From Azolla caroliniana (Eukaryota > Plantae > Polypodiophyta): DNA of 64,000 nucleotides. Shown piece after piece: positions 1-64,000 of the stretch. Each line of letters begins with the position of its first letter. Positions within the stretch are counted from its first letter, which is position 1. A program made the position numbers and the translations under genes. The DNA is taken from positions 620,001 through 684,000 of the forward strand of contig JBHGNT010000005.1 in assembly GCA_043228905.1 (NCBI GenBank), in the 5' to 3' direction. Below the pieces are notes generated by a model that did not search any database, had not been told where the DNA came from, and saw nothing but the letters and a program-made list of their open reading frames with translations.

Positions 1-3000
1 CACATAGTAGAAGTTGCACGAGCCATGATGAATGAGAAGAACCTGCCGAAATCGTACTGGGCAGAAGCGGCGAACACGACCGTATACCTCATGAATAGGT
101 GCACAACCTCAGGAGTACACGACATAACTCCTCATGAGAAGTTCTTTGGAAAGAAGTCGGACTTATCGCATGTCCGCACTTTCGGCGCTATCGACTACGT
201 ACATATTCCCGACGATACTCGGCAAAAGCTTGACCCAAAGTCGGAGAAATGTATCCTCGTAGGGTACTCACTCGAACAGAAGGGGTACAAATGCTATAAT
301 CCATCTACCCGTAAGGTTCGAACAAGTCGAGACGTAGTCTTTGACAAATACGCATCCTGGTACGCACCAAAGAATACTTCGACTCCGCTCAACGCGGATG
401 ACACCGAAATAAGAATAGAAGCCGAGGATCGGCTCACACAGATGTTCGAAGACAACCTAACTATGACACGGTTGAGTGGACCGCAAGAGCCCCCAAGTGA
501 TAAAAGCACATCTCGGGCAAGTCCACTGTTAGACAAAGGCAAGGCGAAAATGCAGGAGTATGAAGATCATTTCGATCTCGACAGTGAGTTCGAAGGCCTT
601 GACATCCACACGGACGGCGTGAAGAAACCCCTCGAATCCACAAGTGACAAGCCACGCCGATCCACGCGTGAGAAGAACCCCATAAACCGCTACGGCTACG
701 ACGAGTACATGGTGTATCATTACACATTCATGATGAAGGTAGCGTCAGTACGGGAACCGGAAACGCTTTCCGAAGCCGCAAAGGATCCGCGATGGGTCAA
801 CGCGATGAATGAGGAGATGGAAGCGTTATGCAAAAACGAGACATGGGATCTCGTTCCTCACCCCCCGAACAAGAAACCAATTGGTTGCATGTGGATTTAC
901 AACGTGAAGCACAATGCCAATGGTTCCGTAAATCGCTTCAAAGCACGACTCGTTGCAAAAGGCTACGCACAGACACATGGCATAGACTACGAAGAAACCT
1001 TTGCCCTAGTGGCAATGATGACGACAATACAAAACGTAATCGCGCTAGCAGCAACAAAAGGGTGGCACCTCCATTAGATGGACATGAAAAACGCTTTCCT
1101 CCAAGGAGAGCTAGAAGAAGTGTATATGACACAACTACCCGGATTCGAATCACGTAATCATCCGCACGCCGTATGCCGACTCAAGAAGCCATTGTGCGGC
1201 CTCAAACAAGCACCGCATGCTTGGCACTCGAAAATCACGCAGTATCTTCACCAAGTCGGATTTCGGATGTCAAAATCCAATACATCTTTGTACATCCAAA
1301 ATGAGTCGGATAGCCCGATAGTCATCATTCTATATGTGGATGACTTGGTTATCGGAGGAAAGGATCTCGCCGAGATTAACAAAGTTAAATAACTTCTTTC
1401 CGGCAGATTCGAAATGAAGGACCTGCACGAACTTCATTACTTTCTAGGTATTGAAGTAATTCGGACACCAGTCAGGATCATGATCTCACAACGGCACTAC
1501 ATTCTCAACTTACTCTACAAGTTTAGAATGACAGAGTGCAAACCTGTGGCTAGCCCTCTTGAACGTAATCTCAACATCGATGCTAGTTCTGGCACGGCCG
1601 CAAGTGAGTCGATTCTGTATCATCAACTGATCGGCAGTCTAATCTACCTAACCATTACGTGACCCGACCTCAGTTATTTAGTCGATCTACTTAGCCAATT
1701 CATGCAGAATCGTCGAAACCTTCACCTCGATTACGCTAAGAGGATACTACGGTATGTCAACACAACAGTGGATTATGGCATCTTGTATAAGTCGAATACG
1801 ACCATTCGACTTGAAGGGTACACAGACGCGGACTGGGCAAGATACAAGGCAGATAGATGATCCACATCCGGATTTGTCTTCTCCCTCAACAACAAAGCGA
1901 TCTCCTGGAGCATCAAGAAACAGCCGACAGTCGCACTGTCGAGGACAAAAGCCGAATACAGGGGTGTGGCAATCGCCGCATGCAAAGTTGTATGGCTTAA
2001 GCGTATACTAAAAGATTTGGGCGTACCCATCAAAGATCCAATATGCTTGTACTGCGACAACATGAGCAATATTTACCTCGCGTGTAACCCCATATTTCAT
2101 GTGCAGACTCAACACATCGAAGTGCACTACCACTTCATCCGCGAGCGCGTCCAGGCCGGAGAAATTGACCTCCAACACATCAGCACGCACCTACAAGTTG
2201 TTGATATCTTTACGAAAGCCTTAGGCATCGACAAGCTCGGGCAATTTGCATCGGATCTTGGTCTCACGTCGTCCACATTGCCGAGCTTGAGGAGGAGTAC
2301 GCAAACGTAACACGAATAGGCTACGCAATACGCAACAAAGCCGACTAGACAAATCGAAGTACGAACCGAACAACTTTCCGACAAATGGAAGTTGTGTTCG
2401 AAGGGGCATGTTGAGAATCGAACTCAACTTCCCATAGATAGGTTTCACACTAGCTCATGGACATTCTAGGCTAGTTTTGTAAATAGTAGAAAGGGTGCTT
2501 GCCCTAGCTTAGTTGGTATATAAACCAACTCATTGTAACTGAGTCACTGTTGGATGTATTTCGTTTTATTAATATCATATACACTTTTGTCGTTGTTCAC
2601 TGCGGGTTTTGGGTCGGTCGCCTCTGCTTCGAGGAAAGCCCAAGTGCTTCCGGTAGAGGCTCCATTGTGTGCGTGCGTGGGTGTGCGGTCATGTAATGAC
2701 GGGAGGATTACATTTAATCCTAAGAATTGAGACAACCGATAAAGGCCAAGTGTGAACTTGATTGGGGGCCTAAGGTCTGGCCATAAATATGAGGCCTAGA
2801 TACCCTCATTAGACACATCATTCGACTACGTCAAGATAATGATCTTGTGGTGAACATACTTTTGTAGCGACCACGCAATTACCTGGTACGACTCGATGCC
2901 ATGGTGATGACCTAAAATGCCGCTCAAGGCTCGAGTCTATCTCAATCCCTTTGCTCGAGGGTGGTCGGGTGGATCAGCACCCTTCTTTCTCTCTTTTCTC

Positions 3001-3156
3001 TCTTTTCTTATTTATTTATCTTATATTTACTTTTCTTACAAGATTTATCTCTAATATCCTAGTTTCTACATGCACATACCCAAGACAAAGATCATTGTGT
3101 CCATCCTAGCCACTTGTGGCTTCTTGGAACCCACACCTAATTTTATTCCCTTAACA
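1..3156 (+). mobile_element. Ty1/Copia LTR retrotransposon, 3' part (integrase - RT - RNase H - PPT - 3' LTR), degenerate; continues left of the window
   Basis: Integrase motifs YWAEAANT and KLDPKSEKCILVGY, RT motifs RFKARLVAKGY and LYVDDL, RNase H motifs GYTDADWA and HIEVHYHFIRE, in Copia order INT-RT-RH. Broken by in-frame stops near 1075, 1390, 1660 and 1858. Confidence 0.95.
2409..3156 (+). repeat. 3' LTR (~748 bp) of the Copia element
   Basis: Begins TGTTGAG immediately after the purine tract AAGGGGCA (2401-2408) and ends CTTAACA, an imperfect terminal inverted repeat. The partner LTR is outside the window, so the right boundary is inferred. Confidence 0.7.
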
Positions 3157-3930
3157 ATTTTGCAATCAGCTTTAAATATTTTCAATCATAGGAGTTATAA
3201 CACTACCCATAATCTCCACAAGAAGTGATTCCGTCTAATTGAGTGGCATCTATGGTGATTGTACCTAGACTTGAAAAAAACACGAACAATACATTACAAG
3301 AGACTCTAACCTCCAAAACTTCTTTGGCATCTTTGACACGACGAAATTATGGGAGTCATAACATTACCCATGATCTCCATAAGAAGTGATTCTTTGACAT
3401 AACACACATCCAAGATCCAAGATGTATTTCTTAAGAAACCATAGCTTCATGTCCTCCATTCCACATACCCTCAAATATGTAACATATATCCCAAACTTCC
3501 AGATGGTAATTAGCACATCCATTCCATATATGATTTGAGGGAACCTCAGAACCAGTGTAGTTACTTGCAATGATAATACTACTAGAACTACTAGTAACAT
3601 ATGACTTTATGCATTTCAAAACTGAGGTTATCCTTTGGCATGCCAAATAATGACGTGTAGTACTTCATCATTTAGGACTTCCAAACTTTCAGTCACCTAT
3701 AAATGATAATGGCTTCAGAGAAACCATGTAACATGAAGAGCATTATGATGTGTGGCATGAAGACCATCATGGTAAGTAGCATGAAAACAATTATGATACG
3801 TAATCAACTCTTGATCAGATAAAGAACGTAATGCAAAGACCATGATTGTGCTTGAACTATAATTGATTTTACCAGTATAGAAATTTCACAGGGATTGTGT
3901 ACTATTGACTAAGCAATAAATAATAACAGG

Positions 3931-4122
3931 TCCGAGCTAGAGATACCTTCAAATCCATAAAAATGTCATGCTTTTATCTAACTTCTAATTAAACATTTTC
4001 CTTAGCTAAACTCAATGACACTTGCATTCCGAGCTAGAGATCCCTTCAAATCTATAAAAATGCCATGCTTTCATCTAACTTCTGATTAAACAGTTTTCTT
4101 AGCTGAACTCAGTAACTCTTGC
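3931..4122. repeat. Diverged ~97-bp tandem duplication downstream of RPS8
   Basis: TCCGAGCTAGAGAT..CTTCAAATC.ATAAAAATG starts at 3931 and again at 4028, and the copies stay colinear for the whole unit. Confidence 0.85.
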
Positions 4123-4344
4123 TTTAACTGATAATAAATCCATGCTCTTGAAACACGATTTTATGCAGAAGAGTTAATCATACTGTCAGTACATGGAAAA
4201 AGGGAATTATAGATTGTCATTACCAAAAAATTGGCACGGGCAATACAAAGAAAGTGACTCATTCATTTCAAAAATAGCCCAACATAAACCAACAACGCAA
4301 TGTATACGTAAGCCTCGGCTACCTAAATCATACAATATAACTCC

Positions 4345-6505
4345 TCATGCCACAGCACCAGTTGCCTTGCCTTTTTTCCTTTGAATCTTCTTCTGATAGA
4401 ACTCAAGCTCCTTGCCCTCAAGAATATAACTGTGAATAAAATGGTTTCCAACAATAAGTGAAAATAAAAATATATGGATATCAAAACATTAAGAAAATGA
4501 GCCATGTCATTAACATTAAGTCATCGCCACAAAAAGCAGCAAACTTTCATATTCCTCCCATAACTCAGACTAACCAGTTCGCAAATAATTGAACATGACC
4601 ACAAATTTAATGTGGCATTATGGGGTGTTCAGGAAATCCTTTGTGCAAAAATGATTTTTAATTATTTTTATTCAAAATATTAGGGGATGTTAATAATGAA
4701 CACACAAGCACTAGTGCAGATAATTAAAAACCATTGTAAGTTAAAACTTCTCTCAAAAATTTAGAATAGAACAGTGACATACCCATCAGCTCTACCACAT
4801 TGACCTGGTCGAGAAGATATGCAAGCAAGCAAACGACCACTGGAAAATTGATCTTCAAGGTGCTGGTCCAATTTCCTTTCCTTCACTCGGTCAGCAATTT
4901 TTCGGACCACATGATTGCTTTTCTTTGCCTCATCTTCGCCTGCAGCAGGTGTCTCTCCTTCCTGTAGAATCAAAGACATCAGTCTATTAACCTCAGATAG
5001 GACACCTGCAAAATATGCTTACAAAAACTCAGAACTACTAAGTTTCACAAAGCCTCTCATTCATGGAAGAAAATATCCTTGAACTTCAACATAATCGGTA
5101 TAAGAGCTCACAAAAGAACCACCAGATAAGTCACCAAACAAATCTAAATAAAGTGTTCCAGATTTCGTAAAAAAACATAGAACACACCAAATAAGCAATA
5201 CATGCATAGACAAAGAAGGGTTAAGAAGGTTCAGCGAAAATAATACAAAGAGAAGGTTACACTAGAATGATTATACAAAGTACCTCAGTTTCCTTCTTAG
5301 TAGCAGCAGCTTTCTTTTTCTTCCCCAAATCTATGCCATAATGATTGCTGTACCACGTGCGAAAGGGTGTGGCATCAACTTGAACAATTGCAGATTTCAC
5401 CAAAGTCTGTGTTCTGACAAGCTCATTGTTAGAAGCATTGTAGACAACATCCAAAATACGCGTTTTACGAGATACGGCCTCAGATCCCCATGAATAGTTT
5501 CCAGTATCGAGCCTCAGAGCTCGAAACTTCAGATTTCCACCACGCACTCGGATCTTCCTGATTGTTTTGTTGCTTGACAGCTTTGTCATCGCAGCTTGTC
5601 GTCCAAGCTCGTACCTTCAAGAGATTCATAAATCACTTTGGATGGCATTCTATAGTTAAAGATCAGGCTTCCGCAGCAATATACAAGTTAGTTCCACGCA
5701 AATAGGCAAGGATCAACTGACATTTCAATCATAAATATTCCTTGAGAACAAGCATCATAGGAATGGAACTTCAAAAATTGGCAACCGAACATGGACAAAT
5801 TGACTAGAGAAAAGATGGGTCCAATATACTAGATTGACGCAAATTCCAAACCAGAAAATTCTAAATTATCATTAATATCTACGTTCATAGCAGAGTTGGG
5901 AGATATATCAAACAAAAGGAAAATGTCTATGATAAGACTGAAAAAACTCTCAAGAGCAGAAGGAACGCACTCACACTACATAATTTTAGTCAATTAGAAG
6001 ATAGAAAACACGATAATAAACACAGAAGGCGGAAGCAAATGAAAATAGTTTCATATAAGAGGGAAACAATCCAGAAGGTAAAGAACTACTGGCAGGAGGA
6101 AGAAAATGCGTTCCTAGAAGACGAGATCTTTTAACAGCGAGAGGAAACCAATGCATCTCTGAAGAACATCGATCAAGGGCAGAAAAACAAATCAAATCCC
6201 TTTGAAGGGAAAACAATCCGGTTCATTGCAGCAGACAATTCAGTGCGCATTACATAAGAATTTTGAACGCATTACACATTTAAACTAAACGAGCTTGACG
6301 ATCACTTACTTTCTCTTCTTGCGCCATGTCTTCTTCTTGCCTCCTGTGGCGCGCCTCTTGTGGGTCGAGTCCCGAGAGATACCTATTTATAAAACAATGA
6401 AAACCAAAAACAGGCAGGAGATCTAGGTTAAAGTATACAGACGTAATTGAAGAAGAAGAAGATAGAAAGAAGGAACGAAGAGAAGGTTGAAGAGACCATA
6501 CCCAT
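4345..6505 (-). CDS. RPS8: 40S ribosomal protein S8 (eS8); exons 6502-6505, 6310-6382, 5284-5614, 4783-4961, 4345-4429
   Basis: Spliced translation [39 protein letters not shown]...[24 protein letters not shown]...[15 protein letters not shown]...[40 protein letters not shown]. All four introns are GT..AG and preserve the frame. Confidence 0.97.
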
Positions 6506-6587
6506 CGCTGCAGGCTGTCGAAGAAGCTTCTCTCCACTGAAGCAGGAAAGCAAAAGAGGCGAGAGATAGCGAAAGATGGAGAACACA

Positions 6588-6730
6588 AAACCCTAGCGAA
6601 AATCTGCGTTCACACAGATGGATGACTTTTGTCCGCCCAAGTGGGACACCCACGGACATTTGTCCATCCTCGTGTGAAAGAAAACCGCATCATATTGAAT
6701 CCAACTCTTCTGAAAATTAGGTTAGGGTTT
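6588..6730. promoter_or_regulatory. Telo-box motifs in the RPS8 5' region
   Basis: AAACCCTA at 6588-6595 and TTAGGGTTT (reverse complement AAACCCTAA) at 6722-6730. Telo-boxes are typical of plant ribosomal protein gene promoters and 5' UTRs. Confidence 0.7.
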
Positions 6731-6844
6731 TGGCTCTAAAATGGGTTGTAATATTGTTATCATATCAATAACCAATTGGTGTATTATACGTGAATGAATG
6801 AGATTGATTGATCGATTCGAGTTCTCTAGTTGTGTGTAACTTGC

Positions 6845-6847
<3 letters not shown>

Positions 6848-6879
<32 letters not shown>
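6848..6879. repeat. (TG)n microsatellite
   Basis: Uninterrupted TG run. Confidence 0.95.
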
Positions 6880-6882
<3 letters not shown>

Positions 6883-8056
6883 GGATATAAACATAAACTA
6901 AAGCAAATACCTTGATCTAGGAAACCATGGAAACAAACACTTTAACCAATAGCTTTTATCGAATACATGCACATAGGGATTTTGTGGGTTTTTGAAATTT
7001 CCTTATACCACGGAAGTATATTGTTTGAGGGTTTCTTCACCTCAATGCATGCATTCCATTCATTCAATATAACATTGGGAATGAGATGACCCTATGTGTG
7101 AAATTGGAATTTCCTAATATACAATGTCTTGAAAGATAGTGTATTAGGTCCCTCTTTGGCATTACTGTTTGACAAGTAATCGTGTTATTTACTTGTATGT
7201 TAATTATGCCTCGATAGACCCATGTAATGGCTACCTCTTGGCATCATCAATATTTGACAAGCACACTTGTTGTACATGTGAAACCGGACATTCTTGAGAA
7301 GAAGCACTTGAAAATCCTCCATCTTTTTTCTTCCCTCCCAATGCCTATCGTCATCAATAATTGACCAACAAAGCTTTTTTTACCGACAAACTTGTTGAAA
7401 TTTTTATTTATTGCAAATATATCTCAATAGAGGTCTATTTTATTTCATAAATCATCTCAAAATCAACTAATGCTTGTACACTCCACCCCGAACTATAATG
7501 TTGATTCCAAACTTAGGCAACTAAAAGTTACAACTCAAGCTTTTCTCCCAAATGTATTTACAATCAATCTTGTTTGAATAATTAACATCAAGGCTGAAAT
7601 GAGAATATATTTTTCTTATGTTACTCACTTTCGTTTGGATGTAATTACAACTCACTTCAATAGCTCAATCATGAACATTTTCCACCCCATGTTGCTCGTC
7701 TCCAACGGTTTTGCACGCACCATCAATGTGGTTGTCCATTTGAGCACACATTTGAAACTAGTCTTAAATGTAATATTGCTTCTAATCATTGGGTTGTGAA
7801 AACTATATATGTCAATCTACATTTTAAGGGTTGATTGCAAGTGAAGGATATTATCAATGTGTTCTATATGGCAAACATGAAGACTTTTTGGATTCTCACA
7901 ATTTAGTATAATCTAAGTTTCCACATTCATACATGGATAATTTTCCCCAAAAAACTTCAAGAAACATAATCCTTCTTCCTAATCAAGTTAAGCATGATAA
8001 TGAGACCATCATATCATGACTGAATGGACAGAGATTAGCATAAAGACACAAGCTCA

Positions 8057-8864
8057 TGACGAGAACTCAACGCTCCTTATGTCCAACGCTCGGCCACAAC
8101 CGAGCTTCTTTTCATACGCAGAAAATGGGAAACAAATGCACGACACAAAGGAGAGAAAATACACAGGAGGTTTACGTGGAAAACCCCAAACTAGGGGAAA
8201 AACCACGGTAGCCCACAGGCTGCAAACTGTCGCTATGTAAGAATGTACAAAACAGTGAGTTCACGGAGGCAACGACCTCGTGCTCACGATCTTCGCCACA
8301 GGCGGCGGTTACAACAGAGGCAACGACCTCGTTCTCTCTCTCTCTCTCACTGTACAGTTACGCGCTCTCTCTTCTTCTTGCACCAACAAGAAAAATGACA
8401 ACGACAACTAAAGGTTTGCCCTAAGTCATATTTATACTAATATGACTTTTCGGCTATTTACAAATATAGCCTCGATGGGCTCTCAGAAACATATTTACGA
8501 ATATGTCTCTTCCTCCGGTTCTCACCGGGTCTGCGTCATTCGGCTCTCCATAGCCGGGTGCTCCTCATCCGGTTCTCACCGGGCCTGCACCATCCAGCTC
8601 TCCGTAGCCGGGTACTCCTCATCCGGTTCACACCGGGTCTGCACCATCCGGCTCTCCGTAGCCGGGTACTCCTCATCCGGTCTTCACCGGGTCTGTATCA
8701 TCCGACTCTCCGTAGCCGGGTCCTCCTCATCCGGTCTTCACCGGGTCTGTATCATCCGGCTCTCCATAGCCGGGTCCTCCTCATCCGGTTTCGGCCTCGG
8801 CCTATCCGGAGTTCATCGGCACTGTTCTTCTCCCTTCCCATCCGGAGTGACCTGTCTCCCAACA
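8057..8864 (-). mobile_element. Copia-type solo LTR (808 bp) with 5-bp TSD GCTCA
   Basis: TG..CA termini flanked by GCTCA at 8052-8056 and 8865-8869. Shares the blocks TTTAC.TGGAAA.CCC, GGGAAAA(A)CCACGG, CTATTTACAAATATAG and CCGGTTTCGGCCTCGGCC with the Copia LTR at 61969-62679. Confidence 0.9.
8511..8790. repeat. ~5 copies of a 54-bp tandem repeat inside the solo LTR
   Basis: Unit CTCCTCATCCGGTTCTCACCGGGYCTGYAYCATCCRGCTCTCCRTAGCCGGGTV; it explains the repetitive ORFs 8442-8936 and 8558-8950. Confidence 0.92.
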
Positions 8865-9241
8865 GCTCATGCACTTTCATTAACAAATTATTATATTCAT
8901 ATATTCAAAATGCATTATGTTCGAGGACACGAGTAAGCAAACATACATAAGAGTAACATGAAGAGACATAAGAGGAAATGGCGAGCAGGAGCATGAGCAC
9001 GGTGAGGAGTGCGCGCGTTGGCTAGCAGTGTGCCACAGTCCAGGTTCTGCTTCGGGAGGAGAGCATGCGTAGCGGCTATTGCAGGAGGGAGTTTCAGTCG
9101 CTCGTCAGTGGTTGTCCTATTTTGATCAACGGTTGTTTTGCTCTGAGATGCCGTCAGGTACCCGCAACCCCCCTCCCCCTAACAAAAAATTAATAAACAA
9201 AAAGAAAAAGGAAAAAACAAAAAATAGAACCATAGAGTGCA

Positions 9242-10027
9242 ATGGTGGGAGAAACCGAACTTTCAACCGAACCCACTGTGGTACAAGAAGAAGGCGGAAC
9301 AGATCTTGACATCACCCTGTCCCTAGAGGCCAATCGACTCTTAGTGGAGGAAATCGATTGCCTACATCGTACTTCATTGGTATGTAGGTTTCTTGCAGGT
9401 AGACCAAGTAGTGGCATGGTTCGGGACATGCTCCAAGTGGTTGTGATGGAAAGCATGCCTTCGATCAAGAGCGTTGTAGTGAAGAATTTCGGCCAAAGGC
9501 GGAAACCGGAAATATTGGCTATACCGTTGGGGTGCAGCATGTGCGCTCACCCTTGTACATTTAGTGTGAATAAGGAGGGCGCCTTTATGGCGCCGAAGAG
9601 TAGTCTAGTCGGGACAGAGAATCCCATGTAAGTCGGGATTTATCCCACATTGTAACGCAACTCCCTCCTTGTTCTATAAAAGGAAGGGAGCGCCTCTTGT
9701 GAAGGGTTGCCCATTTTGTATTAGCAGGGTATATCGTTAGACGAAGAGACGTTCTCTCTTCCTTTTTCTCTCTTTCCTTTCTTGCTCTCCTCTGCTTCTT
9801 CTTCGTCGTTCTGCGCGTCGAGCACTGGCGTCTAGCGTTTCAGTTTTCTGCCTTGTACTCCGTGCAAGCCCCGCTCGGCGCGACAAGCCCGAGAGCTCCC
9901 CGACCGACGGCTTGGCAGTAGACAACAGTTGTATCCTATGCGACCTAGGCCCGGCTCGAAGTCGGTGTTGAATCTCGTTGTCTTGTAAATACATATACAT
10001 TTGGTTTTGCATATTCGAGTCTCTGTT

Positions 10028-10061
<34 letters not shown>

Positions 10062-12337
10062 TTTGTGTTTCTTTCTCGTTTCTGTACATAAGGCGTGAGT
10101 TGGGTCGGCGTGCTGTGTGCGTGTGTGCGAGAGTCAATTTTGCGTGCCTTCTCTCTCTCTCTCTCCCTCCCTTCGGTTGCTTCCAGTGTGCTTCTGGGAT
10201 GCCCCAGAAACAGTGAAGCACAACTTCCTACGCGCCGTCACTCCCTAGTCCAAGACCCTCGTGGTCCCGCCTTTCTCCACACACGCGCGAAACTTCGCGA
10301 CAGCGTCCACGGTTTAGGGAAAATTTTCTTCCACATTGAAATGGGTGATGGCGCGATGGCACAACCATTGGTAGAGCTCAAGGTACTTGAATTGAAGTAC
10401 AACAAGGTGTTGCTCCAGCCGTGGTCACCAGGGTTCAATCAATTGAGGAGTTGCAGAAATTTAACAATCCTAGGGTGATCACTGCAACATTTCCTGGCCT
10501 CCCTCCCGACTTGTGCCATCTCCTTCCTTTTTTTGGCGAACAAATTGGGATGATTTGCCCTAAAAAAATGTCCATGGCAGATACAGTAGCGGAGGTACCC
10601 AACCTACACATCTTAGTGCCTTCCCTCCATGGGCTTCCAACAAGAATTAGGCTCTACTCTGAGGAGCTAGGTCTCACAACGGTGAATGTGGTTTATGAGG
10701 GACTCCCTGGGCAGAGTTTCATTTGCAAACAAAAAGGACACCTAGCTAAGGAATGTCCCCGTAAGATTGGAAAGGGAAGCTCGGGACCTCGAACCTCAGC
10801 GAAGGTCGCGCCAACCAAGGGCGACAAGCCTCCTTGGCAACCCGTTAAGAAGCATGGGAAACTTGGAAGTTTAGTTGTAGCCTCTTTCCCCCTCTCTCAA
10901 GACTGCCATCTAGAAAGAAGTCTCACTACCTTGTAACCAGCAAGCGTGGATGAACAACCTTGAAACAGGTGAAAATCCTCTCAAGGAGTGCAGAGGCACA
11001 CGACCTATAGGTGAGAGCGACCAACAGATTTACATTGCTCCAAGGGCTAGGGGGTGGTGACCCAGAAGTGTTGGCAGCAACGTTTTCCCCATACGAATCC
11101 TTGTCCCTTCCCCCACGAGATCCTAAGTTCATGTTCTCCACCCCAATGGAGATGCAACCAAAACTAGTATTATCCACCCCGAAGGAGATGTTGACAAAGG
11201 CCCCCCTCATGATGGAACGTGAATGTGGTGGTGACCTCACTAGTGATATCCTGGATCCGGACGAGCAAGATCAAGGGCAAAGGGACGGGTAATCTGGGCA
11301 GACCATCACCTGATTTGGCGACGTCTCTCTGGGATAGAGGGGTGAGGATGTGCAACCGCTTAGAAGCCAAAATGTATCGTGGGATCTATTTGAAGCGGGT
11401 CGGGAACGACAGGCCAAGAATCCCTTAGGGGCTCTGCAATCTACTGTGGAGTCCCTTCCCCCAGAAGTAGATGATAGTTTGCCCCATGACATGGGGGTCG
11501 GCCTCGACATGGGCATCAACCTCACCGCCTTTGGATGAGGATCCTAACATGGAATGTACAGGGCCATGGTGGAGGCCGACAACAATCACGAGTGCAAAAG
11601 ACTTCAAGGGGAGTTGAATCCCCTTAATATTGGGGGCATCATTGACATATTGCTTTTGCAAGAAGACCACCTCTCTCAAGAGAGAGATTAAAGCCTAGTA
11701 AACCCCTTGTCGGGTTGGTGGACCACGTGGTGGTCGGTTGCACAGGGTGACCTCCACCGAAGAGGAGGGGTCTGCATCTAGATAAGCGATAAGCCCGATA
11801 CGAAGTAACATCACATGGCACGTTGGTGGCGGGTAGAGCCTTATATGTGCTTCTTAAATGGAATCGCCTTCATATTGGGGTGCTAAACATTTATGCCCCT
11901 AACTCTTCCCTCGAGAGAGCAATCTTCTTGAGGATGTTAGTGACAACATTGCCTAATGCAAAGGCTTGGGTAATGGCCGGTGATTTCAACACGACTGAGC
12001 ACCTGGGAGATAGGAAAGGGGGACCTAGAGACCGCTTCATGGTGCGGAGATGGATTCATGGTCTTTCCTAATTGCCAAAATTGGGGTGAAGGATACATGG
12101 GGCTCTTCCCTTAGGAGATGCTCACATTCACTACACTTCTCCCGAGTTGCTGCGAATGTTAGGGGTGGTAGTCTTGCACGGCTAGACCGCATATACATCA
12201 GCTCGTCCCTTGAAGAACTAGGGGGCTCCTTTGCTATCTTGGCAGGTCTTAGCTTCTCTGATCACCAACCAATGAGACTGGACCTTAGCCCACCCCGCGG
12301 TAGGAAGGGCAGTCTCAATGTGAAAATCCCCACAAAG
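9242..12337 (+). mobile_element. L1-type LINE, degenerate: ORF1 (DUF4283-like region plus zinc knuckle) and the APE endonuclease start of ORF2; interrupted by LTR insertions, RT part absent
   Basis: ORF1 reads ...MPSIKSV|HGLGKIFFHIE...LQPWSPGFN once the solo LTR is removed; knuckle (S)FICKQKGHLAKECP. ORF2 starts at 11535 with MRILTWNVQG and contains DILLLQE, NIYAPN, MAGDFN, RLDRIY and SDHQP. Confidence 0.9.
9475..10302 (+). mobile_element. Gypsy-type solo LTR (828 bp) with 4-bp TSD GCGT, inserted in LINE ORF1
   Basis: Termini TGTAGTGAAG..CTTCGCGACA; GCGT at 9471-9474 and 10303-10306; TATA-like CTATAAAAGG near 9674; removing it restores the LINE reading frame. Confidence 0.92.
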
Positions 12338-12458
12338 TGTCACGAGCAGTACTAAGACAAAGAAGTATTGTCAGGAACAATACTAAAACATAGAAGGAAT
12401 TAGTACTAAAAGATGAGGATTAGTACTAAGGGAGGTGTAGAACTCTCGAGAGAATGAA

Positions 12459-12498
<40 letters not shown>

Positions 12499-12787
12499 GA
12501 TAACAAAAGATTATGTTATGTTAAGGGAATATACAATAGTAGCTAGGAGGCTTAAGACTAGCGTTGAACCAAATTGGTTCGAAATAATGCCTTGTGCCTC
12601 CTTTTATAGTGTTCTCAGGAGTACTCCTAAAGTTTCTAGAATGTTCTACATCAATTTTCTATAGTCTGGAATATACATCAATTTTCTATAGTAAAACCTA
12701 AATCAAAATAATATACTTCGTATTACAACATATAGTCTAATGGTCAAGAGCTCGACCCATGTAACATAAGGTCATGGGTTCGAGTCT
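12338..12787 (-). mobile_element. Truncated LTR-like fragment interrupting the LINE endonuclease
   Basis: Starts abruptly with TGTCACG at the LINE breakpoint; has a (GA)n tract and CCTCCTTTTATAG (reverse TATA box). The other end is not found after the nested element. Confidence 0.6.
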
Positions 12788-13708
12788 TGTTAACTCTTCG
12801 GGCCGGACAATGGCCTAACACAGGGTGTCTACGTGAGACACTTCACCAAAGGGTGTTACGGCAACCGGATTAGACTTCAACGCTTAATCCGACTTAGTTA
12901 AGTTACTTATTAGGATCATCTTTCATAACACGCTGTCGAGGGTTGCTACGCCCTTGCGTGCAGAAAGGAGGAGGGACCACGGGGGTCTTGGACCGAAGAG
13001 CAAGAGAGAGAGAGGAGAAGGAGAGAGAGACCCGATTACACAGAACCGAAGATTGCACAGGGACACGGCCCAACAAACAGAGATCACAAATAAACGCCGA
13101 CGCGGATGGACGCAACCACAAAAGATATGTACTTATGAATGCAAGAAATTAACAGGCTAAAGCGTTACAACCCACGGTGGGGCACGAAATAGATACTAAC
13201 GAAAACGAACAGGGCGGCGAACAGATGCCGACCCCTGTATGTCGCGACGCACGGAAAGGGGAAAACAGGTCGGAGGTGCTGCAGGACGCACTCGGGGCGT
13301 TCCACGGAACAGCGCAAGCCTCCTCGAAACCTGCACAGGTACGCGATGGAGCAGAAAACAGAGAAAGCAGGAGTGAGAGAGAGCTTCCCAAATCGGTTCG
13401 GCAGCACTTCGTCCTCTCCGCGCGAGATCCCCCACTTCTATTCTTCCTCTTCCTTTTATATCCCGTCAAGAGGCCGTTTGGCATTAACTGCATGCCAACC
13501 CAATCTACCCACCTAGGATCCTCGTATGTACCTACTTCGTCCTTAGGTACTTCTTGGCGCGCGTGTGCGTGTAGAGCCGTTTCCCCCCCACGCCTTGTTC
13601 CTCCGATTCCCCTTGTGGGCGGTTTTCTTCACGACATCCGCCCCCACCTAACCGCGCATCCACCGGCATGCGCCAATTTAAGTTGGCACGGAGAAAACCG
13701 GCCCGCCC

Positions 13709-16700
13709 TTACTCTTCGCCTGCCGGCCCTTCCTCGGCCTCGGATCGGTCGTCGCTGCTGTCCAGGAGAATCGGGTCGGGTTCGTCGTCGTGCCGCTTCT
13801 TGAAAGCTTTGATCCTCTTCCCGGCCACGGGTATCGCTATTCTCGTACCGTCGAGTTCCGCCAGATGATACGTCCCGTTGTCGTTGGCGCTCTGTACCGT
13901 GTACGGCCCGAACCATCTCCGTGCGAACTTCCGCGTTGCTCGGTGCTGGTTGTCGAGGCTGCTGTCGTAGACGAGCACCCAGTCACCCTGTTCGATCTTC
14001 TTCGGTCGGAGTCGGTGCGTTCGGTCGAACCTGGCCTTGTTCTTTATCCTCGCCACTCGGATCCTTTCTGCAGCCGCCTCCACGTCCTCCGGTCTCCGTT
14101 CGAGTTGTCGTATACGCGCTGCCAACAAGTCCTCCCGGCTCATCTCGTCCCTCCAGTCGACCGTTGCCCATGAGGAGATTGTTCGTTCCATCGGCATGAT
14201 CGGCTTCTGGCCGAACATGAGCTCTGTCGGCATGTACCCGGTTACCGAACTGTGCGTAGTCCGGTCGGCCCACAAAGCATAAGGTAGAAGTCGCGGCCAG
14301 TTACCGATCTGGCCCCCGCATGCCCGAACCAGCGCTTTAACGATCGGTCCGTGTCCGCGCTCCACCTTTCCATTCGCCTCCGGGTTGTACGCAGTGGTGA
14401 GCGAGAGTTTGACTCCCAGCCGATCAAACAGCTCCGCGGCTTCCTCGGTGTCCAACTCCCCTCGGTCAGCCACGATCTTCCCGACGCACCCGTACCGGCA
14501 TATCACGTCTTCGATCAGGAACCGACACACGGCCGCGGTCGTCTTATTCTGAAGGGCTCGGCCTTCCACCTGGTTCGTCAGGTCTTCCCGCGCTAGGACC
14601 AGATACCGCATCTGTCCTACCCCCATCGGCATCGTCACTAGATCTACCATCCATTTGAAGTGGATAGTCGGAGGGTACGTAGGGCGAAGCCCGTCCCGGT
14701 GTCGGACTATCGAGTGCATCTGACAACTCTCGCAAGTTGACACGAACCGATGCACGTCCCGGTACAATCCCGGCCACCAGTACTTCCCCTTCAGTTTCTC
14801 AAATGTCGCCCACGTTCCACGGTGTCCAGCCCAAGGGCTGTCGTGGTAGGCCGCCAGTAGCTCCTCCTGTTCTTCCTTCATCGCCACCACCCGGAGCGGG
14901 ACGCCGTTCCTCTTCTTCGGGTGCTTCCACAAATGCCCATCTCGGAGAAAGAATCGATATGCTTTCTTCCGGATCCGGTTGGCCTCGTCCTTCGTCCACG
15001 ACGCATCGGGCGTCATTGTCTTCAAAAACCCGCCGATCTGCAGCCACTCCCCGTCGTACTTGCTCGCGTCGAACTCGTTAAGCGCCGGAGTGCTCATCCC
15101 GTCGGTCGTCATGTATGCTGCCTCGAAGAAATCCACGCCGACTTCTTCGTCTTCCGAAACCATGCCGCCCTCGTCGTCGAACCTCGCTCTTGAAAGCATG
15201 TCGGCCATGGCGTTGTCTTTCCCGGAAATGTGTCGTATTTCCGGGTCCAGGGACTTGATGTACGCTATCCACCTGAGCATCGCCAGGTCCGGAGTCGCGC
15301 ATCCGGAAACCATACCGAGAATCGGCAGGCAATCCGTCTCGATGATCACTTCTGTCCCTATCAGGTAGTCTTTGTCGGCCTTAACCGCCGAAACAATACC
15401 CCAGAGTTCGCGTTTAACCTGGGCGTATCCTCGCTGCCGTTCACTGAGGACTTTCGCGCCGAATCGGATCGGGAACCGATTGCCGTCCTCGTCTTCCTGG
15501 TTCACGACCCATCCGATCCCGGTCGGACTGGTATCCACCGTTATGAATACCGGGGTACCCTTCCCGTATACCGCCTTCCGAAGTGCCGGTGCCGCTGCAA
15601 GAGCCTCTTTCAGCTTCCGGACCGATTCCGCGTGCTCGTCTAGCCATTCGAACCTTCGCCCCTTTTTCAGCAACCCGTACAGTGGCTCCGCGACGTGTGC
15701 GTAATGCGGGATCCATATGTGGTAGAACGCGCATGCCCCCAGGAATCTCCGTACTTCCGTGACCGAGCTGCAGTCGGGCTTCATCGCGGAGATGGCTTCT
15801 ATCTTTGCCGGAGACGGTTTCCGGCCATATGGTCCACATAAATGTCCGACCACCATGATTTCCGACTGCCCGAATGCTGACTTCTCCCCCGAGAAGGTGA
15901 GCCTCGCATCCTCTAGCCTTTGTAGCACCTTCTCGCAGTCGTCGATGTGCGTTACCACGAATCGCCGGCATCCGTCCGGGCCGATCGTCTCGTCCTTTTC
16001 TTCCACCGGGCATCCCTTGATCGGGATGTCGTCCAGAAACGGCATGGTGATGTCCGGGATACAGTCCCTCAGAACCTTGTTCATCGCATTCACCATGTGG
16101 GCCACCGAGTTGGTCCCTCCTTGCGGCAGTGTACACATCCGAACTAGGCCGAGGGGAGTTCGCATCGTCGTAACGTCTCTGCTCTCCACGGCTAGCTGGA
16201 ACTGGTCGTACCCTGAGTATAGATCCCCGACCGAGTAAATTGACCTTCCGGCGAAGGCCTCCGCGAACTCGTCTATGGTCGGTCCGATCCCTGCGTTCCG
16301 AATCGTCACTCGATTGACCGGCTGCAGGTCCTGGATGAAGCGCAACGAACCGTTTTTCTTCGGTACGGTAAACCATCGATTCGAATATGGGGCGCTCGAC
16401 GGCTCGAGAATTCCCATATCAACTTTCTGCCTCAGCAGCTCCATCAACTTCGGGATGTGAGCTCTCGGAACCGGGATTGGCTTGAGATTCCATGGTACAT
16501 GCGGTACCGTGAATATCACCATCGGCTCCACGATCGTCGGGTCAACGCACCCGATTTCCTCCGGCGAGAATGCGAAGGCTTTCCCGTGCCTTCCGAGCAT
16601 TCTCCGAAACCGGTCTTCCTCCGCCGGCAGTAGGAACCCGCCCCCACCGATTTTGAGCTCTCGGAGCGTCTCGTCGGTGAAGGTGTGTCCTATGCAGGCC

Positions 16701-17206
16701 GGATCTCGTAGACTAGGGTCCGATGCAACCCCTTTGATTCTCGACGCGCTGTCCTCCGGTAAGGGTGCCGCGACTGGCCTTACCTTCCGGTCCACAGTCT
16801 TGTACTTGGTGCTCACGTGGGCCGTCCGAACTGACTCGAGCCCTCGACCGAAGTCCGCGATGACTTCGTGCATCTCCTCGGAACACACCGGTATCGTCCG
16901 GTCTTCGTTAAGGCCTTCTTCGACTACCTTTCCCAGCATTCCCAAGGTGTCGTCGAATGAGACCGCCTCCACGGCCCCGTTGATTTCCTCGTCAGGGCCG
17001 AGAACTCCGCACGCTCGAAGTCTCCCCTCCGCCTTTCTCTTCTCTCGGCCGCCGATGCCGACTGTCGTGCACGCTCCGCTGTCGGAGAACAAAAATTCCC
17101 TACCTATGGTACAAGGTTTCTTCGGTTTTATCGTACAGGTGTGGGGTTTTCCCGGGGTGTCCGGACTGTCGCGGCCCCACGCCTTGGCAGTCCTCTCTAA
17201 AAATCC
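13709..17206 (-). CDS. pol: Pol (RT - RNase H - integrase) of the young Gypsy; the frame is open upstream as far as the slippery site
   Basis: RT motifs QDLQPVN, DLYSGYDQ and FLDD; RH motif VDTSPTGIG; integrase HHCC (HDSPWAGH..CESC), D-D-E core (VDLV, ADRG, KVERGH) and GPY module. No stop between 17206 and 13709 in this frame. Confidence 0.95.
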   Translation of the reverse strand, partial: GFLERTAKAWGRDSPDTPGKPHTCTIKPKKPCTIGREFLFSDSGACTTVGIGGREKRKAEGRLRACGVLGPDEEINGAVEAVSFDDTLGMLGKVVEEGLNEDRTIPVCSEEMHEVIADFGRGLESVRTAHVSTKYKTVDRKVRPVAAPLPEDSASRIKGVASDPSLRDPACIGHTFTDETLRELKIGGGGFLLPAEEDRFRRMLGRHGKAFAFSPEEIGCVDPTIVEPMVIFTVPHVPWNLKPIPVPRAHIPKLMELLRQKVDMGILEPSSAPYSNRWFTVPKKNGSLRFIQDLQPVNRVTIRNAGIGPTIDEFAEAFAGRSIYSVGDLYSGYDQFQLAVESRDVTTMRTPLGLVRMCTLPQGGTNSVAHMVNAMNKVLRDCIPDITMPFLDDIPIKGCPVEEKDETIGPDGCRRFVVTHIDDCEKVLQRLEDARLTFSGEKSAFGQSEIMVVGHLCGPYGRKPSPAKIEAISAMKPDCSSVTEVRRFLGACAFYHIWIPHYAHVAEPLYGLLKKGRRFEWLDEHAESVRKLKEALAAAPALRKAVYGKGTPVFITVDTSPTGIGWVVNQEDEDGNRFPIRFGAKVLSERQRGYAQVKRELWGIVSAVKADKDYLIGTEVIIETDCLPILGMVSGCATPDLAMLRWIAYIKSLDPEIRHISGKDNAMADMLSRARFDDEGGMVSEDEEVGVDFFEAAYMTTDGMSTPALNEFDASKYDGEWLQIGGFLKTMTPDASWTKDEANRIRKKAYRFFLRDGHLWKHPKKRNGVPLRVVAMKEEQEELLAAYHDSPWAGHRGTWATFEKLKGKYWWPGLYRDVHRFVSTCESCQMHSIVRHRDGLRPTYPPTIHFKWMVDLVTMPMGVGQMRYLVLAREDLTNQVEGRALQNKTTAAVCRFLIEDVICRYGCVGKIVADRGELDTEEAAELFDRLGVKLSLTTAYNPEANGKVERGHGPIVKALVRACGGQIGNWPRLLPYALWADRTTHSSVTGYMPTELMFGQKPIMPMERTISSWATVDWRDEMSREDLLAARIRQLERRPEDVEAAAERIRVARIKNKARFDRTHRLRPKKIEQGDWVLVYDSSLDNQHRATRKFARRWFGPYTVQSANDNGTYHLAELDGTRIAIPVAGKRIKAFKKRHDDEPDPILLDSSDDRSEAEEGPAGEE

Positions 17207-17934
17207 TCTCGGTTTTCGGAACCGAGGGAATCACGGTTACGTTCGTGGTTCGGCCTTACCGTCAGAAACTGGACCGAATGGAGCCCGTCTTGGCTTTTGA
17301 CCCTCGCGTAGGCCGAACCATTGTCCAGCACTTTGGTCTCCATCCGCGCCGCCGTAATGTACGGTTCTCCCAGAATGACCGGGTGCGAAGACGTCTCCTG
17401 CACGAAGAAGTGTTGGTCAATCTCGACGTCGCCAATCTTGACCCGCACATTCGGACAGGCCCCGTGCAGTTCCTCGGTGGCGCGCGTTGCTGCCCTTATT
17501 TTCCACCCGTGCTTGGTGTTGATCGGCCATTTGCCCTTCTTATAGAAGTCCATGGACATCAAATTGATCTCCGATCCGTGGTCCACCAAAGCTATCACCG
17601 GTTCCTGGACATCGCCGATCTTCACCGGGGTTTCCGTGGTCGCTCGGGCCCAGTGTGGTCTCGAATAGTGGCTTTCCGCCCACCCGTCTCCCAGCGCCAT
17701 GTCGTCTAGGTGCGTCGTTCGCACTTCCACCGATCTTTCCGGTTCTGTCTCCGTCGACAGCCTCTTCCGTTTCACCAAGTCCACGATGGAGTCGTGGAAC
17801 TCCTTCTTGGCGATTCCCAGCACCTCTCGTAACGACAGCTCCACCTTGCTGTCGAGGATCCGTTCCTCCAGGACCTTTCGTAAGTCCGTGGTCCTTTCTA
17901 TCTCCGTCCCCAGACGGTACCCGCCCTTCTGGGT
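17197..17934 (-). CDS. Aspartic protease-containing ORF of the young Gypsy, in a different frame from both gag and pol
   Basis: Active-site motif ALVDHGSEINLM and VILGEP flap/end motif. The frame opens after a TAA near 17935 and ends ...ENREDF*. Confidence 0.85.
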   Translation of the reverse strand, partial: TQKGGYRLGTEIERTTDLRKVLEERILDSKVELSLREVLGIAKKEFHDSIVDLVKRKRLSTETEPERSVEVRTTHLDDMALGDGWAESHYSRPHWARATTETPVKIGDVQEPVIALVDHGSEINLMSMDFYKKGKWPINTKHGWKIRAATRATEELHGACPNVRVKIGDVEIDQHFFVQETSSHPVILGEPYITAARMETKVLDNGSAYARVKSQDGLHSVQFLTVRPNHERNRDSLGSENREDF

Positions 17935-19322
17935 TTATCTTGCGTACCGGCCCCGCCGGCTTCGTCCCGTCGTGGCCCGGACCGGGTCTCGTATCGTTGT
18001 GAGGGCCCGGTCGTCCCGGGTCTCCCCACCCGCTTCTCTTCTACCAGAGCCTCGTAGTTCTGGCAAGCAGCTTCCACGAAGCCCGTCCTTTCCTCGACCG
18101 GGTCGCTCCACCCGGTCATCTCCCGTACCCGTTTCTCCGCACGGTCCGATTCCTCCCTCTTCATCCTCGTCTCGGCAAGGCCTTCCAGCACCGTTGGCCA
18201 GAATCCGGCTTTGCTTTCCCTCCGGGCCTCGCCGCCCCCAACTCGAATGCCGGCCGACGCCGAGTAGTGGACGGTTTCCGCGTGTCGGGCCGCCGCCTCT
18301 TCCATCACCCTTTTCATACCGCCTTTTCCGTCGTTTCGGCTCAGGGCCCTTCGGGTGTCGCTGGCATGCACCCGTCCTTCCCACAGGTACACCACCCTGT
18401 TCCTCAGCGCCTCCGCGAAGTCGCCGCAGTCCTTCCGAATGTGGCCGACTTCATCGCACCACATGCACCTGTTTCCTGCCGCCGGCCGTCGGTCACGAGC
18501 CGGTTCGCCTCCTTCCCTTCGGGCCTGCGCGATTTGGAGGTCCTTTATCGCCTTCGTCAATTCCTCCAGCGCCGCTCCTCCGGTTGAGCCTCTGACTACG
18601 CCGGTCGAAGCCGAACCGGTTTCCAACCACTCCCGGGTCTCTTCCTTGCGCACCTGTGGCGCTGGTTCGAGCTTCCTTCCTGCGACCGAGCCCGACCCGG
18701 TCGCCCCGTTATCCGCCCATTCTCGCCGTTTGTCGAAACGGCCACAGACCTTCCTGACAGCCGCCCAGTCGGTAGTGAGCCCGTCTTCGGTTTCCAGCAA
18801 GAAGCCCACTTGCTCCCGATCCCGCTCGTCGACCGACTTGACAAACAGCAAGACCCGGCTCGTGTCCAGGATGGTTCGGTCAAGCGCCGAAAGGCGCGCA
18901 AAGTTTTCCTCGAACTCCCGGAGGAGCGCCGACGCGTTTCTTCCCTTCCCCGGGGACTCCACCCATTCCATGAACCTTCGCTTCGAAAGCCGGAGCGCGT
19001 CGTCCAGCCCGTATTTCTCTAGGAGCCGACCTTCGAACTCCTCCCAGGTACGGCTCTCCGTCCGCACCTCGAGCACCTCCGCATGGATGCTCGGCATCGC
19101 CACTCGGGGAAATCCGGCAAGACGCCTTTCTTCCGGAATGTCCCGCATCAGCATCTCTGCACCGTAGGACGCCAAATACTTCGTGGCATCCTTCCCATCG
19201 AACCGGCCGATCGTGCCGACGACCGCCTCAATAGCTCTGTCGAGGGCGCCGGTGCTCTCGCGCGCGTTTACAATCCGATCCACGGCCGAAGCCATGGCCT
19301 CTGCGAGATCCGACCCCCTCAT
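17898..19322 (-). CDS. gag: Gag of the young Gypsy
   Basis: First ATG after the PBS (MRGSDLAEAM); GRFDGKDATKYL capsid-like start; CCHC knuckle CMWCDEVGHIRKDC. Confidence 0.88.
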   Translation of the reverse strand: MRGSDLAEAMASAVDRIVNARESTGALDRAIEAVVGTIGRFDGKDATKYLASYGAEMLMRDIPEERRLAGFPRVAMPSIHAEVLEVRTESRTWEEFEGRLLEKYGLDDALRLSKRRFMEWVESPGKGRNASALLREFEENFARLSALDRTILDTSRVLLFVKSVDERDREQVGFLLETEDGLTTDWAAVRKVCGRFDKRREWADNGATGSGSVAGRKLEPAPQVRKEETREWLETGSASTGVVRGSTGGAALEELTKAIKDLQIAQARREGGEPARDRRPAAGNRCMWCDEVGHIRKDCGDFAEALRNRVVYLWEGRVHASDTRRALSRNDGKGGMKRVMEEAAARHAETVHYSASAGIRVGGGEARRESKAGFWPTVLEGLAETRMKREESDRAEKRVREMTGWSDPVEERTGFVEAACQNYEALVEEKRVGRPGTTGPSQRYETRSGPRRDEAGGAGTQDKPRRAGTVWGRR

Positions 19323-19344
19323 TTCCTGCTCTTCTGCCGCCTCC

Positions 19345-19362
19345 TTCACGTCGGGTTCACCA
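19345..19362 (-). other. Primer binding site complementary to tRNA-Trp
   Basis: The minus strand reads TGGTGAACCCGACGTGAA, 4 nt from the LTR. This is complementary to ...TTCACGTCGGGTTCA-CCA, the plant cytosolic tRNA-Trp 3' end as I recall it. Confidence 0.85.
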
Positions 19363-20415
19363 AAGATGTCGAGGGTTGCTACGCCCTTGCGTGCAGAAAG
19401 GAGGAGGGACCACGGGGGTCTTGGACCGAAGAGCAAGAGAGAGAGAGGAGAAGGAGAGAGAGACCCGATTACACAGAACCGAAGATTGCACAGGGACACG
19501 GCCCAACAAACAGAGATCACAAATAAACGCCGACGCGGATGGACGCAACCACAAAAGATATGTACTTATGAATGCAAGAAATTAACAGGCTAAAGCGTTA
19601 CAACCCACGGTGGGGCACGAAATAGATACTAACGAAAACGAACAGGGCGGCGAACAGATGCCGACCCCTGTATGTCGCGACGCACGGAAAGGGGAAAACA
19701 GGTCGGAGGTGCTGCAGGACGCACTCGGGGCGTTCCACGGAACAGCGCAAGCCTCCTCGAAACCTGCACAGGTACGCGATGGAGCAGAAAACAGAGAAAG
19801 CAGGAGTGAGAGAGAGCTTCCCAAATCGGTTCGGCAGCACTTCGTCCTCTCCGCGCGAGATCCCCCACTTCTATTCTTCCTCTTCCTTTTATATCCCGTC
19901 AAGAGGCCGTTTGGCATTAACTGCATGCCAACCCAATCTACCCACCTAGGATCCTCGTATGTACCTACTTCGTCCTTAGGTACTTCTTGGCGCGCGTGTG
20001 CGTGTAGAGCCGTTTCCCCCCCACGCCTTGTTCCTCCGATTCCCCTTGTGGGCGGTTTTCTTCACGACAACGCGTAAGATATAACAATTAAGACAGAACG
20101 GCAATTAACACAGAGAGATAACAACGCTTAAGCTTTCATTAATTAACCGCTAACTATTACATTGTATCCGGGCCTTTAAATAGGTTTCCGGTCTGTATTA
20201 CAAAACGGTGCCATCCGCACCTGTTCGGGATCGGTCCAGATCCGGAACGGCATACCGATTCCGGTCCGTCCGTCCACACTCATAGCTTAATTACAACCAC
20301 ATTCCTACTACTTAATTAGCTCTCCGTTTCCCACTCTGGACTCCTTTGCCGGCCGGTAACACATGGCACGCCTGTGGGACAGTACCTTGTACGTCGAATC
20401 CACAACCGACCCTTG

Positions 20416-23314
20416 CTATTCTTCGTCCAAAATGTCCAGAATGCTTTGTTCGAGAGGCTCCAATGGTTCATTTGGAAGTGGTTGTTGTTGTTGTTGTTGT
20501 TGCTACTCTGTTGCTGTCTGTTGCGGCGGGTCCGTTGGTGGTTGTTGCGGCTGCTCCTCCGTTTGTGGCTCTGACCCCAGCGTCTCCGTCGTTGCTCCCT
20601 GCGTCGTAGTGGTCTCCGGTTGACTGGTTCCCGGCTGGCCCTCAGCCGGCGACGATTCCTCATCACTAAGGTTAACCGTTGTCGCTTCCTGTGCTTTTTC
20701 TTCCCGTACCCGGGACCGCTCGTAGCTTTCAAACTGGATTTGAGCGTCCAGCCTATCATCGTCCAACTGAGCTACGAGTTGCCTGACCTGCGCCAGCTGT
20801 TCATCTGCCAGGACTTGGAAGTCGTCGGCCAGCTCGTCCCGTATGGCGGTGAAGTCCTCGGAAGTCAACGTATAACAGTCATCTCCTTCCTTCCGCCGGT
20901 TTGCCACATCCGCCCGTAGCAACTGGAGTTCCGTCGCGTTTTGTGCCCACTTTGTCCACCATTTTACGGAGCTTTCATCAATCAAGTGTTTCGTCTGATT
21001 CAGCCATGCCCGGAGGATGGACTGAATCCGGCTCGTTCCCAATTGCGATTTGGTTTCCGCCGCTTGCCGTTCCTCCTTCAGTTGTTTGATGATTTTGACG
21101 TTGTCCTCCGCCTGCGCCTTGTAATGCGTCAATTGCCTTTGATATGTACTTTGTAATTTCTGCAATACTGTTGACGCTCTCTCTTTGTCTTCCTGCTGCT
21201 GCCTCTGGAGCTCTATTCGGACCTTCTCCGCCTCTTCCAAGCGTCTTGTATTTTCCGCCCGTTCGTCGGCGATCGCCGTCGCGGCCCGATCAACTACCTG
21301 CTGGAGCTCGGCCATCCGTTCTTTATGCTCCGTTTCCAGCCATTTGTAGTCCCGGTGTAGGTGCTCAAAATCATCTGTCTTTTGCTTGAGCCGTGCGTTG
21401 ATCTGACGACGGGCCCGGTCCTCGCGGTCCTTCTGCTGGCGGAGCTCTTCCTTTAGCCGTTCAATCTCTGTTTCCGCCGTTTTCCGCAGCTTGTCCTTTT
21501 CCTGCAACACTTTGTCTTTCTCCTCCTTTAGCCGGTCGTACGCTTGATGGCCTTTCCGAAGGCTCTCCTCTACCCGGCGGAGGTTCTCAGCAGTCTTCTT
21601 TAATTCGGCTTCGGCTGCCGTCTTCAATTCTCGTTCACGGCTCCTTAACGCTTCTTGTGCGGCAAGTTCCTCTCTCAATTCCGCAAGCTCCCAAGCTTGC
21701 GCCGCATCTCTCGCCGGAACGGTTTCCGTTGCCGGGGTCTTATTGCTATGTACAGGTCGTTCCGTTTCTTTATTCTGTACACTTACCGGAGTCACTGGTG
21801 ATTGGATCCGTATTTTGGCCATCTCTGTCGTGACCTGATCCAAATCTTTTTCAAGGCACCGGATTCTGGACCCGGCCGTCTCTAGTTGTTCGGTTGTGAC
21901 GAGCAACCGTTCGCTTTGCGCTCTTTCTTCCGCCTCTATATACCCCACTGCTCCGGCTATCTGTTCGCCTATCCACCGGAGCCACAGGCTACCGGTGCCT
22001 TGTTGTGCTTGCACAGAGGTTTGATAGATGAGCTCACTTCTAGAGGGGTGGTCCCGCCTGGTTGCGCCGAGTTGTAGTTCCTTTTCTGTCCGTGGACCAT
22101 CCTGTTATCCTGGTTCCCCTTGCGCTTCTTCTTGGCTGACCGAGGGAGGCTGCAGTGACCGAGGGAGTCTCAGTCTGGGGAGCCGGTGTTCCCTCTGTCT
22201 GAGGGTCCGAACGTTTCCCGGTTGTCTCAACGGTCCTTGCCGACGACCGTCGCTGGAGGTGCTCCGTAGGCTCCTCCTCTATTTCCTCCTCCTGAGCTCC
22301 GGCATTGAGTTTTGCTGCCAAGGGGTCCACTTCTCGATTCACCGGTCGGTGGAGTGTGACCTTTACGGGCCGTGCCGGTGGTTCCTCCTGCGCCTCCGTT
22401 GGGTGCTTCCGGCTTCCGCTTCCTGCTGCCGCCTGTTCTGCATCCACCGCCTTTCCCTTACTGGCCTTAGAGGCCAACATCTGTTGCCGTTTGGAAGCCG
22501 TCCTTGGGGTGCCGTCCAGCACTCTTCCTCGCTTCTTGGGCTGGACGGTCTGAACGGGTTGCACCAGCAAGGTGAGCCACTGCGTTACGGCGTGCCATAT
22601 CCTTCGTCCGTCTCGGCCTTCTTTGCCGTCTTTGCCTCTAACGATCTTGATCGCCGCACACAACCCGTCTGCAATCAATACCGGCCAATCCACCTTGATT
22701 CCTTCATAGGTGGCGATGATCATCCCTGCCCGGTTTTGCGGCATGACAGGGGTTCTAGGGTACACGTGGCCGTATTCATGGAGCACACGAGCAATTTCGC
22801 GGAAAAGCATATCCCCGCCGCCCTGTGTCCGGTAGCCCTTGCTGGCTAGAGAGTACTCACCAAAATACCTGATGAGTTGCTCCGGGGTTGGATTGTCGAT
22901 CGTGAGTATGCCTCCCTCCGGAAGGCCTGTTAACGCTCGAATCGCCTCTACCGTTATGACCTCTGTATCGATTTCCTTGATCACTTTGTCGGCTTCTTTG
23001 TGTGGCAGTACTTCCATCATCATCAAGAAGCCCTCGAGCCCGTGTTGCTTCAACCATGTCTTGGCGGCTTCCGACAGCGTTTGCGGGTCCATCTCTATGT
23101 CGGGGTCGGATTGCGGTGGCGAGGATGGATGGTGATGAGAGTGGGGTTGAGAAAGAGAGAGTTCAGAAGGCGGGGGTTCTCTGTACGCAGGTTCTCGTCT
23201 AATGATCTTGCAGCGTTTCGGTGCTTCTGTGCTCCTGGGTTCGCGAAAGTAGAGGGTCTCTACGCACAATGGTTTTTGTCTGTGCATTCTGGCGCCTTTT
23301 TCGAGTTTGTGCAT
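20416..23314 (-). CDS. Extra ORF(s) in the env-like position of the Athila-like element; now two ORFs (22040-23314 and 20503-22014) with frameshift/stop damage
   Basis: The N-terminal part has the pattern ITVEAIRALTGLPEGG...YEGIKVDWPVLI seen in plant retroelement accessory ORFs. The C-terminal part is a long E/K/R/Q-rich coiled-coil-like stretch with a Q/P-rich tail. Confidence 0.7.
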
Positions 23315-23465
23315 GTCGCGTACTTAAAATAGCATTATGTCCTGTGGTGGCGCTTTAAATGCCCACTACATACCTTTTCGCTCCACGCTCTTTCCTCCAT
23401 TCATTCCTCGCTTTTGCATGATTGTTTTTTTTTTTTTTTCAGTTATTTTTATTGTTAGTGTGACG

Positions 23466-26400
23466 TCACATGTCCGTTGGTCCTCCCGGACCCTTACCGG
23501 CCTCATTCTCTCCGGTTCCCAGCTTGCCGTCTCTGCCGTCTTGGTGGTTGCCGTCGGTCCTTTGCTCAAACGGGTTCTTAGGCATCGGTCCTCTATATGC
23601 CTTTAACCGGAATCCGTTGACCCATTTGCCCAGCACTTCGCCGGCAAGTGTCCCCAACTGGTAGGACCCATTATACTCCCGTGTTAGCCAATATGGTCCG
23701 GTCCATCTAAACCTTAGTTTACCCGGCATCTTGCCCATCCGGGTTTGGAATACTAACACTGGTTTGCCGATTGCGAACATTTTTTCGTTACCTTTCCTGT
23801 GCCGGTCGACGAATGCTTTCCGTCGCCGTTGCTCCAATTCTAAATGTAGGATGATGGCCAACCGTTGTTCCTCCAGCTCACACAACGCTGTCAACCTTAT
23901 TGTCTCCGACTCCTTCTCATTCAGCCATTCTCGTAGCTGGATCCGTAAGCTAGGTACTTGAAATTCTACCGGCATGACCGCCTCGAGTCCGAACGCCAAC
24001 CGGAACGGTGTTGTTCGGATGCTCGTTTTGTATGCCGTCCGGTATGCCCAAAGCACGCTATGTAGCTTTGTGTCCCAATCCGTCCGGTTCTCGTTGACGA
24101 TCTTCCGAAGGATGTTCTGGAGCGTCTTGTTTGTTGATTCCGCTAATCCGTTCGCCTGTGGATAGTAAGGTGTGCTTCGTTTGTGGACCACGGCATAGAA
24201 GGTCATTAGGCTTTCCACTACTTGTCCGAGAAAGTGCCCCCCTTTGTCACTTATCAATTCAATGGGGCATCTGTAACGGCACCAGATGTACTCATGTAGA
24301 AACTTTGCCGTTGACGCAGCGGTGTTATCCCGTAAAGCTTTGGCCTCCACCCATTTCGTGCAGTAATCCGTAGCAACGATAACGTACCGATTACCCGTTC
24401 TCATTGCCGGTGGCTTGAACGGCCCTACAAAGTCCAGCCCCCACTTTTGGAATGGCTCGAGTGGTAGTACCGGCTGGTGTGGCATACGAGCCTGCTCCGT
24501 TGGCTGGCCCATTCTCTGGCATAGGTCACATTCTTTTGCGTACCGTACCGCATCTCTTAATGTCGTTGGCCACCATAGGCCACTTTGCCATATTTTTCTG
24601 GCTGTCGCATCTCCGGCATAGTGACCTCCAACAACTCCGCAGTGGGCTTCCCTCAGTATCAGTTCCTTTTCATCGTTGCGCACCGCCCGTCTCCATATGC
24701 CGTCAGCGCCCTTGTGGTACAGTGTGTCTCGCAGTAAGCAGAAATGTCGGCTTTGTACCGCCAGGCGTTTCCGTTCGTCCCGGTTCAGCTCTTCCAGAGG
24801 CAGTCCTGTGCTCAGAAACTGGTGCATATTTGTGAGCCACTTGTCTTCCTGGGCCACTGTCTCATCTGCTGTTGTCTCCGTAGTGACTCGAAACAGCTCC
24901 GCATCCGGAAACTCATCCGGTACTCCGTCACCCGTCTCTCCGGACTCCAATCGGCTTAAGTAATTCGCTACGGCATGTTGTATACCGGGTCGGTGGAATA
25001 TTTCAAACTCGAACTCCTGTAACAATAAGGTCCACCGGGCCAATTTGCCGGTGAGTGACGCCTTGGACACCAGGTAAAGGAGTGCCGAATGATCTACATG
25101 GAAGGAAAACTTCCTTCCCAATAAATAGTGCCGAAACTTTGTCACACTTTAGATCATTCCTAGAGCTTCCCGTTCCGTAGTAGAGTAGTTCCGTTCTGCT
25201 TGGGATAGCTTCCGGCTGGCATAGTACACTGGCTGGTACCACTTTGGTTCCGTAAGCTGCATCAGTACGCTTCCGATTGCGATGTCGGAGGCGTCCACGA
25301 ACACGTGAAATTCTTTACTCCAATCTGGAGGTTGTACTACCGGTGCCTGCGACAATAGTACCTTGAGGGCCTTATACGCCCTATCCTCAGTATCGGTCCA
25401 CTGGAATGGTGTCCGATGTACGACGGCATGCAACGGTGTAGCCAGGTCGGCCAAGTATCGGAGCATCCGGCTGTGCCACCGGATCTGGCCTAAGAACCGG
25501 CTTAATGCCTTTGCCGTTGCCGGCGCCGGTGCTTCTAATATGGCTTTCACTTTGTCCGGGTCGACTGCAATACCTTCCTGGCTCACGATATGTCCTAATA
25601 AAGTTCCACTGGACACGCCAAATACACACTTTCCCGGATTCAAGCTTAGCCGGTACGCTCTACACTTTTCCAGACAAAGACGGAGGTGCTGAAAATGTTC
25701 CTCCTCCCGACTATAGACGGCGAAATCGTCAAGGAAAACCTGCATAAAAGCCGGTATATATTCACCAAAGATTTCCATGATGATTCGTTGAAACGTGGCC
25801 GGTGCCGTTTTGAGTCCGAACATCATCACCACGGCCACAAACACCCCCCATTCGGTGACGAATGTCGTTTTCTCTTGGTCGTCGGGGTGCATCCGGATCT
25901 GATTATACCCGCTGAATCCGTCTAGGAAGCTATAGACCTCGTGGCCGGCGACGACATCCAACACTCCATCTGTGAACGGAAGTGGAAACGCATCCGTTAC
26001 CGTAGCCGCATTGAGTTTCCGGTAGTCCACGCAAACTCGAATTTTTCCGTTCTTCTTCGGTACGACTACGATCAGGCTCAGCCATGTCGCTTTCTTTACC
26101 GGACGGATAAAGCCAACTCTTAGCAGTTTGTCGATTTCTTCCTTGACCTTGGCAGCATAATTGGGATTCATCCGGTACCGTCTTTGTGCCACTGGTTTTG
26201 CGTCCTTCCTCAAGTGCACTTGATGTTGGTATAACTGAGGGTCGAGTCCTCGCATGTCTTCGTATGACCAGGCGAATACGTCGCGAAATTCCGTGAGAAG
26301 TGTTATCATCGCCGTTTTGTCTCCGGACTTCATCTCCTTGGCAATGTGCACCGGTTTTGCTTCGTCCGTGGTGCCTAAATTCACCTCTTCCAGTTGCGAT

Positions 26401-29240
26401 GCTTTTACACGCTGTGAAACGGCCATTTCCCGTTCCAACGCTTCCTGCGCTTGCCGTAACTCCCGGATTGCGTCTTTATCCGGTTCTGCTTCCGCCTCTT
26501 CCGGTTGCGGTAAGTACGGTGCTACGGCTTCGGCAATGTCAATTTCGAAGAGGGGTATGATCTTCGGGTTTTCCTGCAGGTATTGAGCTTCTTCTTCGTC
26601 CGCTAACCCTTCGAGCATGTTGACGCATTCCGCATACAACGGTGGACATTCCTTGCCAGTGCTCGTCCTTGGCTGTGTTGGTACCTGTACCTTGGCTTTT
26701 CCTCGCCGGAAGGTAATTATATTTTTTCGCCAATTCTGTTTGATATGTGCCGTTTTCAACCATGGCCGCCCCAGCAATAGCGGGTATGCGCCTTGTGCCT
26801 GTAATTGTAGCACTACGGCTGAGATGTGAAATGTATGCCCGCCGACGGTGACTTCTAATTTCCGTATTAATCCTGTTGGCCGCACTGAGCTTGTATCGGC
26901 CATCCGCAACCAGAACAGACACGGCTCCCACTCGTGGATTCCTAGGTCATCACACGTCCAGAGGCTTATTACATTTACCCCAGAGCCTCCGTCTATAACT
27001 GTGCCGGGGTGTTCTTTCCCTTTTACAATGGCAGTGATTACCGAACTGCTGGTGTCGACCACTGTTGGTCCCTCCTCCGGATTTGAGAAGAGTATCGGTG
27101 CCGGTGATGGTTCTCCTGTCGTCATGGCCATCTTCAATCCTTCCGTGAATCTAGGCACGAGTTGTAGGAGTCTTCCTAGTGGTAACGTAATCTGACATTC
27201 TTGCAACGCCTGCCATGTCTCGTTCTCGGAGTGACTACCGCCGGCAAGCCCTGCGGTGTTCTCCTTTTGCTGCTGTAAGTCTGTGACATTCTGCTCGTTT
27301 GCTTTCTTTACCCATTCCGTTGCTTGTTTGCGAATGGTCTCCTGTGTCTCCCATTCTTTGGCCATGCCCTTCGACCTTGTGGTCACTTGCTGCAGGTCTA
27401 CCACCTTAGGGACTACCATATTTACCGCCGATCGTTTTTCATAGCTCTTCACCAGGCATTGGTTACTATAATGGCCTTCCTGTCGGCAGTAGTAGCAGTA
27501 GGCTTTCCGGGCATTGCTAGATTCGGCCTTGTTTGTTGTACCCGGGGCAAGTCCTACGGTACGCACGGGGTTCTGTACCGGTTGGTTACTTGGAGCGCCT
27601 TGTTCCAGATCCCGGGGGTAGCCGCCTTTTTTAAAATGCCGTTTTTTGTTAAAGCTCTTCTTATTACGGTACTCTTGACGGGGTTGCCCGTTATATCTGC
27701 CGTATTCCTCCCGTTGCTGACGATACCCGGGGGAGTGCTCCCTGTCGTCCTGTTCGTATCGTCTATTGTAATCCTGGTACCGATCATGCCGGTCATAGTT
27801 ATCTCGCCGATCACCGTACCGGACATCATTTTCCCGTCGCTCACCATACCGGACATCCTGTGCCGGTCGGTCACGGTCCATTCGCCGCCAGCGTTCGTCT
27901 TCTTCATCCCGGCTGCTGCGTGGCTCAATTTGTCGGACGAGCGGTGCTTGCCGAGTCAACAGATTATACTCGCACCTATCCGTCGTATGGCTCTTGGATT
28001 GACAGATTACACATTGCGTCCTCATTGTGCATTCTAGAGCCGAGTGTCCGGAATTCAAGCAGGTTGTGTACTGTATTACTTGTCGAAACCGGAGGTCTTC
28101 ATCGGACGGTAACGCCCGTTGAAGTGCGCCCAGTGTGAGCCAGGAGCTTGTCTTTTCCATCTCTTTCACCCGGTCAATGACCTGGTCGATGGTACTTGTG
28201 CGGAAATCGGTTACCGTGCAAACCGTGCGTAGGGGTTCCCGGAGCGCGTTTAGGAATATCGTCCGTAATTCCTCCTCCGGGGGTGCACGGGCAAGCTAAC
28301 TATGCATCCGTTGAAACCGAATGACAAATTGGGGAATGCTCTCCCCTGCCTCTTGCCGGATGGTATAAAATAAGCCTACCATTACGGTCTGGTCCACCTC
28401 CTTTTGAAAAAAATGCATGAATTTAGCTTTTAAATCTGCAAAGGTGTTGATGGTAGACGGGTCCTGCGTCCGGCGCCATCTTGCTGCCGGTCCCTCCAAT
28501 GTGACGCCAAACTCTGCTATCTTAGAGCGTTCTTCTTCCTCCGGTGTCAGTCGCTGGGACACATGGTTGGCTTCCCATGTCTGTTCAAAGGCGTGCACAT
28601 GAGCTTCCGCGTCCGGATCATCTCTATACTTGGAGTACTGGAACAACATGTCGTCGTCCGGTATCGGTGCGCGGGCTGGTAGTGTTGGTGCTCGTTCCGG
28701 AATTTTCTCCGGTGTCGGTGGTCTTTCCCGATCTGATTCCGGTGTCGGTTGTTTCTCTTCCTTTGGTGACGGAGGCCTCTCCTCTTCGACTTCCGGTGTC
28801 GGAGGTCGTTCTTTTTCTGCTGGTTCCGGGGGTTCCAGCGTTAGCACTTCCGGTTCCGGTTCCAGTGTCGGTAAGGTATCCGATCCTTCGTCCTCCGGTC
28901 CGCCCGGGGTTTCGTTACTGCTACGGTAGTTCGTGTGCACGTTGTATTCCCCTTCGGAGTCCGATTCATATGCTGAAAAGGCCTCTGCTTCGCCTTCTCC
29001 GTTTGCCAACACGTGGAGAAGGGATTCGGTTTCCCAGAGGCTGCTTAGGCTGCTACCATCGTCCGGGTGCGATGTTTGCTGTAACCAGAGGGAGTCCTCC
29101 GCTACTCTCCGGATTACGTTGGAAAACGAGCGATCCGCTCTAATTTCCTGCGCCGCTTGCTGGAAAGCCTCGTGTCTCCTTTGCCTTTCGGCAAGGCGTC
29201 GAGTTCGATCTGTAACCAGGTCGTGCGTTGATTTAGACAT
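23466..29240 (-). pseudogene. Single-frame gag-pol of the Athila-like element, disrupted by two nonsense codons (near 28296 and 25149)
   Basis: ORFs 28296-29327, 25149-28169 and 23466-25145 are all in one frame. Three CCHC-like knuckles, protease VIDGGSG, RT LDGFSGYNQI and VFLDD, RH FVDAS, integrase GLDFVGPF, SDKG and NGLAES. Confidence 0.92.
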
Positions 29241-29275
29241 CCATCCGTGCCATCGTTCGCTGCAAAAACAGGAAT

Positions 29276-29286
29276 CGTGGTCGCCA
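29276..29286 (-). other. Primer binding site, probably tRNA-Arg
   Basis: The minus strand reads TGGCGACCACG, 7 nt from the 5' LTR; this matches the ...GTGGTCG-CCA end of plant tRNA-Arg(UCG) as recalled. Confidence 0.65.
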
Positions 29287-29739
29287 AAAACTGTGTTAAC
29301 TCTTCGGGCCGAACAATGGCCTAACACAGGGTGTCTACGTGAGACACTTCACCAAAGGGTGTTACGGCAACCGGATTAGACTTCAACGCTTAATCCGACT
29401 TAGTTAAGTTACTTATTAGGATCGTCTTTCATAACACGCGTAAGATATAACAATTAAGGCAGAACGGCAATTAACACAGAGAGATAACAACGCTTAAGCT
29501 TTCATTAATTAACCGCTAACTATTACATTGTATCTGGGCCTTTAAATAAGTTTCCGGTCTGTATTACAAAACGGTGCCATCCGCACCTGTTCGGGATCGG
29601 TCCGGATCCGAAACGGCATACCGATTCCGGTCCGTCCATCCACATTCATAGCTTAATTACAACCACATTCCTACTACTTAATTAGCTCTCCGTTTCCCAC
29701 TATGGACTCCTTTGCCGGCCGGTAACACAAAGTTGTTGA

Positions 29740-30330
29740 ATTTTCCTCAATGCACACATACAAACAAACAATTGGCATGTGGTCATTTTGAGTAGATATA
29801 TATTTATTGATTCATAGAGCTAAATCCAAGTTTTTAACAATAATTCTCAATAGTATACATGGCCTTACTCACCATGGAGTAGCCTCATACCTTGAAAGGT
29901 CACAAGAAAATTATTTTATATTGTTATATAGATGGAGCAACCACCCACGAAAAGGGAAAAGGATCATATGACATTTTTCATATATTTGCACATTGAAGAG
30001 TGGCAAACATGTCTTACAATTGAAATTTTGCCCATTCCATAGAGTTAAATGAGTGGATGGATAACATCACTTTAACCTTCTTGAGATATGGAATTATATG
30101 GGAGAGGCATATAAGTTTGTCAAGGATCCCTTTAAGAGTTGCCAAGTCACACAACAATTGGTCACCACACACAGCCATGTGAACAAAAAATGTCAAGATT
30201 TGAGCCACATTCTTCCATTGGCATTTTATTATGGCAACATTGCATCTCGTCCATTTTGCAAGTTCAAGAATGATACCCCCCCAAAAAAGCTCATTTCCCA
30301 TTTATAAAAAGACTTGAACTTCTAACATCA
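29740..30330 (-). mobile_element. Highly decayed LINE ORF2 C-terminal relic
   Basis: Broken peptides GGVSFLNLQ (GGLG..DL-like) and KAMYTIENY.KLGF resemble the post-RT and zinc-binding region of plant L1 elements; many stops. Confidence 0.35.
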
Positions 30331-31099
30331 CAAAAATATGACGTTTGATCATGACATCATGCACTAAAGCACAATTTGACAACATTGTATTTATATATTT
30401 GAATCATCAAACATTACACAAATTATAGATTCACAAATGTAAAGTTATATTTATAAATATTATGGGGTGAGGCAATAATCGTATGCTTTGTAATGTTTCA
30501 AGTCAATGCCATGAGTGACCTGGCTTTGATCTTATGAATCATGATTATATAAAATATCCTTATAATTGCTTTTAAGAAGTGGCATCGCCACATCCATATA
30601 GTTACATTTCCACAATATGAAGGCTAAAATGATATCATTACACTTTTTTAAAAACAAGGCAATGCTAATAAAGGGAAAATACATCACAATGAAACTCTAT
30701 ACATAAAAAGGCATGCATACTGATACAAACATAAGTGTAAGGTAGACGACGCATGTGAAATGCACAACTCAAAAGATACAAGACCATCGAACGCAACATA
30801 CATAGTCACAGCTATAATGTTATGTCATCTCCAATCATGACACAATTGCTCAAATGCCCAATAATAACCTTTAACTCATAAAAAACACAACAAATGTATA
30901 GTTGTAGTATAAGTAAGTTACCATAGTTGTGGTATCTGGATAACGTTGTTGCAAAAGAGTAGGTCAGGTAATTTTGTTGTAAATGGGGGGGTGGGGATTA
31001 TGATCAGATTTGTGAGGGGAAGGCCAATGTGGGTTTTGTTGAATTTGTTAATGGTTTACAGAGTTGTTGAATATACAAATCTCTCTAAGGTTAGGCCTT

Positions 31100-31460
31100 G
31101 TGGATCTTAATGGTTGAACTTTGATGTACTTTGTTTGCTACCTAATGTGAAGCAGTGTTTTTTTTCCCAACAAATATGAAATATGGCAATTGGTAAGTAG
31201 TATCCCAATTTGGTATGTTTGGAAGGCTCAATGTTTGAAGATATTCCAAAAATGTGATTGAAAGACTTGCCTAGATAAATTATGAGATTTGGACAGAGAT
31301 TGTGCATATCTTAGAGGTTATTTGGATAACATAAAAGGTAATATGCAACATGCGGAGCTCAAACGATTGGAGTTTCATGCCATTTGGGACAAATGCATAT
31401 TTTATAGATGGATTTTTTATAAGGTGGAGTGGTTCTATTCTATACCAAAGTATTTATTTA
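31100..31460 (+). mobile_element. Decayed LINE 3' end
   Basis: Peptides PIWYVWKAQCLKIF and EFHAIWDK...VEWFYSIPKYLF resemble the W..WKAR...F C-terminus of plant L1 ORF2. Confidence 0.45.
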
Positions 31461-34107
31461 AGTCGATCATTAGAATTTAGAAAAGGGGCTCATTACCGAA
31501 AGGTACATCTTTTATGTATAGCCTTAGGGCGTTTCTTAATACTAATGTAGTATCTTTTTTGGGAAAAAAAAACACAAGAAATAAAATTTCTATCACATTA
31601 TAGATCATATTGCCTAGCTCATACTCTACAAGGAAGTGTACGAAAAGACAAAGAAAATAAATAAACGTAAAGACAAAAAAAGGACCTACTCAAAAAAGAA
31701 ACAAGTTCAAGAAATGAAATAGATTGAATGCCTGCAAATGTTATGTACAAGCAGGTTTGCATGTAAAAACATAGTGTAAAAAGGGAATGTATAAACATAG
31801 AACTTAGAAACTTCATGAGAGACACAAAGATATTGTAATATTGCAAGCTTGAAGTAGATTTAGAAAAGGGTGGGAACGATAATTATTATAACAATGAAAA
31901 TCGGCACAAGAGATTACGAGAACGAGACCATGGAATCTCACCTAGAGCCTACGAGATTGCAATCTCAGGAGTTGTAACATGTGGATTTGAGGGAATTTTG
32001 ATTGTCATTGTCGTTAACATAATCAATGCCCAATAATAGGGTATGCTTATAAAGAACAAATGACTATTTATTTGATAAAGGTACCTTGCCTACATATAGG
32101 TTATCCATCAATAAATCGTCACAAACACGGAGGTTTAGCTCAAGGATACAAATCTGGACAATGTGGTTGGTGATGACATTTCAAAATCCAAATTATGTTT
32201 CCTAAAGCTATTGATAAATCTCACAGTAACTTAAATCAATTACAAGGCATGCATTGTAATTGGTTTAATCATACTATGGCACAAACACACATTAAGAATG
32301 AAGGATCACAAAATGATTAATTTTGTAGAATGATAGAATACGCATTAGATTAAAATGAATCGCATGGTGTTCTTGTATGCAATATCATCAATGATGTCAT
32401 ATAATAAACCTGCATTTGAAATGAATGACATTTCTTAGAAAAGGTAATATTTGACAGGCTCCCTAATATTTGGGTAAAATCATGCATTTTTACCCTAGTG
32501 ATGCAATAGTACAAACCTCAAAATATCAATATTTTATTATGAAATAGTTGATTACAAACTTGTTCCTTTAAGAGAGAGTTCAAACCTCTCCAACCTTGTC
32601 ATGCTAGATTTTGGGTTTCTAGCCCTTAATCTTTTGTGTGTTGTCTTCCTAGTTTTTATACGCTTTCAAATTGGCTCAATTGCATTTGATTTCCAAAATA
32701 TGTTCCTAATGGAAACCGTTTCTAAAAACATTTTCCATGTGAATTTTTTGACTCTAAAAGTGAATACAAGCTACAAGCAAGTTTCTTTGGGAGACCCATG
32801 TCTCTCGAACCATGCGTATTAACACACATTGTTAATTTACATTGCTACGAAGCTGTCATCGAGCTCAACAACCCTCGCATGATCCATCTTTTCCCAACAT
32901 TGCATATGAATATGAAATGGAGTATCCCATCATGGTTATCAGATGAAAGGAGGAACCAATATCTTATGCAATTTGAGGCATGTTATTGCTAATATGACTA
33001 AAATCTTAATCGATTAAAAACAAATTGATTATACTACATGAATTCAATCTACTCATGTGTTTAGTATTGATTTAGAAAAATGTTTTGAGAAGTCAATTAT
33101 AGCCCTACATCCTCAACGAGCCTAAATTTGGCATGCTATAGGATGACCGCCATAGGCCAGCTCAAGATTGAGATGCCTCAAATTTGATATTGTGAAACCT
33201 ATGGCTTTGGAGGTGGTGTTATGAGAGCTTACAATGTCGAGTAAAGCTCAAGTTGTGAGAGAGTAATGTGTGTGTGACGGAAAGAAATATATAAGTAGTT
33301 CAACAAGGATATATCTTTCGTCGTCATCAAGTTAAGATAGAGAAAGAAATACAATGACATTTTATGATTGTTAATATAGTGGTAAGTAATAAGTATGGAC
33401 TTGTTAATATAAAATGTCATGTTCATGTATAAGTGACCCTCAATACATTTCTTAAATATCAAGTTGCGGAAGAATAAAATGTGCATATATGCAAACCCAT
33501 ATATACATATATTGACCTCAAGAGCATTGTATACATGTTGACTTGTCAATAACCACATGTTAAGCATGGATCTTGATAATCAATTAGACTTCTCTCAAGG
33601 TCCTTGATAGCAAAAGTCCTTAAAAATGCAAGCATAAAGTGGTGTATGCTATGGTTGGGAGGTTCGTTGACGGGATAGAATAGTAGTTCTTTTAGTCAAT
33701 GGAGGTATAAACTTATTCTTTTCAAGAATAAATATAAAAAATAACTTTTTGAAATATTTTATCTTCTACAAGAGGAACATGGCAACATGGCACATGTAAA
33801 CATGGTGTAGTGGTTGTCTAGTAGAGTTAGAAAAGAAGACAGAAATTAAAGATGTTATTAATGAAATTGATTTGTCTTTTTTTTGTTTCAGTGAAATCAG
33901 GTTTTCTAACATCCAATTATGTATGTGGATTAAACCATATAATATTCCATTTATGGCTAAATAGAGAAACATGATTAGAGCATTTAGTGGGAAGGTAAGT
34001 TATAAAACCATAAAAAGTAAGGCTGGACACATTAAACCTTAGAGAGAGTTAGAGAGAGACGATACATACATGTGCACATATGTGCATACACTATATTGGA
34101 TGGAGAG

Positions 34108-34261
34108 CTAGGCAACTTTGCCAAATGATCTAATAAGACAATTGATGCATTGACGAACTAAAGCATAAATATCTATTGCTTCACTAGGCAACTTCGCCAA
34201 ATGATCTAATAAGACAATTGATGCATTGACGAACTAAAGCATAAATATCTATTGCTTCACT
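34108..34261. repeat. Near-perfect 76-bp tandem duplication
   Basis: CTAGGCAACTTYGCCAAATGATCTAATAAGAC...TATTGCTTCA starts at 34108 and 34184; one mismatch seen. Confidence 0.95.
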
Positions 34262-36424
34262 TATGTCTTCTATTTTTTAAGCATGTCATATTTCCTAGGC
34301 ACGACGTTGGTAAAAATAGCTTAATTCAAGCCTTTGCATGTGTTATGTTTATGTATGTGAATAAATAATTTTGATTGTTGTTGGTTATAGACTAATGTGG
34401 TGCCAATAAATATGTGGGAATGGTATACATAGATAAAGGAACCTCCAAACCATGTTTATGAAGAATCTATATCGGTAGCCTTTCTCCACCGGGGTAATGT
34501 AAGTTTGATAGATCTTGCCCTACATATTTCAAATCCCTAGGTAGTTCTTTATTCCTCCATTTAAGGATCTCCTTTAAAATGAAAAGTTGCAGGTAATGTT
34601 GTAGATGACGCAAACCACTTCGTTAAAGGGAAGGGAGGTAATTGACAAGATGTCATTTTATGAGAAACATTTGTATTTCGGTCGTGAAGATTAAGTGCAA
34701 TATGTTTTATAAGGTCATTGAGAGAGCAAAACGTTTTCGAGCTTACTAATGAACGTTTTTCTTCTTGCATCAAACATTAAATATCAAAGTTGGTTTAGTG
34801 GTATGTGTTGGGTTTAGAATATATATGGTATAAAATTGTTGATTCGATAGTGACTTTTCCATGCTCTTGAGAAGATAAAAATAAATATGCTCCTAACATA
34901 CATGAAGTTTGCATGACTTAATGCATAAAGTGAACTCTCCTACCACACAACTTACTTGAACGAGGATGGATTAAATGCCAAAGTAGTACTTCATACGATA
35001 GCTCAACAACACTTCCATAGACGCCAATAGAGAGAAATAATGTTTCGCACCATGCAAAAGGCATTGGAGGATTGAACAACACTCACATATTGATACCAAA
35101 GTACATTTATCATATGTATATATTTGTTTATGCAAATATTTAAAAGTAAATTTATTGTTTTAAGCAATGTTGATTCACTAAGGGTAACTTAAAAGCCAAT
35201 GAAAGTTGAGCAATAATAATTGGATATTACCAATGCCAAAATGTTATAAGATCCTTAGATTGGTCTTAACCCAAGCAAAACCATTTTTCACATCTCTCAT
35301 ATTCCTTATATCTCAAGGAAGGTTGGGCCAATTAACCCTTCGAAATATGCATTATTGTCTTGAAAATAACGTTGATATTATTGTTGTTTCTCATGGCATT
35401 AAGGTTGCATTTTGAAAATCCTTTCTAGTGTGTATAAACATATTTGTAAATCGATCATATGTAACAAATATGTAAAGATTTTGAAGCATACGTGGCTAGT
35501 AATAAATTTATTTCACTAATAAATTTAGGTAGTAGTGAACCATGTTTCCATTTTAATTTTGATTGGTATATCATGTTTAAGCTTTGATTCTATTCATACT
35601 TAAGAGTCAATACTCTCAAATTCATTATTGGAGGACTTGCTTGCTTTAGGGATGTTTGTTTAATTTAATTATTGGACTAGTACACAAAGATTTTCCTAAG
35701 AAGGAAGAAAGAGAGACCATAGAACTTTAAGAACGTAACTTGGGCTTGTTCAAAGGTTGGGAAGGTCGAGCATTATAAAGACATGATAACAAACCTCCTA
35801 GTATAAATAGCCTATAGGTGTGTGTTCCACAAAGCTTCAACCTGAACTCACAACTTCCAACTCTAAAAAAGTATTATCACAAAATTATTAGTTACAAGGG
35901 CATTCAACTCTAAACTGAATTTTCCTCACTTTAAATTGATGTTTTGTAACTTTTGAAATGCAAGTCTTGAAACTTTACTCGATGAGTTAAAACTCTTTAC
36001 ATTATTATTTATTATTAGTTAAACATGAACAACGAGACGATATTAGAACATGTTGGTTGGTGCCAAGATTGGCAAAGCATGAAGCTTAAATGCGTTTTGT
36101 CCAAGAAGGCATACCCCCCCAATGGATGTGTGTGCCTTAATGCATAGCTAGGTGGGATTTCTGATCCCCACCAAAAACAAATGAACCTCCTCTTGTCGCA
36201 CCATGAAAAGTTACTAAAAGCCACGATGAGATACTAGATCCCAATCAATAAAAGTGGGTACTATTTTACATGAGAAATTGGCAACCAAATCTACTTGTTT
36301 ATGCAATTTCACATACCATAGTTAGAAGATTTTTTATGGTGTACACAAATTGGAATATGTATGGGGCAACACAAATCCCCTACATGCACAAAAATTTGGA
36401 TGAGGCATTTTGAACGGGATTACA

Positions 36425-36470
<46 letters not shown>

Positions 36471-37224
36471 GGGATTGTGTCATAATTAGAATATGTGCAA
36501 CGCTTTTGTATTCGATGGTAGACATGGAGTGAAAGCATATCTACGAAAGTTGAAGGGAGTACTAATGTGACAATTTTCTTTATTGGAGCAAGTGAAAATC
36601 CTTTCCTCGGTGGAATGTTCGTCTTGCCTATTGGCAATTCAACATGTTCCATTACCCATGTAGTGTAGTGTAGTTAGTGGGTGACCATACTTCATGGTCA
36701 CACCCATTGTAAGTAGTGTTTTTTACACACATTTATTAATATAATTGTGTGTTTTCACCAAAAGAGAGAGTGAGAGAGAGAGAGTTGAGACATGGGAGAG
36801 AGAACACACAAGACTCAATTCTATATAATCAAGAAATAATAAAGATCCATTCATAAAGTTTTCTTGGATTATGTACACAATGTAAAGCTTCTTTGTTTGC
36901 TTAATCTTTAGAGATTAGTAGCATTAAGTTTCCCAAAAAGGAAAGTATAAAGTTTCAAACAAGCTTGTTTATCTTTGGAGGCACAGTCATGTGCTTCCTG
37001 AAAAGGAAAGTCTCCAATCATTATTATAACCCACTGATGAAAAAAAATCGACGAGTCAAGAAAAATGTACTACAAAGGGGGAAAAAGAAAAATGTGGCGT
37101 GTGTTTGGTCCCCTCTTCTAGTGAAGAGTGGAGTACAACAACTTAAAACACTTGAGAGCAAGTGCTTCTTGTAAAATGAATAAAAGTGTTAAGAACACAC
37201 CCAAAAATATGAAAGATTTACTAG

Positions 37225-40164
37225 CTATTGTGTTGGGGGGAATCGAGCTCGGGATCCCTCATTTAGCATCGGCCATTGCATCGCCCACGTATTTGTCCCC
37301 TCAAGCTTCTTGTTATACCTTGGGGGGGCAACATCCGACAAACTAGATTTCCCGTTGTGAATATTCCAAATGTTGCACCGGCCCTCCAAAGCCTCCCCTA
37401 CCCCCACATGATAAATATTTGTGGATGACACTCCTCCTGGAGAGTCTACTAGGACCCGAGAATCCCTTCCATGGGGCTCCGTTTCACACCCAAACATCTG
37501 GGAACCATCGGCTCCAGCTCCAAAGGCTTGCATCACATCGTCCATCGGTGCAGGCAAGTTCAAATCTAAGCCTGCCCCTCGCTCGTTCTCGCCGTTAATG
37601 CATTGCCTTGCATGCTCAATCGTATAACCCGACACCTTATAATTGAACTGCGCAGTGGTACCACCCGACACTACCTTGCCTGATGTGGGGGGGGACGAGG
37701 ATGGCATGCTCATCGTGTCCACACTTTTGTCAACGCCCGTCCAATGGCAGCGCTTGTGTCCGCCCAAAGCCTGGCCCGTCGAGAACACGCGGTGGCATAT
37801 CGTGCATTCATGGCCCTTGCCAGGGCTCAGGTGAATGGCCCTCTTGTCCTTCTCAGCATGATTGAGCAAGGGAGACAATGGTGCAGTGTACTGCATGCTC
37901 ATTTCCTGGGACAAGTTACATGGCCTCTGCATGATCAAAGGATCCTGTGCAGAAGGGCTTGGTCTTTGCATCACTTCAGGTGACAAACCTAGCTTATTAT
38001 TGTCACTTAGCTTATTATGTGTCATTGTCGGGGCCGGATCTTGTGCTGGGGCCAACCATAGCTCGGGAGCCTCCTCCCCCGAGGTGCTGGCCTCGGAATC
38101 AGCCACACTAGTTGTCTTCGCAAAGCATCCTTTCATCCTTCTATGGCTTGCTCGATGCCCGCCCAAAGCTTGGTGCGAGGGGAACGACTTGTTACATGTA
38201 GCGCATTCGTACCTGGCCATATTATTAGCCTCTAGGCCGGCCATTTTATCTTTGGCATCTTCATCATGGTGTTGTTCTTTCAAGAATTCATCTCCTTCTT
38301 CATCTTCATCATCATCATCTTCTTCGGTAGTGGCCCGAAGATCGTCATTCACGATATCTTCATTGGGGCAGGCAAACTCTTCGCCTTCTTCTTCTTGGAC
38401 CCGTTTAGCCGCTTCCGCAAGTAGAAGGAGAGAGTTTATAAGGGGGGCATCCTTTATGTTGTGACCTTCCTTCCTACCTACTAATCCTCTATCTTCTTCC
38501 TGCCCCGTTTCAACAGATGTTGTCTCCGAGGCATCTTGTTCTTGTACTCCGGCTTCTTCTTCTTCTTCTTCTTCGTCCTGTGAATCGCTGCTAATTCGAA
38601 GGTTCAATCCTGCTTCCTTTGATCCTACTCTTCGTGGCCTCGATCGTTTTCCTCTCGGCCAATGAGTGGCCCCCAAATCATCATCATGATCTCTTTCTCT
38701 AGCACCAGGATCATCAAGAATATTCTTTGAGGATTGAATACCACTATATCTGTTAAGTACCTTCTTCTTCTTGCTGCTGGCCTTGTTGATCATCAATCTG
38801 CCTTCCAGTGAGCTAGATACATTATTATTAGTCCTCGTAGTTTGCTCAGGATTAACAATAGGGGGAAGAATTCCTCTCCATTCTCGTTCTGGATGGCACC
38901 TCATGTGTCCAAACAGAGCTTTCCATGACCAGAAGCCCTTTCCGCACTCGGAGCATTTCACACTTTTCCGATCATCTTTGGGCGCCAATGAATTGCCCAG
39001 GCCCTTGGCATCCATGATAATATTGCTAATGTTATGACCAGCCGAATTATTCGCACAGATTTTGTTACCATTAATCGCAGGATTTTCTCCAGTAGGGAAG
39101 GATTCATGATCATCCAATTCATGTGAGAATCTCTTGCTTCTTTTTGGGTTAGACCGGAGTTTATAGTTATTATTGTGTTGTAGCATAAGGCCATTATCGA
39201 GGTCTTGGTTCGTCTTACTTTCGCAGATACCCCCAGCCAAATACAAATCTTCTGCACCCTGATCTTCTACCTCGGAATTGTCGGTACCCAACATTAAGGC
39301 TTGGATATTAATGTTGTTATCCATCTCCAACTCCGATTCTGATCCGGATCCTGATACAGATTCTTCTTCTTCAAGTTCCTCTTCTTCTTCTTCTTCTTCT
39401 TCTTCTTCCTCCTCCTCTAATTTGTGTCCTTGGAAGCGGCCATTCATCGGTGAATCTTGGAGGTATTGGAAATAGTTATTCTCCCAGTTACTTGCAACTT
39501 TGTCTACCGGCCAATATCTCACTGCTGCCTGCAGAGGAGGCATCTTGTAATCGTTGTAAACTTGGCTCGCATAATGACGAGAATGATGAGTACTGCTAGA
39601 ATTACTATAATTATATTTGATGTTCTTCAGATTGGTCTCTCTTGGGCTAATCTTAGCACTATCATCATGACTGATCTTCTGGGGCCTGTCAATCATGTGA
39701 CTAGCATGGATCTGATCAGGATTACTGTTTGTCGGTACATAGCTATGATTGGAGGTATTGTTGTTATACTTGCTACTGTTGAATAGCTCCCCATGAACCC
39801 GCATATGTCCACCCAACGCTCTTCCGGAAGAGAACTGCCGACCACAGATTCGGCAAACCCTCTTGGGGTTATGTTTATTGCTAGTATTATGATTATGGCT
39901 GTGATGGTGATTACTGTGATTATGATTAGTAATCATGGATACGTGCTTGTTGGTTTCGCCATGATTACTTAGCGAAGAATTGATGGAAGGTGAACGGTCG
40001 ACATGATTGACGGCATATTGAAACGGAGCAGTAGAGGATTTAACCAGCTCTTGGAGGAGCTTCCTCTTCTTCTTAGGGTTAGGGTTAGGGTTAGGGCTAG
40101 GGCTAGGGTTGGGGTTGAAGCTAGGTTTGAGAAACAGGGGGATGCAGCCAGGGGGGTCCATCAT
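37225..40164 (-). CDS. Plant C2H2 (QALGGH-type) zinc-finger repressor with four dispersed fingers and an EAR motif, DAZ1/ZAT-like, 979 aa, single exon
   Basis: Fingers CRICGRQFSSGRALGGHMRVH, CSECGKGFWSWKALFGHMRCHPEREWRG, CATCNKSFPSHQALGGHRASH and CTICHRVFSTGQALGGHKRCH; basic NLS PKKKRK; L-rich box SLLLLA; EAR motif LDLNL. Confidence 0.95.
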   Translation of the reverse strand: MMDPPGCIPLFLKPSFNPNPSPSPNPNPNPKKKRKLLQELVKSSTAPFQYAVNHVDRSPSINSSLSNHGETNKHVSMITNHNHSNHHHSHNHNTSNKHNPKRVCRICGRQFSSGRALGGHMRVHGELFNSSKYNNNTSNHSYVPTNSNPDQIHASHMIDRPQKISHDDSAKISPRETNLKNIKYNYSNSSSTHHSRHYASQVYNDYKMPPLQAAVRYWPVDKVASNWENNYFQYLQDSPMNGRFQGHKLEEEEEEEEEEEEEELEEEESVSGSGSESELEMDNNINIQALMLGTDNSEVEDQGAEDLYLAGGICESKTNQDLDNGLMLQHNNNYKLRSNPKRSKRFSHELDDHESFPTGENPAINGNKICANNSAGHNISNIIMDAKGLGNSLAPKDDRKSVKCSECGKGFWSWKALFGHMRCHPEREWRGILPPIVNPEQTTRTNNNVSSSLEGRLMINKASSKKKKVLNRYSGIQSSKNILDDPGARERDHDDDLGATHWPRGKRSRPRRVGSKEAGLNLRISSDSQDEEEEEEEAGVQEQDASETTSVETGQEEDRGLVGRKEGHNIKDAPLINSLLLLAEAAKRVQEEEGEEFACPNEDIVNDDLRATTEEDDDDEDEEGDEFLKEQHHDEDAKDKMAGLEANNMARYECATCNKSFPSHQALGGHRASHRRMKGCFAKTTSVADSEASTSGEEAPELWLAPAQDPAPTMTHNKLSDNNKLGLSPEVMQRPSPSAQDPLIMQRPCNLSQEMSMQYTAPLSPLLNHAEKDKRAIHLSPGKGHECTICHRVFSTGQALGGHKRCHWTGVDKSVDTMSMPSSSPPTSGKVVSGGTTAQFNYKVSGYTIEHARQCINGENERGAGLDLNLPAPMDDVMQAFGAGADGSQMFGCETEPHGRDSRVLVDSPGGVSSTNIYHVGVGEALEGRCNIWNIHNGKSSLSDVAPPRYNKKLEGTNTWAMQWPMLNEGSRARFPPTQ

Positions 40165-40324
40165 GAGCTAGGTGGAGTGGGAGCTTTGGTTATAAGTGGG
40201 ATATGGGAAGCTGGGAGGAGCCTGCGGGGCAGCCAGATGATGGATTAGGGTTTGGGGGGAGGGGGTGCTTCTGGAGATGATTAGGGTTTTAAATATGGTA
40301 CTGAATGGATTTTGATGAAGAAGC

Positions 40325-40724
40325 TTGAAGGGAAGGAAGGAAGGAAGGAAGGAAGGAATCCACAGAAGAACAGAGGGAGTCAGTCGTATCATGTATGAAG
40401 AAGGAAAGAAGTGAAGCAAGAAGACAGAGAGAGAGGAGGAGAAGTGAGGAGAGAGTAGAGAGAGAGAGTGTGTGTGTGTGTGTGTGTGTGAGTGTGTCTG
40501 GGGAGGAGAGAGGAGAGAGAGGGACAGTCAAAAGCGGCAGAGGCAGGTTTAGAGTAGCAACATGCAAAGCATGCACACACACACACACAAGCAAAAAGGC
40601 AGAAGAAAAAGAGCTAGAGAGAAGAAAATAAAAATTAGACTATTATCAAGGCCCAAAACAGAGTCTCTCTCACTCTCTCACTTCTCACACTCACTCACTT
40701 CACTCCCACACACACACACACACA

Positions 40725-40760
<36 letters not shown>
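40325..40760. repeat. Microsatellite cluster 5' of the zinc-finger gene: (GAAG)n, (GA)n, (GT)n, (CA)n(CT)n
   Basis: Directly visible runs near 40332-40357, 40427-40490 and 40707-40760. Confidence 0.9.
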
Positions 40761-40763
<3 letters not shown>

Positions 40764-43700
40764 TCTTGGCTAACAAATCTTCTGTCCCAAGATAAAAACT
40801 ACCCAAAGAAAGAGCCTTCACCCAACAACACATAAAAGAAGAAGAAGAAGCCCTGCCCTGCCCTGCCTAGCATTGGCAATTGCTACATCACTGCCCCTAC
40901 TTGTCGTCTCACATTTACTATTACTAACATGAAGCAAACCCCCCAGTTCTTCACTCTCCCGAAAATATGTAATAACTAACCAACACCTTCCTCTCTACTT
41001 CTTCCCTTGGTGTGTTCCTTGCTCATTTTCCTCCCCCCCCCCCCCCCCCCCCCCGTCTCCTCTCGTCTTTCTTGATCACTGGCATGACCTTCGAAATCAC
41101 TTGGCTTGCGACTTTGCAACCGGTCTTTGATTGATCTTGGCATTTTAAAACTCGCATTGCGAACAAACTCTACTGATATCTGATTGCACAACAATGCATA
41201 TATACTCTCAAGAACCATATCCCCCATATGGGAACTACCTCCTAACCATTTTACATAAATTCAGAGATTAGGGAGCTCATACCACATGTCCATTCCCAAC
41301 TTGAAAGCTATGAGTAGTGGTGATTGGCAGGATGCTAGAACCCTTATCAAGAGGCCATTTGATCGAGAATCATGGAGTCCCAACTGTCATATACATAAAA
41401 GGGGACTGCAACACATTAGGTGGTACAGATGGAGTGAGAATTCTAGCTATTAATCATCCCACCCGGATACCGTGTGATCTAAAATGAGTGTGCTTGCCTT
41501 TACTCACATATGGTTGCATTGCGTAGTTAGTGAGGGATGGTTTGCATCTCTAATTTTACATCCAATATTCAATCAACATGCATTATGCTTGTGTGCCCAA
41601 CATTTAGCAGCAAGATGCATGATATCTTGTTATTAAAAATAATCGAAGTAAAATTGATGTGCACTACATGTTTGTTGGCTAAAAGTAAAGTCAATCTTTT
41701 GCAATTTTGGTATTGGTAAAAATAAATCGCCTCTTTCCACGAACCACGACTAAGAGTAATCTTTAGTCGCATTTAACAGATGACAATGTGCAATGCCGAG
41801 AGAGTTTGAAGTTCACCACCACCAAAGATAAAGTGGATAACGATCTAGATCATTCCCGATTCTTACGTTCATAAGCCAATAGTACTTATTTGGAATGCAT
41901 GTGAAGTCAATGTGACATCTTTGAAGCTATGCTCACAATTGCTTAATATCCCAATATCTATGTCTAACATCTAGTACGACACAATTGTAGGTGTGATTGG
42001 CCTTAAATAACATCAACAACAATATAAGATACTCTTTGTGAGGATATGATAATGTAGAAGTTGAAAAAGGAGAAAAATCCATCATATTAACATTTGCTAA
42101 CTCGGCTATTAAGGCCAATTTAAGTACATGAATTCCATCACATTAACATTTGCTAGCTCGATGATTTAGGTCAATTTTGAACATATAATGTCTTAATATC
42201 ATACTTTGATCTATTTGAATACGACTTTTTAAATGTTTTGAGGTTCATATGGTCTCGTTCACAACTCTTATTAATATTGAAAATCTTGTAAACAAAGATG
42301 ACCACCTAGAACATATTAAACTTATCATGTCTAGAATAAAACCTTGGTAATAATGCATCAATTGTAGTGAATTTTCCAACAAAACCCAAACACTCATTTC
42401 CCATATACTCACTCAAACGAGCCCCAACAACTTAGTCAATAACAACAATGTGAAATGAAAGTTGCGTTAGGCCTTTTCATGTACACATTGTCGCAAACTC
42501 AAAAATCCACATTCCTAAACAAACTTTTTAAGACGATGACCTTTTTAATATCATAAGATAGTCTAATATGCTTGAGTGAGGTTAGTTGCCAAAGTCATTA
42601 ATAAAGGTGTGATTATTCTTTGCTACCCAAGATCAACAACATGTATCCACGTCTTCACAATATAAGTTATACAATGTCATGAAAACCCACTTGCTAACCA
42701 ATCGTGGCCCACATGGAATTGAAGCCTTTGATTTGCATTTATCCATCTAATTATGCTTGATCACTTTAAAGCTTTTCAAGGATGTACACAAGCCATCGAA
42801 TTGAGAAGTATTGGTGAAATGTATTTTTTAGAAAAGGCATATAGTGTCCTCTTGACCTAAGCGAAGCTTATTGTAGACTTATAAATCTACTTTGTCACTT
42901 GGGCTTTGATGACATAGAGATTCATTGCCATCTTGAAAGCACACATATCTTAGAGTTGTGCAATTAATAAATCTCACTAAGGAAATGAAAATATTGCACG
43001 ATTGGAGCAATTGCCATGATAGATAATTATTAATAATAGTTGTGGTTTGGTTGGTCTACTCCCTGTGTTTTGCAAAATATTGTTAATCTTGATTCATATT
43101 TAATATTTGGTTTTGATACGAAAGTCACTATGGCCCCATGTCAGAAAAGGCTTTTGGAGTTGGCATGCTATACAATTGTCTAGATTTTGTCTTTTCTTAA
43201 TATATATACCCATCTTTTGGGGGTGCCAAATGTTCAAGAAGGTGCATGTGAACATACAAGGGGTTAATCAACTTGATCCATGTACCCATTGTTACTATTG
43301 GGCTTGCTTTCTTTCTTCTTTCAAATTTGATTATGCTCAAGAATTGTTTGTGCAATTAATGCTAGGCATATTTGTCTTGTCAACCATGAGTTCATATAGT
43401 TGACCTCAACTATCAAGCTATATTTGCAAGTTTTGTGGTATATCTCAACTCTAGTCCGTTTGAAGTTAGGCATAATGGCATGTTTATATGTGGAAAAAAC
43501 TTGTGATTCTCGTTTTTCACCAATGCAATTTGTGGAATTTCCTGGTTGGATTAGAATGCCCCTTTTCGTGTTGACACAGAGGCATTACATGAAATGTGGG
43601 AGCATGGCCTTTAAGAGAGGAGGTGCATGGAAGATATGGTTGTACACATAGAAGAAGGAACCTATGAAGACTTTAAATAATGCATTCCAATGAATAAGAA

Positions 43701-44316
43701 AATGTTAAAATGTAACATGTGGCAACATTGAAATCAATGTCGTCTAAAAATTGCGAGTGGGTCATCGCTTTCCAAAAGGCAATGTTAAAAAAATGGAATT
43801 TATTGCTCCTTGATGTTCTATAAACTCTAGTCTTCCAAACGATGAATGACTATCGATTAAAGAAGTTTGAAATGTTCTTCCTTGTGAAGGAAACAAAATC
43901 CCATATTTCTGTTATGTTGGCGTACCAAGTTGTGTTGAATATCATAGGCTTATGAAAGATATGGTAGCAAGGGCATGTGATGCACATGTGGGGAGGTTGG
44001 CGTGGGTCCGCTTTATAGACACAATGCACCTAGCAAGGTATCGTGGTTGTCACTCATGGAGGAAGCTCATGAAGTTATGTCATAAGATGCACATGTGGGC
44101 ATAGGTTTTGAAGATAGATGCTCAAAACACCTCAACGTAGGGGAGAGTTAAAAATATATCATCAATAGAAATACGTCCTCCGAGGGGGGGTGCAACAATT
44201 TTGGTATTTATGGAGTTGCAAGTCAAATGTATATACACATAGGGGAAAACACACCAGGATATCAATGATGTGAGATGAAAACACAAGCGTGGTCCTTCCG
44301 TAGAGGAAACATGAAA

Positions 44317-44432
44317 TGTGGTATTTACCACAATCCACCCTAACTAACTCTAGTTAACATAGCCATAGTAGAATTAACCATGGTAAGGAACTAGAGTTAA
44401 GGTGAGGGTGGATTGTGGTAATATGTACCACA
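44317..44432. repeat. Inverted repeat / fold-back of ~115 bp
   Basis: 44325-44341 is the exact reverse complement of 44405-44421 (17 bp), and 44345-44355 of 44389-44399 (11 bp). Confidence 0.9.
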
Positions 44433-44619
44433 TATTACCAAACTAAAGTAGAGTAGCATGGGTTGGAAATGCATAGAGATGGAGGGGTATGTATTGTGGT
44501 GGTGGTCTTTTAGCCGGTTCTTTTGCATATGGATGGCAAGTTGTGGGTGGTTTTAAAACTTTTAAAGAAGAAGAAGACGTGGTGGTGGTGGTGGTGTGGG
44601 AGGTGGAAGTTTTAAAAAA

Positions 44620-44860
44620 ATGTACGTGCGGACAAGTGTGAAAGCGTTTGTAGGTGAGGCCGCACACGTGTGTCTGTGTGTGTTGGACACGTGTGCAGGC
44701 GCTGCGCGCGCGACCCTTCTTTCGTGGCCTGCCTTTTCTTTGGCATCAGGCCACGTCACAGTCGGCCAGGTCAGAGCCTCTTTGGACGGGTGACTAAGAG
44801 AGAGAGAGAGAGAGAGAGCTGAGAGGGAATCGGTTGCTCATAACGGCTGACGTGGCAGGG
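44620..44860. promoter_or_regulatory. Candidate distal enhancer: G-box/ABRE and MYB-core cluster
   Basis: CACGTG at 44665 and 44688, GCCACGTCA at 44750, TGACGTGGC at 44848, CGGTT at 44831, TAACGG at 44841 and (GA)n at 44798-44818, all in a CpG-retaining patch. Confidence 0.5.
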
Positions 44861-46269
44861 CAGAGCAGATCATATCTGCGCTTGAGCTTTTTTCCCCCAA
44901 TTTGATTCCCTTTATTTCCCAAAGTGTCCACTTTCTGGCGCTATATTTAGCCATCAATCTTCGTGTGTGGTGGGGATAGATTGAGGGGTATTCGGGGGAA
45001 TTATCCAAAACACATAGGGATATTTGCGGTAATAGAGCAAAACTCCCACACAATTTAGAGCCTTCTTCTTTCTCCCTTGTTTCTTTTTAAGAATGAAGGG
45101 GGTAGTAACGCTAAATATCCAAAACATTCGGTTGGATTTTTGTGATTTTCCAGTAATGAACAAAGATGCCATGATGGTGGAAACATCTAATATATGACGT
45201 TTTATGTATTTGCGTAAACTACATATGTTTTGCTTCCCGAGAAATGTCCATTACCCTGCTTCATCTTGAATGTAGGCCACACAACAGGGTCAAGCATTTT
45301 AGCTTTGCGTTGAGTGGGTTTCATCTTTATATGGAACCTACTAGTTGTGAATAGAAGTCGTAAACCTGGAGAGTTTGCAAGGTTCTCTCAAAGCTCCTAC
45401 TAAAAGCATGCACATGCACGTGGACAACATTCATATGTAGTCTAGAAATTTCACCAAAACTAACACCAAATTGTCAGTGAGATTATCGTTTTATGTTATT
45501 CCTTCGATCACAAGATCATCAAATCCAAATTTAGGCCTTAATTTTGTTGTTAATATTTAAATGCTTGTGGCGTTCAATTCATGACTAATTTTGAAAGAAG
45601 AAGTGTTCCATGTTCGGCACGATGAGAGCAAGGAAACTATGTTGCAATATATTATCTCTTCATCTTTATTGTTCATTCACAATACTTGTTGGTTTCGTGA
45701 ATAATGTTTGGATGGGGTGTTCCGCTTGATGAGCATTTGGGTTGGATGGGACAAGTGCATTGTGCTCTTTGCGTAATAGTGTTTTGTGTGAGTTTCCCCA
45801 AAAATATGTAAACAACCAAAGTTTTGTAATAGTGAAGTAGATCGTGAGTTACAAAAAATAATTTGTCTATTGGATGCATCTATTTTGTGAACGGACAAGT
45901 CAATAATAGAATACTCAAAAGTCAAATCCTTTTGAATGACACAAAATAAGAGTGTGCGTGTCTTTTCAAGTATTATGTATAGTTTTGTGATTTTGGCTTT
46001 AGCTCCATGCTTGGATTGGCTAATGGTCAAACTATTTCATTTCTTCACTAGTTTTGGATGTTGGTGAGTACATGTGATGTAACAACAAATACTTGGGATG
46101 GAAGCATGTCCCATCTGTATCTCCATCCAAATTAGTTTCACAACTAACAACTAGAGGGGACACACATGCTCTTTATGCGTGTTTGGTAGTGTAAGTTACC
46201 TCGATGGCGAAAGAGGAGGAAGAGAAGACGATAGATGTAGTATATACAATATATAAAAAGAGACTTGTT

Positions 46270-46272
<3 letters not shown>

Positions 46273-46319
<47 letters not shown>
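46273..46319. repeat. (GA)n microsatellite
   Basis: Uninterrupted GA run; similar runs at 36430-36467 and 63861-63916. Confidence 0.95.
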
Positions 46320-46322
<3 letters not shown>

Positions 46323-48384
46323 GCCAATGCTAAACAAATAATTTCTTTATTTGATTTTCCTCTCTCTAGAATTGAAAAAGTGTGGAATTGTGGAATTATG
46401 TTTGATTGTGGGTAAGATGTGCCCATCAAAAGCAATATCATCGACAAAAGCAAACAAAACATAACTATTTTCATTATAGTTGAAATTAAGGCCCATGTAT
46501 GAATATTAACCTTAGTAACCACGAGCGTGAATTTTTTTTGTAATGTTTAGTGACATATATTAGTATATTTATTCCTATTCAACTTTAACTAATTGCATAT
46601 GATTCATCAACTGTCTCCCTTTCCCCTAGACTTGTGTAGTGTGAAAGTAGTAGATGATGAGAAGTTACTACAAAGAATATGCATGGAACTAAGGAGTTTG
46701 GATGAGAGAGAGAGACAGAATTGAGTGCACGTTTGTGAATTTCAATTAATGAAGGACAACATATCCCATGTAAGTTATACTAGACAACAAAATTTGAAAC
46801 TTTTTACAATAAGACAAAAGTTATTGTAGTGCAATAAAAACCTTCGTAAGAAAGAGGAAATGGAACTTAAGGAGAATCTCATACATATATTATTAAGACT
46901 TTTGCTTTCAATGAATATGTGTTGTAACTTGGTATCAAGAGATAAAGAAGGAATTGAAGGAGAAAGTATGATCGTCATTGTTGGCCCTATAACATGTGTG
47001 TGTGTGTGTGAAGAGAGTGAGAAGGAGAGAGATCATACCTATATCACAAGATGTGCACACACATATAAGAGAGAGGATTCAAAGAATGTGTACACAATCG
47101 TGCACTTGCATGACATACATGCATTGTTTTATGACATGGCCTTCAACTAACCTAACCATTGATTTATAGTACTGCCATTCTCATCAAAATCTATAGAACA
47201 TTACAATGTAGAGAGTAAACTCATTTGTTGCAAGGCCAATATGGCATTGTGGTTCAACTCTATCCTCAAGATACCGAGCCATTGCCACAAATTGGATTAA
47301 ACAATTCTTTTTTTCATATTGCTTAAACCACATGTATGTATATAATATGAGTAGACCCTCTTTGGAAGTAAAATGTGTCCCTTGTATAGTCATAACAATC
47401 GCATGAAGTTGTGTTCAATAATGGGACTATCCGAGTGCATGTATACACATGTAAAATGTCATGAGTTTCAACCACCACTTTCTTTTGTTGTCTGTTTCAA
47501 TGTGTGTAACTTTTCATAAAATAAGGAAAAGGTAGCTAGAAAGATTATGCCTTTAAAACACACTCGAACTACTCTATTTCAAGCACTTGAAGTGTGCAAT
47601 ATTCAAGTCTTCGTTTGTAAGTAACAATCCTAGTTGATAGTTAAATTCTTTAAAGTCCAAATTGATCCATGTTAAGTTCTGAGCACGAAAACAAGCACTT
47701 TTTAATGCATCTTAAACTCAAAATTAGCAAGCACATTGTGGACACAAGGATTTGTTGAAGGAGCCACCTCAATTGTTAGGCACTCATGTATGTTCTCTTT
47801 GTCATTGAGAAAAGTTACAACTCCATGCACACATGCCTTAATGCATGATTATAATTTATTGTTCTTGTCTCCGTGAACATGTGCAACATTGAATACAAGG
47901 AGATGTGTCTTATGCGTGATGTATTTCATTGAGGCAACCCTCTCAATGCATGCCTTTTTAATTATCATGGAAACCATGCCTTGTAGAGAACATTAGGTCC
48001 AATAACTTGTTAAACACAACTACAACCACAAGCTACAAAAATGTTTGTTGTCCCATCTTCCACCTTTTTTTGCTTGCATGAATATAGGTTCATTGCAGAA
48101 CTACTAGAGGTGCTACATATTACTTTCTTTTCATAAAACCATGTTGTCTGGTATTCTATAAGTTTTTGAGTTTAGTTGTACCAAACGCACTTCTTGCTTC
48201 GTATTCTAGCCAAATGTGTGCTTTTTCTAGTGATGGGGTTCGTTAAGTTTCACCTATAAAAGTAGAGGTTCATGTCAAATCAATTATTCCTCATTTTGTA
48301 ATCAATCAATATATCATTTGAATAATCCATCAGTAGAAAATGTTGTAATTAATTATTATTGTTATATTTATATGCGTCTATGTA

Positions 48385-48447
<63 letters not shown>
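48385..48447. repeat. Compound (TG)n(AG)n microsatellite
   Basis: Directly visible. Confidence 0.95.
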
Positions 48448-48450
<3 letters not shown>

Positions 48451-49238
48451 TGAGACAATTTTATTGCATCTGTATGTGCAGTAGCTATATTCATATCATG
48501 GATGCAAGTATGTGTATCTATCTCCATGTAATGTCCAAACATTTTCACCTAGCAAATCTTGCTATCTAGTTCGTAGTATCAATGCTCGGAGAAATTGTTA
48601 AAACATTCATTTCGACAAACTAGAATGAAAACGTTTGTATGAAGCTATGTTTTCATTAACATGTTTGGATATAGTCAATTGAACATTCCTATTTTCGGGC
48701 ACATTTTTCCATGTCTGGGATCTTCATGATTGAGAAATATATCAATAGAGTGTTTGTAGTTTGGCCTAGCATTTGGTGAGCAACATCACGAGAATCCTCT
48801 CAAAGAAGTTAAAAATTTATGTTTATTTACTAATGTATCAAGAGGCACTTGAGGAGTCCAATAACATTTCTTGAAAGCCAACAAGATTGAAGAGAAATCA
48901 AAGTCAATGACCTTAGCACAAAGTGAATGAAATGAACAACTATTTTTCATTAAAATTTCCCCTATCATTACACTTAATTTAGAAACATTGGTGAAGATAT
49001 CTAAAACTTTTGACCTTACAATTTCTACACTTTCAATCTAACAAAAAACGACCAAGTATATTCAAATACCTTCATCTTGTAGTTCTACCAATGACTGAGC
49101 AAACTATGAACCCATTAGCCATCCACCTAACCATAGAACGTAATATTCGTGTTCGTGCAAGCATTCAAACGTTTGGAAACGAACACGTTTGAAATGGGAA
49201 AATATGTATTGATTTTTTTTCATTTTTTCATTACAATT

Positions 49239-49682
49239 CAGCTCACCCTAGTGGTAAGGAGTCATGCTGTTGTTGTCTATCTTGGGTTCGATTCCCAATC
49301 TTCTCATCTCTTTCTCTCTCTCATTAGTACCATGTCATAGCAAAATTTTATGTTAGTGTTATAATAGAATTTTTCTTTTCATTTATTATTATTAGAACTA
49401 AACACAACCTAGTGGTAAGTTGTTGTGCTACTTTTACTTTGTGTCTTGGGTTCAATTCACAACTTTCTCATATCCTCTTGTTAGTGTCATGTTCCTTTTT
49501 CTTTCTTTCTTTGTTATTAGAAATTAGCTCACCGAGTGGTAAGTTGTTATGCTACTAGTGCCTGTGTCATGGCAGAATTTTATGTTAGTCTCATGTTCCT
49601 TTTTCTTTCTTTCTTTCTTTCTTTGTTATTAGAAATTAGGTCACCCTAGTGGTAAGTTGTTATGGTACTACGACCTATGTCA
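49239..49682 (+). repeat. Four degenerate tandem units with tRNA-like A-box/B-box heads
   Basis: (T/G)AGTGGTAAG at 49249, 49410, 49534 and 49647; GGTTCGATTCC at 49285 and GGTTCAATTC at 49449. Confidence 0.7.
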
Positions 49683-51963
49683 TATTTTCTTCATATTCTC
49701 GAATATACGTTTTATGAGTTTTTGAACGTTTGATTATAATTTATAATGACATATTTTGATTCAATCTCTATAGTTCATGCTCTTTTTTTTTTTGTAAAGT
49801 TCTAAAGTGAGGATGATAGAGATGTCTTGATTCGCATCCCAAAAGCATGCATGTGATACATTGCAAATATTGCAACCATACTTATGTTGGTGGTTCACAA
49901 TGGATTAGAGTCCACTTATTGGGATTGAGAGTGAATCAATATATAATATAGACCCTAGTCAATCCAATCCAACTTTGAGATGATTTACCATACACGTTTG
50001 ATTGAATCATTCTCGAATGCGAATGCACGTATGATATGTAGGTTCATTCTATGCACCTAACTAAGATGCTAATGCATATGCAATGGTCATAACAAAAAGC
50101 ATAATTGTATAGTTGAAAGTCAAGATAGATCCACTTGATCACTAGTGTGTTTATGCATTATGATCAAATAATATGTATAAACATAAATTGACTAATTTCA
50201 CATTTATAATTTTCTCACCCCCTTGTATACAAAAATCTATCCACTCCATTTCTACTAGGGAGATTGCTAGCGAGTTGCTAACCCTCTTCTTTAGTGCGCA
50301 TCCAAAGTCTATTCTTTCCGTTAATGTCTTTATCCCTATCACATTCCTTTGTGGTCTTGATTTATGAAGTCACATTCTTAAACCTTTGGGATATTGTTTT
50401 GCCCTATAATTTGCATGCCTTTGGGGCTGCACTATATTAATTGTTTATGCTCTCAAAACTTTCATAGATGAAAACAATAGCACTCCTTGAGCTGAAAATT
50501 TGAAGCAAACTTTACTACATATGTGTTTCCACTATTTGATTTTCCTTTTAGGAACTTTAACATATCACCCCTCCAAAGACATAGAAATAAAAGGTATTTA
50601 ATTATTTACTCAAATAGGTTGAAGGAATGTACAATTCTCGTTGACTGATAACTTGGCAAACAGAGTATGAGAGAGCGGAGCAGCAGAGCGGCGCGCCAAT
50701 CCCCGGCGGAGGTCTGTGGTGTGGGTGTCTCACCAGGAGGCCCGGCACAACAGAGCAACGACACAGGAGGTTTTGACCCGTGCCAGTAGGCGGAGGAAAC
50801 GGAGCCGGAGCAGCGGAAACGTGGGAGTCTAGAAGCCTCCCACTGCTCATTTTGACACATACGCCTCTCCTCCCCATCGCTGGTTGGGCGGTCCCACAAA
50901 GCGTGTCGTATGGATTCTATTGCATGTGGGCACTCTACACAATTAGAAGAGCTAAGGTTCCCACATTGCTAGTGACATTTTGTTTTGAGTAAAAGACGTT
51001 GCAAACAATGGCAATGTACGTGCATTTGTAAATATTATAATAGCAGTAATGGTTAAGAGAGTGAAGGTTGAAGGTAAAAGAAGTAAGTTCCATGAATCAT
51101 GGTCATGAAGGGAAGAAAAGAAAGAGGCATTATGACCCCTTAAAAAAACAAATAGGTCAATAAGAACCTCACAAAGAGGACACTTATAATGCACATTTAG
51201 ATTTTTGTCTTTGTTTGAGCTTCTTGCATGAGAGGTATGTAAATGAGACACAACGCAAAACATGACGCAACTAACATAGACAAGTGCAATGACTAACACC
51301 ACCAATGATACTGATGGACTTCAAGAAAATTCAATAGATCATTGACAGAAGGGCGCAATAAACTTCTCTACAACGACATAATCTTATAATCATACATAAT
51401 AGAGTAGCTGATTTAGTTTGTCATCATTATGTGAGCACATTAACACTAGAGAGTTAATTATTAAACTCTCCAATAACTAGACACATCATTGTGTATGAAC
51501 TAGTGTGAATATCAAGAATATCGTGTCTTCATTGTCATATCATTTTGTGAACACCTACACGTAAGCATCACACTTTAAACTAGGAGAGCCATGTTTTTAT
51601 TGGCATGCAGCAAGGTTTAAACATCGCCAATTGTAATTTATTTCACAGCACCATGGACTTTAGGAGGTTAAATCTGCAATTGTCCCCACATTACAACCTT
51701 CCCAAGCTATGTCCATCTGATTTTCTCTACTTGGTTCATTTTTCTGTGACATCCATCTCATAGGTCACTTGCCCACTTGCTAAACATCAATGCTATACTT
51801 AGTTTTTGTTGCATAAAACTGTACGGTCAGATCTGTGGTATTCTTGTGTAATAAAACATCCATTGTGGCAAATCCATCAATTATATGAACAATTAAGATC
51901 TGTTGTATCCTAAAAATACAGCATTCAATATGATACATGCATATCTTCCATTCAGACCATATA

Positions 51964-54900
51964 TTATTCACCCTTCCGAAATGCCTCAATAACATTATCT
52001 GTGATCTCTTGACCAAATAACCTAGGCATGTTGGAGCTTAAGTCAACCTCCAGACCTTTTATTTTTAAAGTAGTATCCCGTTGCACAACCAACTTTACTT
52101 CCTCGTCTGGCAATTTCTTGCCTAGACTAAGAACTCCTTCTAGCCATAACTTCACAACTTTCTCTGCTGTAGGGGCTACCACATCTTCAATAATCTGATC
52201 CAACAAGATTTCTTTGGAATCAGCTGGACATTCAAACTTGTATAGAATGGATGTTGGTGATGTCAGGCATCGAATATAAAGAGTCGGTGGCTCATATCGC
52301 TGCGCGTAAGGTGATTTCTGAAGTTCTTGTTTAACTGATTCCATCGATGTATCTTCATAGAATCTCTTTAAATATTCAAGATCGGTAACAAGATCTTTTC
52401 GTGGAAGGAGGTCCAGCACAAGCACCAGACTGTTTGTGTTAGTTTGAATGAACTCAAATAGTAGATGTGGTGCATCTGACTGGCTGTTCATCATAGCAAC
52501 AATGGTTGCTATGTTCAGCGTACCAAAAGGGAGGTTGCAATGTAGCCAAGACCTGAGCAAAAAGTCTATCTGACAAAAGAAAAAGGGGTTAAGGTCAAAC
52601 TCACTTTGAATCTTGTACTTCAAGTCTTTGTACACACATTGTGAATTAATTGAATGGCTTTAATTCTTTATACAAGACCATTTTTGTATACATTACATTG
52701 TTAGTGAGAAGCTTAAAATGTGAACTGAAAACATATAAAATACCATTACAATGAAATAACACAATGTCACAATTCAATGTTTATTTGTTGTGCAGTTGGA
52801 GATCAAGCATTTTCACCGTTCGTTCATGGTTTTATTTTTCTATGTAAATAATATATTTTCTTTGAAAGGTTGCCCAATTATGTACAGCTGTAACGATTTA
52901 TACAAAATAAAAATAGCTAATAATTCTTAGGAATTCGCAGCATCCATGATCATACCTTAAGCACTTCAATGTGTAAGAAGGTTTGTGCTACCGAAAATAG
53001 CTTCCCATTTAAAGGAAGGTCTTCTTGCATCTATGCATAACAGCTTCACTAATATTGTTGGCATTACGGTTTCACCATCGTTAGGCAACACCATGTTGTC
53101 CTATTAGTTTGTACGGACTTCAGGAATTATTATACATACATTTGCTTCTAATTCTATATGGGTACATCTTATTTCTTTCATATTTCTCACACATTTAATT
53201 GATCCAAGGCATGGTCTAGTTTTTCTCATAGTAATAGTGCACATTCAGAAAGACATTTACATGCTAATTTTAAAACATTGCATCCATGAGTTATTGGCTT
53301 TACAGAGCGATAAACATAATTATTAGCACATTGACCATGCCATATGAAAGAAGACTCCAGAGGTACATAAACAGCATTAAAGGCTTCTTAAAACAATGAA
53401 AATCTTCTTGTTTTTATTTATTTCTTCAACTTGACTCCGCTGTTCCCATTGATCAGCCAAATAACCAGAAATTATTGAGCTACATAGCTGGTCATTACCT
53501 TCAACTCCCAGAAGCTTTAGGTATCATTTGATACTAGTCAGCTATGAGTTTTGGCAAACATAGAAAGATTGAGAATTTGCCTCCCATGCCAATGGTTGAC
53601 TGCTAAATATTTATTACAAGTTATATGCCACCTACTTCAATCAGATTGTAAGAGTTGCTGCCAAGATGCAAGGAAAAGCTTTGACTTGAGAATTGAAACC
53701 TTTTATCCATTGTTTCTTAATTTTTACAATTTACTGGGTATTGAGGAAGAACAAAAGAAAATGGGAGATTGTTAAGATGATTAATTAGCTAGGACTTGGT
53801 CTCTACTATCCAACTATCCAGTTAGCAGCTAAAAGGATAGCCAGTAGCAACTACAAATCACAGTTATAAATATTGATACATTAAAAGCTGTTTTGCAATC
53901 TTTAAAAGTTCATTGGACTTCAATGTTAGGTTTAAGGTTAACGGCTAAGCCGCATAGTCTTTAAGCTACTTTATACCTTACTAAAGCTTAGAATGTTGTT
54001 GTGATCACCAATGTAGAACTCATTGTGAGATCGGTTGAGACGAGCACAAAAATTCCAGTTCACATAGTCCATCATGAGAGAATATTAGCTTTGTGTCCTA
54101 ACATGGAGATCATCTTATAATCATTAATGATCTGTGATTTCACAAAATCGCTAACGCCGCTTTAATAGTTGTAGAAAATCTCTTTAAAGATTACACACAA
54201 ATTATATCTATATATATGATATGAAATTAAAAGTAAATAGTTTACATTTTTTTCTGACATTGACTATAGTTTTTCGTCATGCTTGACCCTATAATTTTCA
54301 CCTATCAGCCAGGTTTCTCATTCCTTTTATTCATTCTAAATTTGACACTTGAAAATCCAATGTCTTCTTAGAAACTCTCACCTCTGCTTTCTCCCCTTAA
54401 AAATCATTATGATTGAAAAAGAGACGCTGAACATCTCACTTTACTTCTTTCAAGGGAGGGGGACATGGCTTTCTTTTGTCCTGCAAATATTGTGGCAAGG
54501 ACTTTACAAGTACTATTACAAGCTTAGCGGAGACTTTTCCTCAAATTATGTACAATATAATATGATATGCAGAAGGGATGAAATGTTTCAATTTAGAGGC
54601 ATTCTAGAATTTTTTGATGCTCTAGTACGGGGGTTCTGGACAACTTAAAATGCAAATCTAATTTCTAAACTCCAGAAAATTGTTGTCTATTGAATACTAA
54701 TGCTCGGGATATGTTTATTTGTGATTGGGTTTTTATTCACTGTAATTATTGGATGCATAGTGTATGATATAATAACTATACAACTAAGGGAATGTCTGAT
54801 TTATACTCTCTCATAGGCATACCCCATCTCTCATACCATATTCAGAATCATCTTAATTCATAAGCTCATTTGCACGGGTACACTTCACACTCTTATCATT

Positions 54901-55954
54901 TCATATTTCACCACCATTAGAGAGTTCACCTTAAATAAGTTGCTTCACATTGCCAAAATAATTTAAAATAAGCCTTAAAAGAGGAAAAGAGAAGTCAAAA
55001 ATCTTTCCTTTATACAAACGATTTCCATGATTCACAGCCATTTTAGAGTTAAACAAGAATGGGAAGGCAATACAAAGTGCTGAAAATCTTCTTAAAGAGA
55101 TTTACAGAGAGAAAACAAAGTTCAGTTTATCTTTCCAATCATTTCATGTTTCCCTAAGAATGGAAGGCATTTGTCAGTAACGACGTGACCTTATTCAAGA
55201 GACATTAAAAAAAGCAAGCAGAATCCCATTACCTTCCTTTTAAACAACCACTTTCTCATTCATCTAAGAAACGCTTTCATATAGAGGACGCAGAAATCAC
55301 ATCTTTTTTCCTTTTAACGAATCATTTCCTATTTCGCAACCAAAAATGAGAGTTTTACATTTTGCATAATCATTTCATCACAATTTAAACGTGAAATGAT
55401 TATACCATATTCAAAGAGAGAAAACAAAAAACGCACGATCTTTCTTCGAGGTTACACAGGAATGTCCGGCTTCACTACATTTCAGGGACAAATAAAATAG
55501 GAAAGACAAAACAAACACAGGAAGAAAACGAAGAAGAAGAATGCATAAAATCAAAAAAGAAGAAGAACGGACTTACCGGAGATCCAGAAGCTCCTGATCG
55601 AAGAATGACAGATCCTTCATTATTTCCCTGTGGATCCTTGAACCGACAAACTTCTGGAGGAGTACGAGAATCACAGAGCAGCGAAGAAGTGAGGTGAGTA
55701 GCGATAGTGTGCGCAATGTTTTCCATGAGGCGAGATCCAGAAGGCGAAAGGTAAGGGAAGCTAGTCCATGGATCTGATGTCTGCTCAGATGAAGAAGAAG
55801 AAGCCATTGCTGAGTAAAGTTTGTTCCTCCTTGTCCTTGAGCTTGTTGCAGTTCTGGTTATAGAGCTTGTTTCAGCGAAGAGGGAGCGATGGCTCTGATG
55901 CAGAGATGGTGTGATCAGAGAAGGAGGAAGAGAATGGGTCATCATCATCACCAT
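51964..55954 (-). CDS. RCCR: Red chlorophyll catabolite reductase (ACD2 homologue), 327 aa with a putative plastid transit peptide; exons 55577-55954 and 51964-52569
   Basis: Spliced junction ...EGSVILRSGASGSP|IDFLLRSWLHCNLP..., motifs DAPHLLFEFIQ, LVLDLLPRKDLV, YLKRFYEDT and EVDLSSNMPRLFG; S/T/R-rich N-terminus; one phase-0 GT..AG intron of ~3.0 kb. Confidence 0.95.
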
Positions 55955-56244
55955 TGTAAAGGAGCCCTACTCTCCGGGGCTCAACCTTTTTCATGTGAAA
56001 AGGAGGGGCTCAACCTTTTTCATCAGTAGCTCTACCGACTCTGGGAAGGAGCCAGACTTAAAAACAAACATCAAAAACTCCAAAAAATGGTAAGTGTACA
56101 ACAAATTTTTGCCATGAAAATGATCATAAAATTTCTCAAAAAAACTTAAAGATTCAAATAACAAAGTCTTACATAAAATATTAAAACATCAAATGTTTAC
56201 AACCCTAAAATGAAATATGAATATACACACGTTACATATTAAGA

Positions 56245-57432
56245 TTATGGCTCATGTCGGGATGATTGCAAGATGCAACCACAATTTTTACAACATGTAA
56301 CATTCAAGTCCCTTGAACTCAAGGTCAAGCCATCGCAATGCAAACACCGAACCTTCTCATGGTCACCTATTGACAATCGCCTCCTAGCTCGACTCACACC
56401 TCTTTGTAGTTTTCCGAAGTGGGATTTGGAAGTGTTTGGGGAGCTACCAATAAGTTCTTCGGAGATGTCTATTGTTGCACTTCTTTTGGCACCGATTTGT
56501 TGGTTGCGACTTATTGATCTGTCATCTTCTTCATTGGTTGATTTTGGTGCACCAACGCGATACACCTTCTCAACGACATCTTCCAATGTTTGTATACCTT
56601 CGACAATAGTTGCACAGTCGAAGGTTCCTAACCCTTGCTCGAGACATTGAAGTGCTTTCACGACTGTTTGTATTTTGGACTTGAATGATTCAATCTCGGA
56701 TGTTGTGGGGTTTGTCTCCTCGACTCGTTCTACCTCTGCCTCCACTTCTATTTCTGTATTATGGTCCATTTGCATTTGGGTCGCGTGATCTATAAAAGGC
56801 AATGAGCCGCATAAATGTGGGATATGCCTCTCAATAATCATTCGGATACTGAGTAAATGCTTACATTTACTCGCAATGTCTTGGCAATCACAATATGAAC
56901 ATTGGAGTGGGAGTCGTCATGCTCAAGATTCTAAACCAATATCGGGCCTCGTCGACAATTTCCATTGTGGAAGTATCGTCGACTTACCTTTCCAATATTC
57001 TCTCCGCTTCTTTAAGTCGGGACCTTTGATCCCTACAATTCGCACGGGGTGCAAACCAATCACTCTCACATATTTCTTGTCGTTGCTTGTACCACTCTAT
57101 TATCGTTCCTCCTATGCAAGTGCCAATTTCATTGTCCTTGATTAAGACATGTAGAAGGCCGGTAATTGATCGATTTATTCTTCCTCTCAAGGCAGTATAC
57201 TTGATAAACTGCCAATGTCTTTCCACAATATTGGTAGTGTCAACGTGTCCATAGTTGAACATTCTACCAAACTTGGGCTAGAGTTTCCTCCACACACATG
57301 TCAGAGCACACCATCCTCCTTCTATATATTGTCAAACACCGGGCTTGTTTGCATATTCTACCTTTAGCTCCTCACACATCACATTGAATGCGGATTCAGT
57401 AATGCATTGCATCAATTGACACATTCGTTGAT
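56245..57432 (-). mobile_element. Degenerate SWIM-domain (Mutator-like) transposase, C-terminal part
   Basis: DTTNIVERHWQFIKY..LRGRINR motif; SWIM finger YCDCQDIASKCKH near 56858-56896 in frame with ORF 56245-56841; several stops and frameshifts. Confidence 0.7.
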
Positions 57433-58275
57433 AAGGATTGGGCTCGATCAAAGAGATGTGGAAAGCATGGTCGAATATGATCAAAGGTAGAGCATGGTAT
57501 CAAAGTGTGATACTCAGACTCGCGAACTTGTTTAGGGTAGAGTGTGCATTGCCGACCACTCTCATCACTTGTGCCCCAATGCCATGTCTCCTCACATCGC
57601 AATGCATGGAAGAAATGGTTTAAATGGTAGATAATGGTATGGGCTCTAACATGTATCGATGTGTACAGTTTCCCCGTTCTGCAAAGAATATGGTTTTGTA
57701 GTTAGGTGCAACATGTGTAGCATAATGTGTGAAGCGTGAGCCTCCAATTTGTCCCATGTCATGATACATTGGTGTTGCAAAAAGGCCTCATTTAGTGATG
57801 CATCATGAAGCAAGTGTCTCGCAAACCATTTTTCTATATCTTGCATCAAACTAGAACACAAAATTTTGCTTTTATGCGTCTTTTAGATCTTTTTGCTTGC
57901 TTCCCATGCAATTCTAGGAAAGTTGATGTGAGGGACTTTTTTGAACCTTAAGCATGTATTCAACAACCCTTTCCATGACCATGATCTCAATGGGAAGCGA
58001 TCCAGTCTCAAGGAGAAGGAGGGTGTAGGGTGTTTGTTTCTTAACTTGTAGAAACTTTGTAAGAAAATGTTTTTGGACATTTTCAAACTCTTTCCACGCA
58101 AATTTACGGATGGTACCGCCCCATACTTCCAAGTTCCACCCCATAGAGAAGAATCGGTGTCACCAAAGTGTCGAAAAGATATTTCTTAAGGACCCAACAC
58201 TTAATATCTCCATGATTGCATGTGTTCTCAAATGCATAGTATGCTCGCTTACCTGCCTCTAAGCGGCATGTAACA
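57433..58275 (-). mobile_element. Non-L1 LINE fragment (post-RT region and C-terminal cysteine motif)
   Basis: Peptides KKYLFDTLVTPILLYGVE, TPYTLLLLETGSLPIE and LRCE...RQCTL...ESEYHTLIPC..FDHIR; frameshifted. Confidence 0.7.
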
Positions 58276-58736
58276 CATTTGCTATAGAGAGAGAGAGAGA
58301 GAATAGTACACATAAGTTCATTAAATGTCCTATAACGTGTACCATTTGGAAGTACTTATCGGACATTTGGCAAGTTTTAACCCGTTGTTGTTTAAGCCCT
58401 CAACAATGGGTTTTTTCTCAATATTTTCAAAATGGATGAAATGATGAGATAAAAATATTGTTCCAAATTTTACATTATTGGGGTCTACAACACAATTAGA
58501 ATATGCGTAATGCTTTCATGTTTGATAATAGACATGGGGTGACAGCCTATATAAAGAAGCTTAAAGGTATTCTCATGTGGAATTTTTGGATGTTAGAGCA
58601 TGTGGGGATCATGTCCTCAAATGCCTATTCAGGTTTTTTAATTGCATTATAGAACTTTGTTGTGATGTGGCGTGCTCGAGAGTGGGAAAAACCGGCGAAA
58701 GGGGGGGGTCAAAATGTGCATGTGTAATGTTTAATG

Positions 58737-61700
58737 TTCATGGCAAACGATTTGTCGAAAGCTTTCTTCAAGTTTCCAATCTTCCTTGCGTCTTGACCGA
58801 CTATCAACATATCATCAACATATAGCAAGAGAATCAAGAAAGTCTCCTTCCTCGTACCTTTTGACGAACACACAGTGATCGGCCTGTGTTTTCTGGAACC
58901 GATGTTCCATCATGAAGGACTCAAATTTCTTGTACCATTGGCGTGGAGCTTGTTTCTGTTCGTACAAGCTTTTCCTCGGTCGACACACCAGATTCTCTTT
59001 TCCTTTCTCCTCAAAGCCTCCGGGTTGCTACATGTAGATTTCTTCTTCTAACTCCCCGTGCAGAAATGTGGTTTTGACATCCAACTGTTTGATCTCCAGA
59101 TCCATGTTGGCCGCTATGCTCAGAATAGTTCGAATCGATGTCATCTTTACGACTAGTGCGAATATTTCGTCAAAGTCGACGCCCTTCCTCTGTTGGAAAC
59201 CCTTCACCACTATGCGGGCTTTATACCTAGGCTCGTTGTCGACTTCTCCAGTCTTCACCTTGTAGACCCATTTATTCCTGAGTGCTCTCTTACCTTTCGG
59301 CAACTCCACTAGGTCGTAGGTGTAATTCGCGTGCAAGGATTCCATCTCCTCTTGCATCACGTTCAACCATTTTCCTCTGCTCTTGTCGGCAATGGCTTCT
59401 TCATAGCACTCTGGTTCACCGTCATCAATCAAGAGGATGTATTGACTGGCATATGTAGTCGGTGCCTTCCTTTCTCTGAGTGGGTACCTTCGTCCACTCG
59501 CCGTTGGCTCTATTTTGGATGTCTCTGCCAACTCTTCTCTTTGCTCGAGATTCTGCTCATCAATCGGCATCTCCAAGTTGGACAACTCCAACTCATATTC
59601 CTCAATTGATTTTAGTAGATTTGCCGACTCCGACTCATAGTCTGTTGGTCTTTCCGAGTCGACCGACTCGGATTCGGCTCTGTTGGCCAACTATCTCCTT
59701 ACAGCTGCCGGTGACGACACACTTGGCCTTAAGTCGATGGCAGTCGAGGTTGACTAGGGAGTTAGTTCCGACTTATATTGCTTCCAGTCATCAATTGTCT
59801 TGCCTTCAAGAAAGACGACATCCCGACTTCTCACTACCTTCTTGTCAACTAAGTCCCATAGCCTGTAGTCGAACTCATCTTCTGAGTATCCCATGAATAT
59901 GCAAGCTTTCGACTTGCTGTCGAGCTTTGACCTCTGATCATTTGGTACATGCATATATGACAAACATCTGAACACCCTCAAGTGTTGGTAAGAGACATCC
60001 TTCCCTATCCACACTCTCTGTGGGACATCACCCTTTAGAGGTACCGAGGGAGACCTATTGATCAGATAAACAACTGTGTACATCGCCTCAACCCAATAGG
60101 ATTTTGACAGTTTCGCATGACAGAGCATGCTCCTCACTCTCTCCGTGATTGTTCGATTCATCCTCTCTGCAAGCCCGTTCAATTCTGGGGTCTTTGGCAC
60201 TGTGTATTCAATCCGAATACCTTGGCACTTGCAGTATTCCTCGAATTGCCCTTTGTACTCGCCACCGTTGTCGGTTTGGACAACCTTCAATTTCCGATCC
60301 GACTCTCTTTCGGTTCTTGCCTGGAACTCCTTGAAAACCGACAGTACTTGATCCTTCGACTTCAATACAAAGGCCCATGTCTTCCGACTATAGGCGTCAA
60401 TGAACGTTACAAAGTACTGTCCTCCTCGATGCGATGGAGCATCCACATAGCACACATACATGTGCACTAGTTCCAGTGCAACTTCTCTTCTCCTCGGTGG
60501 TCTCGAGTGGAATGCTGCCCTGTTCTGCTTTCCGGCTAAGCAGTCGACACACTTCTCTAGATGTACTGCCTTGACTTCTAGTAGACGTTTCTGGTCAGCT
60601 AACATGTGCATTCCCTTCTCACTCATGTGGCCTAGCCTCTTATGCCATATCTCCCCTACCGAGTTGGCTGCCACGTTTACTTCCGATTTGCACAATCGGG
60701 CATGCATCATGTACAATGTGCCTTCTTTCTGTGCTCGGGCCACTATAAGGTTTCCTCGGCAGAACTTCCACATGCCATTCCGAAAGCTACCATTGTAGCC
60801 TTCGTCATCAAGCCTTCCAGTCGATATCAGATTCAACCTGATATCGGGGACGTGTCGAACATCCTTCAACGTTAGTCGACACCCTATCAACGTCGTTAAG
60901 CACACACTTCCGACTCTGCTTATCTTGCACTCTCCACTATCACCCATCTTTACATAGCCATGATCCCCGGCTATGTAAGTCGAGAAATACTCTCTCGACG
61001 GAGTAATATGGAAGGATGCGCCGGAGTCGATCACCCACGCCCACGTGTAATCTTCACTCGCAAGATTTGCACTCGTTTGTTCACAGATGAACAGGAGTTC
61101 TTCATTGCTCATAGCAATGGTTGAAGTGTTCTTGTCATCCGGAATCTTTCGAGGTTCGACATTATTTCCGACACTCTTGTCTTTTCTCATGTGTCGACAC
61201 TCCTTCTGGAAGTGTCTAGGTTTTCGACAATAAAAGCACACAGGCTTACCTCTGGACTTCGATCTGGCGTGGGATTTGTTCGTTCACTACAAACTTCTTC
61301 TTCGCCGGTCCTTTCCTCTGTACATATGTTGAGTCAGATTTGACTTTGTTTGGGACAGGACTCCTTTGTCTTTCCTCCTTGCCTCCTCATTTAGGATGCT
61401 TGTCTTCACCATCTGCAAAGACAAGTTCTCTTCTTGACAGGAGGTGTTGAGAGTAACCACCAAGTTCTCTCAGCTTTCCGACAGTGTGCACATCAGCAGG
61501 ATGGCATGCATTGCATCATCCAGGGAAAACTTGGTCGTTGCAAGTTGATTTACATACCCCATGAATGTGCTGATGTGTTCGATGATGCTCTCACCGTCTC
61601 TATATTTCAGCCGTATGATCTTTCTCATTAGCGAGGTTCTATTGAGCGCATTCTTCCTCTCGTACAAACCTGACAGCTTCTACCACATCTCGTGGGCATT

Positions 61701-62679
61701 CATGTCGTTCGCCACATGCTGAAGGACACTTACATCGACACATTGTCGGATTGTGGCCACCGCCTTCCTATTCAGAAGCTTCCAGTCCGACTCCAATACG
61801 CCCCTGGGTATTTCTGCTTTGTCGACTAGCTCATACATGTCTTTTACTATAAGAAGGTCTTCCATCTTTATCTTCCAGTCTTCATAGTTCTGAGAGTTTA
61901 GAACTATCATACCTTGGAATCCGCTCACGCCTCCTTCCATGCTTGCACCTCAAGCTTTGATACCAGTTTGATGAGGAATCGTCGCGGAATAGATCACAAT
62001 AATTGAACTACATGCTAAAATACGAATCACAAGAATACACCAGAAAGACAAGATAAACAGATGTACACAGAGATTTACATGGAAACCCTAAAACAGGGAA
62101 AACCACGGGTGAACAGATTTCTTCACTATACAAGTGGATATACAACACAGAGATGATTACAACACTCTCTGTAGAGTGCATCAGCCGCAGAGGGCTCTTC
62201 GCGTCTACTGTTACACACACAGCTATGGTGCGGCTCTCACTCACACTCTCTCTCTCGCTCTCCTGCACACTACACTGTTTCTACACTATTCATCACACAC
62301 TACATGTTTGCCCTAGTTGCATATATACTTACACAACGTTCTAGCTATTTACATACGTAGCCCTCATGGGGCGCACACTTACACTATTTACAAATATAGT
62401 CTCTCGAGTTGGCTTTTTACACGATTCCGGTTTCGGCCTCGGCCGAGTCGCTCATCAACTCGGCTCCTCTCTCTTTCCCATATGGAGGGACTTGTTTCCA
62501 CACATCATCATCATTATTATTACTATAATAATAATAATCATCGAATCTTCAAACAGTCGACTCACTGTTTTCGACTCTTTGATTGTCGACTTTCCGAACA
62601 GTCGGATATTCCCTGTCATCGATTGTCGGCTTTCCGATCAATCGGTTCTTCCTCCCACTAGAGGGACATATTCCCAACA
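58737..62679 (-). mobile_element. Ty1/Copia element (Tnt1/Tork-like): 5' LTR 61969-62679, tRNA-iMet PBS, gag-PR-INT-RT; truncated inside RT
   Basis: PBS TGGTATCAAAGC at 61954-61965; gag NYEDWKIKMEDLL; knuckle CFYCRKPRHFQKEC; protease WVIDSGAS; WHKRLGHMSEKG; integrase TDNGGEY and NGLAERMNRT; RT RYKARIVVKGF and LLYVDDML. Coding stops at ...KSFAM near 58737, with no RNase H or 3' LTR. Confidence 0.93.
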
Positions 62680-63756
62680 TTTTATTCCTTTTGCATTGAA
62701 GACAAAATTGGCGACCCCACTTCTTTATTTCCTATAAAAGGAGGTCGAGGGGGGCTCATTTGAGGAAGACGTTTTGGGAAGAGGAGACTATCGCCATTTT
62801 TCCTTCAGAGCTCTTCATCTTCTTCTTCACCACTTCTCTTCATCTCTTCATACCCCTTCATCCCCTCATCGCCATGAGCTCGTCTTCTTCGCGTTGGCAC
62901 TTGAAGTGCTCGTGAGCCCAAGCTTCGTTGGTTCAACGTTGCGAGCCCCGTTCGTCGTTGCGAGCCCGTATGCTCACCGTTCGGATGGTCATGGTTCGTT
63001 GGGGTTTGCATTTTGGTGGTGCTTGTGTGTTCATCTTTGCCGTGATCGGTTTTGCTCTTGTCTCTAAGGGCATTTAGTATTTCTGTTTTGATTGAGCTTG
63101 TGGTTGACTAGAAGTTGCCTTTGTAATCAAACCCAATTTTATAAAGGATCCTCTAGCGTTGGAATCGAACACATATTTATTTCTTTGGCTTATATCATTC
63201 ATGTTTCTTTCTTTCTTTGTCTGTGTCTTCCTTGTACGTTCGGCCATCTTGTGACGAGGGAGCGTTTCAGGCATACCCATGCACCTCTCCTCCTCATAAA
63301 GATGTACGGGCATTCGTGTTTGTGTTATCGTACCCTTGTGCGTTCATCTTGCGTACTCATCTTTGCTTGTACCCGTTTGATCACTTGGCTCGTGCGGTGA
63401 TCTCGAAAGGTCGACGAGTCGTGATCAACGAAAGCCGCCGACCTCACAAACAAAGGGCAACGAGCCTTTGCTCGGGAAGGGTTTGTAGAGAGGATTCGTA
63501 GAGTGAGTTCGTAGAGAGGGTTCGTAGAGTGAGTTGGTAGAGAGGATTCGTAGAGAGGATTTGTAGAGTGAGGATTCATAGAGAGGATTCGTAGAGTGAG
63601 TTAGTAGAGAGGATTTGTAGAGTGAGTTCAAAGAGTGCTTTATATTTATAAGATTTAAAATAAATAAATAATTAATTATTTGTCGCTTGAGTACTCCCTA
63701 GTCCAAGACCCCCGTGGTCCCGCCCAAGTAACACATGCACGCGAAACTTCGCGACA
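62680..63756 (+). mobile_element. 3' portion of a Gypsy-type LTR related to the solo LTR at 9475-10302, cut on the left by the Copia insertion
   Basis: CTATAAAAGG near 62732. The end CTCCCTAGTCCAAGACCCCCGTGGTCCCGCC...CGCGAAACTTCGCGACA is nearly identical to 10241-10302. Internal GTAGAG(A/T)G-type short tandem array at 63485-63629. Confidence 0.8.
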
Positions 63757-63857
63757 ACGCCCCTCTCCCTACATAGGCATATGATAGGTAGAGGAGACTA
63801 AGAAGTGTTGTAACTAAGTGGATTTTACATACAATTAATATAATTGTGTGCTTTTAC

Positions 63858-63918
<61 letters not shown>

Positions 63919-64000
63919 ATGAACGACACACTAGGGATGATTAACACAAGTCTAGCTTAAAGACTTTCTCTATATTAATATGCATCAAGTTCAAAAATAC

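What the first reader, a model, noticed from the sequence alone, without database searches (positions are those of the whole stretch)
9471..63760. Three related Gypsy insertions all at a CpG-centred RCGY 4-bp target
Seen in sequence: the solo LTR at 9475-10302 has TSD GCGT; the element at 12934-20069 has TSD ACGC (GCGT in element orientation); the LTR ending at 63756 is followed by ACGC (63757-63760, one side only). All three fit the palindromic consensus RCGY in a window whose intergenic DNA is visibly CpG-poor. Established: most plant LTR elements make 5-bp TSDs with little sequence preference, while some Drosophila errantiviruses (ZAM, Tirant) make 4-bp TSDs at CG-rich targets. Inference: a sequence-selective integrase that prefers CpG would steer insertions into young, CpG-rich transposons; the two fully resolved cases are both inside other transposons.
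Basis: partly seen in the sequence, partly recalled or inferred. Interest (0 to 1): 0.75.

Follow-up and report, generated by a model that had tools for sequence, protein, structure and literature searches.

The report
Fern retrotransposons that insert at CpG
A lineage of jumping genes in what is likely a fern genome lands almost only on CG pairs, copying a 4-base NCGN target, a habit already reported for the moss Phygy elements to which this lineage is likely related, so it extends a known rule to a new plant group rather than revealing a new one.

Summary
The CpG target is real and genome-wide, but the motif is NCGN (best VCGB), not RCGY, and it is in print. Two window TSDs are confirmed (GCGT, ACGC; empty site seen). 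The third LTR's left flank reads ACTT, so that TSD is unresolved. In the host genome 765 of 896 LTR 3' ends are followed by VCG, against 3.2% expected. Of 31 paired flanks, 21 are exact 4-bp duplications and 10 differ only by transitions that fit 5mC decay. Only about half are RCGY. Two co-resident LTR families make 5-bp, CG-free TSDs. The element has a tRNA-Trp primer site and no chromodomain or extra RNase H, matching Phygy (Neumann 2019: 4-bp NCGN, tRNA-Trp), defined from a moss. A host gene points to a fern. Phygy membership by phylogeny could not be tested. Sites lie in CpG-richer DNA exactly as much as a CG-seeking enzyme predicts; a non-CG Gypsy control is similar, and one window host is a decayed LINE. 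Likely mechanism: a 4-bp-stagger integrase that bends a central YR step and reads CG. Methyl-sensing is untested. The scan noted NCGN targets before in a fungal genome (unchecked).

The parts
9471..9474 (+). Left TSD GCGT of solo LTR (family B)
9475..10302 (+). Solo LTR, family B, 828 bp, TG...CA
   Evidence: relatives at 83-96% with the same ends, PBS and PPT
10303..10306 (+). Right TSD GCGT
9230..12320 (+). Decayed LINE-like host of the solo LTR (approximate ends): ORF1 remnant with zinc knuckle, then endonuclease-like motifs read by eye
   Evidence: zf-CCHC E=0.001, below the Pfam cut-off; sequence; LINE identity is an inference
12930..12933 (-). TSD ACGC (GCGT in element orientation)
12934..13636 (-). 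3' LTR of full-length family A element
   Evidence: 703 of 703 identical to the 5' LTR
13637..13648 (-). Polypurine tract
13709..17230 (-). pol frame, 1173 aa: RT, RNase H, H2C2 zinc finger, integrase core, GPY motif; no chromodomain or extra RNase H hit
17197..17934 (-). Overlapping frame with DUF4100 and weak aspartyl protease hits
17898..19366 (-). gag-like frame (only a very weak zinc-knuckle hit, E=0.8)
   Evidence: gag identity inferred from position
19345..19362 (-). Primer binding site, 18 nt complementary to the 3' end of host tRNA-Trp(CCA)
19367..20069 (-). 5' LTR of family A element
20070..20073 (-). TSD ACGC
12788..29727 (-). Outer, unrelated Gypsy element whose 3' LTR received the family A insertion (RT 25% identical; 5-bp TSD family)
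29436..29439 (+). Empty target (single ACGC) in the outer element's other LTR
58654..58657 (+). Left flank ACTT of the family C LTR; does not match the right flank
58658..58730 (+). 5' tip of the family C LTR (89-97% to other copies)
58757..62679 (-). Truncated Copia nested in the family C LTR (5' LTR 61969-62679; 3' part and part of the host LTR missing; left end approximate)
62680..63756 (+). Remainder of the family C LTR
63757..63760 (+). Right flank ACGC

Best explanation
These are three families of one tRNA-Trp-primed, chromodomain-less Ty3/Gypsy lineage that duplicate a 4-bp CG-centred target, likely the fern branch of the moss Phygy clade, and the choice is likely made by the integrase itself. 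Shown: 4-bp TSD, CG centre, T/A avoided at the edges (VCGB), lineage specificity, PBS and domain content. Inferred: the integrase cuts with a 4-bp stagger and must kink the target at its central step, as the foamy-virus intasome does (VYRB), and a base-reading contact narrows YR to CG, with or without 5mC. Because any CG is eligible, insertions follow CpG density and so fall often into other transposons. The duplicated CGs are then likely methylated and decay to CA/TG, which explains nearly all non-CG flanks of older copies.
For: 765 of 896 ends VCG versus 3.2% background. 31 paired flanks: 21 exact at 4 bp (13 of 13 in the youngest family; one boundary corrected), 10 differing only by C>T/G>A changes, none above 3 of 5 at 5 bp. 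Position 1 among CG sites A 0.60, C 0.21, G 0.12, T 0.07 versus background 0.23/0.27/0.16/0.35. Controls: CG at positions 2-3 in 2 of 32 outer-Gypsy and 1 of 42 Copia flanks. PBS matches host tRNA-Trp. Phygy: 4 bp, NCGN, tRNA-Trp 81%, no extra domain. PFV integrase is the best PDB hit for the single sequence (E=2e-20) and its target is VYRB with a bent central YR step (PMC4422553 passages). CA/TG/TA steps are 20% of background versus 3.5% for CG, so flexibility alone cannot give CG. ZAM integrase binds its CG target in vitro (PMC2527525 abstract). Flank CpG density equals the CG-anchored expectation (4.75 vs 5.08 per 100 bp, p=0.08).
Against: No Phygy reference sequence could be obtained, so clade membership is untested; no Physcomitrium-named protein appeared among the 240 listed homologs. 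The element (7136 bp) is shorter than the Phygy range 7656-9968. All data are standing insertions, not new ones; no biochemistry. The structure prediction failed (mean pLDDT 51.5), so no contact residue is located. The third window site has unmatched flanks. The outer Gypsy control also sits in CpG-rich DNA (4.55 per 100 bp), so chromatin or selection contributes to nesting independently of the motif.
Confidence: 0.78

Rival explanations
1. The integrase reads methylated CpG: 5mC, not CG as such, is the signal, giving a chromodomain-free route into silenced repeats.
For: No chromodomain. At least 35 of 134 flanks match transposon sequence from this window alone. CG methylation is widespread in a fern genome (PMC9477723 passages). 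TSD CGs decay by transitions.
Against: Decay shows methylation after insertion, not before. Sites track total CpG density with no extra bias. ZAM targets CG-rich sites in Drosophila, which has little CG methylation (the latter recalled).
Confidence: 0.12
2. A host factor that binds CG or methyl-CG tethers an otherwise unselective integrase.
For: Tethering is common for retroviruses and Ty3 (recalled; BET and LEDGF are mentioned in listings).
Against: The CG sits exactly at the centre of the duplication with palindromic edges and little information beyond it; a tether would give regional, not base-exact, bias.
Confidence: 0.05
3. An independent fern/liverwort lineage, not Phygy, that shares the NCGN target through older ancestry (with fungal Gypsy and Ginger1) or convergence.
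For: Closest named homologs are from Riccia and Adiantum, none from Physcomitrium. DUF4100 hit. Ginger1 transposons use CCGG/CCGT 4-bp TSDs (PMC2836005 passages). TatI also has 4-bp TSD and tRNA-Trp. An unchecked scan note reports NCGN in fungal elements.
Against: TSD length, motif, primer tRNA and compact, extra-domain-free layout all match Phygy together; Phygy-labelled elements are already reported from a liverwort (PMC12885004 passages); moss transposon proteins may simply be unannotated (inference).
Confidence: 0.2
4. Chance, boundary error or post-insertion selection produces the motif.
For: n=3 in the window; LTR ends are themselves CG-rich.
Against: Empty site fixes the boundary; 26-fold enrichment over 896 ends; co-resident families under the same selection lack it.
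Confidence: 0.01

Closest known systems
Phygy clade, non-chromovirus Ty3/gypsy of Physcomitrella patens (Neumann et al. 2019, PMC6317226: passages, section 9, Additional file 5)
   Same: 4-bp TSD, NCGN motif, tRNA-Trp PBS, no chromodomain or aRH, coding region filling almost all of the internal part
   Different: Host is likely a fern; 7.1 kb versus 7.7-10.0 kb; edge preference (VCGB) not given in the passages seen; phylogenetic link untested
Prototype foamy virus intasome (Serrao et al. 2015, PMC4422553, passages)
   Same: 4-bp stagger, central YR step, T/A disfavoured at TSD edges; best PDB hit for this integrase
   Different: PFV accepts any YR weakly; here CG is nearly obligatory; the residue region matching PFV Ala188 reads DRGEL with a one-residue gap
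Ginger1 DNA transposons (Bao et al. 2010, PMC2836005, passages)
   Same: Gypsy-type integrase with GPY/F motif; 4-bp CG-centred TSD
   Different: DNA transposons of animals; CCGG 75%, CCGT/ACGG 24%, whereas ACGT leads here
ZAM errantivirus of Drosophila (Faye et al. 2008, PMC2527525, abstract)
   Same: CG-rich target chosen by the integrase
   Different: 6-base CGCGCg consensus; insect lineage
TatI and Selgy (Neumann 2019, Additional file 5)
   Same: 4-bp TSD; TatI uses tRNA-Trp
   Different: TatI has an aRH domain, Selgy uses tRNA-Ala; neither has a reported NCGN motif

Membership tests
Phygy | Groups with Phygy in RT/RH/INT phylogeny (the formal definition) | not testable with these tools
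   REXdb sequences (Additional files 1 and 3) were too large to read; my tree had no Phygy reference and only joins the element with unnamed, Riccia and Adiantum relatives apart from the outer Gypsy
Phygy | 4-bp TSD | tested here: met
   21 of 31 pairs exact, 10 with transition changes, none at 5 bp; empty site
Phygy | NCGN target motif | tested here: met
   765 of 896; 114 of 134 plus 20 decay products
Phygy | tRNA-Trp PBS | tested here: met
   18-nt match to a host tRNA-Trp gene; same PBS in families B and C
Phygy | No chromodomain, no aRH, no extra ORFs; coding region fills the internal part | tested here: met
   Pfam scan; frames span 13709-19366 of an internal part 13637-19366
Phygy | Length 7656-9968 bp (descriptive range from 186 moss copies) | tested here: not met
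   7136 bp; taken as a sampling range, since the paper calls size relatively insignificant for classification
TatI | aRH domain | tested here: not met
   Only one RNase H region in pol
Selgy | tRNA-Ala PBS | tested here: not met
   PBS is tRNA-Trp
Chromoviruses | C-terminal chromodomain | tested here: not met
   No Chromo hit; pol ends about 60 aa after the GPY motif

The most novel reading that the evidence does not exclude
The integrase of this lineage directly recognises methylated CpG, using DNA methylation instead of a chromodomain to find silenced repeats, and the trait marks an old CG-targeting integrase branch shared by mosses, liverworts, ferns, some fungi and Ginger1.
Probability: 0.12. 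Interest if true: 0.75.

Novelty: new member of a known kind. Interest (0 to 1): 0.33.

Why it matters
Sequence-specific integration is rare among plant LTR elements; Neumann 2019 names Phygy as the only exception. A large, recently active fern lineage with the same rule (1953 exact hits to one LTR motif, identical LTRs) shows the trait outside mosses and gives hundreds of sites to define it (VCGB). It makes one open question testable: whether an integrase can read cytosine methylation. It also matters for annotation, since 4-bp TSDs that decay at CpG are easily missed.

Tried and rejected
RCGY as consensus: rejected (60 of 114). A 5-bp TSD with shifted boundary: rejected. Third site as a resolved TSD: left flank found but unmatched. 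Extra steering into CpG-rich DNA beyond the motif: not seen. A hot spot at the CG-rich 3' tip of related LTRs: 9 of 134 flanks flagged, but most were found because the host LTR was the search query; not claimed. AlphaFold model of the integrase: mean pLDDT 51.5, pTM 0.26, not used and no fold search run. Getting a Phygy reference: homolog searches and cluster look-up named no Physcomitrium protein; supplements too large. Link to fungal Ylt1 target sites: passages of PMC5014426 and PMC2864245 gave no Ylt1 TSD. GingerRoot: 6-bp TSD, not relevant. ESM Atlas for the host gene gave no useful taxon. Rfam on the PBS and ARAGORN on the window found nothing. Metagenome relatives (80 loci) show the same PBS and LTR ends down to about 63% integrase identity, but gave only 7 host flanks, 6 of them NCGN, and their hosts were not determined. 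Literature: searches 'Phygy+fern', 'Phygy', 'Phygy/NCGN', fern LTR terms and CpG insertion preference listed no paper on a fern NCGN target; I judged most hits from titles and abstract starts only, and the library lacks most subscription papers.
Full report
Observation. The solo LTR at 9475-10302 has GCGT on both sides and the element at 12934-20069 has ACGC on both sides. The latter has identical 703-bp LTRs and sits in the 3' LTR of an unrelated Gypsy whose other LTR keeps a single ACGC at 29436-29439; this empty site fixes a 4-bp duplication. The third LTR ends at 63756 before ACGC. It is interrupted by a truncated Copia; its 5' tip is at 58658 and is preceded by ACTT, so this site is either mutated twice or a recombinant, and is not a confirmed TSD. 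The three LTRs share only 24-64 nt at their 3' tips, but their families share the primer site, polypurine tract and terminal repeats.

Genome-wide test. I counted LTR 3' ends with a 16-base end pattern followed by a non-T base, which excludes the primer site: 896 ends, of which 765 continue with CG. The pattern leaves out family A ends, flanks starting with T and flanks with A at +14, and includes some segmental duplicates. Background from 40 evenly spread 10-kb stretches is 3.2%, an enrichment of about 26-fold. A hand count of the first 100 rows gives 90 CG, 9 CA/TG/TA and 1 other; 49 of the 90 are RCGY. In stored loci, 61 of 71 3' flanks and 54 of 71 5' flanks were CG-centred before filtering. 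After dropping 8 rows (a primer-site remnant, a boundary miscall, a duplicate, two decayed tracts, two inverted junctions, one repeated context) 114 of 134 were CG and the other 20 CA/TG/TA; both flanks of one insertion are often in this set. Of 31 left/right pairs, 21 are exact 4-mers (one after a boundary correction), 6 differ by one CpG transition, 3 by a transition at an edge base and 1 by two transitions; none exceeds 3 of 5 at 5 bp. The edges favour A/T and disfavour T/A (position 1: A 0.60, T 0.07; background 0.23, 0.35), so the motif is VCGB within NCGN. Controls: the outer Gypsy and Copia families make 5-bp TSDs with CG at positions 2-3 in 2 of 32 and 1 of 42 flanks.

What the element is. 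Pol carries RT, RNase H, zinc finger and integrase core in Gypsy order, with a GPY motif and no chromodomain or extra RNase H. The primer site matches a host tRNA-Trp gene over 18 nt. Closest named proteins are from the liverwort Riccia (up to 65% over pol residues 250-1000) and the fern Adiantum; the outer Gypsy RT is only 25% identical. A host gene in the window, red chlorophyll catabolite reductase, is 66-68% identical to fern proteins versus 57% or less to named moss and seed-plant proteins, so the host is likely a fern.

Known precedent. Neumann et al. 2019 (PMC6317226; passages, section 9 and Additional file 5 read; Additional files 1 and 3 could not be read and bear on membership) state that Phygy is the one plant clade with a target motif, NCGN, and list 4-bp TSD 100%, tRNA-Trp 81%, no extra domain. 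Jedlicka et al. (PMC6911290, passages) report GC-centred 4-bp TSDs and Phygy nesting in other elements. Phygy-labelled elements are mentioned in a liverwort (PMC12885004, passages). All testable features agree except length; the phylogenetic definition could not be tested. I therefore call it Phygy-like, likely a member or sister. My searches listed no report of this target in ferns.

Mechanism. Shown: base-exact, palindromic, lineage-specific CG targeting. From established work: integrases with a 4-bp stagger bend the target at a central YR step and disfavour T/A at the edges; the foamy-virus consensus is VYRB (PMC4422553, passages), and that integrase is the best PDB hit. Inferred: bending explains the 4-bp YR frame and the edges, but not CG, since CA/TG/TA steps are six times commoner; a base-reading contact is needed. 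ZAM integrase binds its CG-rich target directly (PMC2527525, abstract) and Ginger1 transposases use CCGG/CCGT (PMC2836005, passages), so Gypsy-type integrases can do this. A candidate is the loop after the second catalytic aspartate, DRGEL in 81 of 120 homologs (35 gave no match to the pattern), which aligns with a one-residue gap to the PFV Ala188 region; this is a lead only, as the structure model failed.

Steering into transposons. CpG density in 200 bp beyond the TSD is 4.75 per 100 bp (95% interval 4.3-5.2), above random positions (3.48; 2.9-4.1) and equal to random CpG-anchored positions (5.08; 4.4-5.6). At least 35 of 134 flanks match transposon sequence from this window alone. So the motif suffices to explain the shift, with no sign of further targeting. 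Against a special role: the outer Gypsy control scores 4.55 (Copia 3.17), and the solo LTR lies in a decayed LINE with 2-3 CpG per 100 bp near the site. CG methylation is widespread in a model fern (PMC9477723, passages) and the TSDs decay as expected of 5mC, but that dates from after insertion; whether the enzyme senses methylation is open.

Verdict. Real, strong and lineage-specific, but a known behaviour in a likely new host group. An earlier, unreviewed scan note reports NCGN TSDs in a fungal genome; it led me to Ginger1 and is not counted as support. Novelty: new member of a known kind. Interest 0.33.

Noticed in passing
window 12788-29727; PPT position 20364-20385: The outer Gypsy family has no purine tract before its 3' LTR; the same non-purine sequence recurs in its copies. 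Earlier scan notes on this genome describe it as a tRNA-Arg 3'-end copy.
   Followed up: partly
window 12783-12787 and 29728-29732: The outer Gypsy copy has unmatched 5-base flanks (AGTCT, CAAAG) although its family makes 5-bp TSDs; possibly a recombinant of two copies.
   Followed up: no
window 58658-63756: Copia nested in a family C LTR, with a deletion removing the Copia 3' part and roughly 230 nt of the host LTR.
   Followed up: partly
L024, L077, L078, L101, L107, L113, L132: Insertions into the CG-rich 3' tip of related LTRs; possible self-nesting hot spot, but ascertainment-biased.
   Followed up: partly
G000 C8 17.80-17.82 Mb, C16 4.99-5.11 Mb, C5 10.1 Mb: Clusters of a tRNA-Trp 3'-end motif, on C8 spaced about 1.2 kb: possibly tandem tRNA gene arrays or tRNA-derived repeats.
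   Followed up: no
L018, L117: LTRs preceded by a polypurine tract and followed by a primer site: tandem three-LTR structures.
   Followed up: no
window 17197-17230 and 17898-17934: The family A coding region is in three overlapping frames; whether these are programmed frameshifts was not examined.
   Followed up: no
window 37225-40167 and 51964-55966: Host genes: a multi-finger C2H2 zinc-finger protein and red chlorophyll catabolite reductase.
   Followed up: partly
window 63452-63648 and 8507-8790: 13-bp tandem array inside the family C LTR and a 54-bp array inside a Copia-like LTR.
   Followed up: no

Follow-up and report, generated by a model that had tools for sequence, protein, structure and literature searches.

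Skipper of Dictyostelium and marY1 of Tricholoma have protease in a different frame from pol, and the heptamers of the MMTV pro-pol junction and of the dianthoviruses (GGAUUUU/GGAUUUA) act as -1 shift sites. A -1 shift between pro and pol is established for the beta- and deltaretroviruses MMTV and HTLV (PMC5009743, PMC8310308). In pea enation mosaic virus, an umbravirus, G_GAU_UUU with a nearby stop codon has been tested experimentally as a -1 site (PMC4737148), and stimulatory structures are expected 5 to 9 nt downstream of such sites (PMC5009743). Among plant LTR retrotransposons, the lineage table in PMC6317226 has no entry with frames overlapping at the protease/RT junction, while Tcn1 and Selgy overlap at gag/protease. 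The same survey defines Phygy, a non-chromovirus Ty3/gypsy lineage of Physcomitrella (Neumann et al. 2019), whose ORF organization is listed as 'ND' (PMC6317226, Additional file 5). Here, we analyze a candidate -1 frameshift cassette between protease and RT in a Phygy-type element.

The element is a young Ty3/gypsy LTR retrotransposon of 7136 bp (12934 to 20069) in the window, the whole 64,000-nucleotide stretch of DNA that was analyzed, and all its features given below lie on the minus strand. Its LTRs, target site duplication, primer-binding site and domain order (PR-RT-RH-IN) are those of Ty3/gypsy elements. The two 703-bp LTRs (5' LTR, TG...CA, 19367 to 20069; 3' LTR, 12934 to 13636) are identical, with 0 mismatches, and are flanked by a GCGT duplication of the NCGN type (20070 to 20073 on the 5' side and 12930 to 12933 on the 3' side). 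The primer-binding site (19345 to 19362) is complementary to the 3' end of tRNA-Trp, and ARAGORN called tRNA-Trp(cca) in 3/3 matching loci; by sequence, a polypurine-tract-like stretch (13637 to 13653) precedes the 3' LTR. ORF1 opens with a gag part (17898 to 19322, first ATG at 19322), which lacks a Pfam match and is assigned by position. It closes with a DUF4100 tail and an aspartic protease part (17197 to 17934), recognized by PF13352 at an E value of 7.5e-06, below the cut-off of that family, and by Atlas neighbors of the Asp_protease_2 and gag-asp_proteas types. A -1-frame linker of about 130 codons (16808 to 17200) leads from the shift site to RT; across the lineage, this protein segment is conserved at 120 to 150 residues and belongs to no Pfam family. 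RT, RNase H and integrase (H2C2, rve and a weak SH3-like tail) follow at 13709 to 16807 and are recognized by Pfam.

Named homologues include proteins of Physcomitrium, Riccia and Adiantum, with those of Physcomitrium among the best. On this evidence, the host, with a genome of 523 Mb, is probably a moss. Like Phygy, the element has a 4-bp NCGN duplication (GCGT), a tRNA-Trp primer site, no chromodomain or extra ORF detected by Pfam, and an interior filled by the coding region (PMC6317226). Unlike Phygy, it is short, 7136 bp against a published 7656 to 9968 bp that is a descriptive range drawn from one species, and the Phygy entry, in the part of the survey available, holds no description of an ORF split or shift signal (PMC6317226). 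By its duplication, primer site and compact build the element would be Phygy-type, rather than a proven member of Phygy.

The element family primes on tRNA-Trp, and clusters of tRNA-Trp-like 3' ends are present in the same genome at C8:17796786-17823371 (about 1.2 kb apart) and C16:4989495-5105657. The insertion itself sits in an LTR of another gypsy element (12788 to 12933 plus 20070 to 29729; repeats D6 and D7). In-frame stops break the gag-pol of that other element, in which two additional ORFs (22040 to 23323 and 20503 to 22104) lack Pfam matches. Elsewhere in the window are a single-exon ORF of 980 codons (37225 to 40167), which we take to encode QALGGH-type C2H2 zinc fingers and a C-terminal LDLNL motif, a fragment of a Copia-type integrase ORF (59754 to 61283), and tandem arrays with units of 13 bp (63452 to 63661) and 54 bp (8507 to 8790).

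The cassette begins with the slippery heptamer G_GAU_UUU (GGATTTT, 17206-17200), identified by sequence and by its conservation in copies and relatives. A 6-nt spacer, TAGAGA (17194 to 17199), starts with the ORF1 stop codon UAG (TAG, 17199-17197). In stem 1 (5' arm 17186 to 17193, 3' arm 17163 to 17170), the core GGACTG (17193-17188) pairs with CAGTCC (17168-17163), followed in this copy by a mismatch and one more pair. Within its loop lies the 5' arm of stem 2, GTGGGG (17180-17175), which can pair with CCCCAC (17146-17141) across a 16-nt loop (17147 to 17162) that separates the 3' arms of the two stems and in which a small competing hairpin is possible. The arms were placed by alignment and a per-sequence test. 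The sequence bears out the heptamer, spacer and stems of the preliminary description at these positions; its 6-bp stem 1 is there in the window copy, but in the family this stem is longer, at 8 to 13 bp. Likewise, the protease ORF (17934-17197) ends GAG GAT TTT TAG, with the C terminus ENREDF*, and the pol ORF (17230-13709), in which Pfam recognizes RT, RNase H and integrase, has 1173 codons, lies in the -1 frame and opens 33 nt upstream of the protease stop. The accompanying claim that the intervening segment has no ATG holds for the 86 codons after the heptamer and fails beyond them, because in-frame ATGs at 16939 and 16873, 87 and 109 codons past the heptamer, precede the RT start at 16807.

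The arrangement is rare by chance: in 30 base shuffles of the element, 0/312 relaxed heptamers were followed by two 6-bp Watson-Crick stems in the cassette geometry. In the real window there were 3/578, namely the cassette and two overlapping matches at one AT-rich place (46841-46842). In a pseudoknot-free fold of the window copy, z is -0.64 and stem 1 is absent. Stem 2 of this copy does not surpass what shuffling its C-rich downstream sequence gives (fraction 0.40). A search of 16900 to 17400 against Rfam gave no meaningful match to a curated frameshift element. The window copy alone is weak evidence for the signal; the strength comes from the relatives.

The frame layout is stable within the genome. 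The 20-nt site has 1373 exact matches there, against which stand 3 copies with a U-run one base longer, which places the ORFs in one frame, and 4 with a run one base shorter; a shared frame for protease and RT is therefore the exception. The sequence GGATTTTTAG was kept in 30/30 of the best copies. Among 60 fetched loci, which include some places taken twice, 54 have the exact cassette and 6 do not, and the linker is open in 53 of the 54. In the window copy, a frame break near 17933 separates gag from protease. It is private to this copy, whose LTRs are identical, and reflects either a recent lesion or an error of assembly. A common frame for gag and protease in 29/29 other copies defines the family layout as gag-protease followed by RT-RNase H-integrase. 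The three ORFs of the window copy had hinted at a second, MMTV-like shift between gag and protease; this was rejected because the 29 other copies and RNA reads have the two in one frame. The preliminary description was right to take the 0-frame product as a protease-containing protein, which for the family is more precisely a Gag-protease fusion.

The same layout extends to relatives. A metagenome scan yielded 176, of which 80 loci, 53 to 97% identical and mostly from one series of metagenome assemblies, were kept. Four of these have only a partial protease and 76 have the ORF1 stop; a further 15 lack a scorable RT, leaving 61. Among these, down to 60% protease identity, RT lies in the -1 frame in 57, in the +1 frame in 4 and in the protease frame in 0. 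In every one of 31 non-redundant -1 loci, no stop interrupts the -1 frame between heptamer and RT, with 0 stops in 3951 codons compared to 333 and 221 stops in the other two frames of the same linkers. The heptamers of the relatives are all of slippery types (GGATTTT 61, GGATTTC 5, GGGTTTT 2, GGTTTTT 2, GGTTTTC 1). A single GGAAAAC match, in a broken locus, was discarded as spurious.

At the protein level, 118 of 120 homologues, including those of Physcomitrium, Riccia and Adiantum, reach the protease end. They stop at DF, GF or NF (76), five residues later (19), at VF plus one residue (2) or otherwise (3), and 18 run on. The run-on proteins are for the most part public gene models known from protein only, in which predicted and real introns are not separable; two of them, Riccia models of 1700 and 1920 aa, have protease and RT fused. 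A second subtype (L111, L126, L128, L132 and L139) has its ORF1 stop five codons past the heptamer, inside stem 1, and Physcomitrium and Adiantum proteins end in that way.

To evaluate the pseudoknot, we aligned 34 sequences, comprising the window copy and 33 of 43 clusters; the 10 omitted were broken, short, near-duplicate or without a scorable RT, and some of them have decayed stems. The alignment is nearly gap-free over stem 1, the eight core pairs of which hold in 265/272 cells with changes on both sides (for example, pair 15-43: GC 29, UA 3, AU 1, UG 1; pair 18-40: UA 24, CG 8, UG 2). The stem-1 region folds with a mean z of -3.5, below -2 in 31/34 sequences. For both stems jointly, pairing reaches 77%, compared to 33 to 45% in slid controls, and the covariation score was reached by 0/500 shuffles, a control that kinship of the sequences can beat without structure. 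The structure model was drawn from the same sequences on which it was tested, and both stems lie within the pol-frame coding sequence.

Stem 2 was tested per sequence because it changes register in the alignment; the MAFFT alignment loses this register, with column 30-66 paired in just 10/34. The 5' arms pair better with their own partners than with swapped ones (-11.5 versus -9.6 kcal/mol; 0/20000 permutations). Individually, stem 2 beats shuffles in 21/34 sequences and fails in 13/34, the window copy included. Compensatory changes are evident in GCGAGA/UCUCGC (L129), GCAGGGA/UCCUUGC (L120) and AUGAGGGU/ACCCUCAU (L105). Conservation of the heptamer and of compensatory pairs in both stems, proposed as a check in the preliminary description, is borne out, and covariation of both predicted stems in relatives supports the H-type geometry. 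The lineage combines a slippery heptamer in the 0 frame, an overlap with an open -1 ORF and a predicted stimulatory structure 6 to 7 nt downstream, within the expected 5 to 9 nt, that is supported by covariation.

Together, these features make it very probable that a pseudoknot stimulates a -1 frameshift where protease meets RT. Translation would mostly end at UAG and yield Gag-protease. In a minority of cases, the H-type pseudoknot predicted 6 nt downstream would hold the ribosome, which would slip back one base on G_GAU_UUU with GAU in the P site and UUU in the A site. The shifted ribosomes would read ...ENREDF/LERTAK and continue through the 130-residue linker into RT. The sequences show the frames, their conservation, the open linker and the covariation, while the fold in living cells, the slip with its rate and the protein ratio are inferred; by that ratio, particles would contain about one protease per Gag, with RT and integrase at the shift rate.

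An Ogre-like route, in which an intron removes the ORF1 stop from part of the transcripts and pol is made from spliced RNA, is the best surviving alternative, though a very improbable one. UUUUUAG/A resembles an acceptor in the element family, and in public gene models from Physcomitrium, Adiantum and Riccia protease is linked to downstream sequence, but the joints fall at many different places. The codon right after the heptamer is UAG in 18, UAA in 11 and UGA in 5 of the 34 sequences, so UAG is replaced in 16 of the 34 clusters: the stop is kept and the AG is not, which argues against a splice acceptor. The -1 frame is, moreover, open straight from the heptamer in 31/31 loci, and splicing leaves unexplained a covarying pseudoknot 6 to 7 nt from a slippery heptamer. 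Poly(A) RNA from a related organism, in three runs, gave about 7 to 23 reads per run over the site, 85 to 99% alike and from both strands. At this low depth they contained no splice joint over the junction, such as an intron removing the stop would leave. One pair of stem 1 changes from A-U to G-U in these RNA reads.

We give slightly less credence still to transcriptional slippage on the U-run, or to a structure that serves packaging or dimerization beside a shift that needs no stimulator. The run comprises five U, and low-level indels would escape the read depth of the three RNA runs, in which no indel at the heptamer was seen; however, the run is short and is interrupted by C in several relatives (GGATTTC, GGTTTTC). 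The fixed distance of stem 1 from the heptamer across the alignment argues against a structure unrelated to the shift. Least probable of all is that pol is translated separately, starting at a downstream ATG (16939 or 16873) through reinitiation or on a shorter RNA, with an incidental overlap, since the in-frame Met found about 20 residues before RT in 27/31 linkers is missing in 4/31, the roughly 100 codons before it are stop-free in 31/31 and conserved as protein, and the heptamer and stems would be left without explanation.

A young sister family departs from the -1 layout. Its site, C_AG_GUU_UUU, equals the usual site minus one A and is followed by a 5-nt spacer and the same predicted pseudoknot. 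The cassette is found in two relatives (L105:2834-2917 and L114:2496-2579), which a weakly rooted protease tree of 32 rows joins in one clade with support of 100/98, and in copies in the window's own genome (L141-L152, L156-L169). In both relatives the -1 frame runs into a stop immediately or after no more than 5 codons; it is the +1/-2 frame that is open over pol, where the first peptide, LTRT, is homologous to LERT. Two further loci that score +1, L130 and L140, do so because their linkers are broken downstream, and were rejected as members. The own genome has 86 exact matches to the sister site. An immediate -1 stop is present in 12/12 copies; at further loci, a U variant leaves the -1 frame open for 25 codons in 2/7. 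Six full-length copies have LTRs 99.4 to 100% alike, the same primer site and pol open over 1152 to 1153 codons, and flanks of the duplication type include ACGG, ACGC and GCGT. RNA reads for this family number 5 in all, with 0 over the site.

With a productive ORF in the +1/-2 frame, an A-site codon that can re-pair and a closed -1 frame, the sister family has, in our estimate, an even chance of using a -2 shift. A +1 shift, for which tRNA re-pairing is no worse, is unlikely by comparison, and we consider splicing at UUUUUGACUAG/G or CAG/GU, and equally any other means of producing pol, to be less likely again. On engineered constructs, shorter spacers favor -2 shifting (PMC3458567). We advance only tentatively, with a little under even confidence, a scenario in which a retrotransposon lineage of mosses, liverworts and ferns sets its protease:RT ratio by one pseudoknot-driven shift after protease, and in which one branch went from -1 to -2 through the loss of one base (G_GAU_UUU to AG_GUU_UUU, spacer from 6 to 7 nt to 5 nt). 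If true, this would be a case in a plant genome of natural -2 frameshifting stimulated by RNA structure, and would put the mRNA-tension model to a natural test.

The junction may also be old. A profile search returned 1231 representatives at an E value of 0.001. Among the distant relatives (P0237, P0245 and P0255-P0288), gathered from one distant match, 26/36 end in LK, LN or GK plus one residue. These ends, known as proteins only, lie 59 to 68 residues past the LGxP motif, the same distance as in the lineage, and are compatible with A-rich -1 heptamers. The nearest Atlas clusters of the distant relatives are mostly from Basidiomycota; no relatives were found in viral contigs or in prokaryote genomes. 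As the same end point is found in these distant and probably fungal relatives, a shift at the junction may be older than the split between plants and fungi within the lineage.

Several consequences would follow from a lineage-wide -1 signal at this unusual junction, which offers dozens of natural pseudoknot variants in a genetically tractable plant group. With about one protease per Gag, the question arises how early cleavage is prevented. In addition, gene finders place introns across the junction, and copies that are intact appear 'frameshifted', with effects on bryophyte and fern annotation and on estimates of element activity.

No description of this signal was found in searches of the open-access literature. 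In the available part of a Physcomitrium transposable element paper the term 'frameshift' is absent (PMC7466625), and that of the Retand paper adds nothing on such a signal (PMC11963269).

As in MMTV and HTLV, a -1 shift at the protease end would give access to RT. In those viruses, however, this shift follows an earlier one on which protease itself depends, whereas in the element family gag and protease share one frame and the shift would be the sole one (PMC5009743, PMC8310308). With the umbraviruses and dianthoviruses, the element shares the G_GAU_UUU heptamer, plant ribosomes and a stop at or near the site; the stimulator in those viruses, a hairpin that pairs over a long distance, contrasts with the predicted local H-type pseudoknot of the element (PMC4737148). 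In Ogre and Retand, GAG-PROT is cut from RT-RH-INT at the same point, which predicts the same excess of Gag-protease, but Ogre makes the cut with an intron and Retand mostly with a single stop, whereas the element has overlapping frames (PMC6317226).

For the sister family, the closest counterpart is the PRRSV nsp2 -2/-1 site GG_GUU_UUU: both have G_GUU_UUU, a productive ORF in the -2 frame and a -1 frame that meets a stop directly (PMC4937337). They differ in the preceding base, A in the sister family and G in PRRSV, and in the stimulator, which in PRRSV is a protein acting 11 nt away with no obvious RNA structure in the available account and in the sister family would be a predicted pseudoknot at 5 nt (PMC4937337). 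One base apart and differing in frame (-1 versus +1/-2), the main and sister families would form a matched natural pair for the spacer-length rule derived from engineered constructs (PMC3458567).
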